Origin: Gemmatimonadota bacterium | Lineage (GTDB): Bacteria > Gemmatimonadota > Gemmatimonadetes > Gemmatimonadales > GWC2-71-9 | Direction of reading: 5' to 3' | Length of the DNA: 64,000 nucleotides | Assembly: GCA_003222085.1 (NCBI GenBank) | Contig: QHUK01000010.1 | Span: forward strand, 145,801-209,800 | Shown here: piece by piece, positions 1 through 64,000 of the stretch | Position numbering within the stretch: position 1 is the stretch's first letter | Layout: every line of letters begins with the position of its first letter | Notes under the pieces: generated by a model | Told to the model about the DNA's origin: nothing | The model's input: the letters and a program-made list of their open reading frames with translations, nothing else | Database searches by the model: none | Made by a program: the position numbers and the translations under genes

Positions 1-509
1 TCGCCGTCGCCGCGGAAGTGCTCGACGCGTTGGAGCACGCGCACGCGCACGGGATCGCCCACCGCGACATCAAGCCGGACAACATCGTGCTCGCGCCACC
101 CCCTCAGGGCGCGGTCCTTGTTGACCTTGGTATCGCGCGCGCCATCGCCAGCTCGGGGGATGACCGGGTGACCCGCAGCGGATTCGTGGTCGGCACCGAG
201 GAGTACATGAGTCCCGAGCAGGCGCAGGGGGTTCCCGACGTGGACGGCCGTACGGACCTCTACTCCCTCGGCGTGGTCCTGTTCGAGTGCCTCGCGGGCC
301 GCCCGCCGTTCTCGTCGCCCAGTGCGGCGGCCGTGCTCGACATGCATCAACACAACCCGGCGCCCGACCTGCACGGCCTGCGGCGCGACGTGCCCCGGGA
401 ACTCGCCGCGGTAGTAGCGCGGGCGCTCGCGAAGTCGCGTGCGGAGCGCTGGCAGCGCGCGCTCGAGATGCGGGAGGCACTGCTGCCGTTCGCCGCGGGG
501 GATGCGTGA
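1..509 (+). CDS. Ser/Thr protein kinase, C-terminal part (5' end outside window)
   Basis: The frame of ORF 18..509 is open to the window edge. It carries the HRDIKPDNIVL catalytic loop, VDLGIAR (DFG-like) and the EYMSPEQ activation/P+1 segment. Stop is TGA 507-509. Confidence 0.85.
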   Translation, partial: AVAAEVLDALEHAHAHGIAHRDIKPDNIVLAPPPQGAVLVDLGIARAIASSGDDRVTRSGFVVGTEEYMSPEQAQGVPDVDGRTDLYSLGVVLFECLAGRPPFSSPSAAAVLDMHQHNPAPDLHGLRRDVPRELAAVVARALAKSRAERWQRALEMREALLPFAAGDA

Positions 510-2842
510 GCACGGGACGATCGGGCGGGCCGATCGTCGCGACCGTGCTGGCCCTGGGCTTCGGTCTCGCGACCCGTGGGTCCGGGCAGTGCCCCGATGG
601 CTCCCCGCCCCCCTGCGGGGCCTTGCGCGTGCCGCTCGACACGGCCCGCTACGCCATCCTGCCATTTGCGCATCGCGAGGGCGGCCAGCAAAGCACGCTC
701 GACGGCGCCGACTGCGCCGAGCTGCTCACCGAGGGATTTGCGCGCTGGATCGAAGTTCGGCTGGCCGATAAGACGCGCGTCTACGATGCGCTGACGCGCC
801 ACGGCGCGCGCGCGCCGTTCCGCATCCCGTTCGACACCGCGCTCGCGATCGCCCGTCGGCTCGGCGCGGGAAGGCTGGTGATGGGACAGCTGTGGAGCTT
901 TGGCGACACGCTGCGGCTCACCGCGGGCCTGTACGACGTCGCGCGTGGTGGCGCGCCGGTGCGAGAGAGCACGACCCGGGTCGCGGCGAACGGCGCGATC
1001 GGGGCGGCGTTCAACGCGCTCGCCGATTCACTACTGGGGGCCGATCTTGGCGCGGCTCGGGGGGCCGGCGCGGAGCAGACCCGCTCGCTTCGTGCCCTGC
1101 GCGCCTACGCGCTGGGTGAACGGGCTATTCGGGAGTGGGACTTGGACCGCGCCGCGCGGGAGTTCCGGGCGGCGATCGTCGCGGATTCCGCCTTCGCGCG
1201 AGCGTACCTGGGACTCGGCCAGGCGCTGCTATGGACGGCGGATTCCACTCCAGACGGGACGCGTGATCGGACCGTGATCGCCCGTCGCACGGCGGACCTG
1301 GTCGCGAGGCTCGGGAATGCCGATGGCGCCCTGCTGCTCGCCCAGCAGGCCATGTTCCAGCGGGCCTGGTCGGACGCCTGCCGTCAATATCGCGAGATCG
1401 TGGAGGCAGACTCGACGAGTTTCGCAGGATGGTACGGGCTCGCGGAGTGCAACGCGGGAGATCCGGTGGTCGAGCGGGATGCTCGAGACACCGCACGTTT
1501 CGTGTTCCGCGGTAGCTGGCACACCGCCGTCCTGGCGTACCGACGGGCGCTGCTGCTCGCGCCTTCGTTCAACTTCATCTTCGGGAGGCGGGCCGCCGAG
1601 CGGCTGACCCGGATCCTGCAGGCGGAGATTTATTGGTGGCGCCCAGGCCAGCGCGACGGCGAAGCGTTCTTCGCCTTCCCCGCGCTCGAGGGAGACACGC
1701 TCGCCTTTCACCCCGTCCCGGCTGCGCACGCCGACACGCTCACCGCCGGCACAGCACCGCACGTCGCCGCGGTCGGGCGCAATCGCGCAATCCTCATCGA
1801 GGTCACCACGGCATGGGTGGGAGCGTTTCCACGCGACGCCCGCGCTCACCGCGCGCTCGCGCATGCCCTCGAAGTGAACGGCAACATCGCGCCTGCGGCT
1901 GAGGCGCCCCGCTCGGCTCTCTCCGAGATCCAGGCGGCCCAACGGCTGGAGCACAGGCCGGAGGATCGCGTCCGCGACGCCGTCACCGCCGTCCGCCTCC
2001 TCGTGAAGGCCGGAGAATTCGAAGGGGCGCGTCGGCTCGGCGACTCGCTGCTGCGCGCCGCCCCCCGGGGGGTCGCGGGTCCCGCCGGGGTGGCCGTTCT
2101 GCTCGGGCGGCCGGCCCTCGCCGCCCGTCTCGTAGCCCCCGAAGACCCCGAAACCGAGTATCCGGCGAGCGCGGATAACCAGTCGGTGATCATACCAATG
2201 GCGGCCTTGCAAGTGGGTCTCGAACTGCTCGCGTATGCGTCGACAGGGGCCCCCGCCGAGAGCGTCGCGGCGCTGGAGGCACGGGTCGAGCGGCGCACTG
2301 CAGGCCTGCCCGCCACATCCCGTCCGGTCGTGCGGAGCGCGCTGCTCGACGTTCCGGCCGAGCTCGTGTTTGATGCTATGGGATCACGCCCGGCGCACCG
2401 GTCCACTCCCCCAGGGCCTTCGTGGGAGATGGCCGTGCAGTGGGCCCTTGCACAGCGTGACACACCCTCGGCGCGAACCACCGTCACGGCCGCGCTCAGG
2501 CAGCGGGGCGGGCTGCTCTCGCGCGAAGACACCCCGCCGGACGGCGTGTACCTCGACGCCCGTGTGCTCCTCGCGGTCGGCGATACGGGAGCTGCGGAGC
2601 AGACTCTCGATGCGCCACTCAACAACCTCGCGAGGCTCCACAGCTATTTGCTGCGCTATCTCCCTCTCGCGGGTGGGCTGGTACGCATGATGGCGCTGCG
2701 CGCCGACGTGGCTGCGGCGCGCGGAGACGACAGGACGGCGCGGCGTTGGGCGACCGCCGTCGTGACCCTCTGGTCCGGCGCGGAGCCTGCGCTGCAACCG
2801 GTTGTAGCGCGGATGAAGCAGATTGTACAAATGGCGAGGTAA
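506..2842 (+). CDS. membrane-anchored or secreted TPR-repeat protein resembling the C-terminal module of receptor Ser/Thr kinases
   Basis: This is the in-frame part of ORF 287..2842. GTG 506 overlaps the upstream stop (GTGA). It has the hydrophobic segment IVATVLALGFGLA, an ILPFAHREGG...TolB-N-like segment, then long TPR-like helical repeats (AYLGLGQALLW etc). The start choice is inferred. Confidence 0.65.
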   Translation: MSTGRSGGPIVATVLALGFGLATRGSGQCPDGSPPPCGALRVPLDTARYAILPFAHREGGQQSTLDGADCAELLTEGFARWIEVRLADKTRVYDALTRHGARAPFRIPFDTALAIARRLGAGRLVMGQLWSFGDTLRLTAGLYDVARGGAPVRESTTRVAANGAIGAAFNALADSLLGADLGAARGAGAEQTRSLRALRAYALGERAIREWDLDRAAREFRAAIVADSAFARAYLGLGQALLWTADSTPDGTRDRTVIARRTADLVARLGNADGALLLAQQAMFQRAWSDACRQYREIVEADSTSFAGWYGLAECNAGDPVVERDARDTARFVFRGSWHTAVLAYRRALLLAPSFNFIFGRRAAERLTRILQAEIYWWRPGQRDGEAFFAFPALEGDTLAFHPVPAAHADTLTAGTAPHVAAVGRNRAILIEVTTAWVGAFPRDARAHRALAHALEVNGNIAPAAEAPRSALSEIQAAQRLEHRPEDRVRDAVTAVRLLVKAGEFEGARRLGDSLLRAAPRGVAGPAGVAVLLGRPALAARLVAPEDPETEYPASADNQSVIIPMAALQVGLELLAYASTGAPAESVAALEARVERRTAGLPATSRPVVRSALLDVPAELVFDAMGSRPAHRSTPPGPSWEMAVQWALAQRDTPSARTTVTAALRQRGGLLSREDTPPDGVYLDARVLLAVGDTGAAEQTLDAPLNNLARLHSYLLRYLPLAGGLVRMMALRADVAAARGDDRTARRWATAVVTLWSGAEPALQPVVARMKQIVQMAR

Positions 2843-2866
2843 CGCGATCCCGGACAAGGAGGTCGT

Positions 2867-3436
2867 ATGCCGAGCGGCAAGCGATGGTCCTGGACGGTCA
2901 AGTCGTGTGTTCTGGTGCTCGCCCTGGCGGGCTGCCATTACCCCTACGAGACCCCGAGGCCGACGCAGTTCACCCCGGCCGATGTGGACATGATAGCAGT
3001 CGACAGCATCGTGAAATACGGACGCGGTCTGGTCTACGATAGCGTCTACGGCGCCGCAGATTCCCAGCGCGTGGATTTCGCCACAGGCAATATCGGCAGC
3101 GGCGATTGGGCCATCATCCAACCTGAGAAGGGGGCCTGGGCGCTCGACGAGAAGGACGTAGTCGAGGGACGTATCATCGCGAGAATCCGGAGTCACGCCG
3201 TGTACGCCCCCTTCGGCTATGGCCCCTGGTGGACCTATTGGTGGGTCGACAAGAAAGGAGGTCAGTGGCGCTCGATCCTGGTCTCCGACAGCCTCAAGAC
3301 GCGCGTGTACGACTCCCTCCCCCACAAGACGACCTACACGACCCACCCAGGCTATGAGTGGCGGCAGTCGATTGCACGGTGGACCGGGAGTCAGTGGAGC
3401 GGCTGCGGTGGCAGCGCCTGCTGCGCCAAGCAATAG
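2867..3436 (+). CDS. hypothetical lipoprotein
   Basis: ORF 2867..3436. AAGGAGG lies 4 nt upstream of the ATG. The signal peptide has lipobox VLALAGC. No family recognised. Confidence 0.6.
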   Translation: MPSGKRWSWTVKSCVLVLALAGCHYPYETPRPTQFTPADVDMIAVDSIVKYGRGLVYDSVYGAADSQRVDFATGNIGSGDWAIIQPEKGAWALDEKDVVEGRIIARIRSHAVYAPFGYGPWWTYWWVDKKGGQWRSILVSDSLKTRVYDSLPHKTTYTTHPGYEWRQSIARWTGSQWSGCGGSACCAKQ

Positions 3437-6400
3437 GGCTGACGACGCCTGCCGACCCGCTGTTCGATCGCCTGGCCCGTGCCCTCGCGGGCCGCTACAC
3501 CCTGGTGCGCGAGCTGGGCCGGGGTGGCATGGCGACGGTGTACCTCGGCACCGACGTGAAGCTCGGGCGCGGCGTCGCGATCAAGCTGCTGGCGCCCGCC
3601 ACGCGCGCCTACCTCGGGAGCGACCGGTTCCAACAGGAAGTCCTGCTCGCCGCCCAGCTGTCCCATCCCCACATCGTGCCGCTGTTCGAAGCGGACGAAG
3701 CCGATGGCCTCCTGTTCTACGTGATGGAGTACGTGGAAGGCGAGTCGCTGCGGCAGCGGCTCAGTCGTCACGGACCACTCCCGGTCGACGACGCCGTCCG
3801 CATCGCGGCCGAGGTCGGCGACGCGCTGCAGTACGCCCACGAAAACGGCGTGATCCACCGCGACGTCAAGCCCGAGAACATCCTCCTGTCCCGCGGCCAC
3901 GCCCTGGTGAGCGACTTCGGAATCGCGAAGCTGATGGAGGAGCGGGGCGAATCGGAACGGCCGACGTTGACCGGCGCCGGCATCGCGGTGGGCACGGCGG
4001 CCTACATGAGCCCGGAGCAGGCGAGCGGCGACAAGCGGATCGACCCGCGCAGCGACGTATACTCCCTGGCGGCGGTGCTGTACGAAATGCTGGCCGGCGA
4101 GCCGCCGTTTACCGGACCGAGCGCGCAAGCGATCGCGGCTCGCGTGCTCAACGACCCGCCGCGGCCGATCCGCACGGTGCGCCCCGGGCTTCCGGTGCAC
4201 CTCGAGCGGGCGCTCGCCCGCGGGCTCGCGAAGTCGCCCGCGGACCGGCACCGCACGGCTCGGGCATTCGTCGACGCGCTCGCGGCCCCGGCTCCCGAGC
4301 GCCGCGCGCCCACGCGACCGTTCCGGTGGATCGCGACGGCGTTCGGCGCGGCGATTCTCGGGTGGATCGTGTGGCGTGGGTCGCGGGTCCATCCACCGCC
4401 CGGGATGGTGCTCGTACCGGCGGGGCTCTATCCGGTGGGGGGTGGGGGCCGGGGCGGCCCGTCGCGCGACTCGACCGCCGTCCAGCTCGACGCGTATTTC
4501 ATAGATTCCGCGGAGGTCGGCGTCGCCGCCTACCGGCGATTCCTCGACGCCACGCGAGCCGGCCCGCCCTGGACCCAAGCGCCACCGGATCAATGGCCGG
4601 TGACCGGCATACTGTGGTCGGAGGCCTCAGCCTATTGCGCATGGCGGCAGCGCGGTGGTCGCCTGCCGACCGAGGACGAATGGGAGGCGGCTGCCCGCGG
4701 GCCGCACGGCTTCCAGTATCCTTGGGGTAATGGCTGGGAGCGCGGCAGGGCCAACGTCGACTCGCTGCGCGAGGGTTTCGCGCCGGTCGGAGCCGGAAGC
4801 CCCGGCAGATCGTGGGTCGGGGCGGTGGACTTGATCGGCAACGCATGGGAATGGACGGCGGCGGCCGCCTCCGACGCGCGGGGCCAGCCCGGTCACGTCA
4901 TCAAGGGGGGAGCCTTCGACACGCCGTCTGCGAATGCGACCGCCGCATATCGCGCGGTCCTCCCGGACCGGCGAGCGTGGCTTACCCACACCGGGTTCCG
5001 CTGCGCGCGCAGCGTCGCCGTGGTGCCGGAGCGCGTGGCCGCACCCTCGAGCGTCGCCGTCCTGTACTTCGAGACGCCGGACACGGCGAGCGCTTACCTC
5101 GCGGACGGGCTCACCGAGGCGATCATCACCAGCCTTGGCCGAGTCGAGCGACTCAGCGTAAAGTCCCGCAACGCCGTGCGCCGCTTTCGGGGAGCGGTGG
5201 ATGATCCGGGGACGCTGGGACGCGCCCTCGACGTGGCGTATCTCGTCAGCGGCAGTGTGGGGCGGCCCGGTCGGGGCCAGAGCCCGGCAGTCACCGTCGA
5301 GCTGCTGCGGGCGTCGGACGGGGTGCACGTCTGGGGCGGTCAGTACGAGAGCCGCGATACGGCGCTGCAGACGATTCCGCAAGCCGTGGCGCGCGCCGTA
5401 GCGACCGCCATCACGGGCGCGCTCCGCCCCGTCGAGCGGACGGCGCTGGCGAGCCGCCCACCGCGCGATCCCGGAGCCTACGATCGCTTCCTGCGCGCGA
5501 ACTACGAGCTCGCACAGCGGACGCCGCGCGCGGTGCGTCGGGCGATCGACCAATACCAGGGCGCCCTGCGGCTCGATCCGGGCTTCACGCCCGCCCTCGC
5601 CCGGGTGGCCGTCGGTTACGGGCTGTTCCTCGACTGGGGGTGGGAGTATCCCGGCCTGTCTCCGGAGGCCGTGCTGTCTCGCGGGTTCGACGCGGCTGAC
5701 CGCGCCCTGCGGCAGGACTCGGCCTCCGCCGACGCGTGGATGGCCCGCGGCTTCCTCCTCAGCTTCCGGAATCCGCGCACGTTCGCGGGCGTGCGCGAGG
5801 CGCTCCTGCGCGCCCTCGGGCTCGATCCCCGGAATGCGGAGGCGCATCACCAATACGGGATGGCGCTGCTCTGGCTGGGCCGCGACTCCGCCGCCGCCGA
5901 CATGTACCGCCGAGCGCTCCAGCTCGAACCGGAGCGGCCGATCACCTTGTTCAACCTCGGGCGGGTCGCCGCGCGGCAGAGCCAATACGCGGAGGCCCGT
6001 CGCTGGGCGGACAGCGCTCTGGCCATCGACCCCGGGGCCGACTACGCCTACGTGCTCCGCGCCCTCGCAGAGTTCCGGCTCGGCCAACGCGCCGAGGCGC
6101 GTGCCGACGCCGAGACGGCCGCGCGCTTGCGGTCGGGATTCCGAGTGCCCGCCGAGGCGGTCCTGGCGCTCGTCGAGCTGCAGGCCGCCGACACGCCCGC
6201 CGCGCGAACCCGAATCGAGCGCTTGGAGCGCGAGATCCGCTCCGCGGGTAACCAAACGATCACCGACGCCGCATGGGTCGGGCGCGCGCTCGTGGCCCTG
6301 CGCGAGGCGGATCGGGCGCTCGGGCTGCTCGAGCGGGTTCGCCCCCGCGGCGCGCGGCTTTGGTTCTACCTTCGGGCGCCGGAGTTCGACCCGGTCCGGA

Positions 6401-6447
6401 CCGATCCGCGGTTCCAGCGGCTGGTCGAGGAGTCGCGGCCGGAATGA
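3358..6447 (+). CDS. receptor Ser/Thr protein kinase with extracytoplasmic FGE/SUMF1-like domain, TolB-N-like segment and TPR repeats
   Basis: Kinase motifs: GRGGMATVY glycine loop, HRDVKPENILL, SDFGIAK, AYMSPEQ. TM segment WIATAFGAAILGWIVW. FGE-sulfatase-type motifs: RLPTEDEWEAAARG, GNAWEWT, IKGGAF, GFRCARS. Then a VAVLYFETPD...SLGRV segment and C-terminal TPRs. The start is uncertain among in-frame ATG/GTG codons at 3358-3394. Confidence 0.85.
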   Translation: MAAVDCTVDRESVERLRWQRLLRQAIGLTTPADPLFDRLARALAGRYTLVRELGRGGMATVYLGTDVKLGRGVAIKLLAPATRAYLGSDRFQQEVLLAAQLSHPHIVPLFEADEADGLLFYVMEYVEGESLRQRLSRHGPLPVDDAVRIAAEVGDALQYAHENGVIHRDVKPENILLSRGHALVSDFGIAKLMEERGESERPTLTGAGIAVGTAAYMSPEQASGDKRIDPRSDVYSLAAVLYEMLAGEPPFTGPSAQAIAARVLNDPPRPIRTVRPGLPVHLERALARGLAKSPADRHRTARAFVDALAAPAPERRAPTRPFRWIATAFGAAILGWIVWRGSRVHPPPGMVLVPAGLYPVGGGGRGGPSRDSTAVQLDAYFIDSAEVGVAAYRRFLDATRAGPPWTQAPPDQWPVTGILWSEASAYCAWRQRGGRLPTEDEWEAAARGPHGFQYPWGNGWERGRANVDSLREGFAPVGAGSPGRSWVGAVDLIGNAWEWTAAAASDARGQPGHVIKGGAFDTPSANATAAYRAVLPDRRAWLTHTGFRCARSVAVVPERVAAPSSVAVLYFETPDTASAYLADGLTEAIITSLGRVERLSVKSRNAVRRFRGAVDDPGTLGRALDVAYLVSGSVGRPGRGQSPAVTVELLRASDGVHVWGGQYESRDTALQTIPQAVARAVATAITGALRPVERTALASRPPRDPGAYDRFLRANYELAQRTPRAVRRAIDQYQGALRLDPGFTPALARVAVGYGLFLDWGWEYPGLSPEAVLSRGFDAADRALRQDSASADAWMARGFLLSFRNPRTFAGVREALLRALGLDPRNAEAHHQYGMALLWLGRDSAAADMYRRALQLEPERPITLFNLGRVAARQSQYAEARRWADSALAIDPGADYAYVLRALAEFRLGQRAEARADAETAARLRSGFRVPAEAVLALVELQAADTPAARTRIERLEREIRSAGNQTITDAAWVGRALVALREADRALGLLERVRPRGARLWFYLRAPEFDPVRTDPRFQRLVEESRPE

Positions 6448-8456
6448 GGCGGTCGGGCCGCCTCATCGCCCTGCTGCTCCTCTCCGCCTGCCAGCCACAG
6501 GCGCGCCGCCTGCTGCTACTCGACCTGGCGCTGTCGGAGCCCGCCCTGCTGAACAGCACCGTCCAGCCGTGGCGCGACGAGGGCTATGCGGTGGAATACC
6601 GCCGCTTCTACCCGCACCTCGCGCGCGCCGATCTCGGGCGCTATCGCGTGCTGCTGTTCCTCCTCGGGCGCGAACCTGAGGCTCCATCGGACGCCCTCAC
6701 CGCCGGCGATCTGGCCCTGCTCACCGAGTGGGTGCTCCGGGGCGGCGTCGTGGTGCTCGGCTACGATGCGGACGGAGAAGGGTATCTGGACCGCTGGACG
6801 GCGAACCGCTGGCTCGAGTTCGCGGGGACCGGGATCTCGATCGGCGACCGACTCCTCGAGGACACCACCGGGCGTACAGCTACGACCACCGGCCGCCTCC
6901 AGCCGTGGGCCGAGGGCCGGGCGATGGGCGACGAGCCACTGGGCTCGGTGTTCGATCCGTTTCCGCTCGACCGGAACAATGTCCTCGCGACGCGCGACGC
7001 CTCCCAGCTCCTCGCCGTGACCTCGCGGCACGCGTTCGTGCGCGCCCCGCGGACGCCGGCGCCCCGCCCGGGGGCCGGCGTAGCGGCGGCGACCCGGATC
7101 GGCGACGGGCTCGTGGTCGTCATCAGCCGCCACGCGCTCGGCGCGCTGGGGCCCCAGTTCCGGCCCACGACGGCTCCCGCGCAGCAGCTCGACGCCCTGG
7201 AGCGGACGGGCGAATTCCTCCACGCGCTCGCCCGCTGGACCCGCCGCCCGGCCGAGTGGGCGCACGTCCCGCCCGCCGCACGTGGCGTGCCCCTCGCCCT
7301 GGCGCAGGCGCCCGTACCTGTCGAGCTCGCGGCCCCCGGGATGACTCCCCCGCGGGGCGTCGACACGATCACGCTGCCGCTGCTTCCGGATCCGAAGCTC
7401 GCCCGCGCCACCAGCACCCCCGAGTGGCTGCGGCAGCAGGGCATGCGGGTGCTCTGGACGCCGTTGTTCGCGACCCGTGACGGGCGGCGCGTCGTGCGCT
7501 CGGGCGCCTCGCTCGATTCGCTCGTCGCCTTGCTCGATGCCGGCGGGTTCAACCTGCTCGCCGGCGACGCCGGCCCGGAGAGCACGGACTCCCTGCACGT
7601 CCGCTGGGAGGAGCGGGATGCCGTACGCCGTGCCTGGGCGGACGCGGTGAAGCGGCTGCAGCCGACGAGCGTGGCGTGGATCCCGCTGCTGGACTATGGG
7701 AACGCCCGCCACGCTGCGGCGGATTCGTCGCGGGGCGCGCGCGGCGAGGGGCTCCCCGCGCCGTGCGCCCTCGATTCGACGTTGTGGGCGGATGGGCTCC
7801 CGTCCGCGGCCAGCGCTCTGGGCCGGCTCGCCGCGGAGCAGCGCACGCTGGTCATCGCGCTCGGCCTCGACGTCGCCGGGCCACACAGCTATTCGATGGG
7901 ACAGGAGTTCTGCGACGCAGCGTGGCGGCGCGGGCTCGCGGGGCTCATTCGCGCCGGCGCGGCGGGCGGGGGCTGGGACTCGCTCCCGTTCGCGGCGCGC
8001 TACCCGACGCTGCGCGACGCGGGGCTCTTGCCCCGATACTATCGCGCTCTCGAAGATGAGGTCGCCGCTCGCGCGATGGTGCTGCGAGATCGGGTGCTGA
8101 AACAACGGCGCGATCTCTATTTCGCGTTCCGGCTGGCGCAGCCGCCGGCCGACTGGTTCACGCTCGGGTTGCTCCGCGGCTTCGAGCTCCCAGACCGGCC
8201 GCTGCTGCTGTTCACCCCGGAGATCTGGACGCGCGATTTGCTCGCGCTCCAGCGCGCGCGCGGTCTCAACATGGTGCACGCCGTCGCCCTGGCTCCGCCG
8301 TCGCTTCGGGCACGCGACTGGTCGGGAGTCAGGAGGCTGGTTTTCCAGGAAAGCGACGGGTTCTGGCTCACGCCCGAGGAGCCAGGCGGGCCGGGCGCCA
8401 GCCGACGCATGTCGCAGGACAGCCTGGGCCGCCTGCTCCGGAGGCTCGCGCGGTAG
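6444..8456 (+). CDS. hypothetical lipoprotein (about 670 aa)
   Basis: This is the in-frame part of ORF 6273..8456. ATG 6444 overlaps the upstream stop (ATGA). N-terminus MRRSGRLIALLLLSAC contains a lipobox. No family recognised. Confidence 0.6.
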   Translation: MRRSGRLIALLLLSACQPQARRLLLLDLALSEPALLNSTVQPWRDEGYAVEYRRFYPHLARADLGRYRVLLFLLGREPEAPSDALTAGDLALLTEWVLRGGVVVLGYDADGEGYLDRWTANRWLEFAGTGISIGDRLLEDTTGRTATTTGRLQPWAEGRAMGDEPLGSVFDPFPLDRNNVLATRDASQLLAVTSRHAFVRAPRTPAPRPGAGVAAATRIGDGLVVVISRHALGALGPQFRPTTAPAQQLDALERTGEFLHALARWTRRPAEWAHVPPAARGVPLALAQAPVPVELAAPGMTPPRGVDTITLPLLPDPKLARATSTPEWLRQQGMRVLWTPLFATRDGRRVVRSGASLDSLVALLDAGGFNLLAGDAGPESTDSLHVRWEERDAVRRAWADAVKRLQPTSVAWIPLLDYGNARHAAADSSRGARGEGLPAPCALDSTLWADGLPSAASALGRLAAEQRTLVIALGLDVAGPHSYSMGQEFCDAAWRRGLAGLIRAGAAGGGWDSLPFAARYPTLRDAGLLPRYYRALEDEVAARAMVLRDRVLKQRRDLYFAFRLAQPPADWFTLGLLRGFELPDRPLLLFTPEIWTRDLLALQRARGLNMVHAVALAPPSLRARDWSGVRRLVFQESDGFWLTPEEPGGPGASRRMSQDSLGRLLRRLAR

Positions 8457-8497
8457 ACTTGCCCTGACCCTTCCAGGGCCGGTAGCTTTCCTACCGG

Positions 8498-8868
8498 GTG
8501 GCGGTAGGGCGTGATGGTCGCGGCATGCCGGTTCGAGTGGTGTGCTGAGGAAAGTCCGAGCTCCCGAGGGCAGACTGCCAGGTAACACCTGGGCGCCGCG
8601 AGGCGACGGAAAGGGCCACAGAAAACAGACCGCCCTTTATCCAAGGGTAAGGGTGAAACGGTGGGGTAAGAGCCCACCGCGCGCCTGGTAACAGGCGTGG
8701 CACGGTAACCCCCAGTCGGAGCAAGGCCAAATAAGCAGCGAGACCCGGCCCGGGTCGCCTGAGCTGCGGGTAGGCCGCGTGAGGTGGCTGGCGACAGCCA
8801 TCCCAGAGAGATGACCATCTGCCCGTTTCGGCGGGCAAACAGAACTCGGCTTATGGCCCTACCGCCCA
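8498..8868 (+). ncRNA. rnpB: RNase P RNA, bacterial type A
   Basis: Universal blocks are present: GAGGAAAGTCCGAGCTCC, ACAGAAAACAGACCGCC, GGGTAAGGGTGAAACGGTGGGGTAAGAGCCCACC, ACAGAACTCGGCTTAT. Terminal P1 pairing GGCGGTAGGGC / GCCCTACCGCC sets the ends (+-3 nt). Confidence 0.93.
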
Positions 8869-8875
8869 TCTCTGC

Positions 8876-9082
8876 ATGACCTCACCGTCGAAGCCTTACC
8901 CCGCACAGTGGGAGCAAGTCGCGGACCTGCGGGTATTCCGGACGACCGCCCAGGAATGGGAGAAGCTCATCGGGTGGCGCGCCGATATGCGCAAGCGCGG
9001 CTGGAAACTGCTGCGCGTCGCAAGCGAAGGGACCGAGATGGTGGCTGTCTTCGGCCGAACCAAGGCGGGGAGCGCACCATGA
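8876..9082 (+). CDS. small hypothetical protein (68 aa)
   Basis: ORF 8876..9082. The ATG lies about 8 nt after the rnpB 3' end. Its stop overlaps the next start (ATGA 9079-9082). Composition is not low-complexity (W/E/K-rich). No family recognised. Confidence 0.45.
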   Translation: MTSPSKPYPAQWEQVADLRVFRTTAQEWEKLIGWRADMRKRGWKLLRVASEGTEMVAVFGRTKAGSAP

Positions 9083-9975
9083 TTGGTCGGTTGCTGCTCG
9101 CAGGGACGGCGCTCACCGCCGCCTGCGCTGCCGGAACTCGCGGGACACCCACCGTCGCAGCCCCCGCACTCCCCCCCACGCCGGGCACCTCGACGACGGC
9201 TCCGGCGACGGAGGGGCCCGCCGCGCGCCGTCCCGACGTCGTTCGCTACGGACCCAGCGCCGTGCGCTACGTCGTGCACCGGCGGCTCCACATCCAGCAG
9301 GCCTTCGGCGATCAGACCCAAGCCCAGGACGTGGGTGCCCGGATCTTCGTGGCGACGGCGATCACGGGGCCCGCCGACAGCATCGGATATCCGGCCACCT
9401 TCCTCGTGGACTCGATCGTCGCCGACTCGGGAACGCCGCCGCCGATCGTGGACAACACCAACAAGGTGCGCAAGCTCGTGTTCGCGGGACGCGTGGCGCC
9501 GCGCGGCGAGTTCGTGAACGCGCTGCCGTCGGACAGCGCCGTGTCGCAGTCCGTCGTGCAGCTCCTCGGGAACTTCCGGGATTTTCTCCCGCGGCTGCCG
9601 CTCGACGGCGTCCAGCCCGGAGCCGCCTGGACCGACACGGTCGAGACGAGCCAGAAGGGGACCGGTTCCGAAGTGTCGCGGCGTACGATCTCGCATTCCA
9701 CGGCGGGCGGGTGGGAGGACCGCCTCGGCACCCGCAGCGTACGGGTGGCGGGGAGCCAGAGCTATCGCGTGGCCGGGGGCGGCAAGAACGCGGGGCAACC
9801 GTTCGAGCTCTCCGGCGCAGGAACGGGCAGCGGGGTAGCCTACATCGCCGCCGACGGCCGTTACCTGGGCGGTGAATGGCAGGACTCGACGACCCTGACC
9901 GTGCGGCTGCCGGTGCAAGGCGTCGCGGTCCCGGTAATTCAGGTGACTCGCACGACGGTCGCGGTGCTGCCGTAG
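9079..9975 (+). CDS. hypothetical lipoprotein
   Basis: In-frame ATG within ORF 8908..9975. N-terminus MIGRLLLAGTALTAAC contains a lipobox. Translationally coupled to the upstream small ORF. Confidence 0.6.
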   Translation: MIGRLLLAGTALTAACAAGTRGTPTVAAPALPPTPGTSTTAPATEGPAARRPDVVRYGPSAVRYVVHRRLHIQQAFGDQTQAQDVGARIFVATAITGPADSIGYPATFLVDSIVADSGTPPPIVDNTNKVRKLVFAGRVAPRGEFVNALPSDSAVSQSVVQLLGNFRDFLPRLPLDGVQPGAAWTDTVETSQKGTGSEVSRRTISHSTAGGWEDRLGTRSVRVAGSQSYRVAGGGKNAGQPFELSGAGTGSGVAYIAADGRYLGGEWQDSTTLTVRLPVQGVAVPVIQVTRTTVAVLP

Positions 9976-9976
9976 T

Positions 9977-10030
9977 GGTCGGACGGTCGGACCCTAAAGG
10001 ACTCCCCTGCGGTCGCGGTCGGACGGTCGG
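9977..10030. repeat. two direct copies of GGTCGGACGGTCGG, 40 bp apart, in an intergenic spacer
   Basis: Copies at 9977-9990 and 10017-10030, read directly. They belong to a CCGNCCG-type oligomer family also seen near 12.35, 16.99, 19.55 and 59.9-60.0 kb. Confidence 0.7.
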
Positions 10031-10031
10031 C

Positions 10032-10838
10032 TTGTCCGTGCCACTCCTGCTCCTCGCGACCAGCGCGTTCGCCCAGGTCGCCCCGAACACCACCACTCGT
10101 TATCTCTTCCCCACCGACGTCAGCGACGCGCGGGCCCTCTGGGTCAATGCCGCCGGCCTGGCGGCGTTTCCAGCGGCGTCGGTCCATCTCGACCTGACGG
10201 TCGGCGATCCGGGCGCGAGCGGCAAGTTGCGGCAACTCACCTTCGGCCTCAATTCCCGCGGGCTGTCGCTCGGCTACCAGCGCGACCTGTTCAGCGACCA
10301 CCAACGGGGGCACACCTACCGGGTGGGATACGCGGCGGGCCGTGCGGGACTCGCGGCAGGATTTGCGGCGGCGCTGTACCGGGGGGGTACCTCCAGCACG
10401 GGCTGGGACGTGGGCGTCGTGTACGACTGGGTGCCGGCTCTGTCGGTGGGCGGAGCGATCCAAAACATCGGACGACCGGTCGTGCGCGATTCGACCCTGC
10501 GCATCACATACGTCCCGAGTGCGACGCTGCGGCTCGCCGGGCGACGGGTCGTCGTATCTGCGCTCAGCCGCGTCACGACCGATGGGGTGGCGGGCTACGC
10601 CCTGGGTCTGGGCGGCACACTACGAGCGGAGACGTCATTCCCCATCGGCCTGCTCGCCCGCCTCGACACCGACCGCTCGCTGCGCCGCACTGGTCTCGCG
10701 TTCGGCTTCTCGCTCGGCGGTGAAGACGCCGCCGGTCTGATTGCGACGGCTCCCGGCGATGCTCACGGAATCGACGGCCTGAGCGTGTACGGCGTGTCGA
10801 CGCGGCGCCTTACCAGCGCGCGGCGGTCGGGGCCCTAG
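10032..10838 (+). CDS. putative secreted or outer-membrane beta-strand-rich protein
   Basis: In-frame TTG 10032 or GTG 10038 within ORF 9876..10838. Signal peptide PLLLLATSAFAQ. Alternating G/S/T/Y-rich strand-like segments. Family not recognised. Confidence 0.5.
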   Translation: MSVPLLLLATSAFAQVAPNTTTRYLFPTDVSDARALWVNAAGLAAFPAASVHLDLTVGDPGASGKLRQLTFGLNSRGLSLGYQRDLFSDHQRGHTYRVGYAAGRAGLAAGFAAALYRGGTSSTGWDVGVVYDWVPALSVGGAIQNIGRPVVRDSTLRITYVPSATLRLAGRRVVVSALSRVTTDGVAGYALGLGGTLRAETSFPIGLLARLDTDRSLRRTGLAFGFSLGGEDAAGLIATAPGDAHGIDGLSVYGVSTRRLTSARRSGP

Positions 10839-12169
10839 TTCTCACCGATCAGCTTGCCGAGCCGGCGCGACAGCTCGTACACATCGCGGAACGAGAGGTG
10901 GCGAAACACGGTGTCGCGACGCGCGCGCGACAGGGTGAGGACCATGCGGAACGAGAGGCCGCCTCGCAGCTCGGCCCCATAGCCCACTTGGACTGAGTCC
11001 CGGCGATAGGCGCGCACGCGGTGGGGCGTCACCACCGCCACGTTCCGGCGCGCCACCAGCAGCAGCGTGGTATCGTCGGCGCCGCGGGGCGAGAAGACGT
11101 AGAGGGCCGGGTCTCCGGGAGCGAGCGCGCCCTGACGTCGCAGTGGCTGAGCGAGGCTGTCGGGAATGGGCGCGTGTGCCGAGATGCGGGGAGCCCGCGA
11201 CAGGACGGCGAGCCCCCCGAGGACGAGGGCCCCCACCACGCCGAGGCCCACGACTGCCTGGAGGGCGCCGGACAGGACGGAGGACCGCATTCCTACGCTG
11301 TCCTGCGCCGCGGCGGGGAGGGCGTCGACCAACGCCCGGCTCAGCTCCTCGGCGCTCTGGAAGCGCTCGGCGGGGTCCTTGGCGAGCGCGCGATCGACCA
11401 CCCCGGCGAGCGTTGGCGGAACCTCGCTGCGGTGCTGCTGGATCGGCACGGGGGTGGCGGTGGCCTGCTTCATGAGGATGGACTGGGCGGACTCGCCGTC
11501 GAACGGCGGCACCCCGGCGAGCATCTGATACAACACGACCCCGAGCGAGTAAATGTCCGAGCGGGCATCCACGTCCTCTCCGGTGGCCTGCTCGGGACTC
11601 ATGTAATGGGGCGTCCCGACCACCATGCCCTCGGTGGTGAGCTGACTGACGGTCGCCTCCTGCGCGGCCTTCGCGATCCCGAAGTCGGTCACGAGCACGT
11701 GGCCCGCGCTGTCGAGCAGGATGTTGTCGGGCTTCACGTCGCGGTGCACGATCCCGTGCAGGTGCGCATGGGCCAGCGCGTCCGCCACCTGCCGCGCGAT
11801 CCGGGCCGCGTCGCGCAGCGACAGGCGCTGATGCTTTTCCAGCAGCTGGCGGAGCGAGGGCCCGTCGAGGCAGCGCATGACGATGTACAGGACTTCGTTC
11901 TTGTAGCCCCCGACCTTGTAGATCGGCACGATGTGCGGGTGTTCGAGCCGCGCGCTGGTGCGCGCCTCCCGCACGAACCGCTCGGCCAGCCCGGGCGACG
12001 GCGTGAGCCCCAGGTCGAGCACCTTCACCGCGACGTCGTGTCCCAGGGTCAGGTCCCGGACGCGGAACACGGCGGCGAACCCGCCCTCGCCCAGGACGTC
12101 TCCCACAGTAAATTTTTTGCCGAGGGCTTTCTGGAGGCGGCGACGCAGCGTGGTGAGATCGAGCGACAT
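10835..12169 (-). CDS. Ser/Thr protein kinase with C-terminal TM segment and small extracytoplasmic domain
   Basis: Kinase motifs: GEGGFAAVF glycine loop, AVKVL, HRDVKPDNILL, TDFGIAK, HYMSPEQ. TM segment LQAVVGLGVVGALVLGGLAVL. Confidence 0.9.
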   Translation of the reverse strand: MSLDLTTLRRRLQKALGKKFTVGDVLGEGGFAAVFRVRDLTLGHDVAVKVLDLGLTPSPGLAERFVREARTSARLEHPHIVPIYKVGGYKNEVLYIVMRCLDGPSLRQLLEKHQRLSLRDAARIARQVADALAHAHLHGIVHRDVKPDNILLDSAGHVLVTDFGIAKAAQEATVSQLTTEGMVVGTPHYMSPEQATGEDVDARSDIYSLGVVLYQMLAGVPPFDGESAQSILMKQATATPVPIQQHRSEVPPTLAGVVDRALAKDPAERFQSAEELSRALVDALPAAAQDSVGMRSSVLSGALQAVVGLGVVGALVLGGLAVLSRAPRISAHAPIPDSLAQPLRRQGALAPGDPALYVFSPRGADDTTLLLVARRNVAVVTPHRVRAYRRDSVQVGYGAELRGGLSFRMVLTLSRARRDTVFRHLSFRDVYELSRRLGKLIGEN

Positions 12170-13055
12170 GGCGGACGCGAAACCTAGGAACCTGCGCCGC
12201 GTGGCGCTAGGGACGAGCGGTGTCGTCCTCGCGTGGCTGTTCGCCGTGTGGCCGCCTCCCGTGTGGTGGCGGGATCACTGGCCGCGGGAGACGGCGATGA
12301 TGCGAGAAGAGACGGACTGGCGGACCGGCGGTCGGGCGGTCGGGGGTGCTCAGTCCGCCCGTCCGGCCGTCCGCCCGACCGACCTCGAGAACATCTCCCC
12401 CGTCCTCCAGCGCATGGTCATCATCGCCGAGGACTCGCGGTTCCGCTCGCACGTCGGGATCGATCCGGCCGAGATCGCGGATGCGCTCGGCGTGGACCGT
12501 GCCCACGGGTTCTGGTCCGCCGTCGGCGCGGCGTGGCGGCACCGTGACCGGCTGCGGGGCGCGAGCACGATCACCCAGCAAGTCGCCAAGAATCTGTATC
12601 TCTCTTCCTCGCGCAATCCGATCCGCAAGGTGAAGGAAGCGGTCACCGCTCTGCAGCTCGAGCTCACGCTCTCGAAGGACCGGATCCTCGAGCTGTATCT
12701 GAACGTGGCGGAGTGGGGGCCGGGCATCTGGGGCGTGGATGCGGCGAGCCGCGCGTACTTCGCCGTTTCCGCATCGCGTCTCAGTGAGGAGCAGGCCGCC
12801 GAGCTCGCGGCGACGCTGCCGCATCCGCGCACATCCAATCCCACGTTCCGTCCCGAACGGACGCTCGCGCGGCGCGGACTCATTCTCGCGAGATATCACG
12901 GTGTGGACGTGTACATCCCACCGGAGGAAGAGACCGACACGGTGTTAGTCGTGCCGCCGGTGATCGTGCCGCCGATCGACACGCTGAACGTTCAGCTCCC
13001 GGTGCCTGGGGACACGCTGGTGGACACGACAAGGAGTCAGACGGACAGCTTGTAG
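12168..13055 (+). CDS. mtgA: monofunctional peptidoglycan glycosyltransferase (GT51)
   Basis: In-frame ATG within ORF 11931..13055. TM segment GVVLAWLFAVW. GT51 motifs: IIAEDSRFRSHVGID, GASTITQQVAKNL, KILELYLNVAEWG. GTG 12201 is an alternative start. Confidence 0.85.
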   Translation: MADAKPRNLRRVALGTSGVVLAWLFAVWPPPVWWRDHWPRETAMMREETDWRTGGRAVGGAQSARPAVRPTDLENISPVLQRMVIIAEDSRFRSHVGIDPAEIADALGVDRAHGFWSAVGAAWRHRDRLRGASTITQQVAKNLYLSSSRNPIRKVKEAVTALQLELTLSKDRILELYLNVAEWGPGIWGVDAASRAYFAVSASRLSEEQAAELAATLPHPRTSNPTFRPERTLARRGLILARYHGVDVYIPPEEETDTVLVVPPVIVPPIDTLNVQLPVPGDTLVDTTRSQTDSL

Positions 13056-13165
13056 GTAGGCGCCGAGGCGCCGAGACGCAAAGTGGATATGAGGAATGAG
13101 CGATTAGGAAGTCCTATACACTCGACCCTCATATCCACTCGGCGCCTAGGCGCCTCGGCGTCTAC
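13056..13165. terminator. long imperfect inverted repeat between convergent mtgA and dnaN (putative bidirectional terminator)
   Basis: Arms of about 39 nt at 13056-13094 and 13127-13165. The outer 17 bp have 1 mismatch and the inner 13 bp are AGTGGATATGAGG/CCTCATATCCACT. They flank a 32-nt relatively AT-rich loop. There is no clear U-tract. Confidence 0.55.
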
Positions 13166-13175
13166 CTGAGCGTCT

Positions 13176-14282
13176 CTAGTCTACCAACCGTAGGGGCATC
13201 ACCAGCGCCATATAGCTCGCCGGGTCATCCCACCCGACCGGCTCCACCGTGGCGGCGCGCTCGGGAGCCTTGAAGGTGAGTCGTACCTCGTCGGTGGGCA
13301 TGTATTTCAGGATCTCGAGCAGGTACATCGCGTTGAAGCCGATCTCGAGCGGCTCGCCTTCGTAGGTGATCGTGAGCTCGTCCTGCGCTTCGCCCAGGTC
13401 CGGTGTCTGGACCGAGAACTTCACGGCACCGCCGGAGAACGCGAGGCGGATCCGGTGCGTCTGATCGCTCGCGACCACGCTCATGCGCCGCAACGCCGCC
13501 GCCATCGCGGCCTTGTCTACCGTGGCGACCTTGTCGTTCTCGCGCGGGATGACCTGCTCGTAATTCGGGTACGGCCCTTCGATCAAGCGGGAGAACACGA
13601 GGGTCCCACCGGCGCGGAACCCGATGTGGTTGTCGCTCCGCGCGATCTCGAGGGCGTCGTCGGCCGCAAACAGACGACGGGTCTGCTCGAGCGCCTTGGG
13701 CGGCACGATCAGGTCGGCGGTCGAACCCCCCTTCGCAGGTACGTCCATTTTCGCGAGCCGGTGCCCGTTGGTCGCCACCATCCGCATGTGGTCGGGCCGG
13801 AGCTCCCACAGCACGCCGTTCAGGATCGGCCGGCTCTCCTCGGTCGATGCGGCGAACGCGACGTGCCCCACGAGCTTGTGCACCACCCCCGCCGCGGCGT
13901 TCCACGCCCCGTCGAACTTGACCGCAGGGAACGAGGGGAACTCCTCGCGCGGCAACCCGAGCAGTTTGAATTTCGAGCGGCCGCACTCGATCCCGACGCG
14001 CGACTCGCCGGCGGCGGTGATCCGGACCGGGCCCGAAGGCAGCTCCCGGGCGATGTCCACGAGCTTCTTCGCCGGGAGGGTGACGGCGCCTTCCGCATCC
14101 ACGTCGGCCGGGACGGTGGTGCTCACGGCGATGTCGAGATCGGTGCCGGAGAGCCGCAGACCCTGCTTGGTCACCTCGACCAGGACGTTGGCGAGCACGG
14201 GCAGAGTCGTCTTGGCCGGGATGGCCGCGGCGACCGCGCTCAGTCCTTCCTGCAGCTGCTCCCGTGTAATGGTGAACTTCAT
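13176..14282 (-). CDS. dnaN: DNA polymerase III subunit beta (sliding clamp)
   Basis: ORF 13176..14282. N-terminus MKFTITREQLQEGL... and a typical clamp length (368 aa), located immediately downstream of dnaA. Confidence 0.95.
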   Translation of the reverse strand: MKFTITREQLQEGLSAVAAAIPAKTTLPVLANVLVEVTKQGLRLSGTDLDIAVSTTVPADVDAEGAVTLPAKKLVDIARELPSGPVRITAAGESRVGIECGRSKFKLLGLPREEFPSFPAVKFDGAWNAAAGVVHKLVGHVAFAASTEESRPILNGVLWELRPDHMRMVATNGHRLAKMDVPAKGGSTADLIVPPKALEQTRRLFAADDALEIARSDNHIGFRAGGTLVFSRLIEGPYPNYEQVIPRENDKVATVDKAAMAAALRRMSVVASDQTHRIRLAFSGGAVKFSVQTPDLGEAQDELTITYEGEPLEIGFNAMYLLEILKYMPTDEVRLTFKAPERAATVEPVGWDDPASYMALVMPLRLVD

Positions 14283-14528
14283 CCGTGCCGTGGCCCTTTT
14301 GCGTATTCTGTGGAGTAAGACTCTACTACTCTACTAAGATAGAACTACTAGTAGTAGTAGTAGAGAGCGGGGAAATGTTGGCGCGTCGGCCTAAGCCGTT
14401 TCGCATGAGGGCCCGCGGGCTTCCCGCGGTCACGTGACCCGTTTGTTGGGACTGTTGGTATCCCGGGCCTTCCCCACATGCGCGCGCCGCTCCCACACCC
14501 GCCCACATGACCTGCTCCCCGATGTTGA
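14283..14528. other. candidate oriC segment / DNA-unwinding element in the dnaA-dnaN spacer
   Basis: About 65 bp of strikingly AT-rich DNA (roughly 14303-14367) made of TAC/TAG units with dyad symmetry (CTCTACTACTCTACTA...TAGTAGTAGTAGTAGAG). Weak DnaA-box-like 9-mers: TGTGGAGTA at 14309-14317 and TTCCCCACA at 14470-14478, each 7/9 to the consensus. Palindrome GGTCACGTGACC at 14428-14439. Confidence 0.45.
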
Positions 14529-15908
14529 CTACAGTGCGGACAATTCCTGGCGCGCCATTTCGACGCGCTCCTTGAACGTCCGATCCCGCATCATCTGCCG
14601 CTCGACCTTGTCCACCGAGTGAATCACCGTCGAATGGTCGCGCCCGCCGAACGCCTGGCCAATCTCCACGAGCTGCAGCCCGAGCATGTTCCGCGCGAGG
14701 TACATCGCCACCTGGCGCGGAATCGTCAGCGTCTTGGTGCGCGCCTTGGAGCGGAGTCCCTCCGGCGTCACGCCCCAGCGGCGGGCCACCACTTCCTGCA
14801 CCCGGTCGATGCTCGGCGTGGGCTGGGCGTAGCTCGCCCCCTCCTCCCCCTGACGGATCTTGTCCGACAGGGCCTCCCGCGCGAGCTCGATCGTGACCTC
14901 GCGGTTCTTGAGCGAGGCGAAGAGGAGCAGCTTGATGATGCAGCCCTCGAGCTCCCGCACGCTCGAGCGCACGTGCTCCGCGATGAACCGCAGCACGTCG
15001 TCGGGAATCGTGAGCTCGAGATGATCCTGCTCCGCCTTCTTGCGCAGGATCGCGATGCGGTGCTCCAGGTCCGGGTGCCCGATGTCGGCCACCAGGCCCC
15101 ACTCGAACCGGGAGATCAGCCGATCCTCGAGCCCCGGGATCTCTTTCGGCGGCCGATCCGAGGTGAGCACGATCTGCTTGTGTCCCTCGAACAGGGCGTT
15201 GAACGTGTGGAAGAACTCCTCCTGGGTCATTTCCTTCCCTTCGAGGAAATGCACGTCGTCCACCAGGAAGAGATCAACGTCGTTGCGGTACCGGCGCCGG
15301 AACTCCGACATGGTACGCGCGTGAATCGATTCGATGACTTCGTTGATGAACTGCTCGGCGCCGAAGTAGTGCACCCGCGTGCCCGGATACTTGGTGAGCA
15401 CGGCATGGGCGACCGCCTGCATCAAATGCGTCTTGCCGAGTCCCGTGGCGCCGTAGATAAAGAGCGGATTGTACGTCTTGCCGGGTGCTTCCGCGACCGC
15501 GTGCGCGGCCGCGGCGGCGAGCTCGTTCGACTTCCCGATCACGAAGGTCTGGAACGTATACCGCTCGTTGAGCGGCGTGGTCGGGACGCCCGACTTGTCG
15601 AGGGTCGCCGGCTCGCGCGGCGCCACGAAGAAGTCCATCTGGGGTCGCTGCTGGCGATCCTCTTGCACCCGGAACACGATCGCCGTGGGCCGCCCGAACA
15701 CCCGCTCGGCCGCGCGCGCCAGGACGCTGGCGTGCTTCGATTCGTTCCATTCGACGGCGAATTGGTCCGGGGCCCCGACGATCAGACGACCGTCGTCCAG
15801 CGCGATCGGCACCGCGGGCTCGAGCCACGTCCGCACGGTGGCGTCGGGGAGTTCGCGCCGCGCCTCGTCGAGGAGTCGCTTCCAAGCTTCTTTAGTAGAC
15901 TGCTCCAT
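14529..15908 (-). CDS. dnaA: chromosomal replication initiator protein DnaA
   Basis: This is the in-frame part of ORF 14529..16181. ATG 15908 gives the N-terminus MEQSTKEAWKRLLDEARREL. Walker A is GATGLGKTHL; other motifs are LLVDDVHFL and the C-terminal DNA-binding helix GGRDHSTVIH. Confidence 0.95.
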   Translation of the reverse strand: MEQSTKEAWKRLLDEARRELPDATVRTWLEPAVPIALDDGRLIVGAPDQFAVEWNESKHASVLARAAERVFGRPTAIVFRVQEDRQQRPQMDFFVAPREPATLDKSGVPTTPLNERYTFQTFVIGKSNELAAAAAHAVAEAPGKTYNPLFIYGATGLGKTHLMQAVAHAVLTKYPGTRVHYFGAEQFINEVIESIHARTMSEFRRRYRNDVDLFLVDDVHFLEGKEMTQEEFFHTFNALFEGHKQIVLTSDRPPKEIPGLEDRLISRFEWGLVADIGHPDLEHRIAILRKKAEQDHLELTIPDDVLRFIAEHVRSSVRELEGCIIKLLLFASLKNREVTIELAREALSDKIRQGEEGASYAQPTPSIDRVQEVVARRWGVTPEGLRSKARTKTLTIPRQVAMYLARNMLGLQLVEIGQAFGGRDHSTVIHSVDKVERQMMRDRTFKERVEMARQELSAL

Positions 15909-15951
15909 CCGCGACTGACTAGGAGGTGGGACGTCCAGCAAGGGCGGCCCG

Positions 15952-15980
15952 AAACTACGCGCCGCTTGTGGAAAAGTCAA
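15952..15980 (-). promoter_or_regulatory. putative dnaA promoter with embedded DnaA box
   Basis: On the minus strand: TTGACT (15980-15975), 17-nt spacer, TAGTTT (15957-15952). The spacer contains TTTTCCACA (plus-strand TGTGGAAAA 15967-15975), which is 8/9 to the TTATCCACA DnaA box. Confidence 0.5.
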
Positions 15981-15982
15981 CC

Positions 15983-16012
15983 TTGACCGCCGCGCCGGCG
16001 GCGGTGTACGTT
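15983..16012 (+). promoter_or_regulatory. putative rpmH promoter
   Basis: TTGACC (15983-15988), 18-nt spacer, TACGTT (16007-16012). Its -35 forms the palindrome GTCAACCTTGAC with the dnaA -35. GAGAGG lies 5 nt before the rpmH ATG. Confidence 0.4.
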
Positions 16013-16035
16013 TCCCGGCCTCACGAGAGGAATGC

Positions 16036-16197
16036 ATGGGTCCGACGTATCGCCCGCGCAATCGGCGGCGCATCAACAAGCACGGATTTCGCGCGCGCAT
16101 GAAAGACGTCTGGGGTCGCGCCGTCCTGTCCCGCCGGCGGAAGAAGGGGCGCAAGCGCCTCACCGTCCGCCTGCCGTCCAAACACCGGAGTCACTAA
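16036..16197 (+). CDS. rpmH: 50S ribosomal protein L34
   Basis: Below the ORF-track length cut-off, so translated by hand: [53 protein letters not shown]. This matches the L34 consensus (HGFRARM...GRKRLTV). Stop is TAA 16195-16197. Confidence 0.93.
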
Positions 16198-16220
16198 CGA
16201 GAGAGCGGTTCCCGCGGCGC

Positions 16221-16535
16221 GTGCGCCTCGCGCGCGGCCCGGAGCTCGCTGCGTGCTGGGAACAAGGTCGCCGCTTGTACACCCCGCATCTCGACCTGGC
16301 GTGGCACCCGAGTCCGCTGGGCTACGCGCGGATGGCAATCGTGGTTCCCCGCTTTCGGTTCACCGCGGTGGCCCGCAACCGCCTGCGCCGACGCTTGAGA
16401 GAGATTCTCAGACGCTACCCCGTCGCCTCGCTCCCCGCCGTCGATCTCGTCGTACGCGCGAAGCGCGCCGCGTACGCCGCGCCGTTTGCGCGGCTGCGCG
16501 CCGAGGTGGCGGCGAGCGTGACACGCCTCACATGA
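16221..16535 (+). CDS. rnpA: ribonuclease P protein component
   Basis: Frame of ORF 16032..16535. GTG 16221 is the only canonical start after the rpmH stop. The protein is basic (RNRLRRRLREILR) and follows rpmH as in most bacteria. The start is uncertain. Confidence 0.75.
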   Translation: MRLARGPELAACWEQGRRLYTPHLDLAWHPSPLGYARMAIVVPRFRFTAVARNRLRRRLREILRRYPVASLPAVDLVVRAKRAAYAAPFARLRAEVAASVTRLT

Positions 16536-16759
16536 ATCTCCGGCGCTGGCCGCGGCGCGCCGTCATGACGCTCATTCGCGTCTACCAGCTGACGCTGGCG
16601 CATCTGGTGTTCACGCAGTGTCGCTTCGTGCCGTCGTGCTCCCGCTACACCTTCGAAGCGGTGGAACGCTACGGCGCGGTCAGGGGTGTGTGGCTCGGCG
16701 CCCGACGGATCCTGCGCTGTCACCCTCTGCACCCCGGCGGCTACGATCCGGTGCCGTAA
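16532..16759 (+). CDS. yidD: membrane protein insertion efficiency factor YidD
   Basis: In-frame ATG 16532 overlaps the rnpA stop (ATGA). Motifs: YQLTLAH...CRFVPSCSRYTFEAVERYG...RILRCHPLHPGGYDPVP. Confidence 0.9.
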   Translation: MNLRRWPRRAVMTLIRVYQLTLAHLVFTQCRFVPSCSRYTFEAVERYGAVRGVWLGARRILRCHPLHPGGYDPVP

Positions 16760-16763
16760 CTAC

Positions 16764-16791
16764 TAGACGCACAGACGCGTAGACGCACAGA
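16764..16791 (+). repeat. direct repeat TAGACGCACAGA x2 flanking ACGCGT in the yidD-yidC spacer
   Basis: Copies at 16764-16775 and 16780-16791, read directly. AAGGA follows, then the yidC GTG at 16805. Confidence 0.6.
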
Positions 16792-16804
16792 GGCTAAGGA
16801 CCCA

Positions 16805-18505
16805 GTGGAACGACGCGTTATTCTGGCCGTGCTCCTGATGCTCATCGTGGCAGTCTTGCCGAGCATCCTCTTCCCGCCGAAGAAGCCGGACCGGCGGGCC
16901 GGTGCGCGGCCGGACAGCACGACGACGCCAGCAGCCGCGGCAGCGGAGTCGGCTACTGCTCCGGTGCGACCGTCGGCGAGTCCGACTGTCCGCCCGTCCG
17001 CCAGCGCCCCCGCGGAAACAGTGTGGGTCACCTCTCCCCTGTATCGCCTCGGCTTCACCACGCGGGGCGGGGCCCTGGTGCGCGCGGAGCTGTTGGGCTA
17101 CCGCTCGTTCGCCAAGGCGGATTCGGGACGACCCGTCCAACTGGTCCGGGAAGGGGTGCCGCTGCTGATCTATCGGCGCACCGGGGGCGGGGGGGGCGGC
17201 GGGGCCGGCGGGGGCGGCGACACGACGCGCGTGTCGGATTGGAGCCTGACGCCGAGCGCGACACAGGTGCAGGTGGGGTCGGAGGGTGCGACCCTCACGT
17301 TCACCGGCGCGAGAGACGGCGCGCGCCTGGCGCTCGAATACCGCTTCTTCCCGGCCGAGTATCGGTTCGCCGTGCGCGGGCGGATGGAGGGATTCGGTCC
17401 CGCCGGCGCTACGCTGCTGCTCGGGCTGGGGGATGGACTGCGCTCGGTCGAGGCTGACTCGATGGACGATTTCCGCCACTACGCCGTGGTCACGAAGGCG
17501 ACGAAGACGCAGCGTACGGACTTCGGGTCGCTCAAGCCGGCGGAGCGCAAGATCCTCGACGGGCCGTTCGAGTGGGCCGGTGTCAAGTCGAAGTACTTTT
17601 TCATCGCCGCGCTCGTCGTGGAGGACAACCAGCCGCGGTTCGGCGCGGCGCTCGTCGAGGGCGGCCCACGCACCGTGTCGACGTCGTCGCTGTTCGGCCG
17701 CTCCACGGTGGCGACGCGGGCCGCCGTCGCCGTGACGCTGCCCGTGCCTCCCGCCGGGGGGTTCGACTACCAGCTGTACGTCGGGCCCCTCGAGTTCCGG
17801 CGTCTGTCGCAGCTCGGGCACGATCTGGACGATGCCAACCCGTACGGCGGGTTCCTGCAGCCCATCATCCAGCCCGTATCGGTGCTGGTCGTGAACATCC
17901 TGATCTGGATGCACGACCGGCTGACGCTCGCCTATGGCTGGGTGCTCATCATCTTCGGCATCCTGGTCCGGCTGCTCCTGTGGCCGCTCAATCAGCGCGC
18001 CATGGAGTCGAGCATCCGGATGCAGGCGGTCGCGCCGCTCTTGAAGCAGATCCAGGACCGCTACAAGAACGAGCCCGAGCGGCTGCAACGGGAGATGATG
18101 AAGCTCTACAAGGAGCACAACGTCAACCCGTTCGGCGGCTGCCTCCCGATGCTCCTGCCGATGCCGGTGTTGTTCGCGCTGTTCTTCGTGTTCGCGAACA
18201 CGATCGAGTTTCGAGGCGTCCCGTTCCTCTGGCTTCCCGACCTGTCGCGCGCCGACCCTTACTACATCATCCCCATCGTGATGGGGCTCTCGATGTTCGT
18301 GCTCTCGAAGGTCGGGCAGATCGGGATGCCGCCGAACCCGCAGACGAAGATGATGCTGTACTTCATGCCGGCGTTCTTGACGCTCCTGTTCCTGAACTTC
18401 GCCTCGGGGCTGAACCTGTACTACGCCGTGAGCAACATTTTCAGCATCCCGCAACAGTATTTGATCGCGCAGCGCCGGCTGCGGGAGCAGGGGAAGCGAA
18501 CCTGA
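16805..18505 (+). CDS. yidC: membrane protein insertase YidC
   Basis: ORF 16805..18505 (GTG start). N-terminal TM segment, a large periplasmic domain, and a C-terminal 60-kDa-IMP core (LWPLNQRAMESSIRMQAV...MKLYKEHNVNPFGGCLPMLLPMPV). Confidence 0.93.
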   Translation: MERRVILAVLLMLIVAVLPSILFPPKKPDRRAGARPDSTTTPAAAAAESATAPVRPSASPTVRPSASAPAETVWVTSPLYRLGFTTRGGALVRAELLGYRSFAKADSGRPVQLVREGVPLLIYRRTGGGGGGGAGGGGDTTRVSDWSLTPSATQVQVGSEGATLTFTGARDGARLALEYRFFPAEYRFAVRGRMEGFGPAGATLLLGLGDGLRSVEADSMDDFRHYAVVTKATKTQRTDFGSLKPAERKILDGPFEWAGVKSKYFFIAALVVEDNQPRFGAALVEGGPRTVSTSSLFGRSTVATRAAVAVTLPVPPAGGFDYQLYVGPLEFRRLSQLGHDLDDANPYGGFLQPIIQPVSVLVVNILIWMHDRLTLAYGWVLIIFGILVRLLLWPLNQRAMESSIRMQAVAPLLKQIQDRYKNEPERLQREMMKLYKEHNVNPFGGCLPMLLPMPVLFALFFVFANTIEFRGVPFLWLPDLSRADPYYIIPIVMGLSMFVLSKVGQIGMPPNPQTKMMLYFMPAFLTLLFLNFASGLNLYYAVSNIFSIPQQYLIAQRRLREQGKRT

Positions 18506-18535
18506 CCGCGAGGCGGGAAGCGGGAGGCGAGATGC

Positions 18536-19873
18536 GTGCTGTCTGATCCGATTGTCGCTCTCGCCACACCTCCGGGTCGCGCGGCCCTCGCGGTGATCCG
18601 CCTGTCGGGGCGCGGGGCGTTCACCGTCGCCGCGCGCGCCTTGCACCCGTTTCACCCCGACCCGCCCCGCACGGTCCGTCGCGTTCACGTCGTGCATCCC
18701 GCGACCGGCGTGCCGCTGGATGACGCGCTCGCGGCCTGTTTCCCCGGGCCCCGCTCCTACACCGGCGAGGACCTGGTCGAGCTCTCGACCCACGGTGGGC
18801 TGCTCGTCCCCGCGACGGCGGTCGCGGCGCTGGTGGCCGCCGGAGCGCGGCCGGCCCGACCGGGGGAGTTCACGCGCCGGGCGGTGGTGAACGGCAAGCT
18901 CGACCTGCTCCAGGCCGAGGCGACCGCCGATTTGATCGACGCCGGTGCGCCGGCCCAGGCCCGCCGCGCGCTGCAGCATCTCGACCGCGGGCTCTCGACG
19001 CGGCTCGACGAGCTCCGCACGGAGCTGCTCGAGCTCGAGGCCCTGATCGCCTACGAGATCGACTTCCCCGACGAGGACGAAGGCCCGGTGGCGCCGGAGC
19101 GCGTCGTGCGCGCGTGGCGGGCGGCGCGCGACCGGATTGCCCGACTCCTGGACACGGCGCCCGAGGGAGAGCGCCTGCGGGAAGGCGCGCTGCTCGTCAT
19201 CGCGGGACGCCCCAACGCGGGGAAGTCGTCGCTCTTCAACGCGCTGCTCGGCACGGAGCGCGCCATCGTGACGGAGGTCCCGGGCACGACGCGCGATGCC
19301 GTCGAGGCGCATGCGGTGCTCGAGGGCTTTCCCTTCCGGCTCGTGGACACGGCGGGGCTGCGGGAGAGCGCCGATCGGGTCGAGCGGCTGGGCATCGAGG
19401 TGAGCCGCAAGTATCTCGCGGCGGCGGATCTGGTGCTCTTCTGTCGGGATGCGGGATGCGAGATGCGGGATCCGGGGTCCCAGGAATTTCTGGCATCGTG
19501 CCGCGCACCGGTCATCGACGTGGTGACGAAGATCGACCTGACCGCCCGTCCGCCCGACCGCCTGGGGGTGTCGGTGGTGACTGGGGAAGGCCTCGCGGAC
19601 CTGCGTCGCAAGCTCGCGGAAGTGGCGTACGGTCGGCTGCTGGCGCTCGGTGACGTGGAGCCGGTGGTGACGCGCGCCCGCCACCGCGGCGCGCTGGAGC
19701 GCGCCCTCGAGGAGGTCGACGCCTTCCACACGGCTCGGGAGAGCGGCCTGGATGCGGCTGTCGCGGCGACGCACCTGCGCGCCGCCGTAGGAGCGCTCGA
19801 CGACCTGATCGGCGTCGTGACCCCCGACGACGTCCTCGATCGCGTGTTTGCGAGCTTTTGCGTGGGGAAGTGA
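18536..19873 (+). CDS. mnmE: tRNA uridine-5-carboxymethylaminomethyl modification GTPase MnmE
   Basis: N-terminus DPIVALATPPGRAALAVIRLSG. G1 motif GRPNAGKSSLFNAL, G3 motif DTAGLR, and the C-terminal FCVGK signature. Confidence 0.93.
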   Translation: MLSDPIVALATPPGRAALAVIRLSGRGAFTVAARALHPFHPDPPRTVRRVHVVHPATGVPLDDALAACFPGPRSYTGEDLVELSTHGGLLVPATAVAALVAAGARPARPGEFTRRAVVNGKLDLLQAEATADLIDAGAPAQARRALQHLDRGLSTRLDELRTELLELEALIAYEIDFPDEDEGPVAPERVVRAWRAARDRIARLLDTAPEGERLREGALLVIAGRPNAGKSSLFNALLGTERAIVTEVPGTTRDAVEAHAVLEGFPFRLVDTAGLRESADRVERLGIEVSRKYLAAADLVLFCRDAGCEMRDPGSQEFLASCRAPVIDVVTKIDLTARPPDRLGVSVVTGEGLADLRRKLAEVAYGRLLALGDVEPVVTRARHRGALERALEEVDAFHTARESGLDAAVAATHLRAAVGALDDLIGVVTPDDVLDRVFASFCVGK

Positions 19874-19914
19874 GCCCGTCGGCACGCTGCTTGCTGATCC
19901 ACCCAATCGGCGGC

Positions 19915-21495
19915 ATGTTTTCCATTTCCCGTTGCTGCGAGGCGCCCGTGTCACTTGTCAGGTCGATTCCACGACTTGCCACCGTTGGATTGGTGGCAAC
20001 AGCCGCGTGTGCGTACGACGCGCGCATGCCATCTCAACCCACCGAGCCAACAGCGGCCGCTCGGGGTCCGGAGTTCGCCTCTGTTGCAACGCGTGGCGGT
20101 ACGGCGGCCAGCCACCGTCACATCGTCTCCTTCAAGGGTTCGGTACCGGCGGATTTCGCCGCGCAGGTGGCGGCACTGGGCGGGAAGGTCCTGTGGGTTT
20201 CGCCCGGCTCCGGCCTCGCCGCGGTGAGGGGGCTCCAGGGATCCGCCGCCGCGAAGCTCGCCGGCAAGCAGGGCATTCAGGCGGTGGAAGCCGACGCCCT
20301 GTTGGCTCTGGATGTGCCGCGCCTGGCCATGGACGCGACGGCTGAGGGCGGCGGCGTGGCGAGCAATGCAGCCCCCGCGGCGGCGGTGCGCTACTCGCGC
20401 CAGTGGAACATGCGGGCGGTACAAGCCGACGTCGCCTGGTCGCACGGGTTCCTCGGCTCCGACGCGGTGTCGATCTTCATGCTCGATAGTGGGATTGACT
20501 ACCTCCACGCCGATCTCCTCGGGCGCGTGGACTTGACCCGCTCGGTCGATCTGCTCGACACGTTGTACGTCCCGGTCGTCAACGCAAACGGAGACACAGT
20601 GATTGTGCGCTTCGTCGAGGCGGACACTGTGAGACACTACTTCCCTGACCGGTTGCCCTTCACCGACCTGTTCTTCCACGGCACGCACACCGCCGCGACC
20701 GTGAGCAGCAACGCGGCGCGCACGGCGGGCGTAACATCGCGCACCAAGCTCGTGGCCGTGAAGGTCTGCGCCTACATCAACGACTGTCCTTTCAGCTCGA
20801 TTCTCAACGGCGTGATCTACGCCGCCGACAACGGCGCCGATGTGATCAACCTGAGCGTGGGCGGCGCGTTCACAAAGGCGGGCAACGGGCGCTTCGTGGG
20901 ACTGATCAACAAGGTCTTCAACTACGCGCGGAGCAAGGGCGTGACGACCGTGGTCTCGGCGGGCAACGAGGGGATCGACCTCGACCACAACGGGAACACG
21001 TACCAAACGTTCTGTGACACGCCGGCGGTGATTTGCGTCGCGGCCACCGGTCCGACGACCGACGCCACCGGGCTTACGATTGCGAGCGGTCCGTGGACGG
21101 ATGTGGACGCGCCGGCGTTCTACACGAACTTCGGACGCAGCGCCATCGACGTGGCCGCTCCGGGCGGCAACGGCTCCTTCGGCCCCGATCTTTCGCCACC
21201 GGCAAGCAGAGACGTCTTCGTGTGGGCTGCCTGCAGCCAGACCTCCCTGTATCTGCACGAGGTGTTCGGCTTCTTCTGCAATCCGATCAACATCGTCGGT
21301 GCACGGGGCACCAGCATGTCCGCCCCCCATGTGGCCGGCACCGCGGCGCTGCTCGTGTCGATCCTCGGCCGCAATCCGAGCCAGATCAAAGCGCGCATCC
21401 AGCAGACGGCCGACAATGTGGCCGGCAACGGCACGACGCCGTTCTACGGCAAGGGCCGCCTCAATGTGGCACGCGCGATCGGTGCCATCCCGTGA
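19915..21495 (+). CDS. secreted subtilisin-like serine protease (peptidase S8)
   Basis: In-frame ATG within ORF 19858..21495. Catalytic triad contexts: MLDSGID (Asp), HGTHTAATV (His), GTSMSAPHVAG (Ser). N-terminal signal with a possible lipobox, VATAAC. The start is uncertain. Confidence 0.88.
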   Translation: MFSISRCCEAPVSLVRSIPRLATVGLVATAACAYDARMPSQPTEPTAAARGPEFASVATRGGTAASHRHIVSFKGSVPADFAAQVAALGGKVLWVSPGSGLAAVRGLQGSAAAKLAGKQGIQAVEADALLALDVPRLAMDATAEGGGVASNAAPAAAVRYSRQWNMRAVQADVAWSHGFLGSDAVSIFMLDSGIDYLHADLLGRVDLTRSVDLLDTLYVPVVNANGDTVIVRFVEADTVRHYFPDRLPFTDLFFHGTHTAATVSSNAARTAGVTSRTKLVAVKVCAYINDCPFSSILNGVIYAADNGADVINLSVGGAFTKAGNGRFVGLINKVFNYARSKGVTTVVSAGNEGIDLDHNGNTYQTFCDTPAVICVAATGPTTDATGLTIASGPWTDVDAPAFYTNFGRSAIDVAAPGGNGSFGPDLSPPASRDVFVWAACSQTSLYLHEVFGFFCNPINIVGARGTSMSAPHVAGTAALLVSILGRNPSQIKARIQQTADNVAGNGTTPFYGKGRLNVARAIGAIP

Positions 21496-21524
21496 CCCAG
21501 TAGCCTAGATTTCATTCTCTGCGA

Positions 21525-21566
21525 GGGCGGCGGCCGCCTCCAGTCGGGACCGCCGCCCGACTTTTT
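21525..21566 (+). terminator. rho-independent terminator after the S8 protease gene
   Basis: GGGCGGCGG (21525-21533) pairs with CCGCCGCCC (21550-21558). There is also a nested GTCGGG/CCCGAC stem. TTTTT follows at 21562-21566. Confidence 0.7.
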
Positions 21567-21588
21567 CCACCCCGGAGGATACGAGCGG

Positions 21589-22137
21589 ATGGACGTCCCG
21601 GCGGGTACGGCTCCTCCCCCCGCGATGCGATCTCCCGAACGCTGGCTTACGGTCCTGCGGATCGCCCTGGGCGTGTGGTTCGGGAAGGCCATCTTCACCA
21701 AGCTGAGCGTCACGCTCGTCTGGGGCTTCCTGCCCGTTCCCACCGTATCGGATCGCTGGCTGCACGTCATGCCGCTCCTCGTCACGAAGTACGCGGAGGG
21801 CAACCCCGTCGGCTTTTTCCGGGAATTCCTGCTGAACACCGTCGTCCCGAACAGTCATCTGTACGCCCAGCTGACGGCGTTTGGCGAAGCAGCGGTCGGC
21901 CTGGGGCTCGTGTTCGGGTGCTGCACGACGCTCGCGGCGGCGATTGGATTGGTGCTCGTCGTGAACTACGGGCTCGCGGTGCAATGGCAGGGCTCCGCAC
22001 AGCAGGGGTTCCACTACATGCTGATCACCACCCTGGTGGTGATTCTCGGCGCCCGCGCGGGGCGGACGTGGGGCGTGGATGGGTGGGTGCGGGCCCACCG
22101 CCCCGGCTGGTGGCTGGCGCGCGTGCCCCTCGGCTAG
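21589..22137 (+). CDS. DoxX-family membrane protein
   Basis: ORF 21589..22137. GGAGGA RBS. About four hydrophobic helices and a DoxX/DoxD-like pattern (WLTVLRIALGVWFG...FGEAAVGLGLVFG). Confidence 0.65.
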   Translation: MDVPAGTAPPPAMRSPERWLTVLRIALGVWFGKAIFTKLSVTLVWGFLPVPTVSDRWLHVMPLLVTKYAEGNPVGFFREFLLNTVVPNSHLYAQLTAFGEAAVGLGLVFGCCTTLAAAIGLVLVVNYGLAVQWQGSAQQGFHYMLITTLVVILGARAGRTWGVDGWVRAHRPGWWLARVPLG

Positions 22138-23108
22138 GGTATGTACAGCAGGTCGTTCGGCCGCTCGCCCACCGGGATGGCCGCAATCACCTTGTGGCTC
22201 CTGGTATCGATCACCGAGACCTGATCCGACCGTCCATCGGCCGTGTAGAGCCATCGTCCGTCGGGCGACAGCGCAATCCCCCACGGCCGCCGCCCCACCA
22301 CAATGGAATCGATCACCGTCCGGCGAGCGACGTCCACCACGCTCACGCTCGCGGCGGCCCCCTCCGTGAGATACGCGAGCCGCCCGTCAGGACTGAACGC
22401 GATACGAACCGGCTTGGTCTTCCCGTCGCGGATCGGGAACTGGGCGATCACGCTGTCGCTGGCGACGTCGATGATGGTGACGTTGCCCCCCGCCTCGGCC
22501 GACACCCAGACGCGGGCGCCGTCGGGGGTGAAGGCGACGGTGCGGGGGTTGTCGCCCACGTGCAGCGTGTGCAGCAGGCGCCCCGTCTTGGCGTCGAGCA
22601 CGGACACGGTGTTGTTCGTCTCTGCGGTGACGTAGAGCTTGGTGCCGTCGCGCGTGATCGCCACGCCTTCGGGCTCGACGCCGACAGCCGTCGAGAACAG
22701 GGTTTTGCCGCTCGCGAGGTCGATCGCCGACGCGTGCGCGATCTCCTCGTTCGACACGTAGGCGACCCTGCCGTCGGGGCTCAGCGCCACCAGCTCGGGG
22801 TCGCGGTTCGCTGGGATCGTGCGCGTCATCGTGCCACTCGCCACGTCCACGACACCGAGGGCGTCGTCCTGCCCCAGGGCGACGTACACGGTCCGCTTGT
22901 CCGGGCTCAGCGCCATGCCCCGGGGGCGCTTGCCCACCGGGATCGTGGCGACGACGGCGTTGGTGCGCGGCGAGACGACGGAGATGGTGTTGGGGATTTC
23001 GTTGGTCACGTAGAGCAGCGGCTCGCGGGAGCTCGCGCCGAGGGCGCTCATGAGGCCGAGCGATGCGGCCCAAACGGCGGCGCGCCGCCGGCGAGTCGTC
23101 ATGGTCAC
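22134..23108 (-). CDS. YVTN-family beta-propeller repeat protein (PQQ-dehydrogenase-associated type)
   Basis: Signal peptide, then repeated units: YVTN..ISVV, VATIPVG.RPRGMALSPDG, YVSNEE, YVTAE.., LYTADG. Confidence 0.8.
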   Translation of the reverse strand: MTMTTRRRRAAVWAASLGLMSALGASSREPLLYVTNEIPNTISVVSPRTNAVVATIPVGKRPRGMALSPDKRTVYVALGQDDALGVVDVASGTMTRTIPANRDPELVALSPDGRVAYVSNEEIAHASAIDLASGKTLFSTAVGVEPEGVAITRDGTKLYVTAETNNTVSVLDAKTGRLLHTLHVGDNPRTVAFTPDGARVWVSAEAGGNVTIIDVASDSVIAQFPIRDGKTKPVRIAFSPDGRLAYLTEGAAASVSVVDVARRTVIDSIVVGRRPWGIALSPDGRWLYTADGRSDQVSVIDTRSHKVIAAIPVGERPNDLLYIP

Positions 23109-23120
23109 AGGGGTGCCGGG

Positions 23121-23876
23121 TCAGTCGTTGAAGATCGCCTGGTCGACGTGCAGCGCCTTGTCGAGCCCGCGGATGCGGTCGCGTCCCCGGATGCCCTTGA
23201 GGATCGCGCCCGTCAGGTCGGCGCCGGTCACGTCGGCATCCGTGAGATCGGCGCCGGTCAAGTCGGCGCGGACAAGCAGGGCTTTGCGCAGGTTCGCCCC
23301 GGTGAAGTCCGCGCCGCTGAAATCAACACCGCTGGCATCGACGCGCATGATACCCATCGACTGGTTGCCGGGATCCGCGCCCAGGTTGGCCTTGACGAAT
23401 CTCGCGCGCTGCGCCTTGGCGTTGCTCATCGGCCCGATCAGGCGGGCGCCGGAGAGGTCTGCGTCGGAGAGGTCCGCGCCATAGAGAATGACGGCGAAGA
23501 CACTGGCGTCGCGCAGGACGGCGCGTCGCAAGTCGACGCGATAGGCCACGGCGACGTCCAGGTTCGCGCCGGTGAAGTCGGCCTCGGTCGCGACAGCGTC
23601 GGTGAGCGTGGCGGACGAGAGCTGCGCCCGCGCCAGATTGGCGCGCTCCAAGCGACACTTCGTGAGGTTGGCGCGCTTGAAATCGACCCCCGACAAATTG
23701 AGTCCGGCCAGGTCCTGGCCGGTAAAATCGGCGGGCTGCTGGGGGGTTGCGCGCTCGAGCGCCGCGAGCACCTGCTCGCGGGTGAGACGAGCCTGCGCGT
23801 GGCCGGGGTCGGGAGCGGCGGTCGCCGCCATGAAGGCGACGAGCACGCCCGACAGCCTCCCGACTCGGCCGATCAC
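23121..23876 (-). CDS. periplasmic pentapeptide-repeat protein
   Basis: This is the in-frame part of ORF 23121..24179. GTG 23876 overlaps the xoxG stop (GTGA). Signal-like N-terminus GRLSGVLVAFMAATAAP, then A(D/N)LxG-type pentapeptide repeats throughout (ADLTGADLTDADVTGADLTGA). Confidence 0.8.
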   Translation of the reverse strand: MIGRVGRLSGVLVAFMAATAAPDPGHAQARLTREQVLAALERATPQQPADFTGQDLAGLNLSGVDFKRANLTKCRLERANLARAQLSSATLTDAVATEADFTGANLDVAVAYRVDLRRAVLRDASVFAVILYGADLSDADLSGARLIGPMSNAKAQRARFVKANLGADPGNQSMGIMRVDASGVDFSGADFTGANLRKALLVRADLTGADLTDADVTGADLTGAILKGIRGRDRIRGLDKALHVDQAIFND

Positions 23877-24349
23877 GGACTCGTGTTCTTGCTCTGCAGG
23901 TCGGAGAGCCGGTGCGGCCGTCCGGGCTTGAGCCAGCCGTCGCTCCGGGCCTTCACGTACAGGTACACCTCTTGGATGGCCGCGGAGTCGAGCAGCACGT
24001 TCCACGCCGGCATGCCCTTCGCCGACCGGCCGTTCCACGCGGTGTAAAAGAAGCTGTCCCGCGGGAAGTTCGCGCCGGTGGGGCTCACGGCCCAGCGCAA
24101 ATCGGGCGCGGTCGGAAGGATGGGGCGCATCGCGTCCTCGCCGTGACAGCGGTAGCAGTAGACATGCCACCACTTCCATCCCTGGTAGATGGAGTCCGAC
24201 ACGAGCAGGCTGTCACGCACCGTGTCCCGCGGAGCGGCAACTGCTTGGGCCGCCCCCCCCCGCGCCCGCGGTGGGCTCCACGCCATGACGGCCGCAGCCG
24301 TGATCCAGGCGCCGATCAGGCCGCCCCGCACGAAATGCTTCGTCCTCAC
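23873..24349 (-). CDS. xoxG: c-type cytochrome, XoxG-like electron acceptor
   Basis: ORF 23873..24349. It has a signal peptide and a single haem motif CYRCH, and sits in the xoxF-xoxJ cassette. Confidence 0.75.
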   Translation of the reverse strand: MRTKHFVRGGLIGAWITAAAVMAWSPPRARGGAAQAVAAPRDTVRDSLLVSDSIYQGWKWWHVYCYRCHGEDAMRPILPTAPDLRWAVSPTGANFPRDSFFYTAWNGRSAKGMPAWNVLLDSAAIQEVYLYVKARSDGWLKPGRPHRLSDLQSKNTSP

Positions 24350-24395
24350 GTCCCGTCCCCCTGGTTGGTGCTGCGGTTCCCGCCGGCGAGCGCCG

Positions 24396-25223
24396 CTACG
24401 GGTGCGTCTCGAGCATGGGCACGTTGTACTGCCGCAGGATCTCGGTGATCTCGCCGTGCCGGCGGTCGATCACCGAATCGAGCGTGGCCTTGAGCGCCTT
24501 GTCGCGATGCCGCACGGCCATCGCCATGTCGAATGCGAATCGCATCCCCGAGACGGCGTCGGTGTCCGGCAACGCGACCATGGTGAGCGGGACGGACTCG
24601 CGCTTGACCCAATACCCCGCCAGGGGTCCCCACATCACGGCCACGTCGATCGAATCTCGCGCCACCGCGTGCACGATGTCTTCGGGGTGGTCGGCTTTGG
24701 GATCGGGATTGAGGAAGTTCCCGAACCCGACCAGGCCCACGATGCCGCGGGCGCCCAGCGCGTGCGCCGGCGGCGTGTTGGTGTAGTCGTAGCCGATGAT
24801 GTTCACGCCGATCTTGAGGCGCTTCAAGACCGTGTCGTCGAGCGAGCGCACCGCGAGGCCGCGATCGGCGCGGTACACGAAGTAGTAGGTGGAGCGGTAA
24901 TAGGGCTTCGTCGTCGCCACGGGGTCGAGGCCCACCGGGGCCTGGATCATCACGTCGCAGAATCCGCCGAGGATGGAGTTTCGCAGGACGCCACGGCGGC
25001 TGGGCCACCAGTAGTTGATGACCGTCGCGTTGAGATCTCGCGCGACGAGGTGGGCGATCTTGTTCTCGAATCCCTCCTCCTGATTGTTGGAGAAGGGCAG
25101 GTCGTAGGGATCGGCGCAGACCCGGAGGTCCGAGGGCGCCCGGGTCTGCGCACTGGCCATGAGGGCCACGCTGGCGGAGGCGACGAGTAACGCCCCCGCG
25201 AGCTTACTCCGTATGGAATGCAT
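24396..25223 (-). CDS. xoxJ: MoxJ/XoxJ-type periplasmic substrate-binding-fold protein associated with quinoprotein dehydrogenases
   Basis: ORF 24396..25223. Signal peptide, then LRVCADPYDLPFSN..., YYRSTYYFVYR, and IDVAVMWGPLAGYW, typical of the MxaJ/XoxJ family. Confidence 0.85.
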   Translation of the reverse strand: MHSIRSKLAGALLVASASVALMASAQTRAPSDLRVCADPYDLPFSNNQEEGFENKIAHLVARDLNATVINYWWPSRRGVLRNSILGGFCDVMIQAPVGLDPVATTKPYYRSTYYFVYRADRGLAVRSLDDTVLKRLKIGVNIIGYDYTNTPPAHALGARGIVGLVGFGNFLNPDPKADHPEDIVHAVARDSIDVAVMWGPLAGYWVKRESVPLTMVALPDTDAVSGMRFAFDMAMAVRHRDKALKATLDSVIDRRHGEITEILRQYNVPMLETHP

Positions 25224-25273
25224 GCATGCTCCGTGCGGGTCCGTCAGAAGGTGAGCGCGGTGCCCAAGTACTA

Positions 25274-25311
25274 CACCCGGTGCCGGAGCGCGTTCGCTCC
25301 GGCACCGGGTG
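25274..25311 (-). terminator. perfect 17-bp stem / 4-nt loop hairpin between xoxF and xoxJ (attenuator or mRNA stabiliser)
   Basis: CACCCGGTGCCGGAGCG cgtt CGCTCCGGCACCGGGTG, read directly. It lies 45 nt after the xoxF stop. Only a weak U-rich tail follows on the minus strand. Confidence 0.65.
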
Positions 25312-25355
25312 CTCGACGCATCTGCCGACTGCGATTCGTGATACGCTTCGACTGC

Positions 25356-27122
25356 TTACAACCCGAACACGAGCAGCGTGCCGCCCGCGTTGCTGATGTT
25401 GATGTAGTCCCCGAAGGCGCCGATCGCGCCGAGCGCGGCGGTCGGGTCCTCGGGGCCGATGCCGAGCGCCACACCGGCGCCGGCCCAGCCGCCCACTCCG
25501 GAGAGCACGGCGACGTACTGCTTGCCGTCGGGACCCAGATACGTCATCGGGTTGCCGATGATCCCCGAGGGTGCCTTAAACTTCCACAGGAGCGTGCCGG
25601 TCGTAGCGTCGACCGCCTTGAGCCAGCCTTCCATCGTGCCGTAGAACACGATGCCCGAGGCCGTGGCGAGCGCGCCGCCGTAGGCCGCCAGGTTCTCCTT
25701 GACTTCCCACTTGACCTTGCCGACCGTCGGATCCCACGCGATGAACCGGCCACGGTTACCGCCCGGGCCAGGGAACATGCGCACGATCGCGCCGACGTAC
25801 GGCTGGCCGGCCGAGTACTTCACCTCTACGCCCTCGTAGTCCATGCAGATGTTGTTCGTGGGGACGTAGAAGAGCTTGGTCTGCGGTGAGAACGCGGAAG
25901 GCTGCTGATCCTTGAAGCCGATCGCGGCGGGACAGATACCCTCGGTGTTCTTCTTCGAGGTCGTCCCATACTGCGCATTGCGGACCGGGAGGCCCGTCGA
26001 GAGATCGATCTTGGACGCCCAGTTGACCGGGCCGTAGGGCTCAGCCACGAGCACCTTGCCGTTCGTCCGATCGAGCGTGTAGCCGAAGCCGTTGCGGTCG
26101 AAGTGCACCAGCGCCTTCACCGGCTTCGCGCCGATCGTCAGGTCGACGAGGACGTTCTCGTTCACGCCATCGTAGTCCCACTCATCGTGCGGCGTCATCT
26201 GGTACGCCCACTTCGCCTCCCCGTTGTCGGGATTGCGGGCGAAGATCGTCATCGACCACTTGTTGTCGCCGGGCCGTTGATCGGGGTTCCACGTCCCCGG
26301 GTTGCCCGAGCTGTAGTAGAACAGGTTCAGCTGCGGATCATAGGAATACCAACCCCACGTGGTCCCGCCGCCATGCTGCCACTCGTCGCCCTGCCAGGTG
26401 CTGACGCCGAGGTCCTTGCCGCGGTGCGACGCATAGTTCGGGTTGGCGTCGCCGACGATCTTCACGTCGGCGTCCGGGCCCGTCGAATACGCGCGCCACA
26501 CCTCCTTGCCGCTGTTCACGTCGTACGCCGTCACGCGACCGCGCACGCCGAACTCACCACCCGAGATGCCCGCGATCACGATGTCCTTGATCACGATCGG
26601 CGCATTCGTCATGGTCGAGCCGGTCTTGTAATCGGCGTTCGGCACGCGCCACAGCTGCTTGCCCGTCTTCGCATCCAGCGCCAGCAGATCGCCGGCGAGC
26701 AGCTCGATAAACAGCTTTCCGCTCGGATGGTAGGCGACGCCGCGGTTCACCAGATCGCAGCACGCGATCGGCTTGGCCTCGGCCGGCTGGGCGGGTGTGT
26801 GCTTCCAGATCATCGGTGCGCCGTCCTTGGTCAGGTCGAGCGCAAACACGATGTTCGGGAACGCGCTGTGAACGTACATCACATTGCCGATCACCAGCGG
26901 GTTCCCCTCATGGCCGTTCAGAACGCCCGTCGAGAACGTCCAGGCGGCCTTGAGGTTCTTCACGTTCGCCTTGTTGATCTGGGTGAGCGGGCTGTAACGC
27001 TGCAGGTCGGGAGTCCGACCCGTCATCGTCCACTCGCCCGCACCCTGGGCGACGGCGGACGCCGTGGCGAGCACCATCAGGCTCGCCGCGAGTCCACCGG
27101 ACCACAGTTTGAAGCGGTTCAT
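25356..27122 (-). CDS. xoxF: PQQ-dependent methanol/alcohol dehydrogenase, XoxF type (lanthanide-binding signature)
   Basis: This is the in-frame part of ORF 25356..27257. ATG 27122 is preceded by GAGG. Signal peptide MNRFKLWSGGLAASLMVLATASAVAQG. Vicinal Cys pair in PIACCDLVNRG. The motif TPHDEWDYDGVNE carries the additional Asp (D-Y-D) characteristic of Ln-dependent XoxF/ExaF-type enzymes. There is no small-subunit (mxaI) gene nearby. Confidence 0.9.
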   Translation of the reverse strand: MNRFKLWSGGLAASLMVLATASAVAQGAGEWTMTGRTPDLQRYSPLTQINKANVKNLKAAWTFSTGVLNGHEGNPLVIGNVMYVHSAFPNIVFALDLTKDGAPMIWKHTPAQPAEAKPIACCDLVNRGVAYHPSGKLFIELLAGDLLALDAKTGKQLWRVPNADYKTGSTMTNAPIVIKDIVIAGISGGEFGVRGRVTAYDVNSGKEVWRAYSTGPDADVKIVGDANPNYASHRGKDLGVSTWQGDEWQHGGGTTWGWYSYDPQLNLFYYSSGNPGTWNPDQRPGDNKWSMTIFARNPDNGEAKWAYQMTPHDEWDYDGVNENVLVDLTIGAKPVKALVHFDRNGFGYTLDRTNGKVLVAEPYGPVNWASKIDLSTGLPVRNAQYGTTSKKNTEGICPAAIGFKDQQPSAFSPQTKLFYVPTNNICMDYEGVEVKYSAGQPYVGAIVRMFPGPGGNRGRFIAWDPTVGKVKWEVKENLAAYGGALATASGIVFYGTMEGWLKAVDATTGTLLWKFKAPSGIIGNPMTYLGPDGKQYVAVLSGVGGWAGAGVALGIGPEDPTAALGAIGAFGDYINISNAGGTLLVFGL

Positions 27123-27281
27123 AGCTGACCTCATGTTGAGGATGAGGGTGTGAAAAAAAGGCCTACAAATCTCTTGCCCGTCAGAGCCCCGAGACCCGCA
27201 CGATGTCCGGGGGCCCGCGTTCCCGACAGGCGACAACCATCGTCCACTCCTCCACACCGGGACTGCTTCTTGGGGATAGAG

Positions 27282-27310
27282 GTTATATCCCCGAGGCCAG
27301 CGACTGTCAA
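27282..27310 (-). promoter_or_regulatory. sigma70-type promoter upstream of xoxF
   Basis: On the minus strand: TTGACA (27310-27305), 17-nt spacer, TATAAC (27287-27282). The -10 sits inside the inverted repeat GGGGATA/TATCCCC (27272-27292). This predicts a leader of about 150 nt. Confidence 0.55.
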
Positions 27311-27332
27311 TCAGGCTGGAACAGGCCGGCTT

Positions 27333-28301
27333 TCAGCTTGGAACGGCGGCGCTGTCGCGCCACACCCGGGCGCCGCCCACGCTGAACCCTCCTTCATATA
27401 CGAAGCCCCCGGCGCCTACCGCTCCCCGGACCCGCTCCGCCAGGGCCTGGGCGGTACCCCGGTCGCCCACGATGCCGTACACCGCCGGCCCCCACGAACT
27501 CTGCCCTACGCCCACCGCGCCCCACGCCCGCAGCCGCTCGACCAACTCGCCCGTCTCCCCCGGCGCGAACACCCCCCCCTGCACGGGCGCGAACCAGCCG
27601 CCCGTGATGCGCTGGACTTCGCCCAGCGCGGCCCCAAACCCCGCCAGGTCGGCCTCGGCGAGCGCCGGAAGGAGCTGCATCAGCACGAGGTGCGCGACTC
27701 GCTCGACATCGCGCGCGCCGGGGGTCGGCAGCCGGGCGAACGCCGCCGCCTCGTCGTCGCCCGCGAGCCCGGGCTTCCCCCGCGGCACCACGACGACGCA
27801 GCGCCATGCGTCGGGAAACGGGAGCCGCGCCAACAGCGGTGCGACGCGCTCGCCGCCCGCCGCCCGTCCGCCTTCCAGCACGAAGCCCCCGTACGCGAAC
27901 GTCCACGTGCCGACGCCCGAGCGGCGCCCGCGGTCCACCGCGTGCGCCAACGACATCACGTCGGTCGGCAAACCGCACAACTCGGCGCTCGCGCGCGCCA
28001 CGGCGAGCGCGAGCTGCGTACCCGAGCCGAGCCCCGCGTGCGGAGGAATGGACCGATGCAGGCAGAAGTGCAGGCGCAGGTCCAGCCCGTGGTGCCGCGC
28101 GAACCGGCGGGCGAACTCGAGCGCGCGGGCCGCGTCGGGCCCTTCGGCCTTGAGCGCAGCGGCCCGGCGGGCCTCGAGCAGGAGCGATGGAGCGGGTACC
28201 GCCGCGCCGATCCCGCCGAAGCGCCGCCCCAGGTCGCCCCGCAAGTCGAGCACGCCGAAATGCAGCCGCGCCGGCGCCTCGACGAACACCGCTTCGCTCA
28301 T
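27333..28301 (-). CDS. mptG: beta-ribofuranosylaminobenzene 5'-phosphate synthase (GHMP-kinase fold; first committed H4MPT step)
   Basis: ORF 27333..28301. Motifs: APARLHFGVLDL, SIPPHAGLGSGTQLALAVA, GVGQSSWGPAVYG. Confidence 0.8.
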   Translation of the reverse strand: MSEAVFVEAPARLHFGVLDLRGDLGRRFGGIGAAVPAPSLLLEARRAAALKAEGPDAARALEFARRFARHHGLDLRLHFCLHRSIPPHAGLGSGTQLALAVARASAELCGLPTDVMSLAHAVDRGRRSGVGTWTFAYGGFVLEGGRAAGGERVAPLLARLPFPDAWRCVVVVPRGKPGLAGDDEAAAFARLPTPGARDVERVAHLVLMQLLPALAEADLAGFGAALGEVQRITGGWFAPVQGGVFAPGETGELVERLRAWGAVGVGQSSWGPAVYGIVGDRGTAQALAERVRGAVGAGGFVYEGGFSVGGARVWRDSAAVPS

Positions 28302-28858
28302 GCGTGAGCGGCCTCGCGGGCGCGGACATAGTCGTTGAGCAGCGCCATCGCTTCCAGCTCACGTAGCCCGGCGGTCTTGTCCACGATCACCTGGAGTCGC
28401 GCAAACTCCGCGCGGATCTGGTCCGCGGGAAGGAGGTGGGTGCGGGTCGCGAGGATTGCGGCCTCCAGCACCGCGTGGCGGGCGCGGTTGAAGCCCAGGA
28501 ATTCGCGCCGTATGCCGCGGTGCACGACGCGGGTCACGATCCGCGCCCGGGGCGGGCTTGCGTCCAGCGTGCGCACTTCGACCTCGCGCCAGGAGCAGGC
28601 CGCTTCGAGGATCACGCCGCGCACCACGGCCGCAGGTACCGCCGAAAACTGAACGTTCCCGATCGCTCCCTGCGCGAACAGCATCACGTCATCGGTGAGG
28701 TTGACCACGGCGACTCGCGTCGCCTCGAGGTTCTTGAACGTCGTGGTCTCGAGGAACGGCTTGATCACGATCTCTTCTTCTCCCCACTCGACGCCCATGG
28801 GGGCGAAGTTGGTCGACCCGCGGGCGTCCATCGTCGTGAGCACGGATTCGATGATCAT
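28298..28858 (-). CDS. DUF447-family protein (H4MPT-island 'orf7' type)
   Basis: In-frame ATG 28858. There are ATGA overlaps at both ends (28855-28858 and 28298-28301). N-terminus MIIESVLTTMDARGSTNFAPMGV... The family call is from memory of methylotroph islands. Confidence 0.65.
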   Translation of the reverse strand: MIIESVLTTMDARGSTNFAPMGVEWGEEEIVIKPFLETTTFKNLEATRVAVVNLTDDVMLFAQGAIGNVQFSAVPAAVVRGVILEAACSWREVEVRTLDASPPRARIVTRVVHRGIRREFLGFNRARHAVLEAAILATRTHLLPADQIRAEFARLQVIVDKTAGLRELEAMALLNDYVRAREAAHA

Positions 28859-29496
28859 CGGGCCAGCTCGACCGGACGCTCCGCGATGGTCGCTCCGTCG
28901 GCCCGGCGCGGCAGATCCTCGATCGGCGTAGCCGCGCCGTGCAGGAAGCGGTCGAGGAGGACGTAGCCGTACTCGGTAAGCACGGATTCGGGGTGAAACT
29001 GCAGCCCGATCACCGGGTCGCGCACATGCTCCACCGCCATGATCTCCCCGTCCTCGGCGCTGGCGGTGACACGCAGGTCGGCGGGAAGCCCCGAGCGGGA
29101 AATGGCGAGCGAGTGGTAGCGCGCCGCCGGGAACGGGCTCGGGAGCCCCGCGAACAGGCCAGTCCCGTCGTGGTGGATGCCGGACGCTTTGCCGTGCATC
29201 GGACGGCGGGCGCGCACGATCCCGGCTCCGTACGCGGCGCCGATGCACTGGTGCCCCAGGCACACGCCGAGGATGGGCGTGCGCTGCCCGAAGCGGCGGA
29301 CGACGTCGGTCGAAATCCCCGCCTCCCCGGGCGTGCACGGTCCGGGGGAGATGATGATATGCGATGGCCGCGACGCCTCGATTGCCTGGAGCGTCGTGGC
29401 GTCGTGGCGTCGTACGACGGGTTGTTCTCCCAGCTCGCGCACGTAGCGGGCCAGGTTGTAGACGAACGAGTCGTAGTTGTCGATCAACAGGATCAT
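28855..29496 (-). CDS. pabA: aminodeoxychorismate/anthranilate synthase component II (glutamine amidotransferase)
   Basis: In-frame ATG 29496. Motifs: MILLIDNYDSFVYNL, GVCLGHQCIG (catalytic Cys), LQFHPES. Confidence 0.85.
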   Translation of the reverse strand: MILLIDNYDSFVYNLARYVRELGEQPVVRRHDATTLQAIEASRPSHIIISPGPCTPGEAGISTDVVRRFGQRTPILGVCLGHQCIGAAYGAGIVRARRPMHGKASGIHHDGTGLFAGLPSPFPAARYHSLAISRSGLPADLRVTASAEDGEIMAVEHVRDPVIGLQFHPESVLTEYGYVLLDRFLHGAATPIEDLPRRADGATIAERPVELAR

Positions 29497-30965
29497 GGGA
29501 GTAAGGCGGCGATGAGTCCGCCGGCCTTGTCGAGCGTCTCGCGGTATTCCTGCTCCGGGTCGGAATCGGCCACGATGCCGCCGCCGACCTGGAAGTACAC
29601 GTCGCGGCCGAGCACGAGACAGGTGCGGATCACGATGCTCGTGTCCAGCGCGCCCGAAAGGGAGAGATAGCCGATGGAGCCGCAGTATGCGGCGCGCTGC
29701 GTGGGCTCGAGCTCCGCGATGATCTGCATCGCGCGGACTTTGGGGGCACCGGTGATCGAGCCGCCGGGGAACGCCGCCCGCAACAGGTCCACCGCGTCGC
29801 GCTCCGGCGCGAGCTCGCCTACGACGGTGGAGACGAGGTGGTGGACCGTGGCGTAGTGCTCGATGGCGAACAGCTCGGGCACGCGCACGGTTCCGGCGCG
29901 GCACACGCGCGACAGGTCGTTCCGGAGGAGATCCACGATCATCACGTTCTCGGCCCGGTCCTTGTCGCTCTCCACGAGCGCGCGCGCGAGCGCCGCGTCG
30001 TGCTCCGGGGAGAGCCCCCGGGGACGGGTTCCCTTGATCGGTCGCGTCTCGACTCGGCCGCCCGGTTCTACCCGCAGGAAGCGCTCGGGGGACGAGCTCG
30101 CCACCACCACGTTCCCGAAGTCGAGGTAGGCGGAGAAGGGCGCCGGATTGCGGTGGCGCAGCCGGCGGTACAAGTCGAGCGGCGTGCCGGCGAGCGGGGC
30201 TTCGAGGCGCTGCGACAGGTTTGCTTGGAAGATGTCGCCGGCGTAGACGTACTCGATGACGCGCGCGACGGCGTCGAGGTAGCCCTCGCGCGTGAAATTC
30301 GATCGGACGCCGGGGATACCGGGCACCGGATACGATGGAGCGGCAGAGCGTCGAGCCGGGCGCGGGGGGGCTCCCGGAGCGACTGCGTCTTTTTGTCGCG
30401 CAGGGAGCCCCCCCACGCCCGGCCGGGCCAGCCGATCCTTCAGGACAGCGAGCCGGTGGGCCGCGCGGCGCTCTTGGGCCATTCCCCGCTCCGGAATCCC
30501 CGTCGAGATCACCCAGGCGCGTCCCGCCGCGTGGTCCCACGCGATCACCCAGTCATATAGACCGAGCAGCAGGTCGGGCACGGCCAGGTCGTCGTAGCGC
30601 GGCCGCGGGACGCGCTCGAGCATCATGCCCCAGTCGTACCCGACGTAACCCGCGGCGCCGCCCTGGAACGGCGGGAGCTCCGCCACCGGCGCGGCTCCGT
30701 GTGTCGCCACGAGCGTCCCGACGTGTGCCAGCGGGTCCCCGGCGACGCGGACCCACTTCCCCTCCACGAGCTGCTGGGTGAGCAGCCCCTTCGAGCGCAC
30801 CGCCGTGACGGGATCGGCCGCGAGGAACGAGTAGCGCCCCAGATGCTCCGGATCGATCGCGCTGTCGAGGAATAGAAGAAAAGGCATGCCCTGAAAGCGC
30901 GCGCACGTCTCGAGCGGGTCCGGGGCGGGCACGAGCTCGTGGACCAGCGGCGATGGGGCGCTCAC
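29493..30965 (-). CDS. pabB: aminodeoxychorismate synthase component I
   Basis: In-frame GTG 30965 (GTGA overlap). Chorismate-binding fold. The RPIKGTRPRG motif has Lys, which is PabB-like, whereas TrpE has Ala at that position as I recall. Also GGSITGAPK and YCGSIGY. Confidence 0.78.
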   Translation of the reverse strand: MSAPSPLVHELVPAPDPLETCARFQGMPFLLFLDSAIDPEHLGRYSFLAADPVTAVRSKGLLTQQLVEGKWVRVAGDPLAHVGTLVATHGAAPVAELPPFQGGAAGYVGYDWGMMLERVPRPRYDDLAVPDLLLGLYDWVIAWDHAAGRAWVISTGIPERGMAQERRAAHRLAVLKDRLARPGVGGLPARQKDAVAPGAPPRPARRSAAPSYPVPGIPGVRSNFTREGYLDAVARVIEYVYAGDIFQANLSQRLEAPLAGTPLDLYRRLRHRNPAPFSAYLDFGNVVVASSSPERFLRVEPGGRVETRPIKGTRPRGLSPEHDAALARALVESDKDRAENVMIVDLLRNDLSRVCRAGTVRVPELFAIEHYATVHHLVSTVVGELAPERDAVDLLRAAFPGGSITGAPKVRAMQIIAELEPTQRAAYCGSIGYLSLSGALDTSIVIRTCLVLGRDVYFQVGGGIVADSDPEQEYRETLDKAGGLIAALLP

Positions 30966-32404
30966 CCGCTCCCCTTGGCGCGCCGGGCGCGCGAGCGGGC
31001 GCGCGCCGACCGTTGCGTCAGCCTCACATGTTCGGGCCCGCGGTCGTCCGGCGGCGTGAGGTAGCCCCACTGCAGCGCGCCCTCCTGTCGGTACGTCTTC
31101 CCCAGAGTGATGGCGAGCTTCGCCTTCATGAGCTCGCGCCCGAGGTAGAACGCGTGGCTCGCTTCGTCCACGCCGAGCTGGGCGAAGATCTCGTGGATGT
31201 CCGTGCCCCGCACGAACCGCTCGCTATTGAACACGGTGATCGTGTCGCGGTCGGTGAAGATGCGGAAGTTCGGGTCCGTGACGGCGCGCTGCAGCTCCCG
31301 CAGCTCGGCTTCGGCGTAGGCGAGGACGCCCGCGTCCTTCACGGTCAGGAGCCGGTCGTCGACGCCTTTGGGGAGCGCGTTGTGAGTGACTGCGTGGTAC
31401 ATGAGCCGCCGGGCGATGTCGATCTCCCGCACGGCGCCCCGCGCCCAGGGAATCACTTCGGTCGTGAGCACGGCGCGCACGCCGAGTTCCTGGCCGACGG
31501 CGAGGAGCAGGGCGTTGACGCCCGTCGTGTCGGCGGCGGTGAGCTCGGTGATGTTGCCGACCCCCATGAAGAGCGGCGCGGCGGGGTAGCGCCGGTGCGT
31601 CTCCGCGTATCGCTCGAGCGAGCGCATGAACCCGAACCCGATCGGCTCGATGACCGGATCGATGAGGTACGACACGCCCCACTGCTCGAGCGCGGCGACG
31701 CTCGGCTCCAGCGTTTCGAGCCCCTGGCCAAAATCGGGGATCACGACGACGCGCGTCTTGCTGCCGGCCAGCTCGCGCGCCACCTCGCGGTTGGAGGCGT
31801 TGACGCTCAGGACCAGCTCGGCGCCCGCCCCAACGGCCGTGCGGATCTCGTCGGGGTCGAACGAGTCGATGCTCACCCGCATCCCCTCGCCCACGAGCTC
31901 GCGCACCACATCGCCAAGGCCGGGGAATTCGCGTCCGGGTGTGCAGCCGATGTCGATCACATCGGCACCGCTCGTGCGATAGTGCTGCGCCTCCCGGCGG
32001 ATCGCGTCACGCGCGAGACGTGGCGCGTTGTTCACCTCGGCGACGATCTCGATGTCGTAGGCCCCATAGTCGCGGGCCAGGGCGGCGCGCCCGAAGTATT
32101 CCGGGATCTGCCGCAGGTCCTTCGGCCCCTTCTCGACCGGGACTCCCACCCGCTGCGCGATCACCGTGGGGTCGCCCTCGCACAGCCCCGGGAGGAGCAC
32201 GAGGTCCGTACCGGCCGGGACCTGAAGGAACCGGGCGATCCACGCGGTCGTCATCAAGGCGGCGACGGTGATCTTCATGACCGCCACCTCCCACGCGAAC
32301 GCCGGACCCATCTCGGTGATGGTCCGGCGCAGCGCGGGCTCGGCGAGCTTCCCCGTGACGAACAACACGCGACGCGGCGCGCGCACCGCCGCACCGGCCG
32401 TCAC
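30962..32404 (-). CDS. dihydropteroate-synthase-like pterin-binding protein (H4MPT biosynthesis type)
   Basis: In-frame GTG 32404 (GTGA overlap). The DHPS-like core includes GADVIDIGCTPG and MRVSIDSF. It has an N-terminal extension and a C-terminal domain, as in methylotroph and archaeal homologues. Confidence 0.7.
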   Translation of the reverse strand: MTAGAAVRAPRRVLFVTGKLAEPALRRTITEMGPAFAWEVAVMKITVAALMTTAWIARFLQVPAGTDLVLLPGLCEGDPTVIAQRVGVPVEKGPKDLRQIPEYFGRAALARDYGAYDIEIVAEVNNAPRLARDAIRREAQHYRTSGADVIDIGCTPGREFPGLGDVVRELVGEGMRVSIDSFDPDEIRTAVGAGAELVLSVNASNREVARELAGSKTRVVVIPDFGQGLETLEPSVAALEQWGVSYLIDPVIEPIGFGFMRSLERYAETHRRYPAAPLFMGVGNITELTAADTTGVNALLLAVGQELGVRAVLTTEVIPWARGAVREIDIARRLMYHAVTHNALPKGVDDRLLTVKDAGVLAYAEAELRELQRAVTDPNFRIFTDRDTITVFNSERFVRGTDIHEIFAQLGVDEASHAFYLGRELMKAKLAITLGKTYRQEGALQWGYLTPPDDRGPEHVRLTQRSARARSRARRAKGSG

Positions 32405-32760
32405 CGCGGGTCGCCCGAGCGCACGAACTTGTTCGGCGTCCCTTCGAGCGCACCACCTTTCGGGCGCCACAAGACCGTCTCGTCGATCTTGCGTGCGAGC
32501 TCGAAGTCCTTGTCGGTGATGCCGCCCGCCGCGTGGTTCTGCAGCTTCACGATCACGCGCCCCCAGGTCACCGAGAGGTCGGGGTGATGGTAGGCCGCTT
32601 CAGCGACGTAGCCGATCGCGTTCACGAGCATCAGCGTGGTGGGCCAGCCGTCCGTCTTGTAGTTCCGCCGGATCCAGCCGTCCTCGTACCACCAGCCCGG
32701 GAAATCCTTGAGCTTCGCCTCGATCTGCGCGTCGGAGTAGGTCGGTTCTTTCGCTGCCAT
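32401..32760 (-). CDS. phhB: pterin-4-alpha-carbinolamine dehydratase
   Basis: ORF 32401..32760. PCD motifs: AYHHPDLSVTWGRVIVKLQNHAAGGITDKDFELA. Confidence 0.82.
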   Translation of the reverse strand: MAAKEPTYSDAQIEAKLKDFPGWWYEDGWIRRNYKTDGWPTTLMLVNAIGYVAEAAYHHPDLSVTWGRVIVKLQNHAAGGITDKDFELARKIDETVLWRPKGGALEGTPNKFVRSGDPR

Positions 32761-32781
32761 GACGGTCTCCTTATCGAAGGG

Positions 32782-33615
32782 CTAGACCACGCCTCCGCCA
32801 TTGATCAGCAGCATCTGGCCGGTCACATAGGCGGCGGCGTCGGAGGCGAGGTAGACGGCGGCGTAGGCGATGTCCTCCGGCGTGCCCCAGCGGGCAAGCG
32901 GGATCTTCGCGGAGATGCGCTGCTTCACAGCCGGGTCGAGCTCGCTGCCGTAGGCGGTCTCGATCCAGCCGGGGCCGAGCACGTTCACCCGGATGCGCGG
33001 CGCCACGGAGTGCGCGAGCGCCCGACTGAAGGAGTACACGCCGCCCTTCGCGGCGCAGAACACCTGGGCGTATTCACTCTTGATCCCGCCGCCGAGCACG
33101 TGGTCCCACGACATGTTGAGGATGACGCCCCCCGAGGCGGGAGGCTGCGCGTCCATGAGCTCGACTGCCTTCCAGGAGGCGAGGACCGTACCGCGCAGAT
33201 CCACGGCGAGAAGCCGATCGAGCTTCTCGATGCGGGAGAGCCGCGCGGCGTCGCCGGTGAGGATGTCCGCTCCCGCGTTGTTCACCCACACGTCCACATG
33301 TCCGAACGTGCGGCGCAGGGTGTCCGCGAGCGCGTCCAGGTCGCCCTGCTCGGCGACGTCGGCGCGGATCGCCTCCGCGCGCCGGCCGGTGGCCCGGGCG
33401 GCTTCGGCGGTCTCGTCTGCGCCGTGCCGGTTCGCGCGGTACGTGAGCGCCACGTCCGCCCCCGCTGCTGCATAGGCGAGGGCGATCGCGCGTCCGATGC
33501 CGCTGGACGCGCCGGTGATGAGCGCCACCTTCCCGTCCAGCGACAGCACGCCCGGAGCGTCGACGACGGTGCCGGGCGACGCTGGCAACTCTTCGTTGGG
33601 CTGTCGTTTTGACAT
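32782..33615 (-). CDS. short-chain dehydrogenase/reductase (SDR) family oxidoreductase
   Basis: Motifs: TGASSGIGRAIA (TGxxxGxG), NNAG, and a YxxxK-type region (FCAAKGG). Substrate not inferable. Confidence 0.85.
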   Translation of the reverse strand: MSKRQPNEELPASPGTVVDAPGVLSLDGKVALITGASSGIGRAIALAYAAAGADVALTYRANRHGADETAEAARATGRRAEAIRADVAEQGDLDALADTLRRTFGHVDVWVNNAGADILTGDAARLSRIEKLDRLLAVDLRGTVLASWKAVELMDAQPPASGGVILNMSWDHVLGGGIKSEYAQVFCAAKGGVYSFSRALAHSVAPRIRVNVLGPGWIETAYGSELDPAVKQRISAKIPLARWGTPEDIAYAAVYLASDAAAYVTGQMLLINGGGVV

Positions 33616-33676
33616 CGCGTCTCCGAACGCCTAACCTATCGGCGGCTTCGGGACAGCCACAAGGGAGCGGTCGGAA

Positions 33677-34504
33677 ATGCAGCTTCTCATCAGTGTTGCC
33701 GGGCCCGCCGAAGCGCGCGCCGCGCTGCGCGGCGGGGCGGACGTGATCGACGCGAAAGATCCACGGCGTGGCGCCTTGGGCCCCGTGCCCCCGCACCGGC
33801 TCGCGGCCGTCCGCGCGGCGGTCGCCGGCGCGCGTCCGATCAGTGCCGCCTTGGGAGACGCCGCGAGTGAAGACGCGCTCGCCCGGGCCGTAGCCCTGGC
33901 GGTGTCGGTCGGTGTCGCCTTCGTGAAGGTGGGCTTCGCCGGCGTCACGAGCGAGCCTCGGGCGCGCCGCCTGGCGCTGGCTGCCCAACCGCGGGCCGGG
34001 ACGGACGTAGGGGCTCGGCTGGTGCTCGTCGCCTACGCGGACTGGCGGCGCGCCGAGAGCCTCGCGCCGGCACGCGTCGTCGCCGTCGCTGCGGCCGTCG
34101 GCGCGGCCGGCGTGCTGCTCGATACCGTGAACAAGGGCGTCCCCTTGTTCGCGATCGAGCCTCTCGCATCCCTGGCCGCCTGGGTCGCGGCCGCGCACGC
34201 CGCGAGGTTGTTCGCGGCGCTCGCCGGTGGCCTGTCGGGATCGGACTTCGTGAGGGCGCGCGCGCTCGGCGCCGATCTCGTGGGAGTGCGGGGCGCCGCG
34301 TGCGTCGGGGGACGAACGGGCCGGGTATCGCGCGCCCGGGTCGCGGCGCTGCGAGCCCTAACCGGCGCGGCGGCCCCCCCGGCCCCCCCGCCCCCCGCGT
34401 GTGTGCCGGTCGAGAGGGGGCTCCTCTCGCAGCGCGACGTCGAGCTGTCCGAGATCGTCCGCCGTGACGATGAGATGCTCCACGCCGTGCGGGAGCGTGC
34501 GTAA
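33677..34504 (+). CDS. mfnB: DUF556 / MfnB-like (5-formylfuran-3-yl)methyl phosphate synthase (methanofuran biosynthesis)
   Basis: MQLLISVAGPAEARAALRGGADVIDAKDP...GALG. The TIM-barrel-like pattern is typical of DUF556. The C-terminal ~40 aa look like a non-conserved run-on. Confidence 0.7.
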   Translation: MQLLISVAGPAEARAALRGGADVIDAKDPRRGALGPVPPHRLAAVRAAVAGARPISAALGDAASEDALARAVALAVSVGVAFVKVGFAGVTSEPRARRLALAAQPRAGTDVGARLVLVAYADWRRAESLAPARVVAVAAAVGAAGVLLDTVNKGVPLFAIEPLASLAAWVAAAHAARLFAALAGGLSGSDFVRARALGADLVGVRGAACVGGRTGRVSRARVAALRALTGAAAPPAPPPPACVPVERGLLSQRDVELSEIVRRDDEMLHAVRERA

Positions 34505-34999
34505 GAAAGACGAGTCGACGAGCGTCCTCGCGTCTGCGGGCGCCGGCTTGATCAAGACCACGCGCCGCGCGTGCAGCTGGCCCGCGAGCCAGGCGGCGAT
34601 GCTGTCGCTCGTGACCTCCCAGGAATGCGGGAGCGGATCCGCGGCCCGGAGCCAGCGGAATGGCGCGAGCACCGGGAGCCGGTCGGCCTGGAGGGCCGCG
34701 GCGATCCCGCCCTCGCCGTCGACCAGCGCGGCGTGGGGGAGGCGGGCGGCGAGCGCGTGCGCGTACTGGTCCATCCCGAGCACCGCCATCCAGTGCGCCG
34801 CGTCTTCGCCGATCTTGACCCGCTTGAACATTTGCCGGACCGCCTCGGCGAACGGTCCGCCGCCCGGAAGCACTACGAGCCGGCGACCCGCTCGGAAGGC
34901 GGTCAGGGCTTCGATCACCAGCTCGAACGCACCGGCTCTGCCGAGCAGGCCCCCGCCGACCTTGACGACCGTGTGCACCACGGGGGTCTCGCCGGTCAT
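34358..34999 (-). CDS. amino-acid-kinase-fold protein (H4MPT/methanofuran island type, MfnE-like)
   Basis: In-frame ATG 34999 (ATGA overlap) within ORF 34358..35722. Motifs: VVKVGGGLL, VVLPGGGPFA. The tail is a Gly/Arg run-on. Confidence 0.65.
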   Translation of the reverse strand: MTGETPVVHTVVKVGGGLLGRAGAFELVIEALTAFRAGRRLVVLPGGGPFAEAVRQMFKRVKIGEDAAHWMAVLGMDQYAHALAARLPHAALVDGEGGIAAALQADRLPVLAPFRWLRAADPLPHSWEVTSDSIAAWLAGQLHARRVVLIKPAPADARTLVDSSFLRTLPHGVEHLIVTADDLGQLDVALREEPPLDRHTRGGRGGRGGRRAG

Positions 35000-36000
35000 G
35001 CCGGGAACAGCAGGGCCACGGCCGCGGCGGGGGCGTGCCGCGCCGCGGGCCCGAGGGTATCGGAGAGATGCGTGACGTGCAGCCCGACCCGTCGGGCGGC
35101 TGCCGCGGCGAGAAACTCGCCGAGTCCGGTGACGACCGCGCGCGTCAGCGCGGGATGCCGCGCGCGCACCGCCTCGAGGCGTTCGGCGATGCGTGCGACT
35201 TGTGCGTCCCACAGCGCCTCCGCGATCCGCCCGATGTCCGTCTCGTCGAGCATCTGTCGATCCGCGCAGACGACCCGTGCCAGCCGCTCGCCGGCGAACT
35301 CTCTCGTCGTGGGGCGTCCGTCCGGGGTCGGGACCGAGTAGTCGGCGGGCGCGAGCTCGCCGCGCCACAGGTGCACGTCGCCTGCGAGCGCGAAGCCCTC
35401 CGCCGATACCCCGGTCGGCCGGCCACGCACCGGCACGGTCGGCGCGATCGCCTCGACCGGTGTCCGCAGCGCGCCGGTGTACACGAGCTCGCCCTCCCGC
35501 AGCCGCTCCACATCGGTCCGGCCGCGCGCCATGGGCGCGCCACCCCGGATCGGAATGATGTCCGTGGTGGTGGTGCCGACGTCGACGAGCAGGCAGTCGG
35601 GGCACTGTCGTCCGACGACGTGCGCCGTGGCGGCCCAGTTCGCCGCCGCCACCGCCAGCGGCTCCCGGCGGGCTTGTGCCGGAGTGCGCCACCGGGCGTC
35701 CACGCTCCAAACCCGGACGCACGCGTCCGGAAAGGCGGCCCCGACGGCGTCGAGGACGAACCCCACGCCCTCGCGCTTGGTGCGGAACAGCTGCGACAGC
35801 TCGGCCGTCATGGTGACCGCGTGCGCGTCGGCGGGTGCAGCACCGAGGTCGCGGGCGAGGCGCGCGAGCAGCGGCCCGAGCGCCGTGGGATCGCGTTGCA
35901 GCTCGTAGGGGGCGGCGCGCGCGGCGAGCACACGGGCGTTCGCGACGCGCGCCACTTTCGTGTTCACGCCGCCGATGTCCCAGCCCAGGACGCCGTTCAT
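34996..36000 (-). CDS. hydantoinase/oxoprolinase-A-like ASKHA protein (H4MPT-linked C1-transfer pathway type)
   Basis: ORF 34996..36000. Motifs: LGWDIGGVNTK, LLVDVGTTTTDIIPI. Confidence 0.7.
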   Translation of the reverse strand: MNGVLGWDIGGVNTKVARVANARVLAARAAPYELQRDPTALGPLLARLARDLGAAPADAHAVTMTAELSQLFRTKREGVGFVLDAVGAAFPDACVRVWSVDARWRTPAQARREPLAVAAANWAATAHVVGRQCPDCLLVDVGTTTTDIIPIRGGAPMARGRTDVERLREGELVYTGALRTPVEAIAPTVPVRGRPTGVSAEGFALAGDVHLWRGELAPADYSVPTPDGRPTTREFAGERLARVVCADRQMLDETDIGRIAEALWDAQVARIAERLEAVRARHPALTRAVVTGLGEFLAAAAARRVGLHVTHLSDTLGPAARHAPAAAVALLFPA

Positions 36001-36005
36001 TGCGC

Positions 36006-36758
36006 GTGATCCCCGTGCTGGACTTGCGCGCCGGGCGGGCGGTGCTGGCGCGCCGCGGTCCGCGTGAGACGTATGTGGCGGTCCGCTCGCGGCTCGTCCC
36101 CGACGGCGCGCAAGGCGATCCCCTCGCCCTGGCGCGGGCCTACCGCGACGTCCTCGACTGCGATGAGTGGTACGTGGCCGACCTCGACGCCCTCGCCGGC
36201 GGCGCGGTGCAGCGCGCGCTGTTGGAGGGGCTGGCCGGTCTCCGCGGCCGACTGCTCGTGGACGCCGCGGTCACGACGCCGGAGCGGGCGCGCGAGCTCG
36301 TCGCGGCAGGGGCGGCGCGTGTGGTCGTGGGGCTCGAGACTCTGCAGTCGTTCGACGCGCTCACCGCCGTTGTCCGGGCGATCGGACCGAGCGGCGTCGC
36401 CTTCTCGCTGGACCTGCGGGACGGCGCGCCGCTCGCGGAGGCGCTGCTTTCCGGGGCGCCGCTCGAGCTCGCCCACGCGGCCGTCACCGCGGGCGCGGAG
36501 GCCATCATTGTGCTGGATCTCGCGCGCGTCGGCAGCAGGCGCGGCGTGGACCCCGTGTTGGTCGCGGCGCTGCGGCGCGCCCACCCCGACGTCGAGCTTC
36601 TCGCCGGCGGCGGGATCGCGACGGCGCACGAGCTCGAGCGCCTCGCCGACGCGGGGCTCGACGGAGCGCTCGTGGCGACGGCGTTGCACGACGGCACCAT
36701 TACCCGGCACGACGTCGCGGCCACGCGGCGCGCGGATCACCCGAGCGACTCACGGTAG
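36006..36758 (+). CDS. HisA/HisF-family (beta/alpha)8 barrel protein of the H4MPT island
   Basis: In-frame GTG 36006 gives the N-terminus VIPVLDLRAGRAV, typical of HisA/F. Also GGGIATAHELERL and GALVATALH. Confidence 0.68.
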   Translation: MIPVLDLRAGRAVLARRGPRETYVAVRSRLVPDGAQGDPLALARAYRDVLDCDEWYVADLDALAGGAVQRALLEGLAGLRGRLLVDAAVTTPERARELVAAGAARVVVGLETLQSFDALTAVVRAIGPSGVAFSLDLRDGAPLAEALLSGAPLELAHAAVTAGAEAIIVLDLARVGSRRGVDPVLVAALRRAHPDVELLAGGGIATAHELERLADAGLDGALVATALHDGTITRHDVAATRRADHPSDSR

Positions 36759-37240
36759 GTGGCGGACTGTCCGAAGTTCTCCTCGACTTCTACCTCCACG
36801 GCTTGCAGCGCGACCCCGCCGGAGGACGCGAGCTCCCGGCGCACGCGGCCGGCGAGGTATTGCGCCAGCATTTCAACGGTCGTGTTGGGCACGGGGAGGA
36901 GCGCGCAGTCCTCGCGCGGAAACACGTACCGCGGCTTCCCCGCGACGGCCACGCGCACGGTCTCGCCCTCCTCGCGGACCTGGATCTTCGTGCTCTCGAG
37001 TGGGAGCAGCACCTTGTGGTCGATCTCGTCGGTGAGCCGCTTCATCAGCGCCTTCAGCATCGAGAAGTCGAGCACGTAGTGCGCTTCGGGGTCGAGCCCG
37101 CCTTGCACGACGACGCGCGTGCGGTAGTTGTGTCCGTGCAGCCTCTCGCAGCGATGTCCGGGGAACGTGATGAAGTGGGCCGATGCGAAGACGAGATTGT
37201 CCTTCGTCACGGCGACCCTGAATTCCTTATGGGCGGCCAC
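36737..37240 (-). CDS. 6-pyruvoyl-tetrahydropterin synthase / QueD-family protein
   Basis: ORF 36737..37240 (GTG start, GGAGGG upstream). Motifs: SAHFITFPGHRCERLHGHNY, HYVLDFSMLK. Confidence 0.8.
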   Translation of the reverse strand: MAAHKEFRVAVTKDNLVFASAHFITFPGHRCERLHGHNYRTRVVVQGGLDPEAHYVLDFSMLKALMKRLTDEIDHKVLLPLESTKIQVREEGETVRVAVAGKPRYVFPREDCALLPVPNTTVEMLAQYLAGRVRRELASSGGVALQAVEVEVEENFGQSATYRESLG

Positions 37241-38099
37241 GCCACCCTCCTTCCAACAGCACCACGTAGATGGCGGCGCCGGTCAGGTCCGCGGTGGCGC
37301 CGGGGTTCAGCGTGTTGGCCTCGTCCCGGAGCTCTCGGTCGAGGGCGGCGATCGCGTCCCGACCCGCCGTCGTGCGCACGCCGCCGGCGTCCACCACGGC
37401 ACGGGCGCGCCGCTGCACCGTGACCGCCGCTTCCGCGCCGAGCTTGCGGGCGATGTGGGTATCGGGCGACGCCGCGAGGAGCGCCAGATAGACCTCGACG
37501 ACCGCCTCCCGCCAGGCGAGCCCGTCGGACAGTGCGCCGTGGAGCCCGGGCGCCCCGATCGCGAATGTCGTCTCGAAATCGCTCGCGTACTCGCGGGCGA
37601 TCGCATCACGGTCGCGCGCGAGCACCATGGCGTCGCGCAGGGTGGCCGTCGGCGGCGCAGCGACGTCTTGCTCGCTCACCCGACCCAGGCCCGCCGGAGC
37701 CACGGATCGGATCGCCACGTACGCGTCGCGCGCGTCCGCGACGGTGGTCTCGGCCAGCGTGGCGGCGAGCCGGGCGCGCAGCGGGTGCTGTCCCGGCCGG
37801 AGCTGGGCCCGCGCCAGCGGGGCGAGGAGCAGCACCAGGCCGAGATTCGTATTGGACGGCGCCCAGCGGGCGGTGGCTTCGGCGGCGGCGCGAATCGTGG
37901 CCCCAAGCGATCGCTGGCCCGCCCCCGCGAGGGCCGGGCCGATCGCCGCAGCGCTCGCGAGGAAATCCTCGTACGTCGTGTCGCGGAAAGAGGCGAAGGG
38001 GGAGACGTTGCCGGGCTTCGGGGCGCTCACCTCCAGCAGGCAGGCAAGCTGCCCGGCGGTCGCCACATCCACCGCCTGCCGCGTCGCGGGGGACGTCAC
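37227..38099 (-). CDS. triphosphoribosyl-dephospho-CoA synthase (CitG/MdcB)-like protein
   Basis: In-frame GTG 38099 (GTGA overlap) within ORF 37227..39086. Motifs: LLEVSAPKPGNVS, NTNLGLVLLLAPLA, NPGATADL. Confidence 0.75.
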   Translation of the reverse strand: MTSPATRQAVDVATAGQLACLLEVSAPKPGNVSPFASFRDTTYEDFLASAAAIGPALAGAGQRSLGATIRAAAEATARWAPSNTNLGLVLLLAPLARAQLRPGQHPLRARLAATLAETTVADARDAYVAIRSVAPAGLGRVSEQDVAAPPTATLRDAMVLARDRDAIAREYASDFETTFAIGAPGLHGALSDGLAWREAVVEVYLALLAASPDTHIARKLGAEAAVTVQRRARAVVDAGGVRTTAGRDAIAALDRELRDEANTLNPGATADLTGAAIYVVLLEGGWRGRP

Positions 38100-38977
38100 C
38101 GCGGCGCCACGCGTTCGAGCAGATGCTCGACGATCGCTCCGGCGACGTCGCTCGACGTCGCTTCCTGCAGGCCGCGCCATCCGGGGATCCCGTTTATCTC
38201 GACTACGTACACCGTGCCGTCGCGCGCGGGCAGGAGATCGACCCCGGCGTAGTCTGCGCCGACCGCCTTGGCGGCGGCAAGCGCCGCCTCGAGCCGCGCC
38301 GCCGGCAGCGTGACGGCTCGCGCCCGGCCGCCGCGCGCCAGGTTGGTCTTCCACCCGGGCGCGCTTCGCTCGATCGCGCCGATCACGCGCCCGCCCACGA
38401 CGAAGGCCCGCACGTCGCAGCCGTCGTGATCGATCGCCCGCTGAAGATAATACACGCTCCGGAGCGTCTCCAGCGTTCGGAACACGCGGAATGCCATCTC
38501 TTCGGTCGTAACGCGCACCATCCCGAGCCCCATCGATCCGAACAGCGGCTTCACGATCACATCCCCGAGCGTGCGAAACGCCGCCATGGCCTCGTCGGGA
38601 TCCTCGCACACGACGGTCTCGGGCACCGGGAGGCCGGCATGCGCGAGCAGCGCCGTGGTCCAGAGCTTGTCCACCGTGCGCTCGATCGTTCGCGGGGAGT
38701 TGATCACGGGGATCCCGCGCTCCTCGAGTGCATGCAGCGCGTCGACACGGGAAATGATCTGCTCGAGCGAGCCCGCGGGGATGATGCGCGCCAGCACTGC
38801 GCCGCATGGCGCGAGATCCTCCCCCGCGGCGGCGAAGCGCGGACCGGTCCCGCCGAACCGCGACACCAGCCCTTCGTACGGCAGTACCCGCCCCTCGTGC
38901 CCCCGTTCGGCCAGCGCGCGGCAGAGTTGGTCGGTGTGCCACCCGCCCTGCCGCGCGGCGAGAATCGCGACGCGCAC
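38096..38977 (-). CDS. mptN: RimK-type ATP-grasp ligase (tetrahydromethanopterin:alpha-L-glutamate ligase-like)
   Basis: ORF 38096..38977. Motifs: VINSPRTIERTVDKLWT, VIVKPLFGSMGLG, VVEINGIPGWRGLQ. Confidence 0.78.
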   Translation of the reverse strand: MRVAILAARQGGWHTDQLCRALAERGHEGRVLPYEGLVSRFGGTGPRFAAAGEDLAPCGAVLARIIPAGSLEQIISRVDALHALEERGIPVINSPRTIERTVDKLWTTALLAHAGLPVPETVVCEDPDEAMAAFRTLGDVIVKPLFGSMGLGMVRVTTEEMAFRVFRTLETLRSVYYLQRAIDHDGCDVRAFVVGGRVIGAIERSAPGWKTNLARGGRARAVTLPAARLEAALAAAKAVGADYAGVDLLPARDGTVYVVEINGIPGWRGLQEATSSDVAGAIVEHLLERVAPR

Positions 38978-38982
38978 CGCCG

Positions 38983-39414
38983 TTAGTTGGTCTTCTGGCC
39001 CAGCAGCACGGTGAAGCCGCCCGTGGCGAACACCGGCAAGTCCCCGGCGACGGCCTTGAAACCGGCCGTGGCCATTCCCTTGTCACGAGCCTCCTGGGAA
39101 TCCCACCGGAGATCGGCCTCGCGGTAGATCGGCGCCGGCTTGCCGTCGGCCGACGGCGAGAACCTGATCAGTTCTGCGCGCGTGACTCCGATCTCCTGCG
39201 CATGCGACGCGAACAGCGGCCGGTGCTTTTCGGCGTAGTACTTCTCGAACGCCGCCGTGTCCTTGGGCTGGTTGTACAGGACGACGACCGTCCACTGCAC
39301 GCCGGGGGCGGCGGCCGCGGCGGCCTGCGACTGTTGCTGGGGTGCCGGCGTGGAGCACGCGGCCCAGCCGGCGAGAGCGGCGAGGAGGGCGAGGCGCTGC
39401 AACGGACGCTGCAT
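38983..39414 (-). CDS. EthD-domain-like lipoprotein
   Basis: In-frame ATG 39414 with AAGGAG upstream. N-terminus MQRPLQRLALLAALAGWAAC contains a lipobox. The body resembles EthD / dimeric alpha-beta-barrel proteins (LYNQPKDTAAFEKYYAEKHRPL). The family call is tentative. Confidence 0.55.
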   Translation of the reverse strand: MQRPLQRLALLAALAGWAACSTPAPQQQSQAAAAAAPGVQWTVVVLYNQPKDTAAFEKYYAEKHRPLFASHAQEIGVTRAELIRFSPSADGKPAPIYREADLRWDSQEARDKGMATAGFKAVAGDLPVFATGGFTVLLGQKTN

Positions 39415-39455
39415 GGAGTGGCTCCTTGGTAGTGAGGGTGTGAGGGTGCGGCGCC

Positions 39456-40439
39456 TCAGCTCTCGAGCAGTGACGTGCGCAGCACCTCGGGGTTCACGTG
39501 CCCGGCGTGAAATGTCTTTCCGCTCCGCACGCTCGTCAGCCACACCTCGGCGGGGCTGAAGAGCAACGGATCGATCTTGTAGAAATCGCCGTTGTACCGC
39601 TTGAAGATCTCGGAGAACGGCGTGCCGTAGTCCTTCGACGCCGACGCGGGAATCCTGGGAACGAGCTCGGCGAGCTCTGCGTCATCCGCCTGGACCGCAT
39701 AGCGCGCTTGGCCACCGTACAAAATGCAATCGTTGGTGCGGCCGATCGCCCGGAGATCGTTTTTCGCGACCGGTGGGAGGGGCGCCGTGCCGAAACCGCT
39801 CACGACCTTGTTCACGTCGAAGCCGAGCGTATCCATCTTGTGTAAGCCGGTTTCGAGGATGCGCGCGGCAATCTGCACGCCGCCGGCCAGGCTCGCCGTC
39901 GGCGCGACGACGAACGTCAGCTGCGACGGCGCGAGCCCTGCCTTCTCGCCCACCCAGGCGGCCACCTCGTCCGTGGGCATGGCGCGGGTCTCGAGCACGA
40001 GGACGCCGCGCGGCGCCCGCTCCGCGTAGCCGAGCTTCGCGAACAGCTCTTTCTCGACGCGGGCGTGCGCGCGCAGCGGCCCCGACCCCATCGCGAAATA
40101 CTTGCCGACCTGGATCGCCCAGCCGGCGTATTGAGATGCCATGCAGCTCACTGCGGGGTGATCCGTCCACACGCGGACGCCCGGCCACGTCTCGCCGCCG
40201 ATCGGAACTGGCGGGTACGCGATGTCGGCGAGCCCCGCCGTGCAGATCTCGGCCAGCGCGCGGCCGGCGCCGAACCCGCCCCACGCCTCGACGCCCGCGT
40301 CGATGACGCGCGCGCCCCCGGGAAGGGTCTGCACCGCGACCCGCAATGCCTCTGCGTTGGCGGCCATCGCGTCCGCGATCTGCCACGCCCGCTCGTTCAA
40401 GCGCAAGGTCCCACCCGTCCCGCTCACTCCCCCGCCCAT
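39456..40439 (-). CDS. mch: methenyltetrahydromethanopterin cyclohydrolase
   Basis: ORF 39456..40439, with Mch-family similarity along its full length (SCMASQYAGW, YFAMGSGPLRA, NDCILYGG). The alternative start GTG 40427 would give a GTGA overlap with fhcC. Confidence 0.9.
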   Translation of the reverse strand: MGGGVSGTGGTLRLNERAWQIADAMAANAEALRVAVQTLPGGARVIDAGVEAWGGFGAGRALAEICTAGLADIAYPPVPIGGETWPGVRVWTDHPAVSCMASQYAGWAIQVGKYFAMGSGPLRAHARVEKELFAKLGYAERAPRGVLVLETRAMPTDEVAAWVGEKAGLAPSQLTFVVAPTASLAGGVQIAARILETGLHKMDTLGFDVNKVVSGFGTAPLPPVAKNDLRAIGRTNDCILYGGQARYAVQADDAELAELVPRIPASASKDYGTPFSEIFKRYNGDFYKIDPLLFSPAEVWLTSVRSGKTFHAGHVNPEVLRTSLLES

Positions 40440-41188
40440 TGCAGGATTTCCCCCTTGCCGAGCTCGGCCAGATCACCCGCATACCGGGCATATCGGCCGA
40501 CGACGTAACGATCCGCGATCGGGACCCCAGCGTGACCGCGCAGGTAGCGGAGCAGCAGCCCGACGTGCGGCGGCCGGTAGGTGCATGCGTAGCGGAACGT
40601 GGCGGGCCGGTCCATCGGTCCGAGCGCGACGATCGAGCCGCGTTTCAGGAAGCGCCCGGCGCCTGGTCCCGCCTGCCCGAGCACTACGACCGTTCCCGCG
40701 ATCATGCCGATGCCCGTCCCCCGTCCTCCGTCCCCCGTGACGGCGAGGATGCCTCGTCGCATCCGGGCGCCCGCCTCGTCGCCGACGTTTCCTCGCACGA
40801 TGATCTCGCCGCCCGTCATGCCGCGCGCCGCGCCGGCTCGCGCGCCGCCCGCGTTGTCGCCCGCGTGGCCGCGCACGTCGATCCGGCCCCCCGACATCGC
40901 GATCCCCACGTCGCGGCCCACGCTGCCGTCGATCGTCAGCTCGCCACCCGCCATCGAGGCACCGATCGCTTCCACCTGCGGCAGGTCCCCTTCGATTCGG
41001 ACGACGCTCGATCGCCCGCCCCGGACCTTGAAGAAGTCTCCGAGCGCTCCCGGCCGCCCGCCGTGCACCACCGGCAGCTGGGCGATCTGCTTCGCGTCGA
41101 GTCCCGCGAGTCGGTCTGCCGCGATGCAGTCCGCGACCAGTGCGTGAACCGGCGGCTCGGCGAGCGACAACGTGACGGCGTCGCTCAT
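40424..41188 (-). CDS. fhcC: formyltransferase/hydrolase complex subunit C (formylmethanofuran dehydrogenase subunit C homologue)
   Basis: In-frame ATG 41188 (ATGA overlap). Repetitive beta-helix G-rich units (GGELTIDGSVG, GGRIDVRGHAGD, GGEIIVRGNVGD). Confidence 0.85.
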   Translation of the reverse strand: MSDAVTLSLAEPPVHALVADCIAADRLAGLDAKQIAQLPVVHGGRPGALGDFFKVRGGRSSVVRIEGDLPQVEAIGASMAGGELTIDGSVGRDVGIAMSGGRIDVRGHAGDNAGGARAGAARGMTGGEIIVRGNVGDEAGARMRRGILAVTGDGGRGTGIGMIAGTVVVLGQAGPGAGRFLKRGSIVALGPMDRPATFRYACTYRPPHVGLLLRYLRGHAGVPIADRYVVGRYARYAGDLAELGKGEILQWAGE

Positions 41189-42075
41189 GCCAGGATCTTC
41201 CGAAGGTGGAAGTGGTGCGGCCCGAGCTTGCCGCCGAAGTTCGCCGCCGTGATCGTGTTCACCCCGCGGCGGCATGCCGCCGTGATGCCGGTGCGCATGG
41301 CCGCCTCGATTGACGGGGCATCCGTGCCGTCGAGCACGATCTCGAGCACGCTGTTCACGCCCTCGGGGAGCTGGGACTGGGTGCTCGCCCGGAGCGTGGG
41401 ATCGAACGGATCGTTGGTCGTCGCCACCATGTTCTTGTAGCGCGTCGAGCCTACCTTGCTGCCGCTTCGCACCACGCCGCCGGGGAACGGGAGGATCACG
41501 CCCGGGAGACTGGTCATCGCGTCCACCGCCGCCTCTGCGGCGGCGAGTGCGGCATCTGCGTCATCGGCGAGGATCAGGAAATTTCCGCCGCCCACGCCCT
41601 TCAGCATCCCGAACGTCTCCTCGATCAGGAACTCCCCTTCCATGACCGGCAAGCGCCAGTAGCGCTTCCCTCCGATCACCTTGCTCGCCTGGAACCCGTC
41701 ACCGAACACGCGCAGCGCCCTCCCGACCGCGAGCCGATCAGGCGCATCGGGAAGGCCGTCGAAGCAGGCCGTGGTGGGGCAGGTGAGCACCGTTTGTCCG
41801 AGCCGGACGATCAGCTGCTCTGGGAGGCTTTGCTTATCCATCGTGAAAAACAGCACGCTGATCCCCGGTCGCTCATCCGGCGTCTCGGCGGGCGTGAGCT
41901 CCCGCTCGATTCCCGCCTCGCACTTGCAGCCGATCACCGAGGTCGCGAACCCCGTGAGCTTGATCGCCGCCTCCCGAGCCCACTTCGCGGTCCGCCCCGT
42001 GATCACGATCCGCGCCACCCGCATCGTGAACGCTTCGGCGAACGTATCCGCGATCGCGACGCCGTTGATCTTCAT
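41185..42075 (-). CDS. fhcD: formylmethanofuran:tetrahydromethanopterin N-formyltransferase
   Basis: In-frame ATG 42075 (ATGA overlap). Ftr-family similarity (MKINGVAIADTFAEAF, GGGNFLILA, PFPGGVVRSGSKVGS). Confidence 0.88.
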   Translation of the reverse strand: MKINGVAIADTFAEAFTMRVARIVITGRTAKWAREAAIKLTGFATSVIGCKCEAGIERELTPAETPDERPGISVLFFTMDKQSLPEQLIVRLGQTVLTCPTTACFDGLPDAPDRLAVGRALRVFGDGFQASKVIGGKRYWRLPVMEGEFLIEETFGMLKGVGGGNFLILADDADAALAAAEAAVDAMTSLPGVILPFPGGVVRSGSKVGSTRYKNMVATTNDPFDPTLRASTQSQLPEGVNSVLEIVLDGTDAPSIEAAMRTGITAACRRGVNTITAANFGGKLGPHHFHLRKILA

Positions 42076-43706
42076 GCGACCGGGTCCGCACCATAGTTCT
42101 CGAACGCGACGCACGCATATTCCGCGAAGAATCCCTTCAGATCCGTGATGACGGCTGCGTCGTACGGAGGCCGAACGGCGAGCCGGCGCCCGGCCGGCGC
42201 GCGGCGCAGCTGGCCTTCCTCGACGACGAGCGTCCCGGCCTTGATCACGTAGCGCGGCGCCGCGAACATCTTCGCGCGATCGGCGTCGTTCGCATAGATC
42301 GTCACGTCCGCGTCCGCCCCCGGCGCCAGGTGCCCCTTGCCCCGCAACCCCAGGAGGCGAGCCGGGCCCGCCCGCGTGATGATCGCGATTTCGCCGAGCG
42401 TGTATTCGCGCGACAGCCCATCGAGCAGGGCGCTGCCCACGAGCAGCTTCTGGTTCACCCGCTTGAGCCGATCGTCGCGGTACGCCCGGTCCATCAGCAG
42501 GCGGATCAGCTCGGGGTACGAGAGGAAGGTCCCTCCGTTCGGATGGTCGGTCGACAGCACGACGCGCCACGGGTCGTTCGCGAGCAGGAAGAGCTCGAGC
42601 CCCACCGCCCACTGCAGCGCGGCGACGGCCGCCGTCTCCTTGTACGCATACGGCACGATGCCGCAGCCCGATTCGAGCTCGATGTCCACGTTCACCCACT
42701 TCCGGCCGCTGCTCGCATAGAGCAGGTGCTCGACCGGGCCGTCCGCGGTCACGGTCGTCACCGGACCGAACATCACCTGCCCGACGTCCGCGCTCACCTC
42801 GGGGTGGGCGTTCACGTACTCGCTCACCTCGCGTGCCGCCGACGCCCATCCCTTGCCCGGCCCTCCGCCATAGCTGTGGAACTGTAGGTGCGTGAAGTGG
42901 GCGCGCTGTCCCGAAAGGGCCTTCATGCTCTCGAGCGTGGTCGCGGAGTTCCCCGCCTGCCCCAGGTTGTTGCAATGGATGTGCACTGGGTGCGGCAGGC
43001 CGAGCGCGTTGGCGGCGCCGGCGAGCGCCTCCAGAATCTTCCGTGGCGTGACGGCGCTCGAGCCGAGTGCATCGTCCAGACCGCTCACGTTGCGCCGATC
43101 ACCGCCACCCTTCCACACGGCCACGCCCCCCGGGTTCACGATCTTGATGGCGTAGGCCCGCGTAGTGCCCACCAGCCACGCGGCGTAATCGCGGGCCCGG
43201 GCCGCCTCACCCGCAGCGAGCTGGCGCAGCAGGTAATCGTCGTTGCCGAGCAGCACGAAGAACCCGGAGTCGATGATCGGCGTGTCGTCGAGCTCCGCGT
43301 GCGCCTGCCGCGCGGCGATGGGCGCCACCGCCGCTTCCATCGCCGTCGTGTATCCGAGCCCCGCGTACCGGTATCCGGTCGCGAACGTGCTCGGGACGGT
43401 GCCCCCACTGCCGGAGCGCGCGCCCGCGCCATCCTCGAGCCGCGGAGCGGGGACAGGATCGGTCGCATGCTCGTCAGGGAGCAACCGCCGAGCATGGTTC
43501 ACGCTCGACCCGGCAACGTGCGCGTGGATGTCCACGCCCCCGGGCATCACGACCATGCCGCGGGCGTCGAGCCGCGGCGCGCCCGCCGGCAGCTCGGCCA
43601 CGATCCGGTCGCCCTCGATGCACACATCGCGCACCACGCCGTCCTCCGCGTTCGCGGGGTCGTACACCGTGCCGCCGGCGATGCGCAATCGCGTGGGGTT
43701 ACTCAT
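42072..43706 (-). CDS. fhcA: formyltransferase/hydrolase complex subunit A (amidohydrolase; FwdA homologue)
   Basis: ORF 42072..43706. Motifs: MPGGVDIHAHVAG (metal-binding HxH), HIHCNNLG. Confidence 0.88.
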   Translation of the reverse strand: MSNPTRLRIAGGTVYDPANAEDGVVRDVCIEGDRIVAELPAGAPRLDARGMVVMPGGVDIHAHVAGSSVNHARRLLPDEHATDPVPAPRLEDGAGARSGSGGTVPSTFATGYRYAGLGYTTAMEAAVAPIAARQAHAELDDTPIIDSGFFVLLGNDDYLLRQLAAGEAARARDYAAWLVGTTRAYAIKIVNPGGVAVWKGGGDRRNVSGLDDALGSSAVTPRKILEALAGAANALGLPHPVHIHCNNLGQAGNSATTLESMKALSGQRAHFTHLQFHSYGGGPGKGWASAAREVSEYVNAHPEVSADVGQVMFGPVTTVTADGPVEHLLYASSGRKWVNVDIELESGCGIVPYAYKETAAVAALQWAVGLELFLLANDPWRVVLSTDHPNGGTFLSYPELIRLLMDRAYRDDRLKRVNQKLLVGSALLDGLSREYTLGEIAIITRAGPARLLGLRGKGHLAPGADADVTIYANDADRAKMFAAPRYVIKAGTLVVEEGQLRRAPAGRRLAVRPPYDAAVITDLKGFFAEYACVAFENYGADPVA

Positions 43707-44947
43707 GCGCCGAGCCGATCGCGCAGGGCGTGGACCGTGTCGAGCGCGGAGCGCTCCCCCGCGAGCGACGGCCGCAGCGGCAGGGGGACGTCGTCCATTC
43801 GGAACGCGGTGCCTCCCTCATGGATCCCCGCCCGCCCTGTGTCAACGGCGACCGCGGGCCGGAACGTCGCCGCGCTCGCCCGCGGTCCGATGGCGACGCT
43901 CCGCACCCGGGCGAGCGGGGTGGCGACCGGCTCGGGGAGGGTCGCGGGCGAGCCGACAACGAGCGCGGCGTCCACCTCTCCCGCGCCGAGCAGCGCGGCT
44001 GCGTCCGCTTGCGGGCGGTAGCTGGGGTACCCGCGCGCGAAGTCCACGGCGAAGGGGAACCCGGTCTGCCACGTGAGTACGGCATCGGCGCCGGAGCGGT
44101 TGCCGCCTCCCCGGAGCGTGGACAAGGCGCACCGCGTGGGGGAGTTCAAAGCCTGGGCGAGCGTCACGAGGGCCTCCGCCCGGGCCGGGTCGGCCGGAAC
44201 GGGGCCCGGCTCGCTGTCGGCCACGATGACGACATAGCGCGCCTCGGTCATCCGCCGGGCCAGATCGACCGCGGGCTGGAAACGCGCGTCCTTTCCCACG
44301 GCGCGGCCCTGGACGGTCGCGCGCATCATTTCTAGGCTATCCACCTCGTCGGCAGGCGCGAGCGCCACGCGTCCGTCGGCGTCCGCGGGACCGAGGGCTT
44401 CCCCTACGTCCACGGCGATCAGCGTGCGGCTGTTCCGGCCCTGGGGCGCCGCGACCCCGCGCGGCTCGACGGCGTAGCGGGAGCCGTACCGCGGATAGCG
44501 CGTGCTCGGGTCCACCGCCCAGAAAACGACCAGGTCGGCGCGCTGGCGGATTTCACCCAGGGTGGCGCCGGCGCGTCCGCGGCGCTGGGCCGCGAGCACG
44601 GCCGTCGCGGCCGTCGCGGCGAGGCTGTCCAGGGCGGCGTGTAGCCGGTCCGCGATGGCGACTGCTTCGCGTTGCGTTTCGCAGGAGAGGTCGCCGGCGA
44701 GATAGACGAGCGGGTGCGTCGCACCGGTGAGGAGTCCGGCGGCCTCGGTGAGCGCCTGCTCGAGCGAAGCAGAGCGGCCGTTCACGCGCGTCTCCGTAGG
44801 CACGGTCCCGTCCCCGAACCAGGCGGCGCCGAGCGCGCACGCGTTCCGGGCGTCCGCGATGCGGTCCTGCTTTACGACGACGGTGATGTCGTCGCAGGCA
44901 CATCCGCAGCCGAGGCAGGTCGCGTTCGCGACGGTGCGATCGGTCAT
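43703..44947 (-). CDS. fhcB: formyltransferase/hydrolase complex subunit B (FwdB homologue)
   Basis: In-frame ATG 44947 (ATGA overlap) within ORF 43703..46183. N-terminal Cys cluster CLGCGCACDDI and a molybdopterin-oxidoreductase-like fold. Confidence 0.85.
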   Translation of the reverse strand: MTDRTVANATCLGCGCACDDITVVVKQDRIADARNACALGAAWFGDGTVPTETRVNGRSASLEQALTEAAGLLTGATHPLVYLAGDLSCETQREAVAIADRLHAALDSLAATAATAVLAAQRRGRAGATLGEIRQRADLVVFWAVDPSTRYPRYGSRYAVEPRGVAAPQGRNSRTLIAVDVGEALGPADADGRVALAPADEVDSLEMMRATVQGRAVGKDARFQPAVDLARRMTEARYVVIVADSEPGPVPADPARAEALVTLAQALNSPTRCALSTLRGGGNRSGADAVLTWQTGFPFAVDFARGYPSYRPQADAAALLGAGEVDAALVVGSPATLPEPVATPLARVRSVAIGPRASAATFRPAVAVDTGRAGIHEGGTAFRMDDVPLPLRPSLAGERSALDTVHALRDRLGA

Positions 44948-46107
44948 GCGCTGCGCGCCTCGCGGCGCCCGACATCGCGATAGATCCCGGCGGCGCGACG
45001 CGCGAGGGCCGCGAAGCAGGCCGTGGCGTCGCGTCCGCGCGCGAAGATCGTGCAGATCGGCTCGCGCGGCGCGAAGCGAGTCCCGGGCGGCGAGATGTCC
45101 CGCACGTCCGCGTCCAAGACCCAGGGCCGCGTGTCCCCCAGCGCGATGGGGCGCCGGGCGTACACGATCGCTTTGCCGACTGCGTCCGGAGCGCGACGCC
45201 GGGCGGCCGCGAGGTCGAAAGTCGGCAGGCTGTGCCGGCAGGCGCGCACGTGCACGTCGAACATCGATATCCCGTAGGCGCGCTCCACCAGCTCCATCGC
45301 GGCGGTGTAGCGCGGGTTCACCTCGATTGCCCAGGGGAGCCCTCGCCGCGCGACGAAGTCGACTCCGTTCACCCCCACCAGCCCGAACGCCCGCGTGACG
45401 GTCTGGGCGAGCAGCGTCGCCCGGTCGAGCAGGCGTTCGTCCGCCGGGAACTGCGGATCTCCGGCAGCCCCCAGGATGTTGCCACAGTACCGAAACCCGT
45501 CGGCGCCGAAGGCGGTTTCCCCCGCGAGCACGCGCGAGAGGCCGAGCGGCACCGCGCGCCGCCCGTCCGCCACGAACACGATCGAGCCGGTTACGCCGAC
45601 GATGCGCTCTTGGAAGTAGCTCCTCCGTGGCATAGGCGCCCCCCGCCCCGTTCGCCACACGGCCACACCGTCGCCGCCTCCGGAATGGAGGGGCTTCACG
45701 ACCCAGCCGCCGCGCACGCCCGGCGCCGGTCGCGTGAGGCGGACGCGCGGAGCCGGGAGGCCGGCCTTGCCGACCACCCGGGCGAGGCGGCGTGGGTCGC
45801 GCGCCCGGGCCAGGACGGCTGGCGGGTTTCCCCACAGGACGCGCCGGGCGGCGAGGGCGCGCACGGCGCCGGGATGGTTTTCGAAGCCGGCTTCGTACAC
45901 GGCGGCTTCGCAGGACACGTCCCGCACGGCGGCGACTGCGGCGCGTGCCCTGAACCGGCCGCCGACCCGCACGACGTGCACCTCGGTCGCGCAGGCTCGG
46001 AGATCGAGATCTCCGAACCCATCGACCGCGATCACGTCGTATCCCGCTCGCACCGCGGACTCCGCGAAGCCTCGAGTCGAGACGCCGGCGAGGAGCACGC
46101 GCGTCAC
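44944..46107 (-). CDS. ATP-grasp enzyme of the H4MPT/methanofuran island (cofactor tailoring ligase, function unassigned)
   Basis: ORF 44944..46107 (GTG start, GTGA overlap). ATP-grasp pattern (WVVKPLHSGGGDGV, GVNGVDFV, IEVNPRYT). Confidence 0.7.
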   Translation of the reverse strand: MTRVLLAGVSTRGFAESAVRAGYDVIAVDGFGDLDLRACATEVHVVRVGGRFRARAAVAAVRDVSCEAAVYEAGFENHPGAVRALAARRVLWGNPPAVLARARDPRRLARVVGKAGLPAPRVRLTRPAPGVRGGWVVKPLHSGGGDGVAVWRTGRGAPMPRRSYFQERIVGVTGSIVFVADGRRAVPLGLSRVLAGETAFGADGFRYCGNILGAAGDPQFPADERLLDRATLLAQTVTRAFGLVGVNGVDFVARRGLPWAIEVNPRYTAAMELVERAYGISMFDVHVRACRHSLPTFDLAAARRRAPDAVGKAIVYARRPIALGDTRPWVLDADVRDISPPGTRFAPREPICTIFARGRDATACFAALARRAAGIYRDVGRREARSA

Positions 46108-47189
46108 GGCAACCCCAGCCGGCGCCGCGCCTGGTCGCGCGGCACGACATACAAGTGGTCCAGGACGCTGCCCTGCGCCTCACGAATCGCCAGTCGCTCG
46201 ACTAACGGGCCATTCACGCCCCCGGCGAGCCCGTCGGCGACGAGCGCCGCCCCTTGCGCCCCTTCCTTCGCCGTGTGAGCGAATCCCTCGAGCACACGCG
46301 TCGGCGCGAACGCCTCGAGCCGCTGCCGGATTGCGTCCGCCAGCGGCTCGACGTGTGCCAGTCGACCCGACAGCACGAATTCCCCGAGCGACGGGACTGC
46401 GGTCGCGAGCGCCACCGCCGTCTTCACGGCACTCTCGACCAGCGCATCGCCGGCGAGCTGCTCCGCCGGCGTCGTCGGGTGAGCGAGGCGCTCGGGCGAG
46501 GCGATCGTCTCATCCCACCCCGCGACGGCGGCCGCGCCGCCCTGGAACAGCAGCGCTTTGGGCACTTCGCCTGCGAGATACGCGACTTCACCGTCGAGCG
46601 CCCCTGCCGCGCGAAAGCCGAGGGGTCCCGCGGTCCCGCCTACACCGTCCACGATGCGGCCCGCTGCGACGGCGACGGCGGCGGTGAAGGCGCCGCCGAG
46701 TTCGAGCAGCACGAGCGACACGTTGGACAGCGCTCGCCCGAGCCGCCGGGCCTGCTCGGACACCGCGAGCGCGACCACGCACACCTTCTCCGCGGTGCCC
46801 ATGTCCACACGGTTCACCTTGCGGTGCGCGGGCACGGTGGGGAGGTGCACCACGCCGGGCGTGAGCACGACCGGCAGAGCGGAGCGCGCCAGCGCGCGCA
46901 CGAGACCGCGGAGGCCGCCAATGCCGCCGGTCTCCCCCGGGGCCGCCAGAAAGGCAAGGCGCAGATCTTCCTCGGTGGCGGCCTGCACCCGCGTGAGCGG
47001 CAGCCCGTACCCGGACGGGCCGGCGACGAGGTCGAGGGGGCCGGCGGCCTCGAGCTCGGCCACGAACCGGGCCGGTTCGGCCAGTGCCTCGGCGGTGGGC
47101 CAGGAGCGGTCGAGAAACAGGCGGCCGTCGTCGAGCCCGCACAGATCGATGCTCACCGTCCCCGGGTCGATGCCGATGACGCGGGGCAT
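46104..47189 (-). CDS. DUF1464-like ASKHA-fold protein (predicted kinase-like)
   Basis: ORF 46104..47189. VIGIDPGTVSIDLCG phosphate-1 motif, then LELGGAFTAAV. The family call is from memory. Confidence 0.6.
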   Translation of the reverse strand: MPRVIGIDPGTVSIDLCGLDDGRLFLDRSWPTAEALAEPARFVAELEAAGPLDLVAGPSGYGLPLTRVQAATEEDLRLAFLAAPGETGGIGGLRGLVRALARSALPVVLTPGVVHLPTVPAHRKVNRVDMGTAEKVCVVALAVSEQARRLGRALSNVSLVLLELGGAFTAAVAVAAGRIVDGVGGTAGPLGFRAAGALDGEVAYLAGEVPKALLFQGGAAAVAGWDETIASPERLAHPTTPAEQLAGDALVESAVKTAVALATAVPSLGEFVLSGRLAHVEPLADAIRQRLEAFAPTRVLEGFAHTAKEGAQGAALVADGLAGGVNGPLVERLAIREAQGSVLDHLYVVPRDQARRRLGLP

Positions 47190-47193
47190 CGGC

Positions 47194-48066
47194 TCACGGC
47201 TTCGGCGCCATCAACTCCCGCGCGACGTCGGCGATGGTCTCGGCGTCCAGCACGAGGTCGTTGCGCTCGAACAGGCGCGCAATGCACGCCTTGTGCACCT
47301 TCATCTTGAGGTTTCCGATGGCGAGTGCCCCGAAGCACACCACGCCCTGTTTCGTCACCCCGTCGTCCACCACATCGACCCCCTCGATGCCGAGCGGGGG
47401 AACGGCATTTACGTCGGCGACGACCTTGAGGCCCGGGCGGTTCGCCCACGCTTGCTTCGGGACGAGCATCACCCCCGCCGGTCCCGCGTTGAGCAGCAAC
47501 GCCGCGTGCTCGCAGGCCTTGATCGCGTCGCGCGCATCCGGCATGGCGATGGCGCTGACCGTGCCGCCGAAACGCTTCAACACCAGGTCCCGGGCCCGCT
47601 CACCGGCCTCGGCCTTACGCGACGTGATGCACACGTCCGCCCCCGCCTTGGCGAACAGCCCGGCGGCCCGAATTCCGACGGGCCCCGTCCCCGCGACGAT
47701 CAGGACGCGTTTGCCGCGCACATCTCCGGCCGCCTGCACCATCTTCGCCACCGCGGCGACCGCGGTCGTGTTCGACCCGTTCGAGTCGAGCATCGCCGAG
47801 ACCGTGAACGGCTTGAACATCGCTTTGGTCGCCGCGGCGAGCAGCTGCTCGCCCGCCGCGATGTCCGCCCCCCCGACGAAGACGGCGCTGTTCTTCAAGT
47901 CCTTGGGGCCGCGCGTGAAGATGCAGCCGTGGATCAGGTCGCGGACGTCGGCTTCGGTGATACCGCCGTAGCTCATCACCTCGTCGGCGCCGCCGTCGTA
48001 AGCGACCACCCGATCGAACACGCTCGGCAAGCGGGAGCTGTCGAGCTGCAGCAGGAGCCTACGCAT
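47194..48066 (-). CDS. mtdB: NAD(P)-dependent methylenetetrahydromethanopterin dehydrogenase (MtdA/MtdB/MtdC family)
   Basis: ORF 47194..48066. Motifs: FVGGADIAAGEQLL, VLIVAGTGPVGIRAAGLFAKAGADV (Rossmann). The subfamily is not resolvable by eye. Confidence 0.82.
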   Translation of the reverse strand: MRRLLLQLDSSRLPSVFDRVVAYDGGADEVMSYGGITEADVRDLIHGCIFTRGPKDLKNSAVFVGGADIAAGEQLLAAATKAMFKPFTVSAMLDSNGSNTTAVAAVAKMVQAAGDVRGKRVLIVAGTGPVGIRAAGLFAKAGADVCITSRKAEAGERARDLVLKRFGGTVSAIAMPDARDAIKACEHAALLLNAGPAGVMLVPKQAWANRPGLKVVADVNAVPPLGIEGVDVVDDGVTKQGVVCFGALAIGNLKMKVHKACIARLFERNDLVLDAETIADVARELMAPKP

Positions 48067-48111
48067 CAGGGTTCATGCTCCACGATGAGTCGACGCAGGG
48101 CTCGAACAGCA

Positions 48112-48139
48112 GTCGAGGGGCGGCAGCCCGCCCCTCGAC
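48112..48139 (-). terminator. perfect 12-bp stem hairpin after fae (terminator or attenuator before mtdB)
   Basis: GTCGAGGGGCGG cagc CCGCCCCTCGAC, read directly. It lies 28 nt after the fae stop. The downstream minus-strand sequence, UGCUGUUCG, is only moderately U-rich. Confidence 0.6.
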
Positions 48140-48166
48140 GTGGAATTCAGGCGACTGCCGGAGAGC

Positions 48167-48682
48167 TCAGCCCTTGTCCGCGCCGCCGGCGAACGGATGC
48201 GACGCCGTCTTCGCCTGGGAGATTACCTGGTCGATCTTCGGCTGGCCCTTGAGGGCGCGCTCGATCGATTCCTTCACCGCCCGGTAATTGAAGTCGAAGA
48301 TCTTCTTGTCGTTCTTCGCTTCCCAGTGGATGAACACACCCACCAGGATGCAATAGTCGTCCACCTTGTCCCGCGGGATGATGCCCGAGGACACGCTGTC
48401 GACCACCGCACGCGCGACCGCGGCCTGCGCCGGGCCGAACATTTGCACGGCCTGCGTGGCGTTCTTGAGGGTGACCTTGTTGAAGAGCAGGGTGTCGGGT
48501 TTCGCCGGCAGGTTGGGCGTGACGACGGCGAGCAGCTTGGTGAAACCGTCGGTGTTGTTCGACAACGTGCTGACGAAAGCATGCCCCGCGTGGCCCGACT
48601 TCGACCCGATGATCAAATCGATGTGGGCGACCTCATTCCCGTCGCCTACCAGAGACTCGCCAATGAAGAAATCCGCTGCCAT
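48167..48682 (-). CDS. fae: formaldehyde-activating enzyme
   Basis: ORF 48167..48682. GGGAGG RBS. Fae-family similarity along the full length ([28 protein letters not shown]). Confidence 0.92.
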
Positions 48683-48936
48683 AACTACCTCCCGATCCGG
48701 ATGGGTCCATGAGTTTCACTTGCCGGCCGTCACGAATGCGGCGTTGAGAGCAGCGTGGCCAGAGGGGGTGTGGAGAGCCACGCCGTCCCGCGTCTGCGGG
48801 TAGCTCCTATTGAACCGTATCGATGGGGTGCTAACCTGCCCGCCGCTCCGGCGGGTGTCAAGGCCGCGCGCCGGGGCCGCCGAATCTCCACTTTCGCAGG
48901 CTCCCGCGTCGGGGCATCGTTACGAGGAGCGACACC

Positions 48937-50529
48937 ATGCGCACTCTGATACCCCTGCTCGTTCAACTCCTCCTGCTGCGCGGCGTCCTCGCCGCCCAGA
49001 CGCCCGCGGACCGACGGCTCGACCGGCTCAAGGCCGAGGTTGCACGCGCCATCGACGCCAGGGCGAAGCTCGCCCAGCAGATGGTCGACCAGGTGTTCTC
49101 GTTCGCCGAGCTTGGCATGCAGGAGGTGGAGACTTCGGCGTACCTCACCGGGATCCTCGAGCGCAACGGGTTCGCCCTCGAGCGGGGCGTCGCCGGCATT
49201 CCCACCGCCTGGGTCGCGCGCTGGGGCAGCGGGAAGCCGGTGATCGCCCTGGGGTCGGACATCGACTGTATCCCGCAGGCGAGCCAGAAGCCGGGAGTCG
49301 CGTCTCACGATCCCGTCGTCGAGGGCGCGCCGGGTCATGGCGAGGGGCACAACAGCGGCGTTCCGCTCAACATTCTCGCCGCGCTCGCGGTGAAGGACAT
49401 CATGGCGCGCGAGCGGCTGCCCGGCACCATCGTGCTCTGGCCGGGTGTCGCGGAGGAACAGCTGGCGACCAAGGCGTTCCTGGTGCGCGCCGGGGTGTTC
49501 CGGGACGTGGACGCGAATCTGTTCGCGCACGTGAGCGACGAATACGGTATCTCGTGGGGCGACGAGCCCGCGCTCGCCCTGATCTCGGCGCTCTTCAAGT
49601 TCAGGGGGCAGAGCGCCCACGCCGCCGGCGCGCCGTGGCGCGGTCGGAGCGCGCTGGACGGCGTGATGAGCTTGGCCAACGCGTGGGAGTACCACCGGGA
49701 GCACATGGAGCCGGCGCAGCGCTCGCACTATGTCATCACGGACGGCGGTGACCAGCCCAACGTGGTGCCGAGCACCGCCGCCATCTGGTTCTACTTCCGC
49801 GAGCGGGATTATGAGCGCGTGACGAAGATGTTCGAGGACGCGAAGCAGATCGCGCGCGGCGCCGCCCTGGCCACGTTCACCAGGCTCGATACGGTGCAGG
49901 TCATCGGCTCCGCCTGGCGGCCCCACTTCAACAAGCCCATCGCCGAGGCGTTGCATGCCAACGCGGTGCGCGTGGGCATGCCCGCGTGGGACGATAAGGA
50001 CCAGACGATGGCGCGGGCGGTGCAGCGGATGATGGGCCAGCCCGACAGCGGACTCCACACGTCCGTGCCGCCCCTGCGCTCGCCTGAGGAGGCGGCCAAG
50101 GCGAGCACCGGCACCGGCAGCGACGACATTGGTGACGTGACGTGGACCGTGCCCTCCGTGACGCTCTACTACCCGGCCAACATTCCCGGTACGCCGGGGC
50201 ACAGTTGGGCCGACGGCATCGCGATGGCGACTCCGATCGCGCACAAGGGCGTGCTCGCCGGCGCCAAGGTGCAGGCGATGACGCTGCTCGACCTCATGCT
50301 GCAGCCCAAGCTGGTGAGCGATGCGAAGGACTACTTCGCGAACGTGCAAACGAAAACGACGACGTACCGACCGCTCATGGCCCCGACGGATCAGCCGGCC
50401 ACGTGGCTCAACGCGGACAAGATGGCGAAGTACCGCGAGCAGATGCGGAAGTACTACTACGACCCCTCGAAGTACGAGACTTATCTCAAGCAGCTCGGGA
50501 TCACGTACCCCACGGTCGCTCCGCCGTAG
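48937..50529 (+). CDS. secreted M20-family amidohydrolase (aminobenzoyl-glutamate hydrolase subunit B-like)
   Basis: Signal peptide MRTLIPLLVQLLLLRGVLAAQ. M20/AbgB-like blocks: FAELGMQEVETSAYL, GHGEGHNSG, FKFRGQSAHAAGAPWRGRSALD, SDDIGDV. The subfamily call is tentative. Confidence 0.7.
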   Translation: MRTLIPLLVQLLLLRGVLAAQTPADRRLDRLKAEVARAIDARAKLAQQMVDQVFSFAELGMQEVETSAYLTGILERNGFALERGVAGIPTAWVARWGSGKPVIALGSDIDCIPQASQKPGVASHDPVVEGAPGHGEGHNSGVPLNILAALAVKDIMARERLPGTIVLWPGVAEEQLATKAFLVRAGVFRDVDANLFAHVSDEYGISWGDEPALALISALFKFRGQSAHAAGAPWRGRSALDGVMSLANAWEYHREHMEPAQRSHYVITDGGDQPNVVPSTAAIWFYFRERDYERVTKMFEDAKQIARGAALATFTRLDTVQVIGSAWRPHFNKPIAEALHANAVRVGMPAWDDKDQTMARAVQRMMGQPDSGLHTSVPPLRSPEEAAKASTGTGSDDIGDVTWTVPSVTLYYPANIPGTPGHSWADGIAMATPIAHKGVLAGAKVQAMTLLDLMLQPKLVSDAKDYFANVQTKTTTYRPLMAPTDQPATWLNADKMAKYREQMRKYYYDPSKYETYLKQLGITYPTVAPP

Positions 50530-50565
50530 CGACGCGCCACCCCCGTCCTTGTCCGCCCATTAATC

Positions 50566-50581
50566 TCTGACTAATGTCAGA
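50566..50581. promoter_or_regulatory. palindrome TCTGAC-TAAT-GTCAGA immediately upstream of the MarR-GNAT gene (candidate operator)
   Basis: Read directly. It ends 4 nt before ATG 50585 and sits in a locally AT-rich patch (CATTAATCTCTGACTAATGTCAGATAC). Confidence 0.5.
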
Positions 50582-50584
50582 TAC

Positions 50585-51457
50585 ATGGAGGCGATCGCCC
50601 GGATCCGCAGCTTCAATCGAACGGTGACCCACCAGATCGGCGCCCTCGAGGAACGCTTCCTCGGGCGCGATCGCTCGCTGGGCGCTTCCCGCCTCCTCTT
50701 CGAGATCGGCGCGAACGGTGTGGAGGTTCGGCAGCTTCGGGCTCGCTTGAACTTGGACTCTGGCTACACCAGTCGCCTGCTTCGCGCGCTCGAGGCCGAG
50801 GGCCTGATTCGCACAGGCCGATCGTCCGGCGATGGTCGAGTGCGGTGCGTGACCCTCACCCGGGCGGGCCGAAAGGAACTGGCCGTCTTGAATCGCCGGT
50901 CGGACCAGGCCGCCGCGTCACTATTGAGTCGGCTTCCCGAAGCCCAACGACCTGCTTTCGTCTCCGCCATGGGAGTCGTGGAGCGGTTGCTCCTCGCGAG
51001 TGCGGTCCGCCTCCGCGTGGAGAATCCTCGCGGCCGGGGAGCGCAGTATTGTCTGCAGTGCTACTTCGCCGAGCTCGCCGCGCGCTTCGAGACCGGCTTC
51101 GACCCCGCCCGCAGTATTCCTACGGCGCCGACGCACTTCACGCCTCCGCAGGGGTTTTTCGTCGTGGCCATGCTGAACGGCGAGTCCGTCGGATGCGGTG
51201 CGTTGAGATGCCGTCCGGATTATGGCGAGATCAAGCGCATGTGGGTCGCACCGGCTTCCCGTGGCCTGGGGATCGGGAAACGTATCCTGCAGCGGCTCGA
51301 GACCTTGGCGCGGAAACGGCGCGTGTCGTTGCTCCGGCTCGAGACCAACAAGGCCCTGACCGAGGCGCAAGCCCTCTACCGGAGCAGTGGATACCACGAG
51401 GTGAGGCCCTTTAACGATGAGCCATATGCGCATCATTGGTTCGAGAAGGCGCTGTAG
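50585..51457 (+). CDS. bifunctional MarR-type HTH regulator / GNAT N-acetyltransferase
   Basis: N-terminal winged HTH (LGASRLLFEIG...VRQLRARLNLDSGYTSRLLRALEAEGLI). C-terminal GNAT motif A (MWVAPASRGLGIGKRIL). Confidence 0.85.
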   Translation: MEAIARIRSFNRTVTHQIGALEERFLGRDRSLGASRLLFEIGANGVEVRQLRARLNLDSGYTSRLLRALEAEGLIRTGRSSGDGRVRCVTLTRAGRKELAVLNRRSDQAAASLLSRLPEAQRPAFVSAMGVVERLLLASAVRLRVENPRGRGAQYCLQCYFAELAARFETGFDPARSIPTAPTHFTPPQGFFVVAMLNGESVGCGALRCRPDYGEIKRMWVAPASRGLGIGKRILQRLETLARKRRVSLLRLETNKALTEAQALYRSSGYHEVRPFNDEPYAHHWFEKAL

Positions 51458-51463
51458 TCGGCC

Positions 51464-51664
51464 TTATCCCGGCGGCGCCTCCCCGGTGGCGACCCGCCAG
51501 ACCTCGTCCGTGAGCCATTCCAGCCGCTGCTGCGCGTAGTCGAGCTCCGCCGGCGTCATCTCCTTCGCCCGGCGGGCGATTTCCCGTGCGTGACCGAGCA
51601 GGTCGTCCAGGACCTCCCGCAGCGGTCTGTTCTGGCGACGCTCGGCTCGGGGCCGCGGGCTCAT
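51464..51664 (-). CDS. small hypothetical protein (66 aa)
   Basis: In-frame ATG 51664 overlaps the upstream stop (ATGA) within ORF 51464..52699. Helical, charged sequence. No family recognised. Confidence 0.4.
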   Translation of the reverse strand: MSPRPRAERRQNRPLREVLDDLLGHAREIARRAKEMTPAELDYAQQRLEWLTDEVWRVATGEAPPG

Positions 51665-52605
51665 GCGGTCTGAATCCCGAGGCTCCGCTCGTCGGCGGTC
51701 TTGAACTCCCCGGCGGCCGCGCGCACCGTCGAGGCCAGCCCCCGCTCGGCGAGGTAGCTCTCGACCAGCCGCAGGCCGAGATAATACCCCGAGCGCTCCG
51801 GCAGCACCTTCCCTGCTGTCAGGCGGGCGGCGGGGCGCATGCCCCCAGATAAGAAGCGCAGGCGCAGCCCCAGGCCCGTCTCGTCCAGCAGGGGCGCCGC
51901 TGCGCGTCGCAGGAACGCGTCGAGCTCCCGGATGCGACGGTACTGCCGACGGGTGTAGCCGAAGTATTCCCACGGCTCGAACCCCGGCGCCACCGCCTGC
52001 GCCGCCGCCACGGCCGCCCCCTCGTTCGCGACCAGCTCCCGCAGGGTGGCCCGGCTGCCGGTGTCCCAGTAGTCGTAATAGCCGCGCAGGTCGGTCACCA
52101 GGCGCTTCAGGTCGGCACGGCTCGTCGGCGACGTGTACCGCACCGCATGCGCCACCTCGTGCGCGATCCACAGCGGCAACAGGTGCGGCGCCAGCCCCAT
52201 CCCGTACGTCTGGGGGTTGGCCCGGCCCGTGAAATGCTCGAGACACACGAAGGCCAGGCCCCGCCCGCCCACCACCAGCTCCCCTGCGTTGGCGGCGCCC
52301 ACGCCGATCATCAGGTACAGGTCCACCGCGCAGTCCGCCTCGAGCTGCTCGAGCGAGCGGTGCAGCGCATCCTCCGCGATCGCGGCGACGTCCACGTCCT
52401 CGAGCAGCCGCTCCAGATCCGCGCGCTCGGCCCGCAACGCCGCTGCGACCACCCGCTCCGCGTGCGGCGAGGTCGGGTCCAGGACGTAGTTGTGCCAGTA
52501 GCTCTGCAACACCGGCTTGTGGCGCTCGAGATACTCGTGATAGGCCGCGGTGGGGTCGGGCGCGGCGAGGATCGCGAGGAACTCCGGCACGAGATTGACG
52601 AGCAT
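51661..52605 (-). CDS. putative zinc metalloprotease (DUF2268-like, HExxH)
   Basis: ORF 51661..52605. Contains HEVAHAV (HExxH). The family call is tentative. Confidence 0.55.
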   Translation of the reverse strand: MLVNLVPEFLAILAAPDPTAAYHEYLERHKPVLQSYWHNYVLDPTSPHAERVVAAALRAERADLERLLEDVDVAAIAEDALHRSLEQLEADCAVDLYLMIGVGAANAGELVVGGRGLAFVCLEHFTGRANPQTYGMGLAPHLLPLWIAHEVAHAVRYTSPTSRADLKRLVTDLRGYYDYWDTGSRATLRELVANEGAAVAAAQAVAPGFEPWEYFGYTRRQYRRIRELDAFLRRAAAPLLDETGLGLRLRFLSGGMRPAARLTAGKVLPERSGYYLGLRLVESYLAERGLASTVRAAAGEFKTADERSLGIQTA

Positions 52606-52704
52606 GACGCGGCCGGCCCCAATTTGGGAACCGGCCCCGCCGGAGACAAGCGCGCGCCCGTCCCGAAGGCCTGTGGGCCGGGACGCGACGGCTTGACAAC
52701 TCTA

Positions 52705-53535
52705 TCAGGTGTGGTCGCGCATCTTGCGGCTCATCTCGGCGAGGAACCGCCGCTCGGCGGGGGTGAGACTGTCGATGCCGCGCGCCGAGATCTTGTCGAG
52801 CACGCGGTCGATCTCTGCCTGCGCGGGGTCCCGCTCGACGCGGCGCGGCGGCTTGGGCGCGTCGCTGGCCCGTGCCGCGCGCCCTGGATGGACCAGCACG
52901 CTGGGCTCGGACCGGCGTCGGAGGTTGCGCTCGGCTCGTCCCAGCCGCCAGTCGCTGATCTTCAAGTAGAGGAAGCCGGTCGCGAAGCCGCCCAGATGCG
53001 CGAGGTGCGCCACGCCGTCACTGGTGGGCAGGAGCGCGAGCACGAGCGAGATCGCGACGATGAACGTCACGAGCCACTTGGCCGCGATCGGCGCCGGGAG
53101 GAGGAATACGTAGATCGGGTGGTCCGGCGCCGCCCACGCGAACGCCAGCAGCACGCCGTACACGGCGGCCGATGCGCCGACAACCGGATTCAGCCTGCCG
53201 AAGCTCCACCCCAGCACCAGCGATAAGGCGGCCCCGCCCAACCCGCACAGCAGGTAGTAGCGCAGAAACGGCCCGCCGCCCATCCGCTCTTCCACCTCGG
53301 GCCCGAACGCGTACAGCGCCAGCAGGTTGAAGGCGAGATGCAGCAGGTTTGCGTGGACGAACATGTAGGTGACGAACGTCCACGGCTGCCGCAAGGCGGA
53401 GAGCGGCGCGAACCCGAGCGTAGCGAGGAACGCCGGGTTGACGAACAGCGTCACCTGGAGGAGGAAGACCACGAGGTTGGCGACGATCAGCCGCCGTACC
53501 CACGGAGTCATGCCGAACAGCCGCTGCGGGCCCAT
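52705..53535 (-). CDS. rhomboid-family intramembrane serine protease
   Basis: Motifs: HANLLHLAFN, GASAAVYG (catalytic Ser), and AHLGGFATG (catalytic His) across six TM segments. Basic C-terminal tail. Confidence 0.88.
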   Translation of the reverse strand: MGPQRLFGMTPWVRRLIVANLVVFLLQVTLFVNPAFLATLGFAPLSALRQPWTFVTYMFVHANLLHLAFNLLALYAFGPEVEERMGGGPFLRYYLLCGLGGAALSLVLGWSFGRLNPVVGASAAVYGVLLAFAWAAPDHPIYVFLLPAPIAAKWLVTFIVAISLVLALLPTSDGVAHLAHLGGFATGFLYLKISDWRLGRAERNLRRRSEPSVLVHPGRAARASDAPKPPRRVERDPAQAEIDRVLDKISARGIDSLTPAERRFLAEMSRKMRDHT

Positions 53536-53542
53536 CGCGTAG

Positions 53543-54562
53543 TTATCCCCCGCGCGCGCTCCCCGAGTTCCCCGCGAGCCGGCAGATCCGCTCGCATAGC
53601 TCCGGAAACTCGATCCCCGCGGCGCGGGCGGCCTGCGGAAGGAGGCTGGTGCGCGTCATGCCGGGGAGCGTGTTCGCCTCAAGGCAAAAGATGTCGCCCT
53701 CGGGGCTCAACCGGAAGTCGACGCGCGAATACCCCCCGAGCTTGAGGGCGCGGTGTGCCGTCAATGCCAGCTCCTGCAGCTGCCGCGCCAGCGTCGTCTC
53801 GAGCTTCGCGGGGAAGACCTCCTCCGACATGCCCGGCGTGTACTTGCACTCGTAGTCGAACAGCTCGTGCTTCGGAGTGATCTCGCCCACCGGCAGGGGC
53901 ACGTCGCCCAGCACGCCCACCGTCAGCTCCCGTCCGGGGATGAACTGTTCCGCCATCACCTCGCGATCGTACGCGCTCGCGGCGAGCACCGCCGCGTCCA
54001 ACCCCTCGGCGTTGCGCACCAGCGTCATCCCCACGGAAGAGCCCATCTTCGACGGCTTCACGATCACCGGCCACCCCAGCGCCGTCGTCACGTCCTCCGG
54101 GGCGACCGGGGCCATGAACCACGCGGGCACCGGCACGCCCGCGGCCCGGAACAGCCGCTTGGCGAGGTCCTTGTCCATGGCGAGGGCGCTCGCCAGCGCC
54201 CCGCTGCCGGTGTAGGGCACCGCGATCACGTCCAGCACCGCTTGCAGGATCCCGCCCTCGCCCCGGCCGGCGTGCAGGCAGAGGAACAGCACGTCCGCGC
54301 CGGTGACCTCCTTGAGCCCGGCGAGCCCGTTCGAGAGCATGGCCCGCTCCCGCTCGTCGAGCTCGGCCACCGCGGGCGGCTCCCGGCCGACCGCGGTCGC
54401 GAGCAGCCGCTGCTCGTCCGTCGGGGAGAGGAGCCCGGTCACCGTATCGACGACCCGCACCGTGTGCCCGCGACTCCGTAACGCCTCCACGATCTGGGCG
54501 GCGCCGGCGAACGCGACCGCGCGCTCGGCCGTCGCGCCGCCGGTGAGCACCGCGATCCGCAT
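53543..54562 (-). CDS. ddl: D-alanine--D-alanine ligase
   Basis: In-frame ATG 54562 within ORF 53543..54988. Motifs: MRIAVLTGG...ER.V, VIVKPSKMGSSVGM, EANTLPGMT. Confidence 0.9.
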   Translation of the reverse strand: MRIAVLTGGATAERAVAFAGAAQIVEALRSRGHTVRVVDTVTGLLSPTDEQRLLATAVGREPPAVAELDERERAMLSNGLAGLKEVTGADVLFLCLHAGRGEGGILQAVLDVIAVPYTGSGALASALAMDKDLAKRLFRAAGVPVPAWFMAPVAPEDVTTALGWPVIVKPSKMGSSVGMTLVRNAEGLDAAVLAASAYDREVMAEQFIPGRELTVGVLGDVPLPVGEITPKHELFDYECKYTPGMSEEVFPAKLETTLARQLQELALTAHRALKLGGYSRVDFRLSPEGDIFCLEANTLPGMTRTSLLPQAARAAGIEFPELCERICRLAGNSGSARGG

Positions 54563-55947
54563 CAATGGATCCCGGCGAGCTGGTGGAGCACGTCGTAGCG
54601 GGTGACGATCCCCGCGATCTTGCCTTCGCGTCGCACCAGCGCCGCCGGTGTCTCGCGCGACAGCAGAGTGGTGAGCCGCTCGACGGGAAGGTCCGCATCC
54701 ACCACCGGGAACGGCGCATCCATCAGATCCTGGACGGGCTGGTCCAGCGTCGCCGGGTTCTCGAGCGCCCGGGCCATGAGCCCCTGCTCGGAGACCGCGC
54801 CCACCCCGTCGCCCACGTCCAGCACCGGGAGCTGCGACACGTTGTACGTGCTCATCAGGTTCAACGCCTGGCGCACCGTCGCCGTGGGAGCGACGGAGAT
54901 CAGCGGGGGCGCCCCGGAGTTTCGCGCCTCGAGGAGCTCTCCCACCGACACGCGCTCCGCTTCGAGGATCTGATTCTCCCGCAGCCATTCGTCGTTGAAG
55001 ACCTTCGACAGATACCGCTCCCCGGTGTCGGCGAGCACGGTCACCACGAGCGCCTGCGGGTCGTTCACCCGGCGCGCCACGTCGAGCGCTGCCACGACGT
55101 TGACACCGGTCGAGCCTCCGGCGAACAGGGCTTCCTCCTTGGCCAGGCGTCGCACCATGAGCATCGCGTCCTTATCGGACACGGTGACCCATTCGTCGAT
55201 CACGTCCCAGTGGAGCGAGGTCGGCAGCTTGTCCCCACCGATCCCCTCGACCTTGTAGGGGTGGCCCTCCGTCTTCTGATGGGTGCGCGCGTACTCGGTG
55301 TAGATGGAGCCCACCGGGTCGCCCGCAATAACGCGGACTCGCGGGTTCTTTTCCTTGAGAAACCGGCCGGCCCCGCTGATGGTGCCGCCCGTCCCCGGCG
55401 CGCAAACGAAATGCGTGATCTTGCCCGTCGTTTGCTCCCACAGCTCGGGACCGGTCGTGCGGTAGTGCACCTCGGGGTTCACCGGGTTGTAGTGCTGGTC
55501 GGCGAAGATCGCGTTCGGGTGCGCCGCGGCGATCGCCCGCCCCTTCATGATGTAGTTCTCCGGGTGGTCGGGGGGCACGGCGGTCGGCGTGATGATCACC
55601 TCGGCCCCGAGCGCACGCAGCAGCCGCGCCTTCTCCTGTGACATCTTGTCCGGCATGGTGAAGATGCAGCGGTAGCCCTTCACCGCGGCGGCGAGCGCGA
55701 GCCCCACCCCCGTGTTGCCCGAGGTCGCCTCCACAATCAGGCCCCCGGGCTTGAGGCGCCCTTCGCGCTCGGCGGCCTCGATCATCGCCAGCCCGATCCG
55801 GTCCTTCACGGAGCCGCCGGGATTGAAGAACTCCGCCTTGGCGTACACTGGCGTCCGGAGCCCGTGCGTGACCCGGTTCAGCCGGACCAGCGGTGTCCAG
55901 CCGATCGTCTCGAGGATGTTGCCGTACGGCCTAGTGTGGGACGGCAT
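54562..55947 (-). CDS. cystathionine beta-synthase (PLP cysteine-synthase fold plus tandem CBS domains)
   Basis: Motifs: NPGGSVKDRI (PLP Lys), SGNTGVGLA, GTGGTISG. The C-terminal CBS pair includes VSQLPVLD and AGIVTRYDVL. Confidence 0.85.
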   Translation of the reverse strand: MPSHTRPYGNILETIGWTPLVRLNRVTHGLRTPVYAKAEFFNPGGSVKDRIGLAMIEAAEREGRLKPGGLIVEATSGNTGVGLALAAAVKGYRCIFTMPDKMSQEKARLLRALGAEVIITPTAVPPDHPENYIMKGRAIAAAHPNAIFADQHYNPVNPEVHYRTTGPELWEQTTGKITHFVCAPGTGGTISGAGRFLKEKNPRVRVIAGDPVGSIYTEYARTHQKTEGHPYKVEGIGGDKLPTSLHWDVIDEWVTVSDKDAMLMVRRLAKEEALFAGGSTGVNVVAALDVARRVNDPQALVVTVLADTGERYLSKVFNDEWLRENQILEAERVSVGELLEARNSGAPPLISVAPTATVRQALNLMSTYNVSQLPVLDVGDGVGAVSEQGLMARALENPATLDQPVQDLMDAPFPVVDADLPVERLTTLLSRETPAALVRREGKIAGIVTRYDVLHQLAGIH

Positions 55948-56533
55948 TCGTATCGCGCTTGGCCGCGCTGTCCGGGATGGTGCGTGCCGTGTCCAGCGGC
56001 CGCGGGACCGTGTCCCGCTTCGCCGGCGTCGTATCGCTCCGCGCTGGGCGGACCGGAGCGGCAGGCGGCGGAACCGGAGCCGGTCGGGGACGCGTGGTGT
56101 CCGACTCCCCTTTGGAGAGGGCGCCGGCCCCGCCGCCCGTCTGCGGGTGACGGAACTCGATCGGCTGGAGGAACGCGGTGGCGATAGACAGGCCGTGTCG
56201 CCGCGCCGGAGCGAAGCGCAGCTTGCGCGCGCCCGTGAGCGCTGCCGAGTCGAGCGCGGGATAGCCGCTCGATTCGGCCACGCGACTCGATTCCGGCAGC
56301 AGTCGCCCCACAGAATCGACGAACAGGCGCAGCATCACGTCGCCCTCGACCTTCTGGTCGTACAGCCTGGGTGGGTACTGGATCGGCGAGTCGGCGTTCA
56401 GGGCCACTGGCGGCTCCTGGTCGGGCGGGACGCCGGGTGCCCCGCTTCCTGATTGCTCGGCCGGGGGAGCTTGGCGGCAGGCGGGGGGCCCGACGGCCAG
56501 GAGGCCCGCGAGCGCCAGGGTCCGGCCTCTCAT
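55931..56533 (-). CDS. TonB C-terminal-domain lipoprotein-like protein
   Basis: In-frame ATG 56533 (ATGA overlap with mutS). N-terminus MRGRTLALAGLLAVGPPAC. TonB_C-like block: PIQYPPRLYDQKVEGDVMLRLFVDSVG...YPALDSAAL. Pro-rich tail. Confidence 0.7.
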   Translation of the reverse strand: MRGRTLALAGLLAVGPPACRQAPPAEQSGSGAPGVPPDQEPPVALNADSPIQYPPRLYDQKVEGDVMLRLFVDSVGRLLPESSRVAESSGYPALDSAALTGARKLRFAPARRHGLSIATAFLQPIEFRHPQTGGGAGALSKGESDTTRPRPAPVPPPAAPVRPARSDTTPAKRDTVPRPLDTARTIPDSAAKRDTNAVPH

Positions 56534-59139
56534 GGTCCCTCCGCGAGCTGCTTCTTCCACGCCGCGAGCCGATTCAACGCCTCGAGTGGCGACAGGGCGT
56601 TCACGTCGAGCCGGTCGAGTTCCTCGAGCAGCGGATGCGGGCTTCCCGACGGGCCGAACAGGCCGAGCTGGGCCGCATCGGGGCGTGCGGGCGGAGCCTG
56701 GTGCGCCACGTGGTGACCCGCTTCGAGCAGCGCGAGCACCTGCCACGCCCGCCCCACGACCGGCGCGGGCAGCCCTGCCAGCTGCCCGACGTGGATGCCG
56801 TACGACCGGTCGGCGCCGCCCGGCTCGAGGCGGTGCAGGAACACGATCTCGTCCCCCGCTTCGCGCACGGCCACGTTGAAGTTGCGTGCGTGGGCGAGCT
56901 CCTCGGTGAGTTGGGTCAGCTCGTGATAATGGGTCGCGAAGATCGTCTTGCACCCGATCGTGTTGTGCAGGAACTCGGTCACCGCCCAGGCGATCGCGAC
57001 GCCGTCGTACGTGGAGGTCCCCCGTCCGATCTCGTCCAGGAGCACGAGGCTCCGCGCCGTCGCCCCATGGAGTATGGCGCTGGTCTCGCTCATCTCCACC
57101 ATGAATGTCGACTGGCCGCGCACCAGATTGTCCGACGCCCCTACCCGCGTAAACAGTCGATCCACCACGCCCACGACGGCCCGCCGCGCGGGGACGAATG
57201 CCCCCATTTGGGCGAGCACGACGCACAACCCGACTTGTCTGAGCAGGGTCGACTTCCCCGCCATGTTCGGCCCGGTGAGCAGGATCACGCGACCGGCCTC
57301 GTCGAGCAGCACGTCATTCGGGATGAATGCCTCGCGCGCCATCATACGCTCGACCACCGGATGGCGGCTTCCCTCGAGCACGATGGTGAAGCCGTCGTTG
57401 ACCTCGGGTCGCACGTACCCCTCGCGCTGCGCGACATCGGCGAGGGCGCCCCACACGTCGAGCCGGGCGAGCACGCCGGCCGTCGTCTGCACCCGGGCGA
57501 TCGCCTGGGCCACGCGGACACGCAAGGCGTCCACCAGCTCCGCCTCGCGCGCCGCGATTCGCTCCTCCGCACCGAGCACCTTGGCCTCGTACGCCTTGAG
57601 CTCGGGCGTGACGAACCGCTCGGCGCCGGATAGCGTCTGGCGCCGCTCGTAGTCGGGCGGCACACGGTCCCGGTGGGGGTTCGTGATCTCGAGGTAGTAG
57701 CCGAAGACCTTGTTGAACCCGACCTTGAGTGAGGCGATGCCGGTGCGCTCGCGCTCCCGTGCCTGGAGCCCGGCGATGTACTGCTTCCCGCCGTCGCGCG
57801 CGTCCTTGAGCTCGTCGAGCTCGTGATCGTAGCCGGCCCGAATTGCGTCGCCGTCCGACGCCTGGGCCGGCGGACGCTCCACCAGCGCCCGGGCGAGCTC
57901 GTCGCCCAGGTCCTGGAGGAGATCGAAGCGGTCCGCGGCGTCCTCGAGCAGCGACGCCCGCCCGCGCGCCTCCAGGCCGTCGAGCGCGGCGCGCACGTCG
58001 GGCAGACGGAGAATCGAGTCCCGCAACGCTCCCAGCTCGCGCGGGGTCGCGCGCCCGAGCGCGGCGCGGCCCGCCAGGCGCTCGACGTCGCGTACCCCGT
58101 CGAGGGCTTCGCGCAGGCGGTCTCGCCCGCGCACGTCGCTAGCCAGGACCTCCACCGCATCGAGCCGAGCGGTGATGGCGCCGGGATCGACGAGCGGCGC
58201 CAGCAGCCATCCGCGTAACAGGCGGGCGCCCATCGGCGTCATCGTGCGGTCGAGGACGGCGAGCAGTGTCGTCCCCGCCGCGCCGGCAGGAGCGGCGCGG
58301 AGCGGCTCCACCAGCTCGAGGTTGCGCCTTGTCATCTCGTCGAGCGGCAACAGGTCGCCCCGTCGCAGCACCCGGGGGCGGGCGAGCTGCGGGAGGCCGC
58401 CCGGCTTGAGCTCCCGCGCGTAGCGGAGCAGCGCCCCGACCGCGCCCAGGGCAGGGCGGTCGCCCGGCTCGACGCCGAGCCCGTCGATCGAAGCCACTCG
58501 GAAGGTGCGGGCCAGGTCCTCGCGCGCCAGCTCGGGATCGAACTCCCACGCCTCGCGCTCGGTGCGCACCGCGCCCGGCAGCGGGAAGGTGACGGGTGTG
58601 CCGCTGGGAAGCACCACTTCCCGGGGCTCGTAGCGACTGAGCACCGCCGCGAGGTCCTCGGGAGCCGTGGTCTCGAGCAGCAGCTCGCCGGTCGTGAGAT
58701 CGAGCGCCGCCATCCCGGCCGGCGCGCCGCGAGCGTCGACCGCCAGCAGGAAGTTGTTGCGGGTGCGCTCGAGCCAGTCGTCGGCGAGGACGGTGCCGGG
58801 AGTGACGGTCTCCACCACCGCACGGCGCACGAGGCCCTTGGCGAGCTTGGGATCCTCTACCTGCTCGCAAATCGCCACGCGGTGACCGAGCCCAATCAGC
58901 CGCCGCAGGTACTCGGTCGCCGCCTTGACCGGAACGCCGGCGAGCGGCACCTCTGCCGCGCCGCCGTTGTTGCGCGAGGTGAGGGTGAGGCCCAGTTCCC
59001 GGGCGGCGAGCTGCGCGTCGTCCTCGAACATTTCGTAAAAGTCTCCCATCCGGAAGAACAGGATGGTGTCCGGGTATCGCGCTTTGATCTCGCGATACTG
59101 CTGCATCAGCGGCGTGTCCGCCTCGACTCGTGGCGTCAT
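56530..59139 (-). CDS. mutS: DNA mismatch repair protein MutS
   Basis: Motifs: TPLMQQYREIKARYPDTILFFRMGDFYEMF, Walker A GPNMAGKSTLLRQ, STFMVEM, DEIGRGTSTYDG. Confidence 0.95.
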   Translation of the reverse strand: MTPRVEADTPLMQQYREIKARYPDTILFFRMGDFYEMFEDDAQLAARELGLTLTSRNNGGAAEVPLAGVPVKAATEYLRRLIGLGHRVAICEQVEDPKLAKGLVRRAVVETVTPGTVLADDWLERTRNNFLLAVDARGAPAGMAALDLTTGELLLETTAPEDLAAVLSRYEPREVVLPSGTPVTFPLPGAVRTEREAWEFDPELAREDLARTFRVASIDGLGVEPGDRPALGAVGALLRYARELKPGGLPQLARPRVLRRGDLLPLDEMTRRNLELVEPLRAAPAGAAGTTLLAVLDRTMTPMGARLLRGWLLAPLVDPGAITARLDAVEVLASDVRGRDRLREALDGVRDVERLAGRAALGRATPRELGALRDSILRLPDVRAALDGLEARGRASLLEDAADRFDLLQDLGDELARALVERPPAQASDGDAIRAGYDHELDELKDARDGGKQYIAGLQARERERTGIASLKVGFNKVFGYYLEITNPHRDRVPPDYERRQTLSGAERFVTPELKAYEAKVLGAEERIAAREAELVDALRVRVAQAIARVQTTAGVLARLDVWGALADVAQREGYVRPEVNDGFTIVLEGSRHPVVERMMAREAFIPNDVLLDEAGRVILLTGPNMAGKSTLLRQVGLCVVLAQMGAFVPARRAVVGVVDRLFTRVGASDNLVRGQSTFMVEMSETSAILHGATARSLVLLDEIGRGTSTYDGVAIAWAVTEFLHNTIGCKTIFATHYHELTQLTEELAHARNFNVAVREAGDEIVFLHRLEPGGADRSYGIHVGQLAGLPAPVVGRAWQVLALLEAGHHVAHQAPPARPDAAQLGLFGPSGSPHPLLEELDRLDVNALSPLEALNRLAAWKKQLAEGP

Positions 59140-60005
59140 GGCTCCTCCACCACGAACGGCTGGCCACCGAGCCGGGTCTTGAGGCGTCGCTGGGCTTGCG
59201 CAGCTTCGTCGTGCGTCGCGTACCGTCCGACTCGCACCTTGAAGAGGCCGCTGGTGTCCCGCACCACCCGGGCGTCGAAGCCCATCACTTTCAAACGGGT
59301 GAGCATCTCGTCCACCTGCGCCGCGCTCTTCACGGCCAGTACCTGCACGGCATACGTCGCGGCCGAGGGCGTGGGCCTCGCCTGACTATCGCCCGCCGGG
59401 GCGGACGCGGCGGCCGGCGCGGCTACGGTGGCGGAGGCACACCGCGAGGCGTAGAAGCTCACCTGATTCTTGAACTCCACGTCGGCACCAGCGCCGTCCA
59501 GCGCCTCGCGGATCAGAGGACAGCCGCGGGCGTCATCTTTGAGGTCGAAGTAAGCGCGCGCGCCCCAGAAGGCCGCCCGGGCCCGCAACGGAGAATCGGG
59601 ATAGTCGAGGCGCAGCCGCTCCGCCGCTTGTACGGTGGCCGCGGGATCGCCCTGGGCGAAGTAGAGCTGGGTGAGCAGCACGAGCGCCGAGTCGGCCCAT
59701 ACCGACCGCCCGTATTCGACCACGACGCGCTGCAGGTTCGTCGCGGCGGTCGCTGCGTCGGCCGCGATGCGGCCTGCGGTAAAGAGTACGCCGGGGTAGA
59801 CGGAATCCTGCGGGGACAGGCTCGCAAGCAGCCGGCGAACCATGGCGCGCGCGGAGTCGGGGCGGGTCTGCGCGACCCGGAGGGCGGCCACGCGGACGGT
59901 GTCCGTCTGGGCGGACAGGCGGACGGGCGGACAGACGGACAGGGCCACGATAGCGAGGACGACCATCCGTCCGACCGCCCGACCGTCCGCCCGTCCGACA
60001 CTCAC
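59136..60005 (-). CDS. SPOR-domain protein with TPR-like/YbgF-like central region
   Basis: In-frame GTG 60005 (GTGA overlap with holA) within ORF 59136..60167. TM/signal segment MVVLAIVALSV. C-terminal SPOR block: YAVQVLAVKS...FKVRVGRYATHDEA. Confidence 0.75.
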   Translation of the reverse strand: MSVGRADGRAVGRMVVLAIVALSVCPPVRLSAQTDTVRVAALRVAQTRPDSARAMVRRLLASLSPQDSVYPGVLFTAGRIAADAATAATNLQRVVVEYGRSVWADSALVLLTQLYFAQGDPAATVQAAERLRLDYPDSPLRARAAFWGARAYFDLKDDARGCPLIREALDGAGADVEFKNQVSFYASRCASATVAAPAAASAPAGDSQARPTPSAATYAVQVLAVKSAAQVDEMLTRLKVMGFDARVVRDTSGLFKVRVGRYATHDEAAQAQRRLKTRLGGQPFVVEEP

Positions 60006-61072
60006 GCCGCCTCCCTCGCTCGCACGCCCCAGGGCAGCACCAGCTGCTCCAGGATGCCGGCTTCGTCGCTCAGCGTGCTCGACTTGAGGGCGCGATCGGC
60101 GTCGAGGGCCCGCCGCAGCGCGTGACGCAGCTCGCCGGCGGACCAGAGCCCCGCCCACCGGGCCCAACGGAGAGCGGTCTGCTCCCAGCTCCCCAGGCCG
60201 TACGGTCGCGCCGCTCGGAGGTGCGACAGCAGCGCAGCCTCGAGGCGATCGTGTCGCGGGCCGCCACCGCGCGGTGCGTCGCGGTCGAGCTCCGCCCGAG
60301 CGAGCGCCGTGCCGATGAGGGCCGTGCCGAGGGCGCTGAGCATGCGGACGCCGCTCATGCCGGCCTGCTCGAGCACCGCCTCGACGAGCCGGGCGGCGTC
60401 GGCTGCGCGCCGCTCAAGGGCCGCGTCCACGAAATCCTGGAGCGTCTCGCCGCGGCGCACCCCGACGAGCGCGGCCACCTCATCCCGGGTGGCCGGTCGC
60501 CCGGCGCACAGCGGGGCGAGCTTCTCGAGCTCTCGGGCAAGGCCGCTGAGGTCGTTTCCCACGCTGGCGAGGAGCAGCTCCCCCGCCTCGGGCGCGAGGG
60601 CGAGACCCAGCTGCTTGGCGCGGTGCCTCATCCAGCGCTCGACCCGGTCTGGAGGCAACGCCGCGACGTGAACGGCCGTCGCCCGGCGTACGAGCTCGGG
60701 GTCGGGCGGCTCGGCACCACCGTGCACCAGCACCAGCACCGTTGTGGGATTGGGAGCATCGAGATAGTGGAGCAGCTCCTGGCGCACCTTGGCGGCCTTG
60801 CGAAGCTGCTCCATCCCCCGGAGGACGACCACCCGGGTGGCGGTGAGCATGGGGGGCGTGTTCACCAGCGCATTGAACGCTTCGGGGTCGAGATCGGTGG
60901 CTGCGCGCTGGTCGAGGTTGAAGTCGCGGGCGGCCGGGTCGACCGCGCGCTCCACGAGGGCGCGCACCGCCTCGTCCTTCAACTCGTCCTCCTCGCCGTG
61001 GAGATAGTAGACGGCATCCGGCGCGCCCTGCTTCAGGCTCCGGAGCAGTGCGTCAAAGGTGAGAGCCCCCAT
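60002..61072 (-). CDS. holA: DNA polymerase III subunit delta
   Basis: ORF 60002..61072. N-terminus with YYLHGEEDELKDEAV...FNLDQ and PPMLTATRVVVLRG, typical of HolA. Length 356 aa. Confidence 0.85.
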   Translation of the reverse strand: MGALTFDALLRSLKQGAPDAVYYLHGEEDELKDEAVRALVERAVDPAARDFNLDQRAATDLDPEAFNALVNTPPMLTATRVVVLRGMEQLRKAAKVRQELLHYLDAPNPTTVLVLVHGGAEPPDPELVRRATAVHVAALPPDRVERWMRHRAKQLGLALAPEAGELLLASVGNDLSGLARELEKLAPLCAGRPATRDEVAALVGVRRGETLQDFVDAALERRAADAARLVEAVLEQAGMSGVRMLSALGTALIGTALARAELDRDAPRGGGPRHDRLEAALLSHLRAARPYGLGSWEQTALRWARWAGLWSAGELRHALRRALDADRALKSSTLSDEAGILEQLVLPWGVRAREAA

Positions 61073-61112
61073 ACGGGGCGGAAGTTACCGTGGCCTGGAG
61101 TCGAGAGAAAGC

Positions 61113-61601
61113 CTACCGCCCTGCGGATGCCGGCTCGACGAGGGCAGAGCCGTCAGGGGCCTGGGGCCCCGGGAACACGCTCGCGCGCGGGTCCTGGAAT
61201 GAGACGAACGGCACACCGGTCTGGACGACAGGATTCGGGAAGGGGACGGGCGGGAGCACCGGGGAACGCGCGACTTCGGGGCGCCTGACGCCTTCGAGCG
61301 CCAACATCGCGAGCGCCGCCGCGATGACCAGCGCCACCGCTACGCCGGCACTCGCCGGAACCTCACCGGCCGCCCGCCGCTCGCGCTCCAGCCGTGCGTC
61401 GAGCCGGCGGCGGAAGTCGCGTGAGGGCTCGATTGTTCCCGCGGCCTGCAACGCGAGCACGCCGCGCCGCACAGCCCCGTCGTAGCGTCGGCAACCGGCA
61501 CAGTGCGTGAGGTGGCGCCCAAACCTGCGAAGCTCGCGCGGGGCGGTGATCAGACCGTCCCGAAACTCCGTATAGCGCTCGAGGAATTCGGCGCACGTCA
61601 T
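61113..61601 (-). CDS. anti-sigma factor (zf-HC2 type, single TM)
   Basis: The N-terminal H-x3-C-x2-C motif (HLTHCAGCRRY) lies about 30 aa from the start. TM segment VAVALVIAAALAMLAL. Located downstream of an ECF sigma gene. Confidence 0.75.
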   Translation of the reverse strand: MTCAEFLERYTEFRDGLITAPRELRRFGRHLTHCAGCRRYDGAVRRGVLALQAAGTIEPSRDFRRRLDARLERERRAAGEVPASAGVAVALVIAAALAMLALEGVRRPEVARSPVLPPVPFPNPVVQTGVPFVSFQDPRASVFPGPQAPDGSALVEPASAGR

Positions 61602-61637
61602 GGCGGGAATTTATTACCGTCGGGCCAGGCCTAGGTT

Positions 61638-61694
61638 CCCCCCCGCCCCCCGCCCCCAGCCCCAAGGGCGTGGGTGGGGGGGGTGGGTGGGGGG
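61638..61694. repeat. abutting C-tract and G-tract block (hairpin and/or G-quadruplex motifs on both strands) between sigma and anti-sigma genes
   Basis: Plus strand reads C7 G C6 G C5 AG C4 AA G3 CGT G3 T G8 T G3 T G6, read directly. Confidence 0.85.
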
Positions 61695-61714
61695 CCACCG
61701 CCTGTGGCGCTGTG

Positions 61715-62371
61715 CTACTCCAGGAGCGGACCGATCAGCTGGGCGAAGCTGTTCCGGGCCCGATTGAGGCGGCTTTTCACGGTGCCCAGATTGCACCCCG
61801 TGATGTCGGCGATCTCAGCGTAGCTCTTGCCTTCCAACTCGCGGAGCACGAAGACGGCCCGGTGGTGGGTGGGCAGTTGGTCCACGCACTGGTCGACGGC
61901 TTCCTTGAGGAAGCGTTTGCGGTACAGGTCGTCGGGCCGGGCCGTAGTGTCTTCGAACTGGAGCGGGCGGTGGTCCGCCTCCCAGTGCTTTTTGATCGTC
62001 TGGAACAGCACCAGCGGGTTGCGGCTACGGTTCCTGAGCTCGTTCTTGGCCAGGTTCGACGCGATGGTGTAGATCCAGGTCGAGAACTTCTTGGTCTGGT
62101 CGAAGCGGTGGAGATGACGGAACACGCGGATGAAGACCTCCTGCACGAGGTCCTCCGCGCGCTCCCGGTCTCCAATGGTCCGATTGATGAAGTTGAGCAG
62201 CCGGGTCTGGTAGCGGTCTACCAGGGTGCCGAAGGCTTGGGGGTCGCCCGACAGGTGCTCAAGCACCAGCCGGCCGTCGTCAAACTCGTGCAACGCCTGG
62301 CGCTCGAGCGCGCGAGGCGTCGCGACTGCCTGGCTCTTCCGCGTGAGGGTTGCTCGCATGGACCGCTCCAT
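61715..62371 (-). CDS. ECF-type RNA polymerase sigma-70 family factor
   Basis: ORF 61715..62377 starts at TTG, so ATG 62371 (or 62359) is preferred. Region 2: DLVQEVFIRVFRHLHRF, FSTWIYTIASN. Region 4 HTH: SYAEIADITGCNLGTVKSRLNRAR. Confidence 0.9.
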   Translation of the reverse strand: MERSMRATLTRKSQAVATPRALERQALHEFDDGRLVLEHLSGDPQAFGTLVDRYQTRLLNFINRTIGDRERAEDLVQEVFIRVFRHLHRFDQTKKFSTWIYTIASNLAKNELRNRSRNPLVLFQTIKKHWEADHRPLQFEDTTARPDDLYRKRFLKEAVDQCVDQLPTHHRAVFVLRELEGKSYAEIADITGCNLGTVKSRLNRARNSFAQLIGPLLE

Positions 62372-62380
62372 GTTCAAGCC

Positions 62381-62419
62381 GGTACCGTTCCTCTATAAAG
62401 ATACGGCAGGAACCGTACC
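62381..62419. promoter_or_regulatory. inverted repeat GGTACCGTTCCT / AGGAACCGTACC around an AT-rich core, just upstream of the ECF sigma gene
   Basis: 12-nt arms with one central mismatch, separated by CTATAAAGATACGGC. Both arms carry GGAAC, the usual ECF -35 core. Confidence 0.45.
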
Positions 62420-62518
62420 CGTCGCATCACCTCCGTAACCCTCGATACGGTCGGCGCTTCACGGATGCAGCGTGGAGTCGGCCCGACACGTCCGTCCTCA
62501 TCGGGGGACGGCCGGTTG

Positions 62519-63061
62519 CTACATCTTGAGGATGAATCCGGCCATATAAAGGATAGCCACCACGGTCTTTGCATCACGGACATCGCCGTCCCGGATTCGA
62601 GCCAGAACCTGCGACAACGGCTGTGGGACGACCTCGATGAACTCGTCGCGCTCGCGCGACGGTGTCCCCGCCGTGAGCCCGCTCGCCACGTAGAGGTGGA
62701 TCACCTCATCGGTGAAGCCCGGGGTGGTCCAGATCGAGGTCATCCGCTCGAGCCGGCCGGCCGTGACCCCGGCCTCTTCGAGCAGCTCGCGGCGGGCACA
62801 CGCCTCGGGATCTTCGCCCGGGTCGAGGGTGCCGGCCGGGATCTCCCACAGCAGACCGCCCGCGGCGTAGCGGTACTGGCGGATCAACAGGATCGTGGGA
62901 TCGGGATCGACGTGCGGGTCGGAGGCGCACGGCACGATGGCGGCGGCGCCCGGGTGGCGGATGATCTCCAGCTCCCCGGTGGAGCCGTCGGGGAATCGCA
63001 CGGTGTCGACGTCAAGCCGCACGACCCGGCCGGTGTAGGCCCGACGGCTTTCGAGCTGCAT
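62519..63061 (-). CDS. NUDIX hydrolase (ADP-ribose pyrophosphatase-like)
   Basis: In-frame ATG 63061 within ORF 62519..63685. Nudix box: GTLDPGEDPEACARRELLEEAGV. Confidence 0.85.
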   Translation of the reverse strand: MQLESRRAYTGRVVRLDVDTVRFPDGSTGELEIIRHPGAAAIVPCASDPHVDPDPTILLIRQYRYAAGGLLWEIPAGTLDPGEDPEACARRELLEEAGVTAGRLERMTSIWTTPGFTDEVIHLYVASGLTAGTPSRERDEFIEVVPQPLSQVLARIRDGDVRDAKTVVAILYMAGFILKM

Positions 63062-63069
63062 GGGCACCC

Positions 63070-63672
63070 TCAGTGGTTGAAGAGCCAGGTGACAGGGACC
63101 TTGAACCCCTCGGCGAGGAAGTAAGCCGCGTTGCGTCGCGGATTCGACCGGATGGGGGAATTGGGGGCAGGGGAGGTGAACGGCAGGAGGCCGAGTCGGG
63201 TGGCGATGATCCGGAGGCGTAGCATGTGAAAGCCATCGGACACGAGCAGGACGCGGCGGCTCTCTTTCCCGGAGAACCAGTGGGCGACGCCGTCCAGGGA
63301 GGCCGACGTGCTCGCGCCCGCCGGCAGCCCGACGACCGCGCCGTCGGGGAGCCCCGCTTTCAGGAGATACCGCCGTCCAACGTCCGACTCGCTCAGGGTG
63401 TCGCCCGATCCCACCCCACCGGTCACCAGGACCACGGGCGCGAGGCCGCGCTGATACAGGGCCGCCGCGTGGTCGAGCCGCGCTCGGAACACGGGCGACG
63501 GCCGACCGTTGTACTGCGCGGCGCCGAGCACGGCGATCGCGTCGGCCGAGCGCGCTTCGTCGTGGGCGCCGGCGAGTGCCACGGCCACGACGACGGCTGC
63601 CCAGCCGAAGGTGAGGGCGACCAGAAGCGTCCCCGCCGCGAATGCTTTGCGGCGCAGAGTCCAGAATGGCAT
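63070..63672 (-). CDS. YdcF/ElyC (DUF218) family protein
   Basis: N-terminal TM segment. Motifs: IAVLGAAQ, VLVTGG, SESDVGRRYL, VLLVSDGFHMLR. Confidence 0.75.
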   Translation of the reverse strand: MPFWTLRRKAFAAGTLLVALTFGWAAVVVAVALAGAHDEARSADAIAVLGAAQYNGRPSPVFRARLDHAAALYQRGLAPVVLVTGGVGSGDTLSESDVGRRYLLKAGLPDGAVVGLPAGASTSASLDGVAHWFSGKESRRVLLVSDGFHMLRLRIIATRLGLLPFTSPAPNSPIRSNPRRNAAYFLAEGFKVPVTWLFNH

Positions 63673-63712
63673 GGGGGAAAGACAACAGGGGAAGGGAGTA
63701 GAGGGAAGGGGG

Positions 63713-64000
63713 CTAAAGGCTCAGCCAGTAGTTGAACTTCACCAAGAGCACGTTGGTCGGTGGATCGAGAAACATCTCGTGGCCGAGATAGTGTCCGAGG
63801 TCGAGCGTGGGGTCGAGAAGACTGACGAACCGCGACTGGCTCCAGACGAAAAACACCGTGGACCCGGGCCGGTACTCCCATCGCAGCACGGCGTTCGAGC
63901 GGAACGAGCGGACGCGGCTGTCGGGGTTCGAGAACTGGAAGCTGTCGGTCGGCGCAACCGCGGGCGCCGGGTGCACGGTGTACACGGCCGTACCGGGGTC
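63713..64000 (-). CDS. C-terminal end of a large outer-membrane-type protein (DUF5916-like); 5' part outside window
   Basis: The frame of ORF 63713..63985 stays open to the window edge. C-terminal strands (VLRWEYRPGSTVFFVWSQ, NVLLVKFNYWLSL) resemble beta-barrel termini. The family call is tentative. Confidence 0.45.
   Translation of the reverse strand, partial: DPGTAVYTVHPAPAVAPTDSFQFSNPDSRVRSFRSNAVLRWEYRPGSTVFFVWSQSRFVSLLDPTLDLGHYLGHEMFLDPPTNVLLVKFNYWLSL

Follow-up and report, generated by a model that had tools for sequence, protein, structure and literature searches.

Previous studies of the Pseudomonas ped/exa cluster have described PedD/QedB/PA1981, a predicted exported pentapeptide-repeat protein (PRP) (PMC12997753, PMC7188995, PMC12875217). 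PedD (PP_2673) is conserved and co-regulated with PedE and PedF, and its truncation impaired growth on alcohols (PMC12997753); the abundance of PP_2673 follows that of PedE (PMC7188995). In Pseudomonas, PedA2 is the propeller of the lanthanide transporter PedA1A2BC, which PedH-dependent growth requires when lanthanum is low (PMC12997753). XoxF3 systems have been reported in Gemmatimonadetes and Acidobacteria (PMC10875860; PMC5103831). The XoxF of Gemmatimonadetes from the same soil MAG sets as the genome analyzed here was placed in XoxF3, the enzymes of which are stated to be uncharacterised, and published accounts of Gemmatimonadetes depict a 'YncE/PQQ-associated beta-propeller' and leave the pentapeptide-repeat gene unmentioned (PMC10875860).

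The window, meaning the whole stretch of 64,000 nucleotides that was analyzed, originates from a soil Gemmatimonadales MAG and carries a xoxF operon that ends in a PRP gene and a propeller gene. We propose that this PedD-like PRP and PedA2-like propeller are probably periplasmic accessory proteins, which would assemble with the XoxG and XoxJ components encoded in the same operon.

The xoxF operon and its first three products

Five genes were found on the minus strand of the window in the order xoxF, xoxJ, cytochrome c, PRP and propeller, separated by gaps of 132, 46, -4 and 12 nt. H4MPT formaldehyde-oxidation genes adjoin the cassette, and a search for minus-strand terminator-like sites inside it found none. 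The five genes are a real single operon within an H4MPT methylotrophy island. The negative gap corresponds to a GTGA at 23873-23876 (minus strand), in which the GTG start of the PRP gene (23876-23874) overlaps the TGA stop of the cytochrome gene; an (A/G)TGA start/stop overlap was also kept between these genes in 24 related loci. All five genes, within the span 22134-27122, and the GTGA overlap had been called in a sequence-only reading of this DNA, which was borne out. On the plus strand, the convergent gene of a DoxD/DoxX-like membrane protein (21589-22137; Pfam DoxD, 29.6 bits) overlaps the propeller gene by 4 nt at its 3' end and lies next to the cassette in 57 of 63 loci, rearranged ones included. 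By its position in these loci it is a conserved convergent neighbor, and membership of the system is not claimed for it.

The xoxF gene (25356-27122, minus strand) encodes a lanthanide-type PQQ methanol dehydrogenase of 588 aa with a signal peptide, which scored 683 bits against TIGR03075 (methanol/ethanol PQQ dehydrogenase family; cut-off 480). Its best PDB matches were 6oc5 (M. extorquens XoxF1, 724 bits) and 4mae (SolV XoxF, 720 bits); a third XoxF structure gave 693 bits and most MxaF structures 615-639 bits (weakest 600, 5xm3), whereas the PedH and ExaA types reached only 319-348 bits. Judged by these scores, the enzyme groups more closely with methanol dehydrogenases than with ExaA/PedH-type enzymes. 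Within TPHDEWDYDGVNEN (26154-26195, minus strand), the residues D316-Y317-D318 (26169-26177) aligned with W-D-F-D of 6oc5 and W-D-Y-D of 4mae, and they are predicted to provide both the catalytic Asp and a further Asp that coordinates the lanthanide. The protein is 54% identical to one RefSeq-annotated XoxF5 and stands at about equal distance from XoxF5-type and XoxF2-type structures. Since the intergenic gaps are too small to hold an mxaI gene, this gene is absent from the operon. The earlier proposals of a methanol-type XoxF with the lanthanide Asp and of a missing small subunit were thus upheld. The XoxF part of the locus is ordinary, because methylotrophy islands of the same kind have already been published.

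The second gene (24396-25223, minus strand) encodes a XoxJ-type periplasmic binding protein of 275 aa, which passed TIGR03871 (259 bits; cut-off 212) and failed the MoxJ equivalog TIGR03870 (136 bits; cut-off 258), and for which XoxJ (6onp, 4.4e-39) was the best PDB match. The third gene (23873-24349, minus strand) encodes a class I cytochrome c of 158 aa with a single haem motif, CYRCH (24143-24157), a mature pI of about 9.3 and a score of 28 bits against Pfam Cytochrome_CBB3. Its family comprises about 600 proteins, and the named matches are solely from Gemmatimonadales. Its resemblance to the XoxG families is weak (TIGR03874, 23.7 bits against a cut-off of 161.75; XoxG 6onq, E=0.024). The name xoxG given to it in the sequence-only reading fits the single haem and the position and, by sequence, fits weakly; the protein is treated here as a positional XoxG equivalent, to which the XoxG role may be assigned from its place in the operon and from XoxJ::cytochrome fusions in relatives.

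The pentapeptide-repeat protein and the propeller

The PRP gene (23121-23876, minus strand) encodes a secreted, PedD-like protein of 251 aa (Pfam PF00805, Pentapeptide, 122 bits). Its GTG start is supported, since similarity to relatives begins at residue 1 of that reading. The AF2 model (pLDDT 92, pTM 0.85) is a right-handed beta-helix with an N-terminal cap helix, preceded by a disordered signal peptide (residues 1-29) with a hydrophobic core and AQA; the hydrophobic segment ending in AQA is conserved in relatives. When the model was searched with Foldseek, only other PRPs were returned. The repeats are interrupted by a signature loop, G166-R178 (GADPGNQSMGIMR; 23343-23381, minus strand), with the pattern D-x-x-N-Q-x-M-G-x-M-R and a short helix at residues 169-174 in the model. 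In an alignment of 63 sequences from Gemmatimonadales and Proteobacteria, D168, N171, Q172, M174 and G175 of this loop were invariant and M177 and R178 nearly so. Overall PRP identity among Gemmatimonadales relatives drops to about 43-50%.

The last gene (22134-23108, minus strand) encodes a seven-bladed YVTN beta-propeller of 324 aa, PedA2-like, with a clear pass for the TIGR02276 (YVTN) repeats (199 bits). Against TIGR03866 (PQQ-associated beta-propeller) it scored 270.5 bits, narrowly below the cut-off of 287.3, and a relative from locus L003 scored 261.6 bits; the PDB matches include 1l0q, 5c2v and 3vgz/7seu. The tie between such propellers and PQQ-associated ABC systems, which the earlier reading had mentioned for other bacteria, matches TIGR03866 and PedA2 (PMC12997753). 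Its remark that ATPase and permease are absent also stood, and over a wider range: the window yielded no ABC ATPase signature, and neither there nor in any of 80 Gemmatimonadales loci did an ABC-ATPase-like ORF occur within roughly 10 kb of xoxF, in a search of which the control recovered three known ATPases and missed one degenerate case. A 3-kb insert after the propeller gene of locus L065, considered as a candidate transporter, was rejected; it encodes small secreted proteins and an M3 peptidase.

These results bear on a different reading of the extra genes, in which a lanthanide ABC importer resembling PedA1A2BC has the XoxJ-type protein and the propeller as its periplasmic parts and its ATPase and permease encoded elsewhere in the genome. 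The PRP would then be an additional transport or metal-handling factor, and the genes would serve lanthanide uptake and not an electron-transfer complex. The title of TIGR03871, 'quinoprotein dehydrogenase-associated putative ABC transporter substrate-binding protein', agrees with such an importer, as do the need for PedA1A2BC in PedH-dependent growth at low lanthanum (PMC12997753) and one proteobacterial PRP homolog that was called as an ABC_tran::PRP fusion. Neither the surroundings of xoxF in the window and the 80 loci nor the L065 insert supplied the transporter, however, and the binding protein, with XoxJ as its best solved relative and with 15 loci in which it is fused to the cytochrome, looks more like a partner of the dehydrogenase than like a subunit of a transporter. 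We consider the importer rather improbable and prefer the assembly of PRP and propeller with the cytochrome and XoxJ.

Conserved linkage and natural fusions

Linkage was counted in those species-representative Gemmatimonadales loci, 63 in all, whose sequence continues downstream of xoxF for at least 5.5 kb. XoxJ and the cytochrome were each kept with xoxF in 61 of them. The PRP was kept in 58 loci and the propeller in 57, with the two together in 54; 4 loci lack the PRP alone, 3 lack the propeller alone, and 2 lack both. Because some loci lack one or both, neither protein is obligatory. The PRP stays with the cassette in three loci with rearranged flanks (L061, L082 and L085). A PRP with the same invariant loop was also found in a XoxF5 cluster of Ruegeria, in a proteobacterial xoxF-G-J/pqqBCDE-PRP cluster together with a standalone DUF3280 gene, in a Hyphomicrobium locus with SoxYZ, a metallo-beta-lactamase-type hydrolase (MBL) and fhc genes, and in a PRP::rhodanese fusion after SoxYZ. 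Several homologs with this loop have no PQQ gene nearby (L004, L006, L087, L091 and L095). The linkage of the PRP and propeller genes to xox genes, on which the sequence-only reading depended, is thus conserved across Gemmatimonadales and extends beyond the order.

Natural fusions were observed among these proteins. XoxJ is fused to the cytochrome in 15 of 75 related loci, in parallel with the fused xoxGJ of Methylacidiphilum. In 2 loci, on contigs from two samples, cytochrome and PRP form one protein that has lost the second signal peptide; 18 loci and most database homologs have the PRP fused to DUF3280, which brings its own signal peptide; and DUF3280, PRP and propeller form a single ORF, with different linkers, in L027 and L031. 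As read from these sequences, Rosetta-stone fusions cover every neighboring pair. Assembly or frameshift artefacts of the MAGs are unlikely to explain them, because they occur repeatedly, through different linkers and with loss of signal peptides. The fusions in relatives suggest that PRP and propeller act while physically joined to the cytochrome of the enzyme. To our knowledge, none of the fusion partners (cytochrome c, DUF3280, YVTN propeller, rhodanese) has been described for any characterised PRP. From the GTGA overlap, the sequence-only reading had deduced co-translation and a possible physical partnership; the overlap speaks for translational coupling but not, in itself, for physical association, and it is the natural fusions that lend the partnership indirect support.

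The whole neighborhood, with the H4MPT genes, DoxD, mnmE, yidC, dnaA and dnaN, is syntenic in relatives. Since the neighboring housekeeping genes are also syntenic, the linkage within Gemmatimonadales could largely be due to vertical inheritance of the block. It would follow from a stricter version of this explanation, to which the PRP homologs in unrelated contexts also conform, that PRP and propeller are passengers close to the replication origin and functionally unrelated to XoxF. This is improbable, and more so than the importer, given the common strand, the gaps of -4 to 12 nt and the conserved start/stop overlap, the fusions to the cytochrome and between PRP and propeller, the retention of the PRP amid flank rearrangement, the same type of PRP in proteobacterial xox and pqq clusters, and the co-regulation of PedD with PedE. 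That the PRP is a DNA mimic (Qnr/MfpA-like) or another cytoplasmic regulator, with a signal peptide created by a wrong start, can hardly be sustained, because behind its generic likeness to HetL, Qnr and MfpA in sequence and fold it fails the Qnr/MfpA models by far (28-48 bits; cut-offs 240-500), its hydrophobic N-terminus, up to the AQA, recurs in relatives from residue 1 onward and is disordered in the model, and its fusion partners (c-type cytochrome, DUF3280 with its own signal peptide, propeller) are all exported.

A proposed accessory assembly and its comparison with known systems

According to the accessory-protein reading, XoxF would oxidize methanol in the periplasm using PQQ and a lanthanide and would pass the electrons to the small basic cytochrome c in the XoxG role, and the XoxJ-type protein may act as elsewhere in methylotrophs, where a helper role in maturation or activation has been proposed for it. 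PRP and propeller would be exported and physically assembled with the cytochrome and XoxJ, the PRP possibly serving as a rigid beta-helical adaptor that joins cytochrome to propeller and its D-x-x-N-Q-x-M-G-x-M-R loop as a specific contact or ligand site. The outcome would be a periplasmic support complex for XoxF, active in electron hand-over and/or cofactor or metal loading, which would work without a dedicated ABC importer at the locus. A wider generalization is offered tentatively, as a possibility that we hold to be more doubtful than the assembly itself. The PedD-like PRP could be the structural hub of an unrecognised periplasmic accessory complex of PQQ/lanthanide dehydrogenases, in which the invariant loop of the beta-helical rod docks a small electron carrier, which is a cytochrome c or, in some lineages, a cupredoxin, and the rod links this carrier to the PedA2-type propeller, to XoxJ and, in other lineages, to DUF3280 or rhodanese/SoxYZ modules. 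If true, this would give PedD its first function and PQQ-associated propellers a function independent of a transporter.

The cassette resembles the XoxF-XoxG-XoxJ systems of known structure (6oc5/6onq/6onp; SolV 4mae) in its D-x-D signature, Cys-Cys pair, XoxJ homolog, one-haem cytochrome and lack of a small subunit, and the XoxF3 systems of Gemmatimonadetes and Acidobacteria in the adjoining H4MPT formaldehyde-oxidation genes. Unlike known XoxF-XoxG-XoxJ systems, it has the order F-J-G and a short cytochrome that is only marginally XoxG/cL-like by TIGR03874, and it adds two co-oriented genes, PRP and propeller, after the cytochrome.

The PRP shares its right-handed quadrilateral beta-helix with HetL (3du1), Qnr, MfpA, AlbG, Rfr32/Rfr23, At2g44920 and the YjbI-type PRP of Caulobacter. 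Like the lumenal Rfr32/Rfr23 and At2g44920 and the secreted YjbI-type protein (PMC12864828), it is predicted to lie outside the cytoplasm; it differs from characterised PRPs in its own invariant loop and N-terminal cap helix and in a context other than that of a DNA mimic.

The novelty implied by the sequence-only reading is reduced, because the association of a PRP with a PQQ dehydrogenase and a cytochrome is already recognised for PedD/QedB/PA1981 and the Gemmatimonadetes methanol island has been published. By analogy, the PRP and the propeller are the counterparts of Pseudomonas PedD/QedB and PedA2 (TIGR03866). As with PedD/QedB/PA1981, the PRP is predicted to be exported, and its gene lies in conserved linkage beside a PQQ dehydrogenase and its cytochrome c; PedD, however, lies upstream of the Ca-type ethanol dehydrogenase gene pedE, whereas the PRP gene here lies downstream of the cytochrome of XoxF. 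Shared ancestry and the signature loop connect the PRP to those of alphaproteobacterial xox, pqq and SoxYZ clusters, and the likeness to PedD is one of protein type and context. The propeller agrees with PedA2 in being a seven-bladed YVTN protein encoded with a TIGR03871-type binding protein beside a PQQ dehydrogenase, but differs from it in that the cassette, the window and the 80 related loci contain no ATPase or permease for it, and in that it is fused to the PRP in two relatives.

The xoxF cassette and its dehydrogenase

The window has a G+C content of ∼70%, and gene calls, family scores and structure matches confirmed the cassette proposed by the sequence-only reading, namely five tightly spaced minus-strand genes at 22134-27122. 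The xoxF gene (25356-27122, minus strand) encodes a protein of 588 amino acid residues, which scored 683 bits against the methanol/ethanol PQQ dehydrogenase family TIGR03075 (cut-off 480). Among solved structures it came closest to two lanthanide enzymes, M. extorquens XoxF1 at 724 bits (6oc5) and the XoxF from Methylacidiphilum SolV at 720 bits (4mae), and it was distant from PedH and ExaA (319-348 bits). The D-Y-D motif TPHDEWDYDGVNEN (26154-26195, minus strand) aligned with W-D-F-D of 6oc5 and W-D-Y-D of 4mae; therefore, the lanthanide Asp is present on proper alignment, as the earlier assignment of a lanthanide-type XoxF had claimed. The enzyme was 54% identical to an annotated XoxF5 and equally distant from XoxF5-type and XoxF2-type structures. 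Gemmatimonadetes XoxF has been placed in XoxF3, a type whose systems in Gemmatimonadetes and Acidobacteria have had no biochemical study (PMC10875860).

The xoxJ-type gene (24396-25223, minus strand) passed TIGR03871, with XoxJ (6onp, 4e-39) as the best PDB match; XoxJ and MxaJ have been proposed to assist maturation (PMC12997753). The cytochrome c gene (23873-24349, minus strand) encodes 158 amino acid residues with one CYRCH, and its product weakly resembled the XoxG families (TIGR03874, 23.7 bits; 6onq, E = 0.024). The mature form of the cytochrome has a basic pI of about 9.3, and the remaining four proteins are near neutral. When the cytochrome was used for a protein search, a small family was found, the few source-named members of which were from Gemmatimonadales; the best 120 matches were all standalone, with no fusions beyond those already found. 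The gene of the pentapeptide-repeat protein (PRP; 23121-23876, minus strand; PF00805, 122 bits) starts with a GTG that overlaps the cytochrome TGA as GTGA, exactly as first read, and similarity to its relatives starts at residue 1 of the GTG reading. The YVTN propeller gene (22134-23108, minus strand) scored 270.5 bits against TIGR03866, narrowly below the cut-off of 287.3. The intergenic distances were 132, 46, -4 and 12 nt, and no terminator-like site was seen on the minus strand within the cassette. The propeller N-terminus MTMTTRRRRAAVWAASLGL (23060-23108, minus strand) looks like a twin-arginine (Tat) signal, which is absent from the fused forms in loci L027 and L031, and the other four proteins bear Sec-like signals.

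Genomic setting and the ABC transporter question

An XoxF scan of species-representative genomes yielded 80 loci (71-97% identity), all contigs but two being from Gemmatimonadales MAGs; the closest loci were from the grassland-soil MAGs AG36 and AG46. Contigs L042 and L054 were binned as ‘Deltaproteobacteria DP_8’, with XoxF 78-81% identical to the Gemmatimonadales enzyme, and L054 carries a xoxJ::cytochrome gene and the propeller without the PRP. Mis-binning or lateral transfer could account for these two contigs.

The window also holds genes for H4MPT biosynthesis and formaldehyde oxidation (beta-RFAP synthase, DUF447 and Pterin_4a, a pterin-4a-carbinolamine dehydratase), together with fae-like (48167-48682), fhcA-like, mch-like, pabA/pabB-like and DHPS-like ORFs judged by eye. 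The H4MPT C1 module at 27333-48700 looks complete and directly adjoins dnaN-, yidC- and mnmE-like ORFs, families that were confirmed by the gene tables of relatives. A Gemmatimonadetes methanol island has already been described from the same soils, in descriptions that make no mention of a pentapeptide-repeat gene (PMC5103831; PMC6784897), and XoxF-type was the sole methanol dehydrogenase class detected, and abundant, in Angelo grassland soil (PMC6784897). A tblastn search with proteobacterial queries found no pqqBCDE, SoxYZ-like carrier, MBL hydrolase, CXXCW/rhodanese or DUF3280 in the window.

PedA2 is the TIGR03866 propeller of the Pseudomonas lanthanide transporter PedA1A2BC (PMC12997753). 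The main rival explanation of the cassette is a split lanthanide-uptake system, with the ABC parts encoded elsewhere. No ORF with Walker A and the ABC signature was found in the window, where the first reading had likewise noted the absence of the ABC ATPase and permease, or in the 80 Gemmatimonadales loci; in control loci the same pattern detected known ATPases, though not all. An operon of the PedA1A2BC type was rejected, PedB- and PedC-like genes not being found in the window, the 80 loci or the 3-kb insert of locus L065. With no ABC ORFs, the cassette thus comprises periplasmic TIGR03871- and TIGR03866-like proteins without membrane parts. The L065 insert (15543-18564), from more distant Gemmatimonadales, lies between the propeller and a DoxD gene and encodes an M3 peptidase plus a pair of small, secreted paralogues that contain Cys.

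In the window, a DoxD/DoxX-like membrane protein gene (21589-22137, plus strand) is convergent with the propeller gene, and the 3′ ends of the two overlap by 4 nt. Its adjacency was retained in 57/63 loci, including three (L061, L082 and L085) with rearranged H4MPT genes, and its product is a possible membrane component that works with the system.

Conserved linkage and gene fusions

Linkage was counted by tblastn with the window proteins in 63 loci having at least 5.5 kb after xoxF. XoxJ and the cytochrome were each present in 61 of them, the PRP in 58, the propeller in 57 and the last two together in 54, so the linkage to xox genes that had been set as a test of the cassette is conserved in other genomes. 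PRP identity drops to 43-50% across this set. The PRP occurred without the propeller in four loci, the propeller without the PRP in three, and neither in two, which indicates that neither is indispensable. In the closer clade, 24 loci retained the (A/G)TGA overlap of cytochrome and PRP genes; in more distant loci the gap was mostly <100 nt, with a few of about 130-280 nt.

Gene fusions are a classical sign of proteins acting together, and several joined neighbours within the cassette. XoxJ and cytochrome c were encoded by a single ORF in 15/75 loci (e.g., L010, L011, L014 and L017-L019), the product of one of which (L003:8793-9989) contained TIGR03871 and a cytochrome domain; a comparable fusion, xoxGJ, is known in Methylacidiphilum. 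The PRP homologue P0005 is a cytochrome::PRP fusion with a short linker in place of the PRP signal peptide, found on contigs from two samples in syntenic context. In databases, the homologues of the PRP are mostly ∼400 amino acid residues long with an N-terminal DUF3280 (PF11684) domain, and DUF3280::PRP was found in 18 of the loci. DUF3280::PRP::propeller single ORFs were found at L027:13206-15299 (697 aa) and L031:13129-15318 (729 aa), with differing linkers and the propeller's own signal peptide lost. We infer from these fusions that the proteins function together. Passive synteny, in which the PRP and propeller genes would simply have stayed side by side, is unlikely.

The pentapeptide-repeat protein and comparison with known systems

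In an alignment of 63 PRPs, the N-terminal helix was conserved and the repeats were interrupted by a loop, D-x-x-N-Q-x-M-G-x-M-R, in which D168, N171, Q172, M174 and G175 were invariant and M177 and R178 nearly so. The AlphaFold2 model built with this alignment (pLDDT 92, pTM 0.85) showed residues 1-29, the predicted signal peptide, as disordered, followed by a cap helix (33-42) and a continuous beta-helix; the loop contained a short helix (169-174). Foldseek with this model against the PDB matched only PRPs (HetL, designed solenoids, Qnr, MfpA and lumenal Rfr proteins), and a Qnr-like DNA-mimic role is unlikely and was rejected because the PRP has a signal peptide and exported fusion partners.

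Outside Gemmatimonadales, loop-bearing PRPs were found in an XoxF5 cluster on a Ruegeria plasmid, flanked on one side by formaldehyde-detoxification genes and on the other by the ‘quinoprotein relay’ zinc hydrolase and SoxYZ-like carrier, and in Hyphomicrobium, next to fhc, MBL and SoxYZ genes. In the proteobacterial locus L094, a loop-bearing PRP gene (10001-10789) lies 35 nt after pqqE of pqqBCDE, adjoining xoxF-G-J; a standalone DUF3280 gene (68-577) in the same cluster makes DUF3280 look like a further unrecognised accessory of XoxF/PQQ systems. Proteobacterial PRP::rhodanese (after SoxYZ) and ABC_tran::PRP gene calls (L093:1499-2857; L092:5753-7102), which also bear the loop, adjoin the SoxYZ-like carrier and MBL hydrolase of the ‘quinoprotein relay’ set, and the ABC_tran::PRP fusion may be a gene-calling artefact. 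When a plasmid collection was searched with the PRP, the matches were mostly generic PRPs, and the loop was found only in Ruegeria and Methylocella proteins. The loop is absent from an Azospirillum PRP that adjoins a cytochrome c. Some loop-bearing homologues were unlinked to PQQ genes. Two of these (L004:10001-11326 and L006:2051-3978; 54-56% identical) adjoined cupredoxin/plastocyanin-like genes, which hints at a general tie to small periplasmic electron carriers.

By its published description, the Pseudomonas counterpart to which the Gemmatimonadales PRP can be likened is PedD (PP_2673; PA1981), a PRP that is predicted to be exported, has yet to be characterised and is conserved together with PedE and PedF; a truncation of PedD impaired growth on alcohols (PMC12997753, 2026 review). 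PedD abundance tracks that of PedE (PMC7188995). The evidence best supports reading the cassette as an ordinary operon of the XoxF-XoxJ-XoxG type, lengthened by genes for a PedD-like PRP and a PedA2-like propeller. Both would be periplasmic accessory proteins that bind the cytochrome/XoxJ module, the PRP possibly serving as a rigid adaptor with the invariant loop as its specific site, and the pair may assist in electron hand-over, enzyme maturation or both.

Within PQQ-dehydrogenase clusters, PedD and PedA2 are conserved yet unexplained, and the fusions (XoxJ::cytochrome, cytochrome::PRP, PRP::propeller and DUF3280::PRP), together with the invariant loop, provide a concrete testable hypothesis, in which these proteins bind to each other as well as to the cytochrome. 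The XoxF part was known before, and the window itself is no new kind of system; its PRP and propeller add new members to known families whose function is unexplained, and the fusion series and the loop offer new leads of use.

Follow-up and report, generated by a model that had tools for sequence, protein, structure and literature searches.

The region at positions 27333–48682 of the 64-kb window (the whole stretch of DNA analysed here) very probably represents a resident, vertically inherited locus for the dissimilation of methanol and formaldehyde in an uncultured soil bacterium of the Gemmatimonadales, as judged from its gene content and from synteny across the order. A complete predicted route from formaldehyde to formate and a near-complete cofactor set lie in one co-directional block that abuts xoxFJG, as the original prediction for this DNA had proposed. 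The finding is correct but, according to the available part of Butterfield et al. (PeerJ 4:e2687), it has been known for this lineage since 2016. The sole new lead from the locus is an atypical SDR, for which we describe a function that it may have.

The region comprises 24 intact genes, all of which translate without internal stops. The minus strand carries 22 of the 24 genes, the exceptions being the mfnB gene (33677–34504) and the HisA/F-like gene (36006–36758), and 4-nt overlaps were found at 12 of approximately 19 same-strand junctions. The architecture of the island is confirmed, and the overlaps, through translational coupling, point to a small number of long transcripts. No promoter or terminator signal above chance was found in the block, so its operon structure remains a prediction. 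Public contigs that are nearly identical gave gene calls consistent with the 24 genes of the region. Every gene function named in the original prediction was supported by NCBIfam and Pfam, whereas two genes had been left unnamed: the SDR gene (32782–33615) and a gene for an EthD-like lipoprotein (38983–39414). In the following, coordinates refer to the minus strand unless a strand is given.

The four activities of the H4MPT-linked oxidation module (Fae, Mtd, Mch, and Fhc) are encoded by intact full-length genes, the activities being predicted from sequence. The first gene of the block, fae (48167–48682; 171 aa), encodes the formaldehyde-activating enzyme (TIGR03126, 245 bits, cut-off 118) and matched M. 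extorquens Fae (1Y5Y) over its full length with 212 bits. The mtd gene (47194–48066; 290 aa; Pfam Mpt_N) encodes an MtdA-like methylene-H4MPT dehydrogenase, which matched M. extorquens MtdA (1LU9/6TLK) over its full length with 275 bits (E = 3e-81). The methenyl-H4MPT cyclohydrolase gene mch (39456–40439; 327 aa) scored 408 bits against TIGR03120 (cut-off 229) and 304 bits against 1QLM. The Fhc complex is encoded by fhcB (43703–44947; 414 aa), fhcA (42072–43706; 544 aa), fhcD (41185–42075; 296 aa), and fhcC (40424–41188; 254 aa), in this order of transcription and not in the order C-D-A-B given earlier. FhcA, the amidohydrolase subunit of the formyltransferase/hydrolase (TIGR03121, 649 bits, cut-off 393), showed 442 bits to archaeal FwdA (8RJA) versus 368 bits to M. 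extorquens FhcA (6S6Y). FhcD, the formylmethanofuran:H4MPT formyltransferase (TIGR03119, 417 bits, cut-off 293), showed 316 bits to the Ftr structure 1M5H versus 295 bits to 6S6Y_D. Full-length alignments with solved enzymes were obtained for Fae, Mtd, Mch, FhcD, and FhcA. The NCBIfam equivalog cut-offs were passed by Fae, Mch, FhcD, FhcA, and FhcC (TIGR03122, 173 bits, cut-off 131), while the FmdB/FwdB homologue FhcB stayed below (TIGR03129, 298 bits versus a cut-off of 328, E = 7e-89).

The alignment of FhcB with FwdB chains bears on the end product of the route. The N-terminal four-Cys cluster motif is retained in FhcB, and FhcA, FhcB, and FhcD resemble archaeal Fwd/Ftr more than M. extorquens Fhc, both of which would suit a redox-active formylmethanofuran dehydrogenase, with a route that ends in CO2 or runs reductively instead of yielding formate. 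However, the W/Mo-ligating Cys/Sec of FwdB is replaced by Ala in all three alignments shown, and no homologues of FwdD, F, G, or H were found among the gene calls. A redox-active complex is thus highly improbable, and the absence of the metal-ligating Cys indicates that the Fhc complex is a hydrolase giving formate.

The xox cassette follows mptG directly, as had been predicted. The xoxF gene (25356–27122; 588 aa; TIGR03075, 683 bits) encodes a lanthanide-type PQQ methanol dehydrogenase. Its product showed 724 bits to M. extorquens XoxF1 (6OC5) and 720 bits to 4MAE, compared with 615–639 bits to MxaF-type chains, which places it nearer to the XoxF type than to the MxaF type. The motif W-D-Y-D-G keeps the lanthanide-ligand Asp two residues past the catalytic Asp (D-x-D). 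Next are xoxJ (24396–25223; 275 aa; TIGR03871, 259 bits, cut-off 212) and a xoxG-like c-type cytochrome gene (23873–24349; 158 aa) with a weak Pfam Cytochrome_CBB3 match and a CYRCH haem motif. The tail of the xox block (22134–23846) encodes a pentapeptide-repeat protein (241 aa; NCBIfam pentapeptide families) and a beta-propeller protein associated with PQQ catabolism (324 aa; TIGR03866, 270 bits). Among 45 informative metagenome loci, mptG was followed by xoxF in all 45 and by xoxF-xoxJ-xoxG-pentapeptide in 34.

The block is predicted to encode most of its own cofactor supply. All of the following members of the bacterial H4MPT/methanofuran gene set are present: MptG, DUF447, the DHPS-like protein, the HisA/F-related protein, TIGR03123, the CitG-like protein, RimK/MptN, AA_kinase, ATP-grasp_3, PCD, PabAB, and MfnB. 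The last gene of the block, mptG (27333–28301; 322 aa; TIGR00144, 153 bits, cut-off 113.5), encodes beta-ribofuranosylaminobenzene 5'-phosphate synthase. Adjacent to it are the genes of the orf19-type DUF447 protein (28298–28858; 186 aa; Pfam DUF447_N/C, no match in NCBIfam), pabA (28855–29496; 213 aa; TIGR00566, 218 bits, cut-off 121), and pabB (29493–30965; 490 aa; TIGR00553, 371 bits, cut-off 328). For the latter, the scores of the TrpE models were below the cut-offs. The DHPS-like protein of the orf20/MptH type (30962–32404; 480 aa) matched TIGR00284 with 208 bits and contains Pfam DUF6513, Pterin_bind, and DUF4346, and pterin-4a-carbinolamine dehydratase (PCD) is encoded next to it (32401–32760; 119 aa; NF002017, 94.8 bits, cut-off 80). 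The other H4MPT genes encode the HisA/HisF-related protein (plus strand; 250 aa; TIGR00734, 91.6 bits; Pfam His_biosynth), a COG0720 protein of the PTPS-I/III type (36737–37240; 167 aa; Pfam PTPS), an orf7-type CitG-like protein (37227–38099; 290 aa; Pfam CitG) whose NCBIfam matches were weak and confined to the C-terminal part, and an mptN-like RimK-family glutamate ligase (38096–38977; 293 aa; TIGR00768, 195 bits, cut-off 143) with 235 bits to the MptN model NF040720 (cut-off 350). The motif CERLHGH of the PTPS protein corresponds to CExxHGH, the PTPS-I/III hybrid signature (PMC5041015), and this protein is the probable source of 6-hydroxymethyl-dihydropterin.

As for the methylofuran genes, the mfnB-like gene (plus strand; 275 aa) encodes a putative 4-HFC-P synthase (Pfam 4HFCP_synth; NF002575, 139 bits, below the cut-off), the mfnE-like gene (34358–34999; 213 aa) a protein of the amino-acid-kinase fold (Pfam AA_kinase; NF040622, 72 bits, below the cut-off), and the mfnF-like gene (34996–36000; 334 aa) the TIGR03123 'H4MPT-linked C1 transfer pathway protein' (312 bits, cut-off 244), with an MfnF score of 215 bits. 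The ATP-grasp_3 protein (44944–46107; 387 aa; Pfam ATP-grasp_3) is probably MfnD, the methylofuran glutamate ligase, mfnD having been equated with orf1 (PMC5020050). The DUF1464 protein (46104–47189; 361 aa; Pfam DUF1464), a conserved H4MPT/methylofuran-linked gene product, gave a weak butyrate-kinase-like (ASKHA) match, and its position is kept in Gemmatimonadales loci. The EthD-family protein (143 aa; TIGR02118, 53.5 bits, cut-off 30.5) has a lipoprotein-like N-terminus and is found at the same position in most Gemmatimonadales loci. Since MfnB, MfnE, MptN, and FhcB score below the NCBIfam equivalog cut-offs, we can only infer their exact steps. No GTP cyclohydrolase, HPPK, PabC, MfnA/C, or recognised dihydromethanopterin reductase was found in the 64-kb window.

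We assigned the enzymology of the pathway by homology, the analysis itself covering sequence features. Periplasmic XoxF (lanthanide/PQQ), together with XoxJ and the cytochrome XoxG, would oxidise methanol to formaldehyde, and cytoplasmic Fae would condense formaldehyde with tetrahydromethanopterin (H4MPT). The NAD(P)-dependent MtdA-like dehydrogenase would then give methenyl-H4MPT and Mch formyl-H4MPT, after which FhcBADC would move the formyl group onto a cofactor of the methanofuran type and release it hydrolytically as formate. For the cofactors, PabAB would supply pABA, MptG the aryl-ribose unit, and the PTPS-I/III-type enzyme the pterin unit, which the DHPS-like protein would condense with the aryl-ribose unit. 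The later H4MPT steps may involve DUF447, the CitG-like and HisA-like proteins, MptN, PCD, and the atypical SDR, and MfnB, MfnE, MfnF, the MfnD-like ATP-grasp enzyme, and DUF1464 would serve methylofuran synthesis.

The atypical SDR (277 aa) has the classical SDR fold, and its best sequence and fold matches were FabG and glucose dehydrogenase. Where FabG has its catalytic Tyr, the SDR has Phe186, in the motif F186-x3-K190, and the Trp-Asp pair W170-D171 occupies the catalytic-Ser site. W170, D171, F186, and K190 were invariant in 49 SDR homologues from Gemmatimonadales and Planctomycetota. A pteridine reductase of the PTR1/FolM/DHPR type was considered and rejected on the basis of these closest matches and of Phe186 in place of Tyr, although the enzyme may work in a similar way. 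Four lineages besides this one show the SDR gene next to that of the DHPS-like protein. It is so placed here and in Planctomycetota clusters, at the spot that afpA has in proteobacterial islands. None of the gene calls of the 64-kb window contains a DHFR or a Flavoprotein domain, the marks of DmrA and AfpA/DmrB. We tentatively propose that the SDR belongs to a distinct, uncurated subfamily and acts as an H4MPT-biosynthesis reductase, most attractively as a non-homologous dihydromethanopterin reductase of Gemmatimonadota and Planctomycetota, and we give this proposal somewhat less than an even chance. The lost Tyr proton donor and the conserved Asp would suit the reduction of a C=N bond more than that of a carbonyl. 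If true, the proposal would provide this reductase for clades whose H4MPT clusters contain neither afpA/dmrB nor dmrA. Alternatively, the SDR may reduce the ribofuranosyl to the ribityl moiety or recycle oxidised H4MPT with the adjacent PCD.

The host lineage, which had been regarded as worth establishing, is Gemmatimonadales. At least 568 relatives of Mch were found in the GTDB species genomes, and the best 80 of these loci belong almost entirely to Gemmatimonadales. Many grassland-soil metagenomes and one MAG contain contigs with more than 99.5% identity to the window. Dozens of Gemmatimonadales species share the order of the genes, those for the SDR, PCD, and EthD proteins included, at protein identities of 40–97%, which indicates that the block is resident and vertically inherited. 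A compact, co-directional block that encodes an accessory-looking pathway, patchy among bacteria (PMC5020050), would also be expected of a recently acquired mobile genomic island, for instance from Proteobacteria or Planctomycetes. Against such an acquisition, no tRNA was found in the window, and none of the gene calls carries an integrase domain; there were no flanking repeats above chance and no GC break, the GC content being that of the flanks. The conservation of the order across dozens of Gemmatimonadales species, with divergence down to about 40–70%, and the greater similarity of FhcA, FhcB, and FhcD to their archaeal homologues than to those of M. extorquens also argue against it. A mobile island is very unlikely, and the view of the block as resident DNA was borne out.

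A different question is whether the block serves methylotrophy. Among the gene calls of the window, no genes for PQQ synthesis, formate dehydrogenase, or assimilation and no dmrA/afpA were found, in agreement with the original prediction. The lack of an assimilation pathway and of formate dehydrogenase there would fit a block that serves mainly to detoxify or dissimilate formaldehyde arising elsewhere, for example in the demethylation of methoxylated aromatics or the oxidation of methanethiol, without methylotrophic growth. Many non-methylotrophs have H4MPT modules (PMC5020050), and a Gemmatimonadales MAG derived from SIP also has methanethiol oxidase. On the other hand, xoxFJG lies directly downstream in every informative relative, and the available part of PeerJ 4:e2687 ranks the XoxF of this clade first in abundance among the soil proteins and reports genomes with H4F and serine-pathway genes. 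We therefore consider formaldehyde from other sources an unlikely main purpose and favour the dissimilation of methanol through formaldehyde. The SIP-derived MAG was itself obtained from 13C-methanol-labelled soil DNA, which accords with methanol use, although cross-feeding is a possible source of its label.

The block had further been placed about 6 kb from mnmE, at a position of high gene dosage. The measured distance is 7.5 kb, and the dosage claim found no support. The cluster dnaN(-), dnaA(-), rnpA(+), yidD(+), yidC(+), mnmE(+) (13176–19873; Pfam on the gene calls from a contig with 99.87% identity) is the only marker of an origin-proximal locus. Its distance is 2.3 kb to the xox genes and 7.5 kb to mptG, and the dnaA-dnaN spacer is AT-richer, with GC dipping to 0.51 at 14250–14400. 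Selection of this place for high gene dosage would be consistent with these features. However, DnaA boxes were not enriched (2 one-mismatch matches versus 1.6 expected), and GC skew tracked the coding strand, with no origin-type inversion within the 64 kb. The whole xox/H4MPT block is transcribed towards dnaA and would thus meet a fork from that origin head-on. Slow-growing soil bacteria have small dosage gradients. Selection for dosage is accordingly improbable.

Among the closest known systems is that of Butterfield et al. (PeerJ 4:e2687), the accessible part of which describes the whole H4MPT pathway in Gemmatimonadetes, with the genes for H4MPT biosynthesis directly upstream of that for the PQQ methanol dehydrogenase (Fig. 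S3), genes for PQQ synthesis and the serine pathway at other genomic locations, and proteomic detection in soil with XoxF ranked top in protein abundance. Their contig (MAGs 13_1_20CM_4_69_16 and 13_1_40CM_69_22) comes from the same phylum and soil type and has xoxF directly downstream of fae, mtd, fhc, mch, and the genes for H4MPT biosynthesis, as here. The loci of these MAGs (L012 and L015) have the same gene order at 53–93% protein identity and represent another species-level population (Mch 81–83% identical). An essentially identical island was therefore already described for the lineage in 2016, whereas the clade is uncultured and not well characterised. The SDR, the EthD-like gene, the methylofuran genes, and the proximity to dnaA are not discussed in the part of that paper available.

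The proteobacterial islands of M. extorquens AM1 and M. trichosporium OB3b contain the same enzyme families, arranged in OB3b as mch-orf5-orf7-fae-orf17, orf19-orf20-afpA-orf21-orf22, fhcCDAB, orf9-mtdB, and pcbD-mptG. They share with the block the conserved unknowns DUF447/orf19, DHPS-like/orf20, HisA-like, TIGR03123, and CitG-like/orf7, as well as pabB and PCD beside the mptG group. In contrast to up to five islands in proteobacteria, there is one block here, with fhcB-A-D-C instead of C-D-A-B, Fhc subunits nearer to the archaeal ones, neither afpA nor dmrA, and the SDR gene next to the DHPS-like gene at the place that afpA has in proteobacteria. DmrA (DHFR-like) and the flavoproteins DmrB/AfpA and DmrX would share the reaction and the cluster association of the SDR if our proposal is right; the SDR has no homology to them, being of the classical fold without the catalytic Tyr, and its function is predicted. 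Planctomycetota H4MPT clusters contain the same SDR-DHPS-like sub-block with DUF447, pabA, pabB, and mptG, and afp is reportedly not recognised in Planctomycete genomes (PMC5020050). Their genes are spread more widely, neither xoxF nor a fae-fhc block adjoins the sampled locus, and the SDR is only 39% identical. Archaeal Ftr, Mch, and FwdABC are full-length homologues with bit scores at least equal to those to the M. extorquens proteins. Compared with archaeal methanogenesis, the Gemmatimonadales route is predicted to be oxidative, with an FhcB free of the metal-ligating Cys, no FwdD/F/G/H subunits, and an NAD(P)-linked, MtdA-like dehydrogenase instead of the F420- or H2-dependent archaeal enzymes.

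The high G+C content of the window (about 70%) makes raw ORF lists noisy, and the gene map was therefore anchored on the gene calls of near-identical public contigs (>99.5% identity to the window across 22.8–58.7 kb). We re-translated each gene from the window sequence and found every gene intact. The block at 27333–48682 contained 24 genes, 22 of them on the minus strand, with 4-nt overlaps at 12 same-strand junctions, and all gene assignments were backed by NCBIfam and Pfam. In the direction of transcription (from high to low coordinates), the order was fae, mtd, DUF1464, ATP-grasp_3, fhcB, fhcA, fhcD, fhcC, mch, EthD-like, mptN-like, citG-like, PTPS, HisA/F-like (opposite strand), mfnF-like, mfnE-like, mfnB (opposite strand), a short-chain dehydrogenase (SDR) gene, a pterin-4a-carbinolamine dehydratase (PCD) gene, a DHPS-like gene of the orf20/MptH type, pabB, pabA, DUF447, and mptG. 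The genes 3′ of mptG were xoxF, xoxJ, and xoxG, followed by those for a pentapeptide-repeat protein and a TIGR03866 β-propeller protein. These results agree with the original prediction in the coordinates, the gene and strand counts, and the 4-nt overlaps. The prediction gave the fhc order as C-D-A-B, whereas the genes are transcribed in the order B-A-D-C, and placed the block 6 kb from mnmE, although the distance from the mnmE end to mptG was 7.5 kb; it named 22 of the 24 genes, leaving out the SDR and EthD-like genes.

The EthD-family protein (38983–39414, minus strand, 143 aa) has a lipoprotein-like N-terminus, and its gene, between mch and mptN, was kept at the same position in most Gemmatimonadales islands. 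The pentapeptide-repeat and TIGR03866 "PQQ-dependent catabolism-associated" β-propeller genes lie 3′ of xoxG (22134–23846, minus strand), the position of the former after xoxG being kept in 34 of 45 related loci. A G+C-rich inverted repeat with 29-nt arms (90% complementary) and an 11-nt loop was found within the pabB coding sequence (30355–30423). Promoter and terminator consensus scans of 22–51 kb of the window gave nothing above shuffled expectation.

XoxF aligned from end to end with both XoxF1 of M. extorquens and XoxF of M. fumariolicum, and its WDYDG sequence contains the extra lanthanide-ligand Asp. Fae was close to M. extorquens Fae, the Mtd dehydrogenase matched MtdA (275 bits) across its full length, and Mch, FhcD, and FhcA gave full-length alignments with solved homologues. 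In regards to FhcB (43703–44947, minus strand), the N-terminal four-Cys motif (Fe-S type) was retained, and the W/Mo-ligating Cys/Sec of FwdB was replaced by Ala in the alignment. The PDB matches of FhcB at E ≤ 1e-5 were five archaeal FwdB/FmdB chains and did not include M. extorquens FhcB. Because Ala occupies this metal-ligand site and no FwdD, FwdF, FwdG, or FwdH subunit was found among the gene calls, the Fhc complex is predicted to act as a formyltransferase/hydrolase with formate as its product and not as a dehydrogenase. The PTPS contains CERLHGH, which fits CExxHGH, the signature of the PTPS-I/III hybrid; this type has been tied to 6-hydroxymethyl-dihydropterin synthesis, and archaeal PTPS-III to H4MPT synthesis (de Crecy-Lagard and colleagues, PMC5041015).

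These features suggest that the mechanism is most likely the classical route from methanol to formate via H4MPT. Methanol would be oxidized to formaldehyde in the periplasm, formaldehyde would be captured on H4MPT and converted in two steps to formyl-H4MPT, and the formyl group would be passed to a methanofuran-type cofactor, from which formate would be released by hydrolysis. The cofactors would be supplied largely by genes of the same block. The enzymology of this route is assigned by homology, our tests having covered sequence features alone.

The SDR (32782–33615, minus strand, 277 aa) has a classical fold, and its sequence includes the motifs TGASSGIG and NNAG. The catalytic Tyr of FabG corresponds to Phe186 in the alignment, and the segment that usually holds the catalytic Ser is replaced by Ser-Trp-Asp-His. 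Of 120 close Gemmatimonadales homologues, 112 have the combination of Trp-Asp and Phe-x3-Lys, as do 110 of the 118 from Planctomycetota, and W170, D171, F186, and K190 were invariant in an alignment of 49 sequences. When 1.84 billion cluster representatives were searched exhaustively, the Trp-Asp motif was found in 44 of the 125 representatives with at least 230 residues among the best 150. The motif thus marks a distinct subfamily. The AlphaFold model of the SDR (pLDDT 89) matched generic FabG-like SDRs in a Foldseek search against the PDB; it showed no preference for PTR1 or DHPR, and the search did not discriminate between functions. In one close relative, a 318-aa product (P0048) has adh_short and Pterin_4a domains and may be a fusion of SDR and PCD or the result of read-through.

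We viewed the gene contexts of eight distant members of this SDR subfamily (37–51% identical). The SDR gene was followed by PCD and DHPS-like genes and preceded by PTPS and a 124-aa gene in one context (P0136), and overlapped the DHPS-like gene by 4 nt in another (P0134). The order SDR, DHPS-like, pabB, pabA, DUF447, and mptG, which is the order in the window, was found for P0144. P0147, on a 4.8-Mb contig with homologues named Planctomycetota, had mptG and, further along, SDR and DHPS-like genes, with DUF447, pabA, and pabB alongside. No H4MPT genes were found within about 9 kb of P0128, and the contexts of P0153, P0164, and P0130, which lie in short contigs or at the ends of contigs, were uninformative; the linkage between the SDR and H4MPT genes is therefore frequent, not universal. 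P0130 (L181/L182) is a WD-type homologue located at a contig end downstream of the molybdenum-cofactor genes MoaA-like, MobA, and MobB, another pterin-related neighbourhood, whose downstream side is missing from the contig.

DmrA and AfpA/DmrB represent the two bacterial lineages of dihydromethanopterin reductase (Burton et al. 2018). The afp gene has not been recognized in Planctomycete genomes, and DmrA is a non-homologous substitute limited to a few proteobacteria (Chistoserdova 2016, PMC5020050). The neighbour of orf20 (DHPS-like) is afpA in proteobacterial islands, whereas it is the SDR gene in the window and in Planctomycetota, and the SDR gene adjoins the DHPS-like gene in other lineages as well. 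Since afp is unrecognized in Planctomycetes, DmrA is restricted, and the SDR stands in the place of afpA, we propose that the SDR is a reductase of H4MPT biosynthesis, possibly the missing dihydromethanopterin reductase. PTPS, an SDR, and PCD might instead form a tetrahydrobiopterin-type module, with the SDR as sepiapterin reductase. This reading is unlikely, since the PTPS has the CExxHGH (PTPS-I/III) motif and not that of PTPS-II, and the SDR does not have the Tyr needed for carbonyl reduction. In full-text literature searches we found no description of an SDR in H4MPT synthesis, though an earlier one may exist. In Planctomycetota and Gemmatimonadota, no enzyme is assigned to the last reductive step of H4MPT synthesis, and the conserved, cluster-embedded SDR proposed here as the reductase is a directly testable candidate, a moderate side lead that could interest C1 biochemists.

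A scan for Mch using one genome per GTDB species gave at least 568 loci, of which the best 80 had 70–85% identity and were almost all from MAGs named Gemmatimonadales or Gemmatimonadetes, including those of Butterfield et al. (2016) and MAGs labelled AG8, AG12, AG22, and AG49. In tblastn comparisons of the window proteins with the Mch loci, the gene order of the window, with the SDR, PCD, and EthD genes included, recurred in dozens of species at 40–97% identity, and a minority of loci differed in arrangement and had a divergent fhc set. The variant islands of eight Gemmatimonadales loci (L019, L020, L056, L063, L069, L074, L079, and L082) had fhc genes merely 31–57% identical to those of the window and inverted ATP-grasp and mfnF-like genes upstream, with the half from mch to mptG unchanged. 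Furthermore, xoxF was directly downstream of mptG in all 45 loci of an MptG metagenome scan that reached far enough, all of them close relatives. Neither a tRNA nor a GC break was found along the window, no integrase domain was found in its gene calls, and the search for island-border repeats gave only low-identity matches at the chance level for GC-rich DNA. Together with the gene order conserved across Gemmatimonadales species, these results indicate that the block is resident and vertically inherited, as had been predicted. The PDB scores of FhcA, FhcB, and FhcD against archaeal proteins were equal to or above those against M. extorquens Fhc, which argues against a recent proteobacterial origin of the block. 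Contigs L042, L069, L073, L077, and L086, from MAGs named Bifidobacteriaceae, delta proteobacterium, Vicinamibacterales, Competibacteraceae, and Acidobacteriota, carried Gemmatimonadales-like Mch (69–72% identity) and neighbouring genes and are probably mis-binned or mis-named. In L086, labelled Acidobacteriota, a Pfam scan found just part of the island adjoining a PQQ enzyme.

Gene calls from a contig sharing 99.87% identity with the window placed dnaN and dnaA on the minus strand and rnpA, yidD, yidC, and mnmE on the plus strand, all within 13176–19873, with dnaA at 14529–16100. The G+C content fell to 51% in the dnaA-dnaN spacer, an E. coli-type search detected no enrichment of DnaA boxes, and the GC skew within the window tracked the coding strand with no origin-type inversion. 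The plus strand held nine of the 10 genes at 0.3–13 kb and the minus strand nearly all of those at 22–64 kb, so that gene orientation on both flanks converged on the dnaA cluster. Because the flanking genes point towards dnaA, a fork from a dnaA-adjacent origin would meet the highly expressed xox/H4MPT block head-on. Proximity to the dnaA cluster is real, but the high gene dosage attached to it in the original prediction is unsupported. The sole Rfam match, outside the block, was a bacterial RNase P class A RNA (8501–8869, plus strand, 306 bits). Upstream of it are two very large ORFs (3358–8456, plus strand), one encoding a 1017-aa fusion of a Ser/Thr kinase with FGE-sulfatase and TPR domains and the other a 670-aa product with no Pfam match.

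Portions of the report by Butterfield et al. (2016; PeerJ 4:e2687) describe soil Gemmatimonadetes genomes that encode PQQ biosynthesis and an H4F/serine route, and an XoxF of the same clade as the top protein of a soil metaproteome. Soil DNA labelled with 13C-methanol also yielded a Gemmatimonadales MAG (2024). In grassland soils, the locus is the basis of a methanol sink of apparent quantitative importance; as this sink was recognized in 2016, our analysis is a confirmation with a more detailed gene map, not a discovery. The earlier interpretation was mostly right, with its question of the host lineage overtaken by the literature. The gene families of the block match those of proteobacterial H4MPT islands; M. 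trichosporium OB3b, for example, has five listed islands, among them pcbD-mptG and orf19-orf20-afpA-orf21-orf22. This match and the 2016 report indicate that the finding is correct and already described for the lineage, and what is new relative to these systems lies in the detail: the contiguity of a single block, the fhc order B-A-D-C, and the missing reductase.

What the first reader, a model, noticed from the sequence alone, without database searches (positions are those of the whole stretch)
61602..61714. Back-to-back C-tract and G-tract (mutually complementary G4 motifs on both strands) between ECF sigma and anti-sigma genes
The 113-bp spacer contains C7 G C6 G C5 AG C4 followed 2 nt later by G3 CGT G3 T G8 T G3 T G6 (61638-61694).

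Each strand therefore carries a textbook G-quadruplex motif with 1-2-nt loops. The two halves can also pair into a hairpin of about 25 bp that is almost pure G:C. In the sigma-to-anti-sigma transcript (minus strand) the order is C-rich then G-rich.

Sigma and anti-sigma genes are usually overlapping or tightly coupled so that they are made 1:1. Here they are separated by an extreme structure, and the anti-sigma ATG has no SD (upstream sequence UAAUAAAUUCCCGCC).

This looks like a device to uncouple or tune anti-sigma production through termination, RNA processing or a translation block. It might respond to conditions that shift the hairpin/G4 equilibrium.
Basis: partly seen in the sequence, partly recalled or inferred. 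Interest (0 to 1): 0.6.

Follow-up and report, generated by a model that had tools for sequence, protein, structure and literature searches.

The report
Variable GC hairpin before anti-sigma promoter
The striking C-run/G-run tract is real, but it is a fast-changing, dispensable GC hairpin; what separates sigma from anti-sigma expression in this bacterial family is most likely a conserved promoter-like motif just downstream of the tract.

Summary
61638-61694 is the most C-rich/G-rich and most stably folding stretch of the 64 kb window, and it carries a canonical G4 motif on both strands.

I compared about 140 distinct orthologous spacers from Gemmatimonadales genomes and metagenomes.
- **No overlap.** Sigma and anti-sigma never overlap.
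- **Conserved motif.** The conserved spacer element is not the tract. It is GGAAC-N16-GGTA (61639-61615, minus strand), an ECF-type promoter-like motif found in 138/140 spacers. In the window, TAAATT follows it 6 nt before the ATG. That geometry implies a leaderless or very short-leader mRNA and explains the missing SD.
- **Sigma's own promoter-like box.** The sigma gene has a conserved sigma-54-like -24/-12 box.
- **Hypervariable tract.** The tract fills the slot between the sigma stop codon and the -35. A near-identical relative (L081) differs by two indels. Many relatives at 91-94% sigma identity have no tract. More distant relatives carry unrelated hairpins there, some with U-runs.

Best reading: a slippage-prone, terminator-like or insulating hairpin between two transcription units. 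In the sense RNA, the thermodynamic model favours the hairpin over a G4. The architecture has precedents in M. tuberculosis sigE/rseA and E. coli rseA P3. One point stays open: G/C-run motifs are about 50-fold enriched in this slot in the closest clade.

The parts
61715..62377 (-). ECF (RpoE/SigW-like) sigma factor gene; stop codon TAG at 61717-61715
   Evidence: Pfam Sigma70_r2, Sigma70_r4_2 and Sigma70_ECF. NCBIfam sigma70-ECF 7.8e-34, above its cut-off; the best equivalog-type hits are RpoE and SigW, both below their cut-offs. 160 orthologous loci in Gemmatimonadales genomes and metagenomes.
62406..62419 (-). Sigma-54-type -24/-12 promoter-like box GGTACGGTTCCTGC upstream of the sigma gene
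   Evidence: The pattern GG[CT]A[CT]R-N4-NTGC lies within 200 nt upstream of sigma in 148/150 distinct loci. The GGAAC-N16-GGTA motif is absent there.
61640..61714 (-). Hypervariable slot between the sigma stop codon and the -35; it holds most of the C-run/G-run tract
   Evidence: Compared with L081, the sigma 3' 400 nt are identical but the slot has 2 substitutions and 2 indels. The alignment of close relatives shows conserved flanks and a rearranged tract. The slot is only 1-14 nt long in many relatives.
61638..61692 (-). Predicted GC hairpin in the sense transcript. The 5' arm is C-rich (complement of + strand 61666-61694). The 3' arm is G-rich (complement of 61638-61663). About 23 pairs, 3-nt loop, no U-tract after it (the next bases are AACCUAGG).
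   Evidence: RNA fold -48.3 kcal/mol, unchanged when G-quadruplexes are allowed. Most stable local fold in the window. No T-run terminator called in 59000-64000.
61638..61663 (+). C-tract on the + strand, which is the G4 motif GGGGCUGGGGGCGGGGGGCGGGGGGG on the minus (sense) strand. Its last two bases overlap the -35 GGAAC.
   Evidence: G arm alone as RNA G4: -34.7 kcal/mol.
61666..61694 (+). G-tract on the + strand (G4 motif on the template strand of sigma/anti-sigma transcription); it is the C-rich arm in the sense RNA
61635..61639 (-). -35-like element GGAAC of the conserved ECF-type promoter-like motif
   Evidence: GGAAC-N17/18-GTA is present in 74/75 genome loci and 138/140 distinct spacers. 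The spacing is fixed while the sequence between the two elements varies. GGAAC-N15/16-GGTA occurs only once in the window.
61615..61618 (-). -10-like element GGTA (consensus cGGTA), 16 nt downstream of GGAAC
   Evidence: The G before GTA was not part of the search pattern and is nearly invariant.
61608..61613 (-). TAAATT (TANNNT) hexamer exactly 6 nt upstream of the anti-sigma ATG; this is leaderless-type geometry
   Evidence: TANNNT lies 5-8 nt before the ATG in 74/119 distinct spacers of the >=80% clade (54 at exactly 6 nt). SD-like sequence is absent in 116/119.
61113..61601 (-). Putative ZAS-type membrane anti-sigma factor gene (ATG 61601-61599)
   Evidence: zf-HC2 E=1.1e-3 and NCBIfam anti-sigma 2e-7, both below their cut-offs. 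The HxxxCxxC motif is read from the translation. tblastn alignments in the relatives with a detectable homologue start at residue 1.
61081..61111 (-). Conserved CTTTCTC...CGGTAACTTC block upstream of holA (ATG 61072), no SD; a second short-leader promoter-like block

Best explanation
The locus consists of two transcription units.

1. The ECF sigma gene sits behind a conserved sigma-54-type -24/-12 box.
2. The anti-sigma gene (probably with holA) sits behind its own conserved ECF-type promoter-like motif, GGAAC-N16-GGTA. This motif is so close to the ATG that the mRNA has no leader, or one of only a few nucleotides, so no SD is needed.

The C-run/G-run tract fills the slot between the sigma stop codon and that -35. 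In the sense transcript the C-rich arm emerges first and the G-rich arm pairs with it. The result is a hairpin of about 23 bp and about -48 kcal/mol.

Its most likely role is that of the hairpins found in the same slot in relatives. It marks or protects the 3' end of the sigma transcript. It also reduces read-through into the anti-sigma unit, acting as a terminator-like insulator that is probably inefficient or factor-dependent because it lacks a U-tract.

Its homopolymeric make-up is best explained by replication slippage. Run-on-run pairing tolerates indels, so the element drifts quickly in length and sequence while staying foldable.

**Shown:** the sequence, the fold, the conservation of the two promoter-like motifs, the hypervariability and dispensability of the tract, and the enrichment of hairpins in this slot.

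**Inferred:** that the motifs are active promoters, which sigma factors read them, and that the hairpin terminates or stabilises RNA.

The confidence of 0.5 is for the whole statement. For the two-unit architecture alone I would put it at about 0.8, and for the terminator/insulator role of the tract at about 0.45.
For: **Conserved promoter-like motif.**
- GGAAC-N17/18-GTA occurs in 74/75 genome loci and 138/140 distinct spacers.
- The -35/-10 spacing stays fixed while the distance to the ATG ranges from 9 to 84 nt. The motif is therefore a DNA-level bipartite element and is not tied to the start codon.
- The strict motif is unique in the window and is found almost only at this position in the loci.

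**Leaderless geometry.** TANNNT lies 5-8 nt before the ATG in 74/119 spacers, and 116/119 have no SD-like sequence.

**Sigma's own box.** The sigma-54-like motif is present in 148/150 upstream regions.

**Hairpins recur in this slot.**
- Uninterrupted stems of >=9 bp occur in 36% of slots against 5% of length-matched random segments from the same loci.
- The hairpin sequences are unrelated to one another.
- Hairpins followed by U-runs occur in L002 and L084, and in 6 of 21 spacers of the <80% clade, for example L063, L064, L067, L078 and L080.

**Hairpin versus G4.** Hairpin -48.3 kcal/mol against -34.7 for a G4 of the G arm alone, in the sense RNA.

**Slippage signature.**
- WIN vs L081: flanks 0-1% different, slot with two indels in the runs.
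- L002 vs L084 and L003 vs L102 show run-length changes.

**Precedents.**
- M. tuberculosis sigE and rseA are adjacent, are not cotranscribed, and have a promoter in the intergenic region (PMC10027907).
- E. coli rseA P3 is a sigmaE-dependent promoter for rseA, and rpoE also has a sigma-54 promoter (PMC8595263).
Against: - No U-tract follows the window's hairpin. Mycobacterial RNAP, the best-studied high-GC case, needs a U-tract for intrinsic termination (PMC3993855, title and abstract seen).
- Hairpin potential is not kept everywhere in the close clade. G-only tracts occur in L085, L086, L116, L003 and L012, C-mostly tracts occur in L097-L101, and the hairpin is decayed in L089.
- About 30 relatives have no room for any element upstream of the -35, so the tract is dispensable.
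- In 23 of 24 strongly folding spacers of the >=90% clade the antisense RNA folds better than the sense RNA. Optimisation of a sense-strand RNA hairpin would not predict this.
- No transcript data are available. Promoter activity, the transcription start site and the cognate sigma are all inferred.
Confidence: 0.5

Rival explanations
1. G-quadruplex/i-motif switch. G4s fold on one or both DNA strands, or in the RNA, next to and overlapping the -35. They block read-through or occlude the anti-sigma promoter, in a way that depends on supercoiling, K+ or transcription. This would tune the sigma:anti-sigma ratio.
For: - Canonical G4 motifs lie on both strands.
- The sense-strand G7 run includes the GG of GGAAC.
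- In the >=90% clade, 27/56 distinct spacers carry a G4 motif on one strand or the other in this slot. That is 13.4 per kb, against 0 in 9.5 kb and 2.4 kb of flanking intergenic DNA from the same loci, and 0.26 per kb overall.
- Several relatives have G-only tracts that cannot form the hairpin: L085, L086, L116, L003, L012 and L036.
Against: - The strand carrying the G-runs is not consistent: C-runs in the sense strand in 21 spacers, G-runs in 11, both in 5.
- No run or loop is conserved.
- Many close relatives lack the tract, and all 21 spacers of the <80% clade lack G4 motifs.
- In the window's sense RNA the complementary C arm is transcribed first, and the hairpin is about 14 kcal/mol more stable than the G4 in the model.
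- The duplex must first melt for DNA G4s to form.
Confidence: 0.1
2. Functionless low-complexity DNA. An ancestral GC hairpin or run in a non-essential spacer has been expanding, contracting and decaying by slippage. The present tract has no role, and only the promoter is under selection.
For: - The tract is dispensable in about 30 relatives.
- It shows strain-level indels, and its divergence is 5-17 differences per 100 nt against 0-8 in the flanks.
- Hairpin potential has been lost in some lineages.
- The order of the arms and the run composition look inherited within one clade only.
Against: - Stems are clearly enriched in this slot across the whole family, including non-homologous hairpins.
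- The immediate clade (anti-sigma >=83% identical) always keeps a tract of 29-85 nt.
- The roughly 50-fold excess of G/C-run motifs over neighbouring intergenic DNA needs at least a local mutational cause.
Confidence: 0.3
3. Rho-dependent terminator. The C-rich, G-poor RNA just after the sigma stop codon is a rut site, and the following G-rich segment or hairpin is the pause where Rho releases the transcript.
For: - The sense RNA of the slot is C-rich in most close relatives, with C-run motifs in 21/56 spacers. L097-L101 and L088-L096 have 35-75 nt of C-rich, G-poor RNA.
- The sense strand folds worse than the antisense strand in 23/24 spacers, as expected for C>G RNA.
Against: - In the window the C-rich stretch is only about 30 nt and is immediately sequestered by its G-rich complement.
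- G-only tracts exist in the same clade.
- No Rho data or rut model is available for this phylum.
Confidence: 0.1

Closest known systems
M. tuberculosis sigE / rseA locus (PMC10027907)
   Same: An ECF sigma gene is followed by its redox-sensitive anti-sigma gene. The two are adjacent but not cotranscribed. A promoter lies in the intergenic region, and the anti-sigma is in an operon with downstream genes. The stated consequence is an adjustable sigma:anti-sigma ratio.
   Different: The phylum is different (Gemmatimonadota). Here the intergenic promoter-like motif is itself ECF-type (GGAAC-N16-GGTA) and abuts the ATG. The sigma gene carries a sigma-54-like box. No homopolymeric GC hairpin was mentioned in the passages read about the mycobacterial locus.
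E. coli rpoE-rseABC with the internal sigmaE-dependent promoter rseA P3 and a sigma-54 promoter for rpoE (PMC8595263)
   Same: The anti-sigma has its own promoter that depends on the ECF sigma (negative feedback). The sigma gene is also served by a sigma-54 promoter. The window's sigma scores best against RpoE-type models.
   Different: rseA P3 lies inside rpoE, more than 230 nt upstream of rseA, and gives a long structured 5' UTR. rpoE and rseA are also cotranscribed. Here the motif is intergenic, the leader is 0 to about 6 nt, and a hairpin slot separates the genes.
Intrinsic terminators, including U-tract-less 'I-shaped' hairpins proposed for high-GC bacteria
   Same: A GC-rich stem-loop lies directly after a stop codon at the end of a transcription unit. 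Relatives carry canonical hairpin+U-run versions at the same position.
   Different: The window's hairpin has no U-tract and an unusually long stem of about 23 pairs built from homopolymer runs. U-less hairpins terminate poorly with mycobacterial RNAP (PMC3993855).
Simple-sequence contingency (phase-variable) loci with poly-G/poly-C tracts at promoters (own knowledge)
   Same: Homopolymer runs of 6-8 lie next to a promoter, and their lengths differ between near-identical strains.
   Different: The runs lie upstream of the -35 and overlap it by only 2 nt. Length changes therefore do not alter the -35/-10 spacing or a reading frame, so there is no obvious on/off switch.
Bacterial promoter-proximal G4 motifs (own knowledge: reported in Deinococcus and other high-GC bacteria, and in synthetic E. 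coli constructs)
   Same: Canonical G4 motifs on either strand lie just upstream of a promoter.
   Different: Here each G-run arm faces a complementary C-run arm on the same strand, so a hairpin or duplex competes strongly. There is no conservation of the motif or of its strand.

Membership tests
Canonical G-quadruplex motif (G>=3, loops 1-7, four runs) | Four G-runs of >=3 with short loops on a strand | tested here: met
   + strand 61666-61687 (and beyond) and minus strand 61638-61663.
Canonical G-quadruplex motif (G>=3, loops 1-7, four runs) | The G4 fold is preferred over competing structures | tested here: not met
   Sense RNA: the MFE with G4 allowed is still the hairpin (-48.3 kcal/mol), and the G arm alone as a G4 is -34.7. 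Antisense RNA: a G4-containing fold is slightly better (-56.6 vs -52.3). All. This is a model only; folding in vivo was not testable.
Canonical G-quadruplex motif (G>=3, loops 1-7, four runs) | Conservation of the motif at orthologous loci | tested here: inconclusive
   The sequence is not conserved and the motif is absent from many relatives. Even so, 27/56 spacers of the closest clade carry some G4 motif on one strand or the other.
Intrinsic (Rho-independent) terminator | Stable GC-rich hairpin downstream of the stop codon | tested here: met
   About 23 pairs, -48.3 kcal/mol, starting 22 nt after the TAG.
Intrinsic (Rho-independent) terminator | U-rich tract of about 7-9 nt immediately 3' of the stem | tested here: not met
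   The stem is followed by AACCUAGGCC. The consensus scan found no terminator in 59000-64000. The feature is met in relatives L002 and L084 and in 6/21 distant spacers.
Intrinsic (Rho-independent) terminator | Transcript 3' ends map to the element | not testable with these tools
   Needs Term-seq or RNA-seq.
ECF sigma-dependent promoter | -35 containing AAC (GGAAC-type) and a -10 of (C)GT type, separated by about 16-17 nt (own knowledge of the ECF consensus, e.g. SigW TGAAAC-N16-CGTA, SigH/SigE GGAAC-N16-18-GTT) | tested here: met
   GGAAC-N16-GGTA at 61639-61615, with spacing class 17/18 to GTA in all loci.
ECF sigma-dependent promoter | Phylogenetic footprint: both elements conserved while the sequence between them varies | tested here: met
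   138/140 distinct spacers. The chance expectation for the pattern is about 1 per 64 kb on both strands.
ECF sigma-dependent promoter | Transcription start downstream and dependence on the cognate sigma | not testable with these tools
   No transcriptome or in vitro transcription is available.
Leaderless / very short-leader mRNA | TANNNT-type -10 about 6-7 nt upstream of the start codon, and no SD | tested here: met
   TAAATT-N6-ATG in the window. 74/119 spacers have TANNNT at 5-8 nt, and 116/119 have no SD-like sequence.
Phase-variable simple-sequence contingency locus | Run-length polymorphism between closely related strains | tested here: met
   WIN vs L081, L002 vs L084 and L003 vs L102.
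Phase-variable simple-sequence contingency locus | Repeat placed where a length change switches expression (between -35 and -10, or inside an ORF) | tested here: not met
   The runs lie upstream of the -35 and overlap it only at its first two G.
Rho-dependent terminator (rut site) | Long (about 60-80 nt) C-rich, G-poor, unstructured RNA after the stop codon | tested here: not met
   In the window only about 30 nt are C-rich, and they are paired with the G arm. Some relatives (L097-L101) come closer.
Sigma-54 promoter (upstream of the sigma gene) | GG-N10-GC (-24/-12) matching TGGCACG-N4-TTGC | tested here: met
   GGTACGGTTCCTGC at 62419-62406, and 148/150 loci carry the pattern. The presence of rpoN and of an activator in this genome was not tested.
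Known RNA families (Rfam 15) | Match to a curated covariance model | tested here: not met
   There are only two sub-threshold chance-level hits elsewhere in 61000-62600, and none in the spacer.

The most novel reading that the evidence does not exclude
The G/C-run tract is a hypermutable structural module (hairpin, cruciform, G4 or i-motif) fused to the -35 of the anti-sigma promoter. It is maintained in one Gemmatimonadales clade because slippage-driven length variants set different levels of read-through or promoter activity. The result would be heritable strain-to-strain variation in the sigma:anti-sigma ratio, that is, in the stress-response set-point. The roughly 50-fold local excess of G4-type motifs would then be a selected feature and not a mutational by-product.
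Probability: 0.1. Interest if true: 0.7.

Novelty: new member of a known kind. Interest (0 to 1): 0.3.

Why it matters
**For the finding itself.** The conspicuous tract is not the regulatory core of the spacer. An annotator would be misled by treating it as a conserved G4 riboregulator.

**The more useful result.** The inferred wiring is conserved across roughly 150 uncultured Gemmatimonadales lineages:
- a sigma-54-type box in front of the ECF sigma gene;
- a hairpin slot after the sigma stop codon;
- an ECF-type promoter-like motif abutting a leaderless anti-sigma gene.

This predicts pure negative feedback on the anti-sigma, and input to the sigma gene through an enhancer-binding protein. 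The motif GGAAC-N16-GGTA can be used to predict this sigma factor's regulon in a poorly studied soil phylum.

**The open question.** The clade-specific pile-up of G/C runs in a single 30-85-nt slot is a small but clean natural case. It could be used to study how slippage-prone GC hairpins evolve next to a promoter.

Tried and rejected
- **Dinucleotide-shuffle z-score.** Sense-strand z was -0.24. It is uninformative, because any mixture of C-runs and G-runs folds well. I replaced it with window-wide ranking and Markov simulation.
- **Ungapped inverted-repeat finder.** It did not rank the tract, because the arms pair with bulges.
- **Consensus promoter/terminator scan.** It found nothing in 59-64 kb. 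This organism's signals do not fit the E. coli consensus.
- **Rfam.** No family matched in the spacer.
- **Long-range stem.** The stem predicted, pairing the region just after the sigma stop with the anti-sigma start codon, was rejected as a translation block. The complementary bases are not conserved in L082, L084, L001 or L083.
- **Coding tract.** I rejected the idea that the tract codes for protein. ORF 61363-61698 is in another frame, the sigma stop is conserved, and an in-frame TAA lies before the anti-sigma ATG.
- **Autoregulatory promoter upstream of sigma.** The GGAAC-N16-GGTA motif is not found there.
- **Generic intergenic property.** The flanking intergenic regions of the same loci have no G4 motifs.
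- **Motif significance in the window alone.** It is not significant, with about 1 match expected by chance. The evidence for it is comparative.
- **Literature searches.** I found no published promoter motif for Gemmatimonadetes ECF sigmas and no G4-based bacterial terminator that was directly applicable.

Full report
**1. Observation**

The sequence is as described. On the + strand, C7GC6GC5AGC4 (61638-61663) is followed after AA by G3CGTG3TG8TG3TG6 (61666-61694).

All neighbouring genes are on the minus strand:
- NUDIX hydrolase (62519-about 63100);
- ECF sigma (61715-62377; Pfam Sigma70_r2 and r4_2; best NCBIfam models RpoE and SigW, both below their equivalog cut-offs);
- a putative ZAS-type anti-sigma (61113-61601; zf-HC2 E=1.1e-3 and NCBIfam anti-sigma 2e-7, both below their cut-offs; HxxxCxxC motif plus a hydrophobic helix);
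- holA (60002-61072), a SPOR-domain protein and mutS.

The tract is far outside chance:
- It contains the top C-rich and the top G-rich 28-nt windows of the 64 kb.
- Its C+G arm score is 46/55, against a maximum of 36 in 200 Markov simulations.
- It is the most stable 64-nt fold of the window on both strands (-58.3 and -50.4 kcal/mol; background -23.3 ± 5.8).

In the sense (minus-strand) RNA the hairpin has about 23 pairs and -48.3 kcal/mol.

**2. Comparative evidence**

The sigma protein retrieved 80 loci from species-representative genomes and 80 from metagenomes. The titled genome records are almost all Gemmatimonadales, Longimicrobiales or other Gemmatimonadota MAGs. The gene order sigma then anti-sigma is retained, and the anti-sigma alignments start at residue 1.

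In no locus do the genes overlap. The spacers are 15-304 nt.

- **The conserved core.** Every spacer except two has GGAAC, then 16 nt, then GGTA. The spacing of the two blocks is fixed (17 or 18 nt from GGAAC to GTA), while the sequence between them varies. The distance to the ATG ranges from 9 to 84 nt. This is the behaviour of a bipartite promoter, not of a translation signal.
- **Specificity.** The strict motif occurs once in the whole window and almost nowhere else in the loci.
- **Resemblance to ECF promoters.** It resembles the ECF consensus known from other systems, with AAC in the -35 and (C)GT in the -10 at 16-17 nt (own knowledge: SigW, SigH, SigE, RpoE).
- **Leaderless geometry.** In the clade with >=80% sigma identity, the motif sits 9-16 nt from the ATG. 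74/119 distinct spacers have TANNNT 5-8 nt before the ATG (the window has TAAATT-N6-ATG), and 116/119 lack any SD-like sequence. This implies a leaderless or few-nucleotide-leader mRNA and explains the missing SD. More distant relatives have leaders of 25-84 nt, and 4 of 21 show an SD-like GGAG/AGGA just before the ATG.
- **The sigma gene.** It does not carry the GGAAC-N16-GGTA motif. Instead, 148/150 upstream regions contain GG(C/T)A(C/T)R-N4-NTGC, a sigma-54-type -24/-12 pattern.

**3. The tract itself**

It fills the slot between the sigma stop codon and the -35. The last CC of the + strand C7 run is the GG of GGAAC. This slot is hypervariable.

- **Strain-level change.** L081 has 400/400 identical bases at the sigma 3' end and 396/400 in the anti-sigma. 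Its tract nevertheless lacks 3 nt in one arm and 8 nt in the other. Other near-identical pairs differ by run-length changes.
- **Close relatives.** Relatives at 96-99% sigma identity have quite different C-run/G-run arrangements between conserved flanks.
- **Loss of one arm.** Some have only G-runs (L085, L086, L116, L003, L012, L036) or mostly C-runs (L097-L101).
- **Absence.** About 30 relatives at 89-94% identity have 39-48-nt spacers that hold the promoter only.
- **Distant relatives.** The same slot holds unrelated hairpins. Six of 21 are followed by U-runs, which makes them classical intrinsic terminators. L002 and L084 in the close clade also have hairpin+T6 or T4.
- **Hairpin enrichment.** Across the family, uninterrupted stems of >=9 bp occur in 36% of slots against 5% of length-matched random segments. 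In 48 spacers the stem spans the -35.

One feature is not explained by a generic terminator. In the >=90% clade, 27/56 distinct spacers have a canonical G4 motif on one strand or the other. That is 13.4 per kb, against 0 in the two flanking intergenic regions of the same loci and 0.26 per kb overall. None of the 21 spacers of the <80% clade has one. The sense strand tends to be the C-rich one, so the antisense RNA folds better in 23/24 cases.

**4. Mechanism**

The best-supported picture is two transcription units separated by a hairpin slot:
- P(sigma-54-like) drives sigma.
- A GC hairpin follows.
- P(ECF-like) drives a leaderless anti-sigma, probably with holA. holA also has its own conserved CTTTCTC...GGTAACTTC block.

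If the ECF-like motif is read by this sigma, the anti-sigma is under pure negative feedback, and the sigma gene responds to a separate input.

The window's tract is the local version of the slot's hairpin. In the nascent sense RNA the C arm emerges first. The hairpin is also about 14 kcal/mol more stable than a G4 of the G arm. A hairpin is therefore the expected RNA structure.

Without a U-tract it is unlikely to be an efficient autonomous terminator; compare the mycobacterial requirement for a U-tract (PMC3993855). It may instead pause RNAP, act together with a factor, or protect the 3' end of the sigma mRNA.

Its homopolymeric arms and rapid indel turnover point to slippage. Run-on-run pairing stays foldable in any register, which would let such an element persist while drifting.

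Rivals, with my estimates:
- **Functionless slippage product (0.3).** It fits the dispensability but not the family-wide stem enrichment.
- **G4/i-motif switch (0.1).** It fits the motif enrichment and the G-only tracts. It does not fit the inconsistent strand, the lack of conservation or the competing complement.
- **Rho rut site (0.1).** It fits the C-rich sense RNA of several relatives, but poorly fits the window itself.

**5. Comparison with known systems**

- **M. tuberculosis sigE/rseA.** The genes are adjacent but not cotranscribed, and a promoter lies in the intergenic region. The authors note that this allows the ratio of the two proteins to change (PMC10027907).
- **E. coli rseA P3.** This is a sigmaE-dependent promoter dedicated to rseA, and rpoE also has a sigma-54 promoter (PMC8595263).

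The architecture here is therefore a new member of a known kind. Its local peculiarities are the leaderless geometry, the intergenic ECF-type motif and the homopolymeric hairpin.

The tract fails the U-tract criterion of intrinsic terminators. It also fails the placement criterion of phase-variable promoter repeats. It passes the formal G4 motif test but not the test of being the preferred fold in the sense RNA.

**6. Verdict**

- **Observation:** confirmed.
- **Interpretation:** partly supported. Uncoupling of the two genes is likely, but it comes from a conserved promoter. The tract is a variable, dispensable accessory whose role, if any, is probably that of a hairpin insulator.
- **Interest:** modest (0.3). 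The residual open question is why G/C runs accumulate in this one slot in one clade.

Noticed in passing
window 62406-62419 (minus strand) and the equivalent position in L001-L160: A conserved sigma-54-type -24/-12 box (GGTACGGTTCCTGC; pattern GG[CT]A[CT]R-N4-NTGC) lies upstream of the ECF sigma gene in 148/150 distinct loci. In some loci (GGCACGATTCGTGCC) it is also a 7-1-7 palindrome, so an operator reading is not excluded.
   Followed up: partly
window 61081-61111 (minus strand), upstream of holA (ATG 61072): A conserved CTTTCTC ... CGGTAACTTC block lies 8-9 nt before the holA start codon, with no SD. It is present in most relatives with >=84% sigma identity and looks like another short-leader or leaderless promoter.
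   Followed up: partly
window about 62470-62490 (minus strand), between the NUDIX stop codon and the sigma-54-like box: A small inverted repeat (GTCCCCCGATGAGGAC in the window) has the form TGTC..GACA or GTCC..GGAC in relatives, with apparently compensatory inner changes (e.g. TGTCTC/GAGACA, TGTCCCC/GGGGACA). It could be a terminator hairpin for the NUDIX gene or an activator site for the sigma-54-like promoter.
   Followed up: no
window 25274-25311: A perfect 17-bp GC-rich hairpin (4-nt loop) lies between two co-directional minus-strand genes (stop at 25356, next ATG at 25223 preceded by GGAG). There is no T-run on either side. This suggests that U-less hairpins are the usual gene-end structure in this genome.
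   Followed up: partly
window 30364-30414: A hairpin G7CTCCC ... GGGAGC7 encloses an inner GCGAC-TGCGTCTTTTT-GTCGC stem-loop. It is among the five most stable local folds of the window. Its genomic context was not resolved.
   Followed up: no
window 17183-17214 and 34374-34396: There are two other G4-type run tracts (G5CG8CGGCG4CCGGCG5, and C7GGC7GC6). Both lie inside long high-GC3 ORFs, so they probably encode Gly- or Pro-rich segments and are not regulatory.
   Followed up: no
L017-L031, L134-L160 and similar loci (spacers of about 66 nt): In 48 spacers of the >=80% clade, a stem of >=7 bp spans the -35, so GGAAC lies in or next to the loop (e.g. CCCGGCCGCGGAACACCCCGTGGCCGGG). It is followed by GGTACATTT. 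This may be a compact terminator overlapping the promoter, with the -10 region serving as a weak U-rich tail.
   Followed up: partly
L036:3664-3816 (150-nt spacer): One relative has a G/A-rich tract of about 100 nt (runs up to G12) in the same slot. This is the most extreme expansion seen.
   Followed up: no
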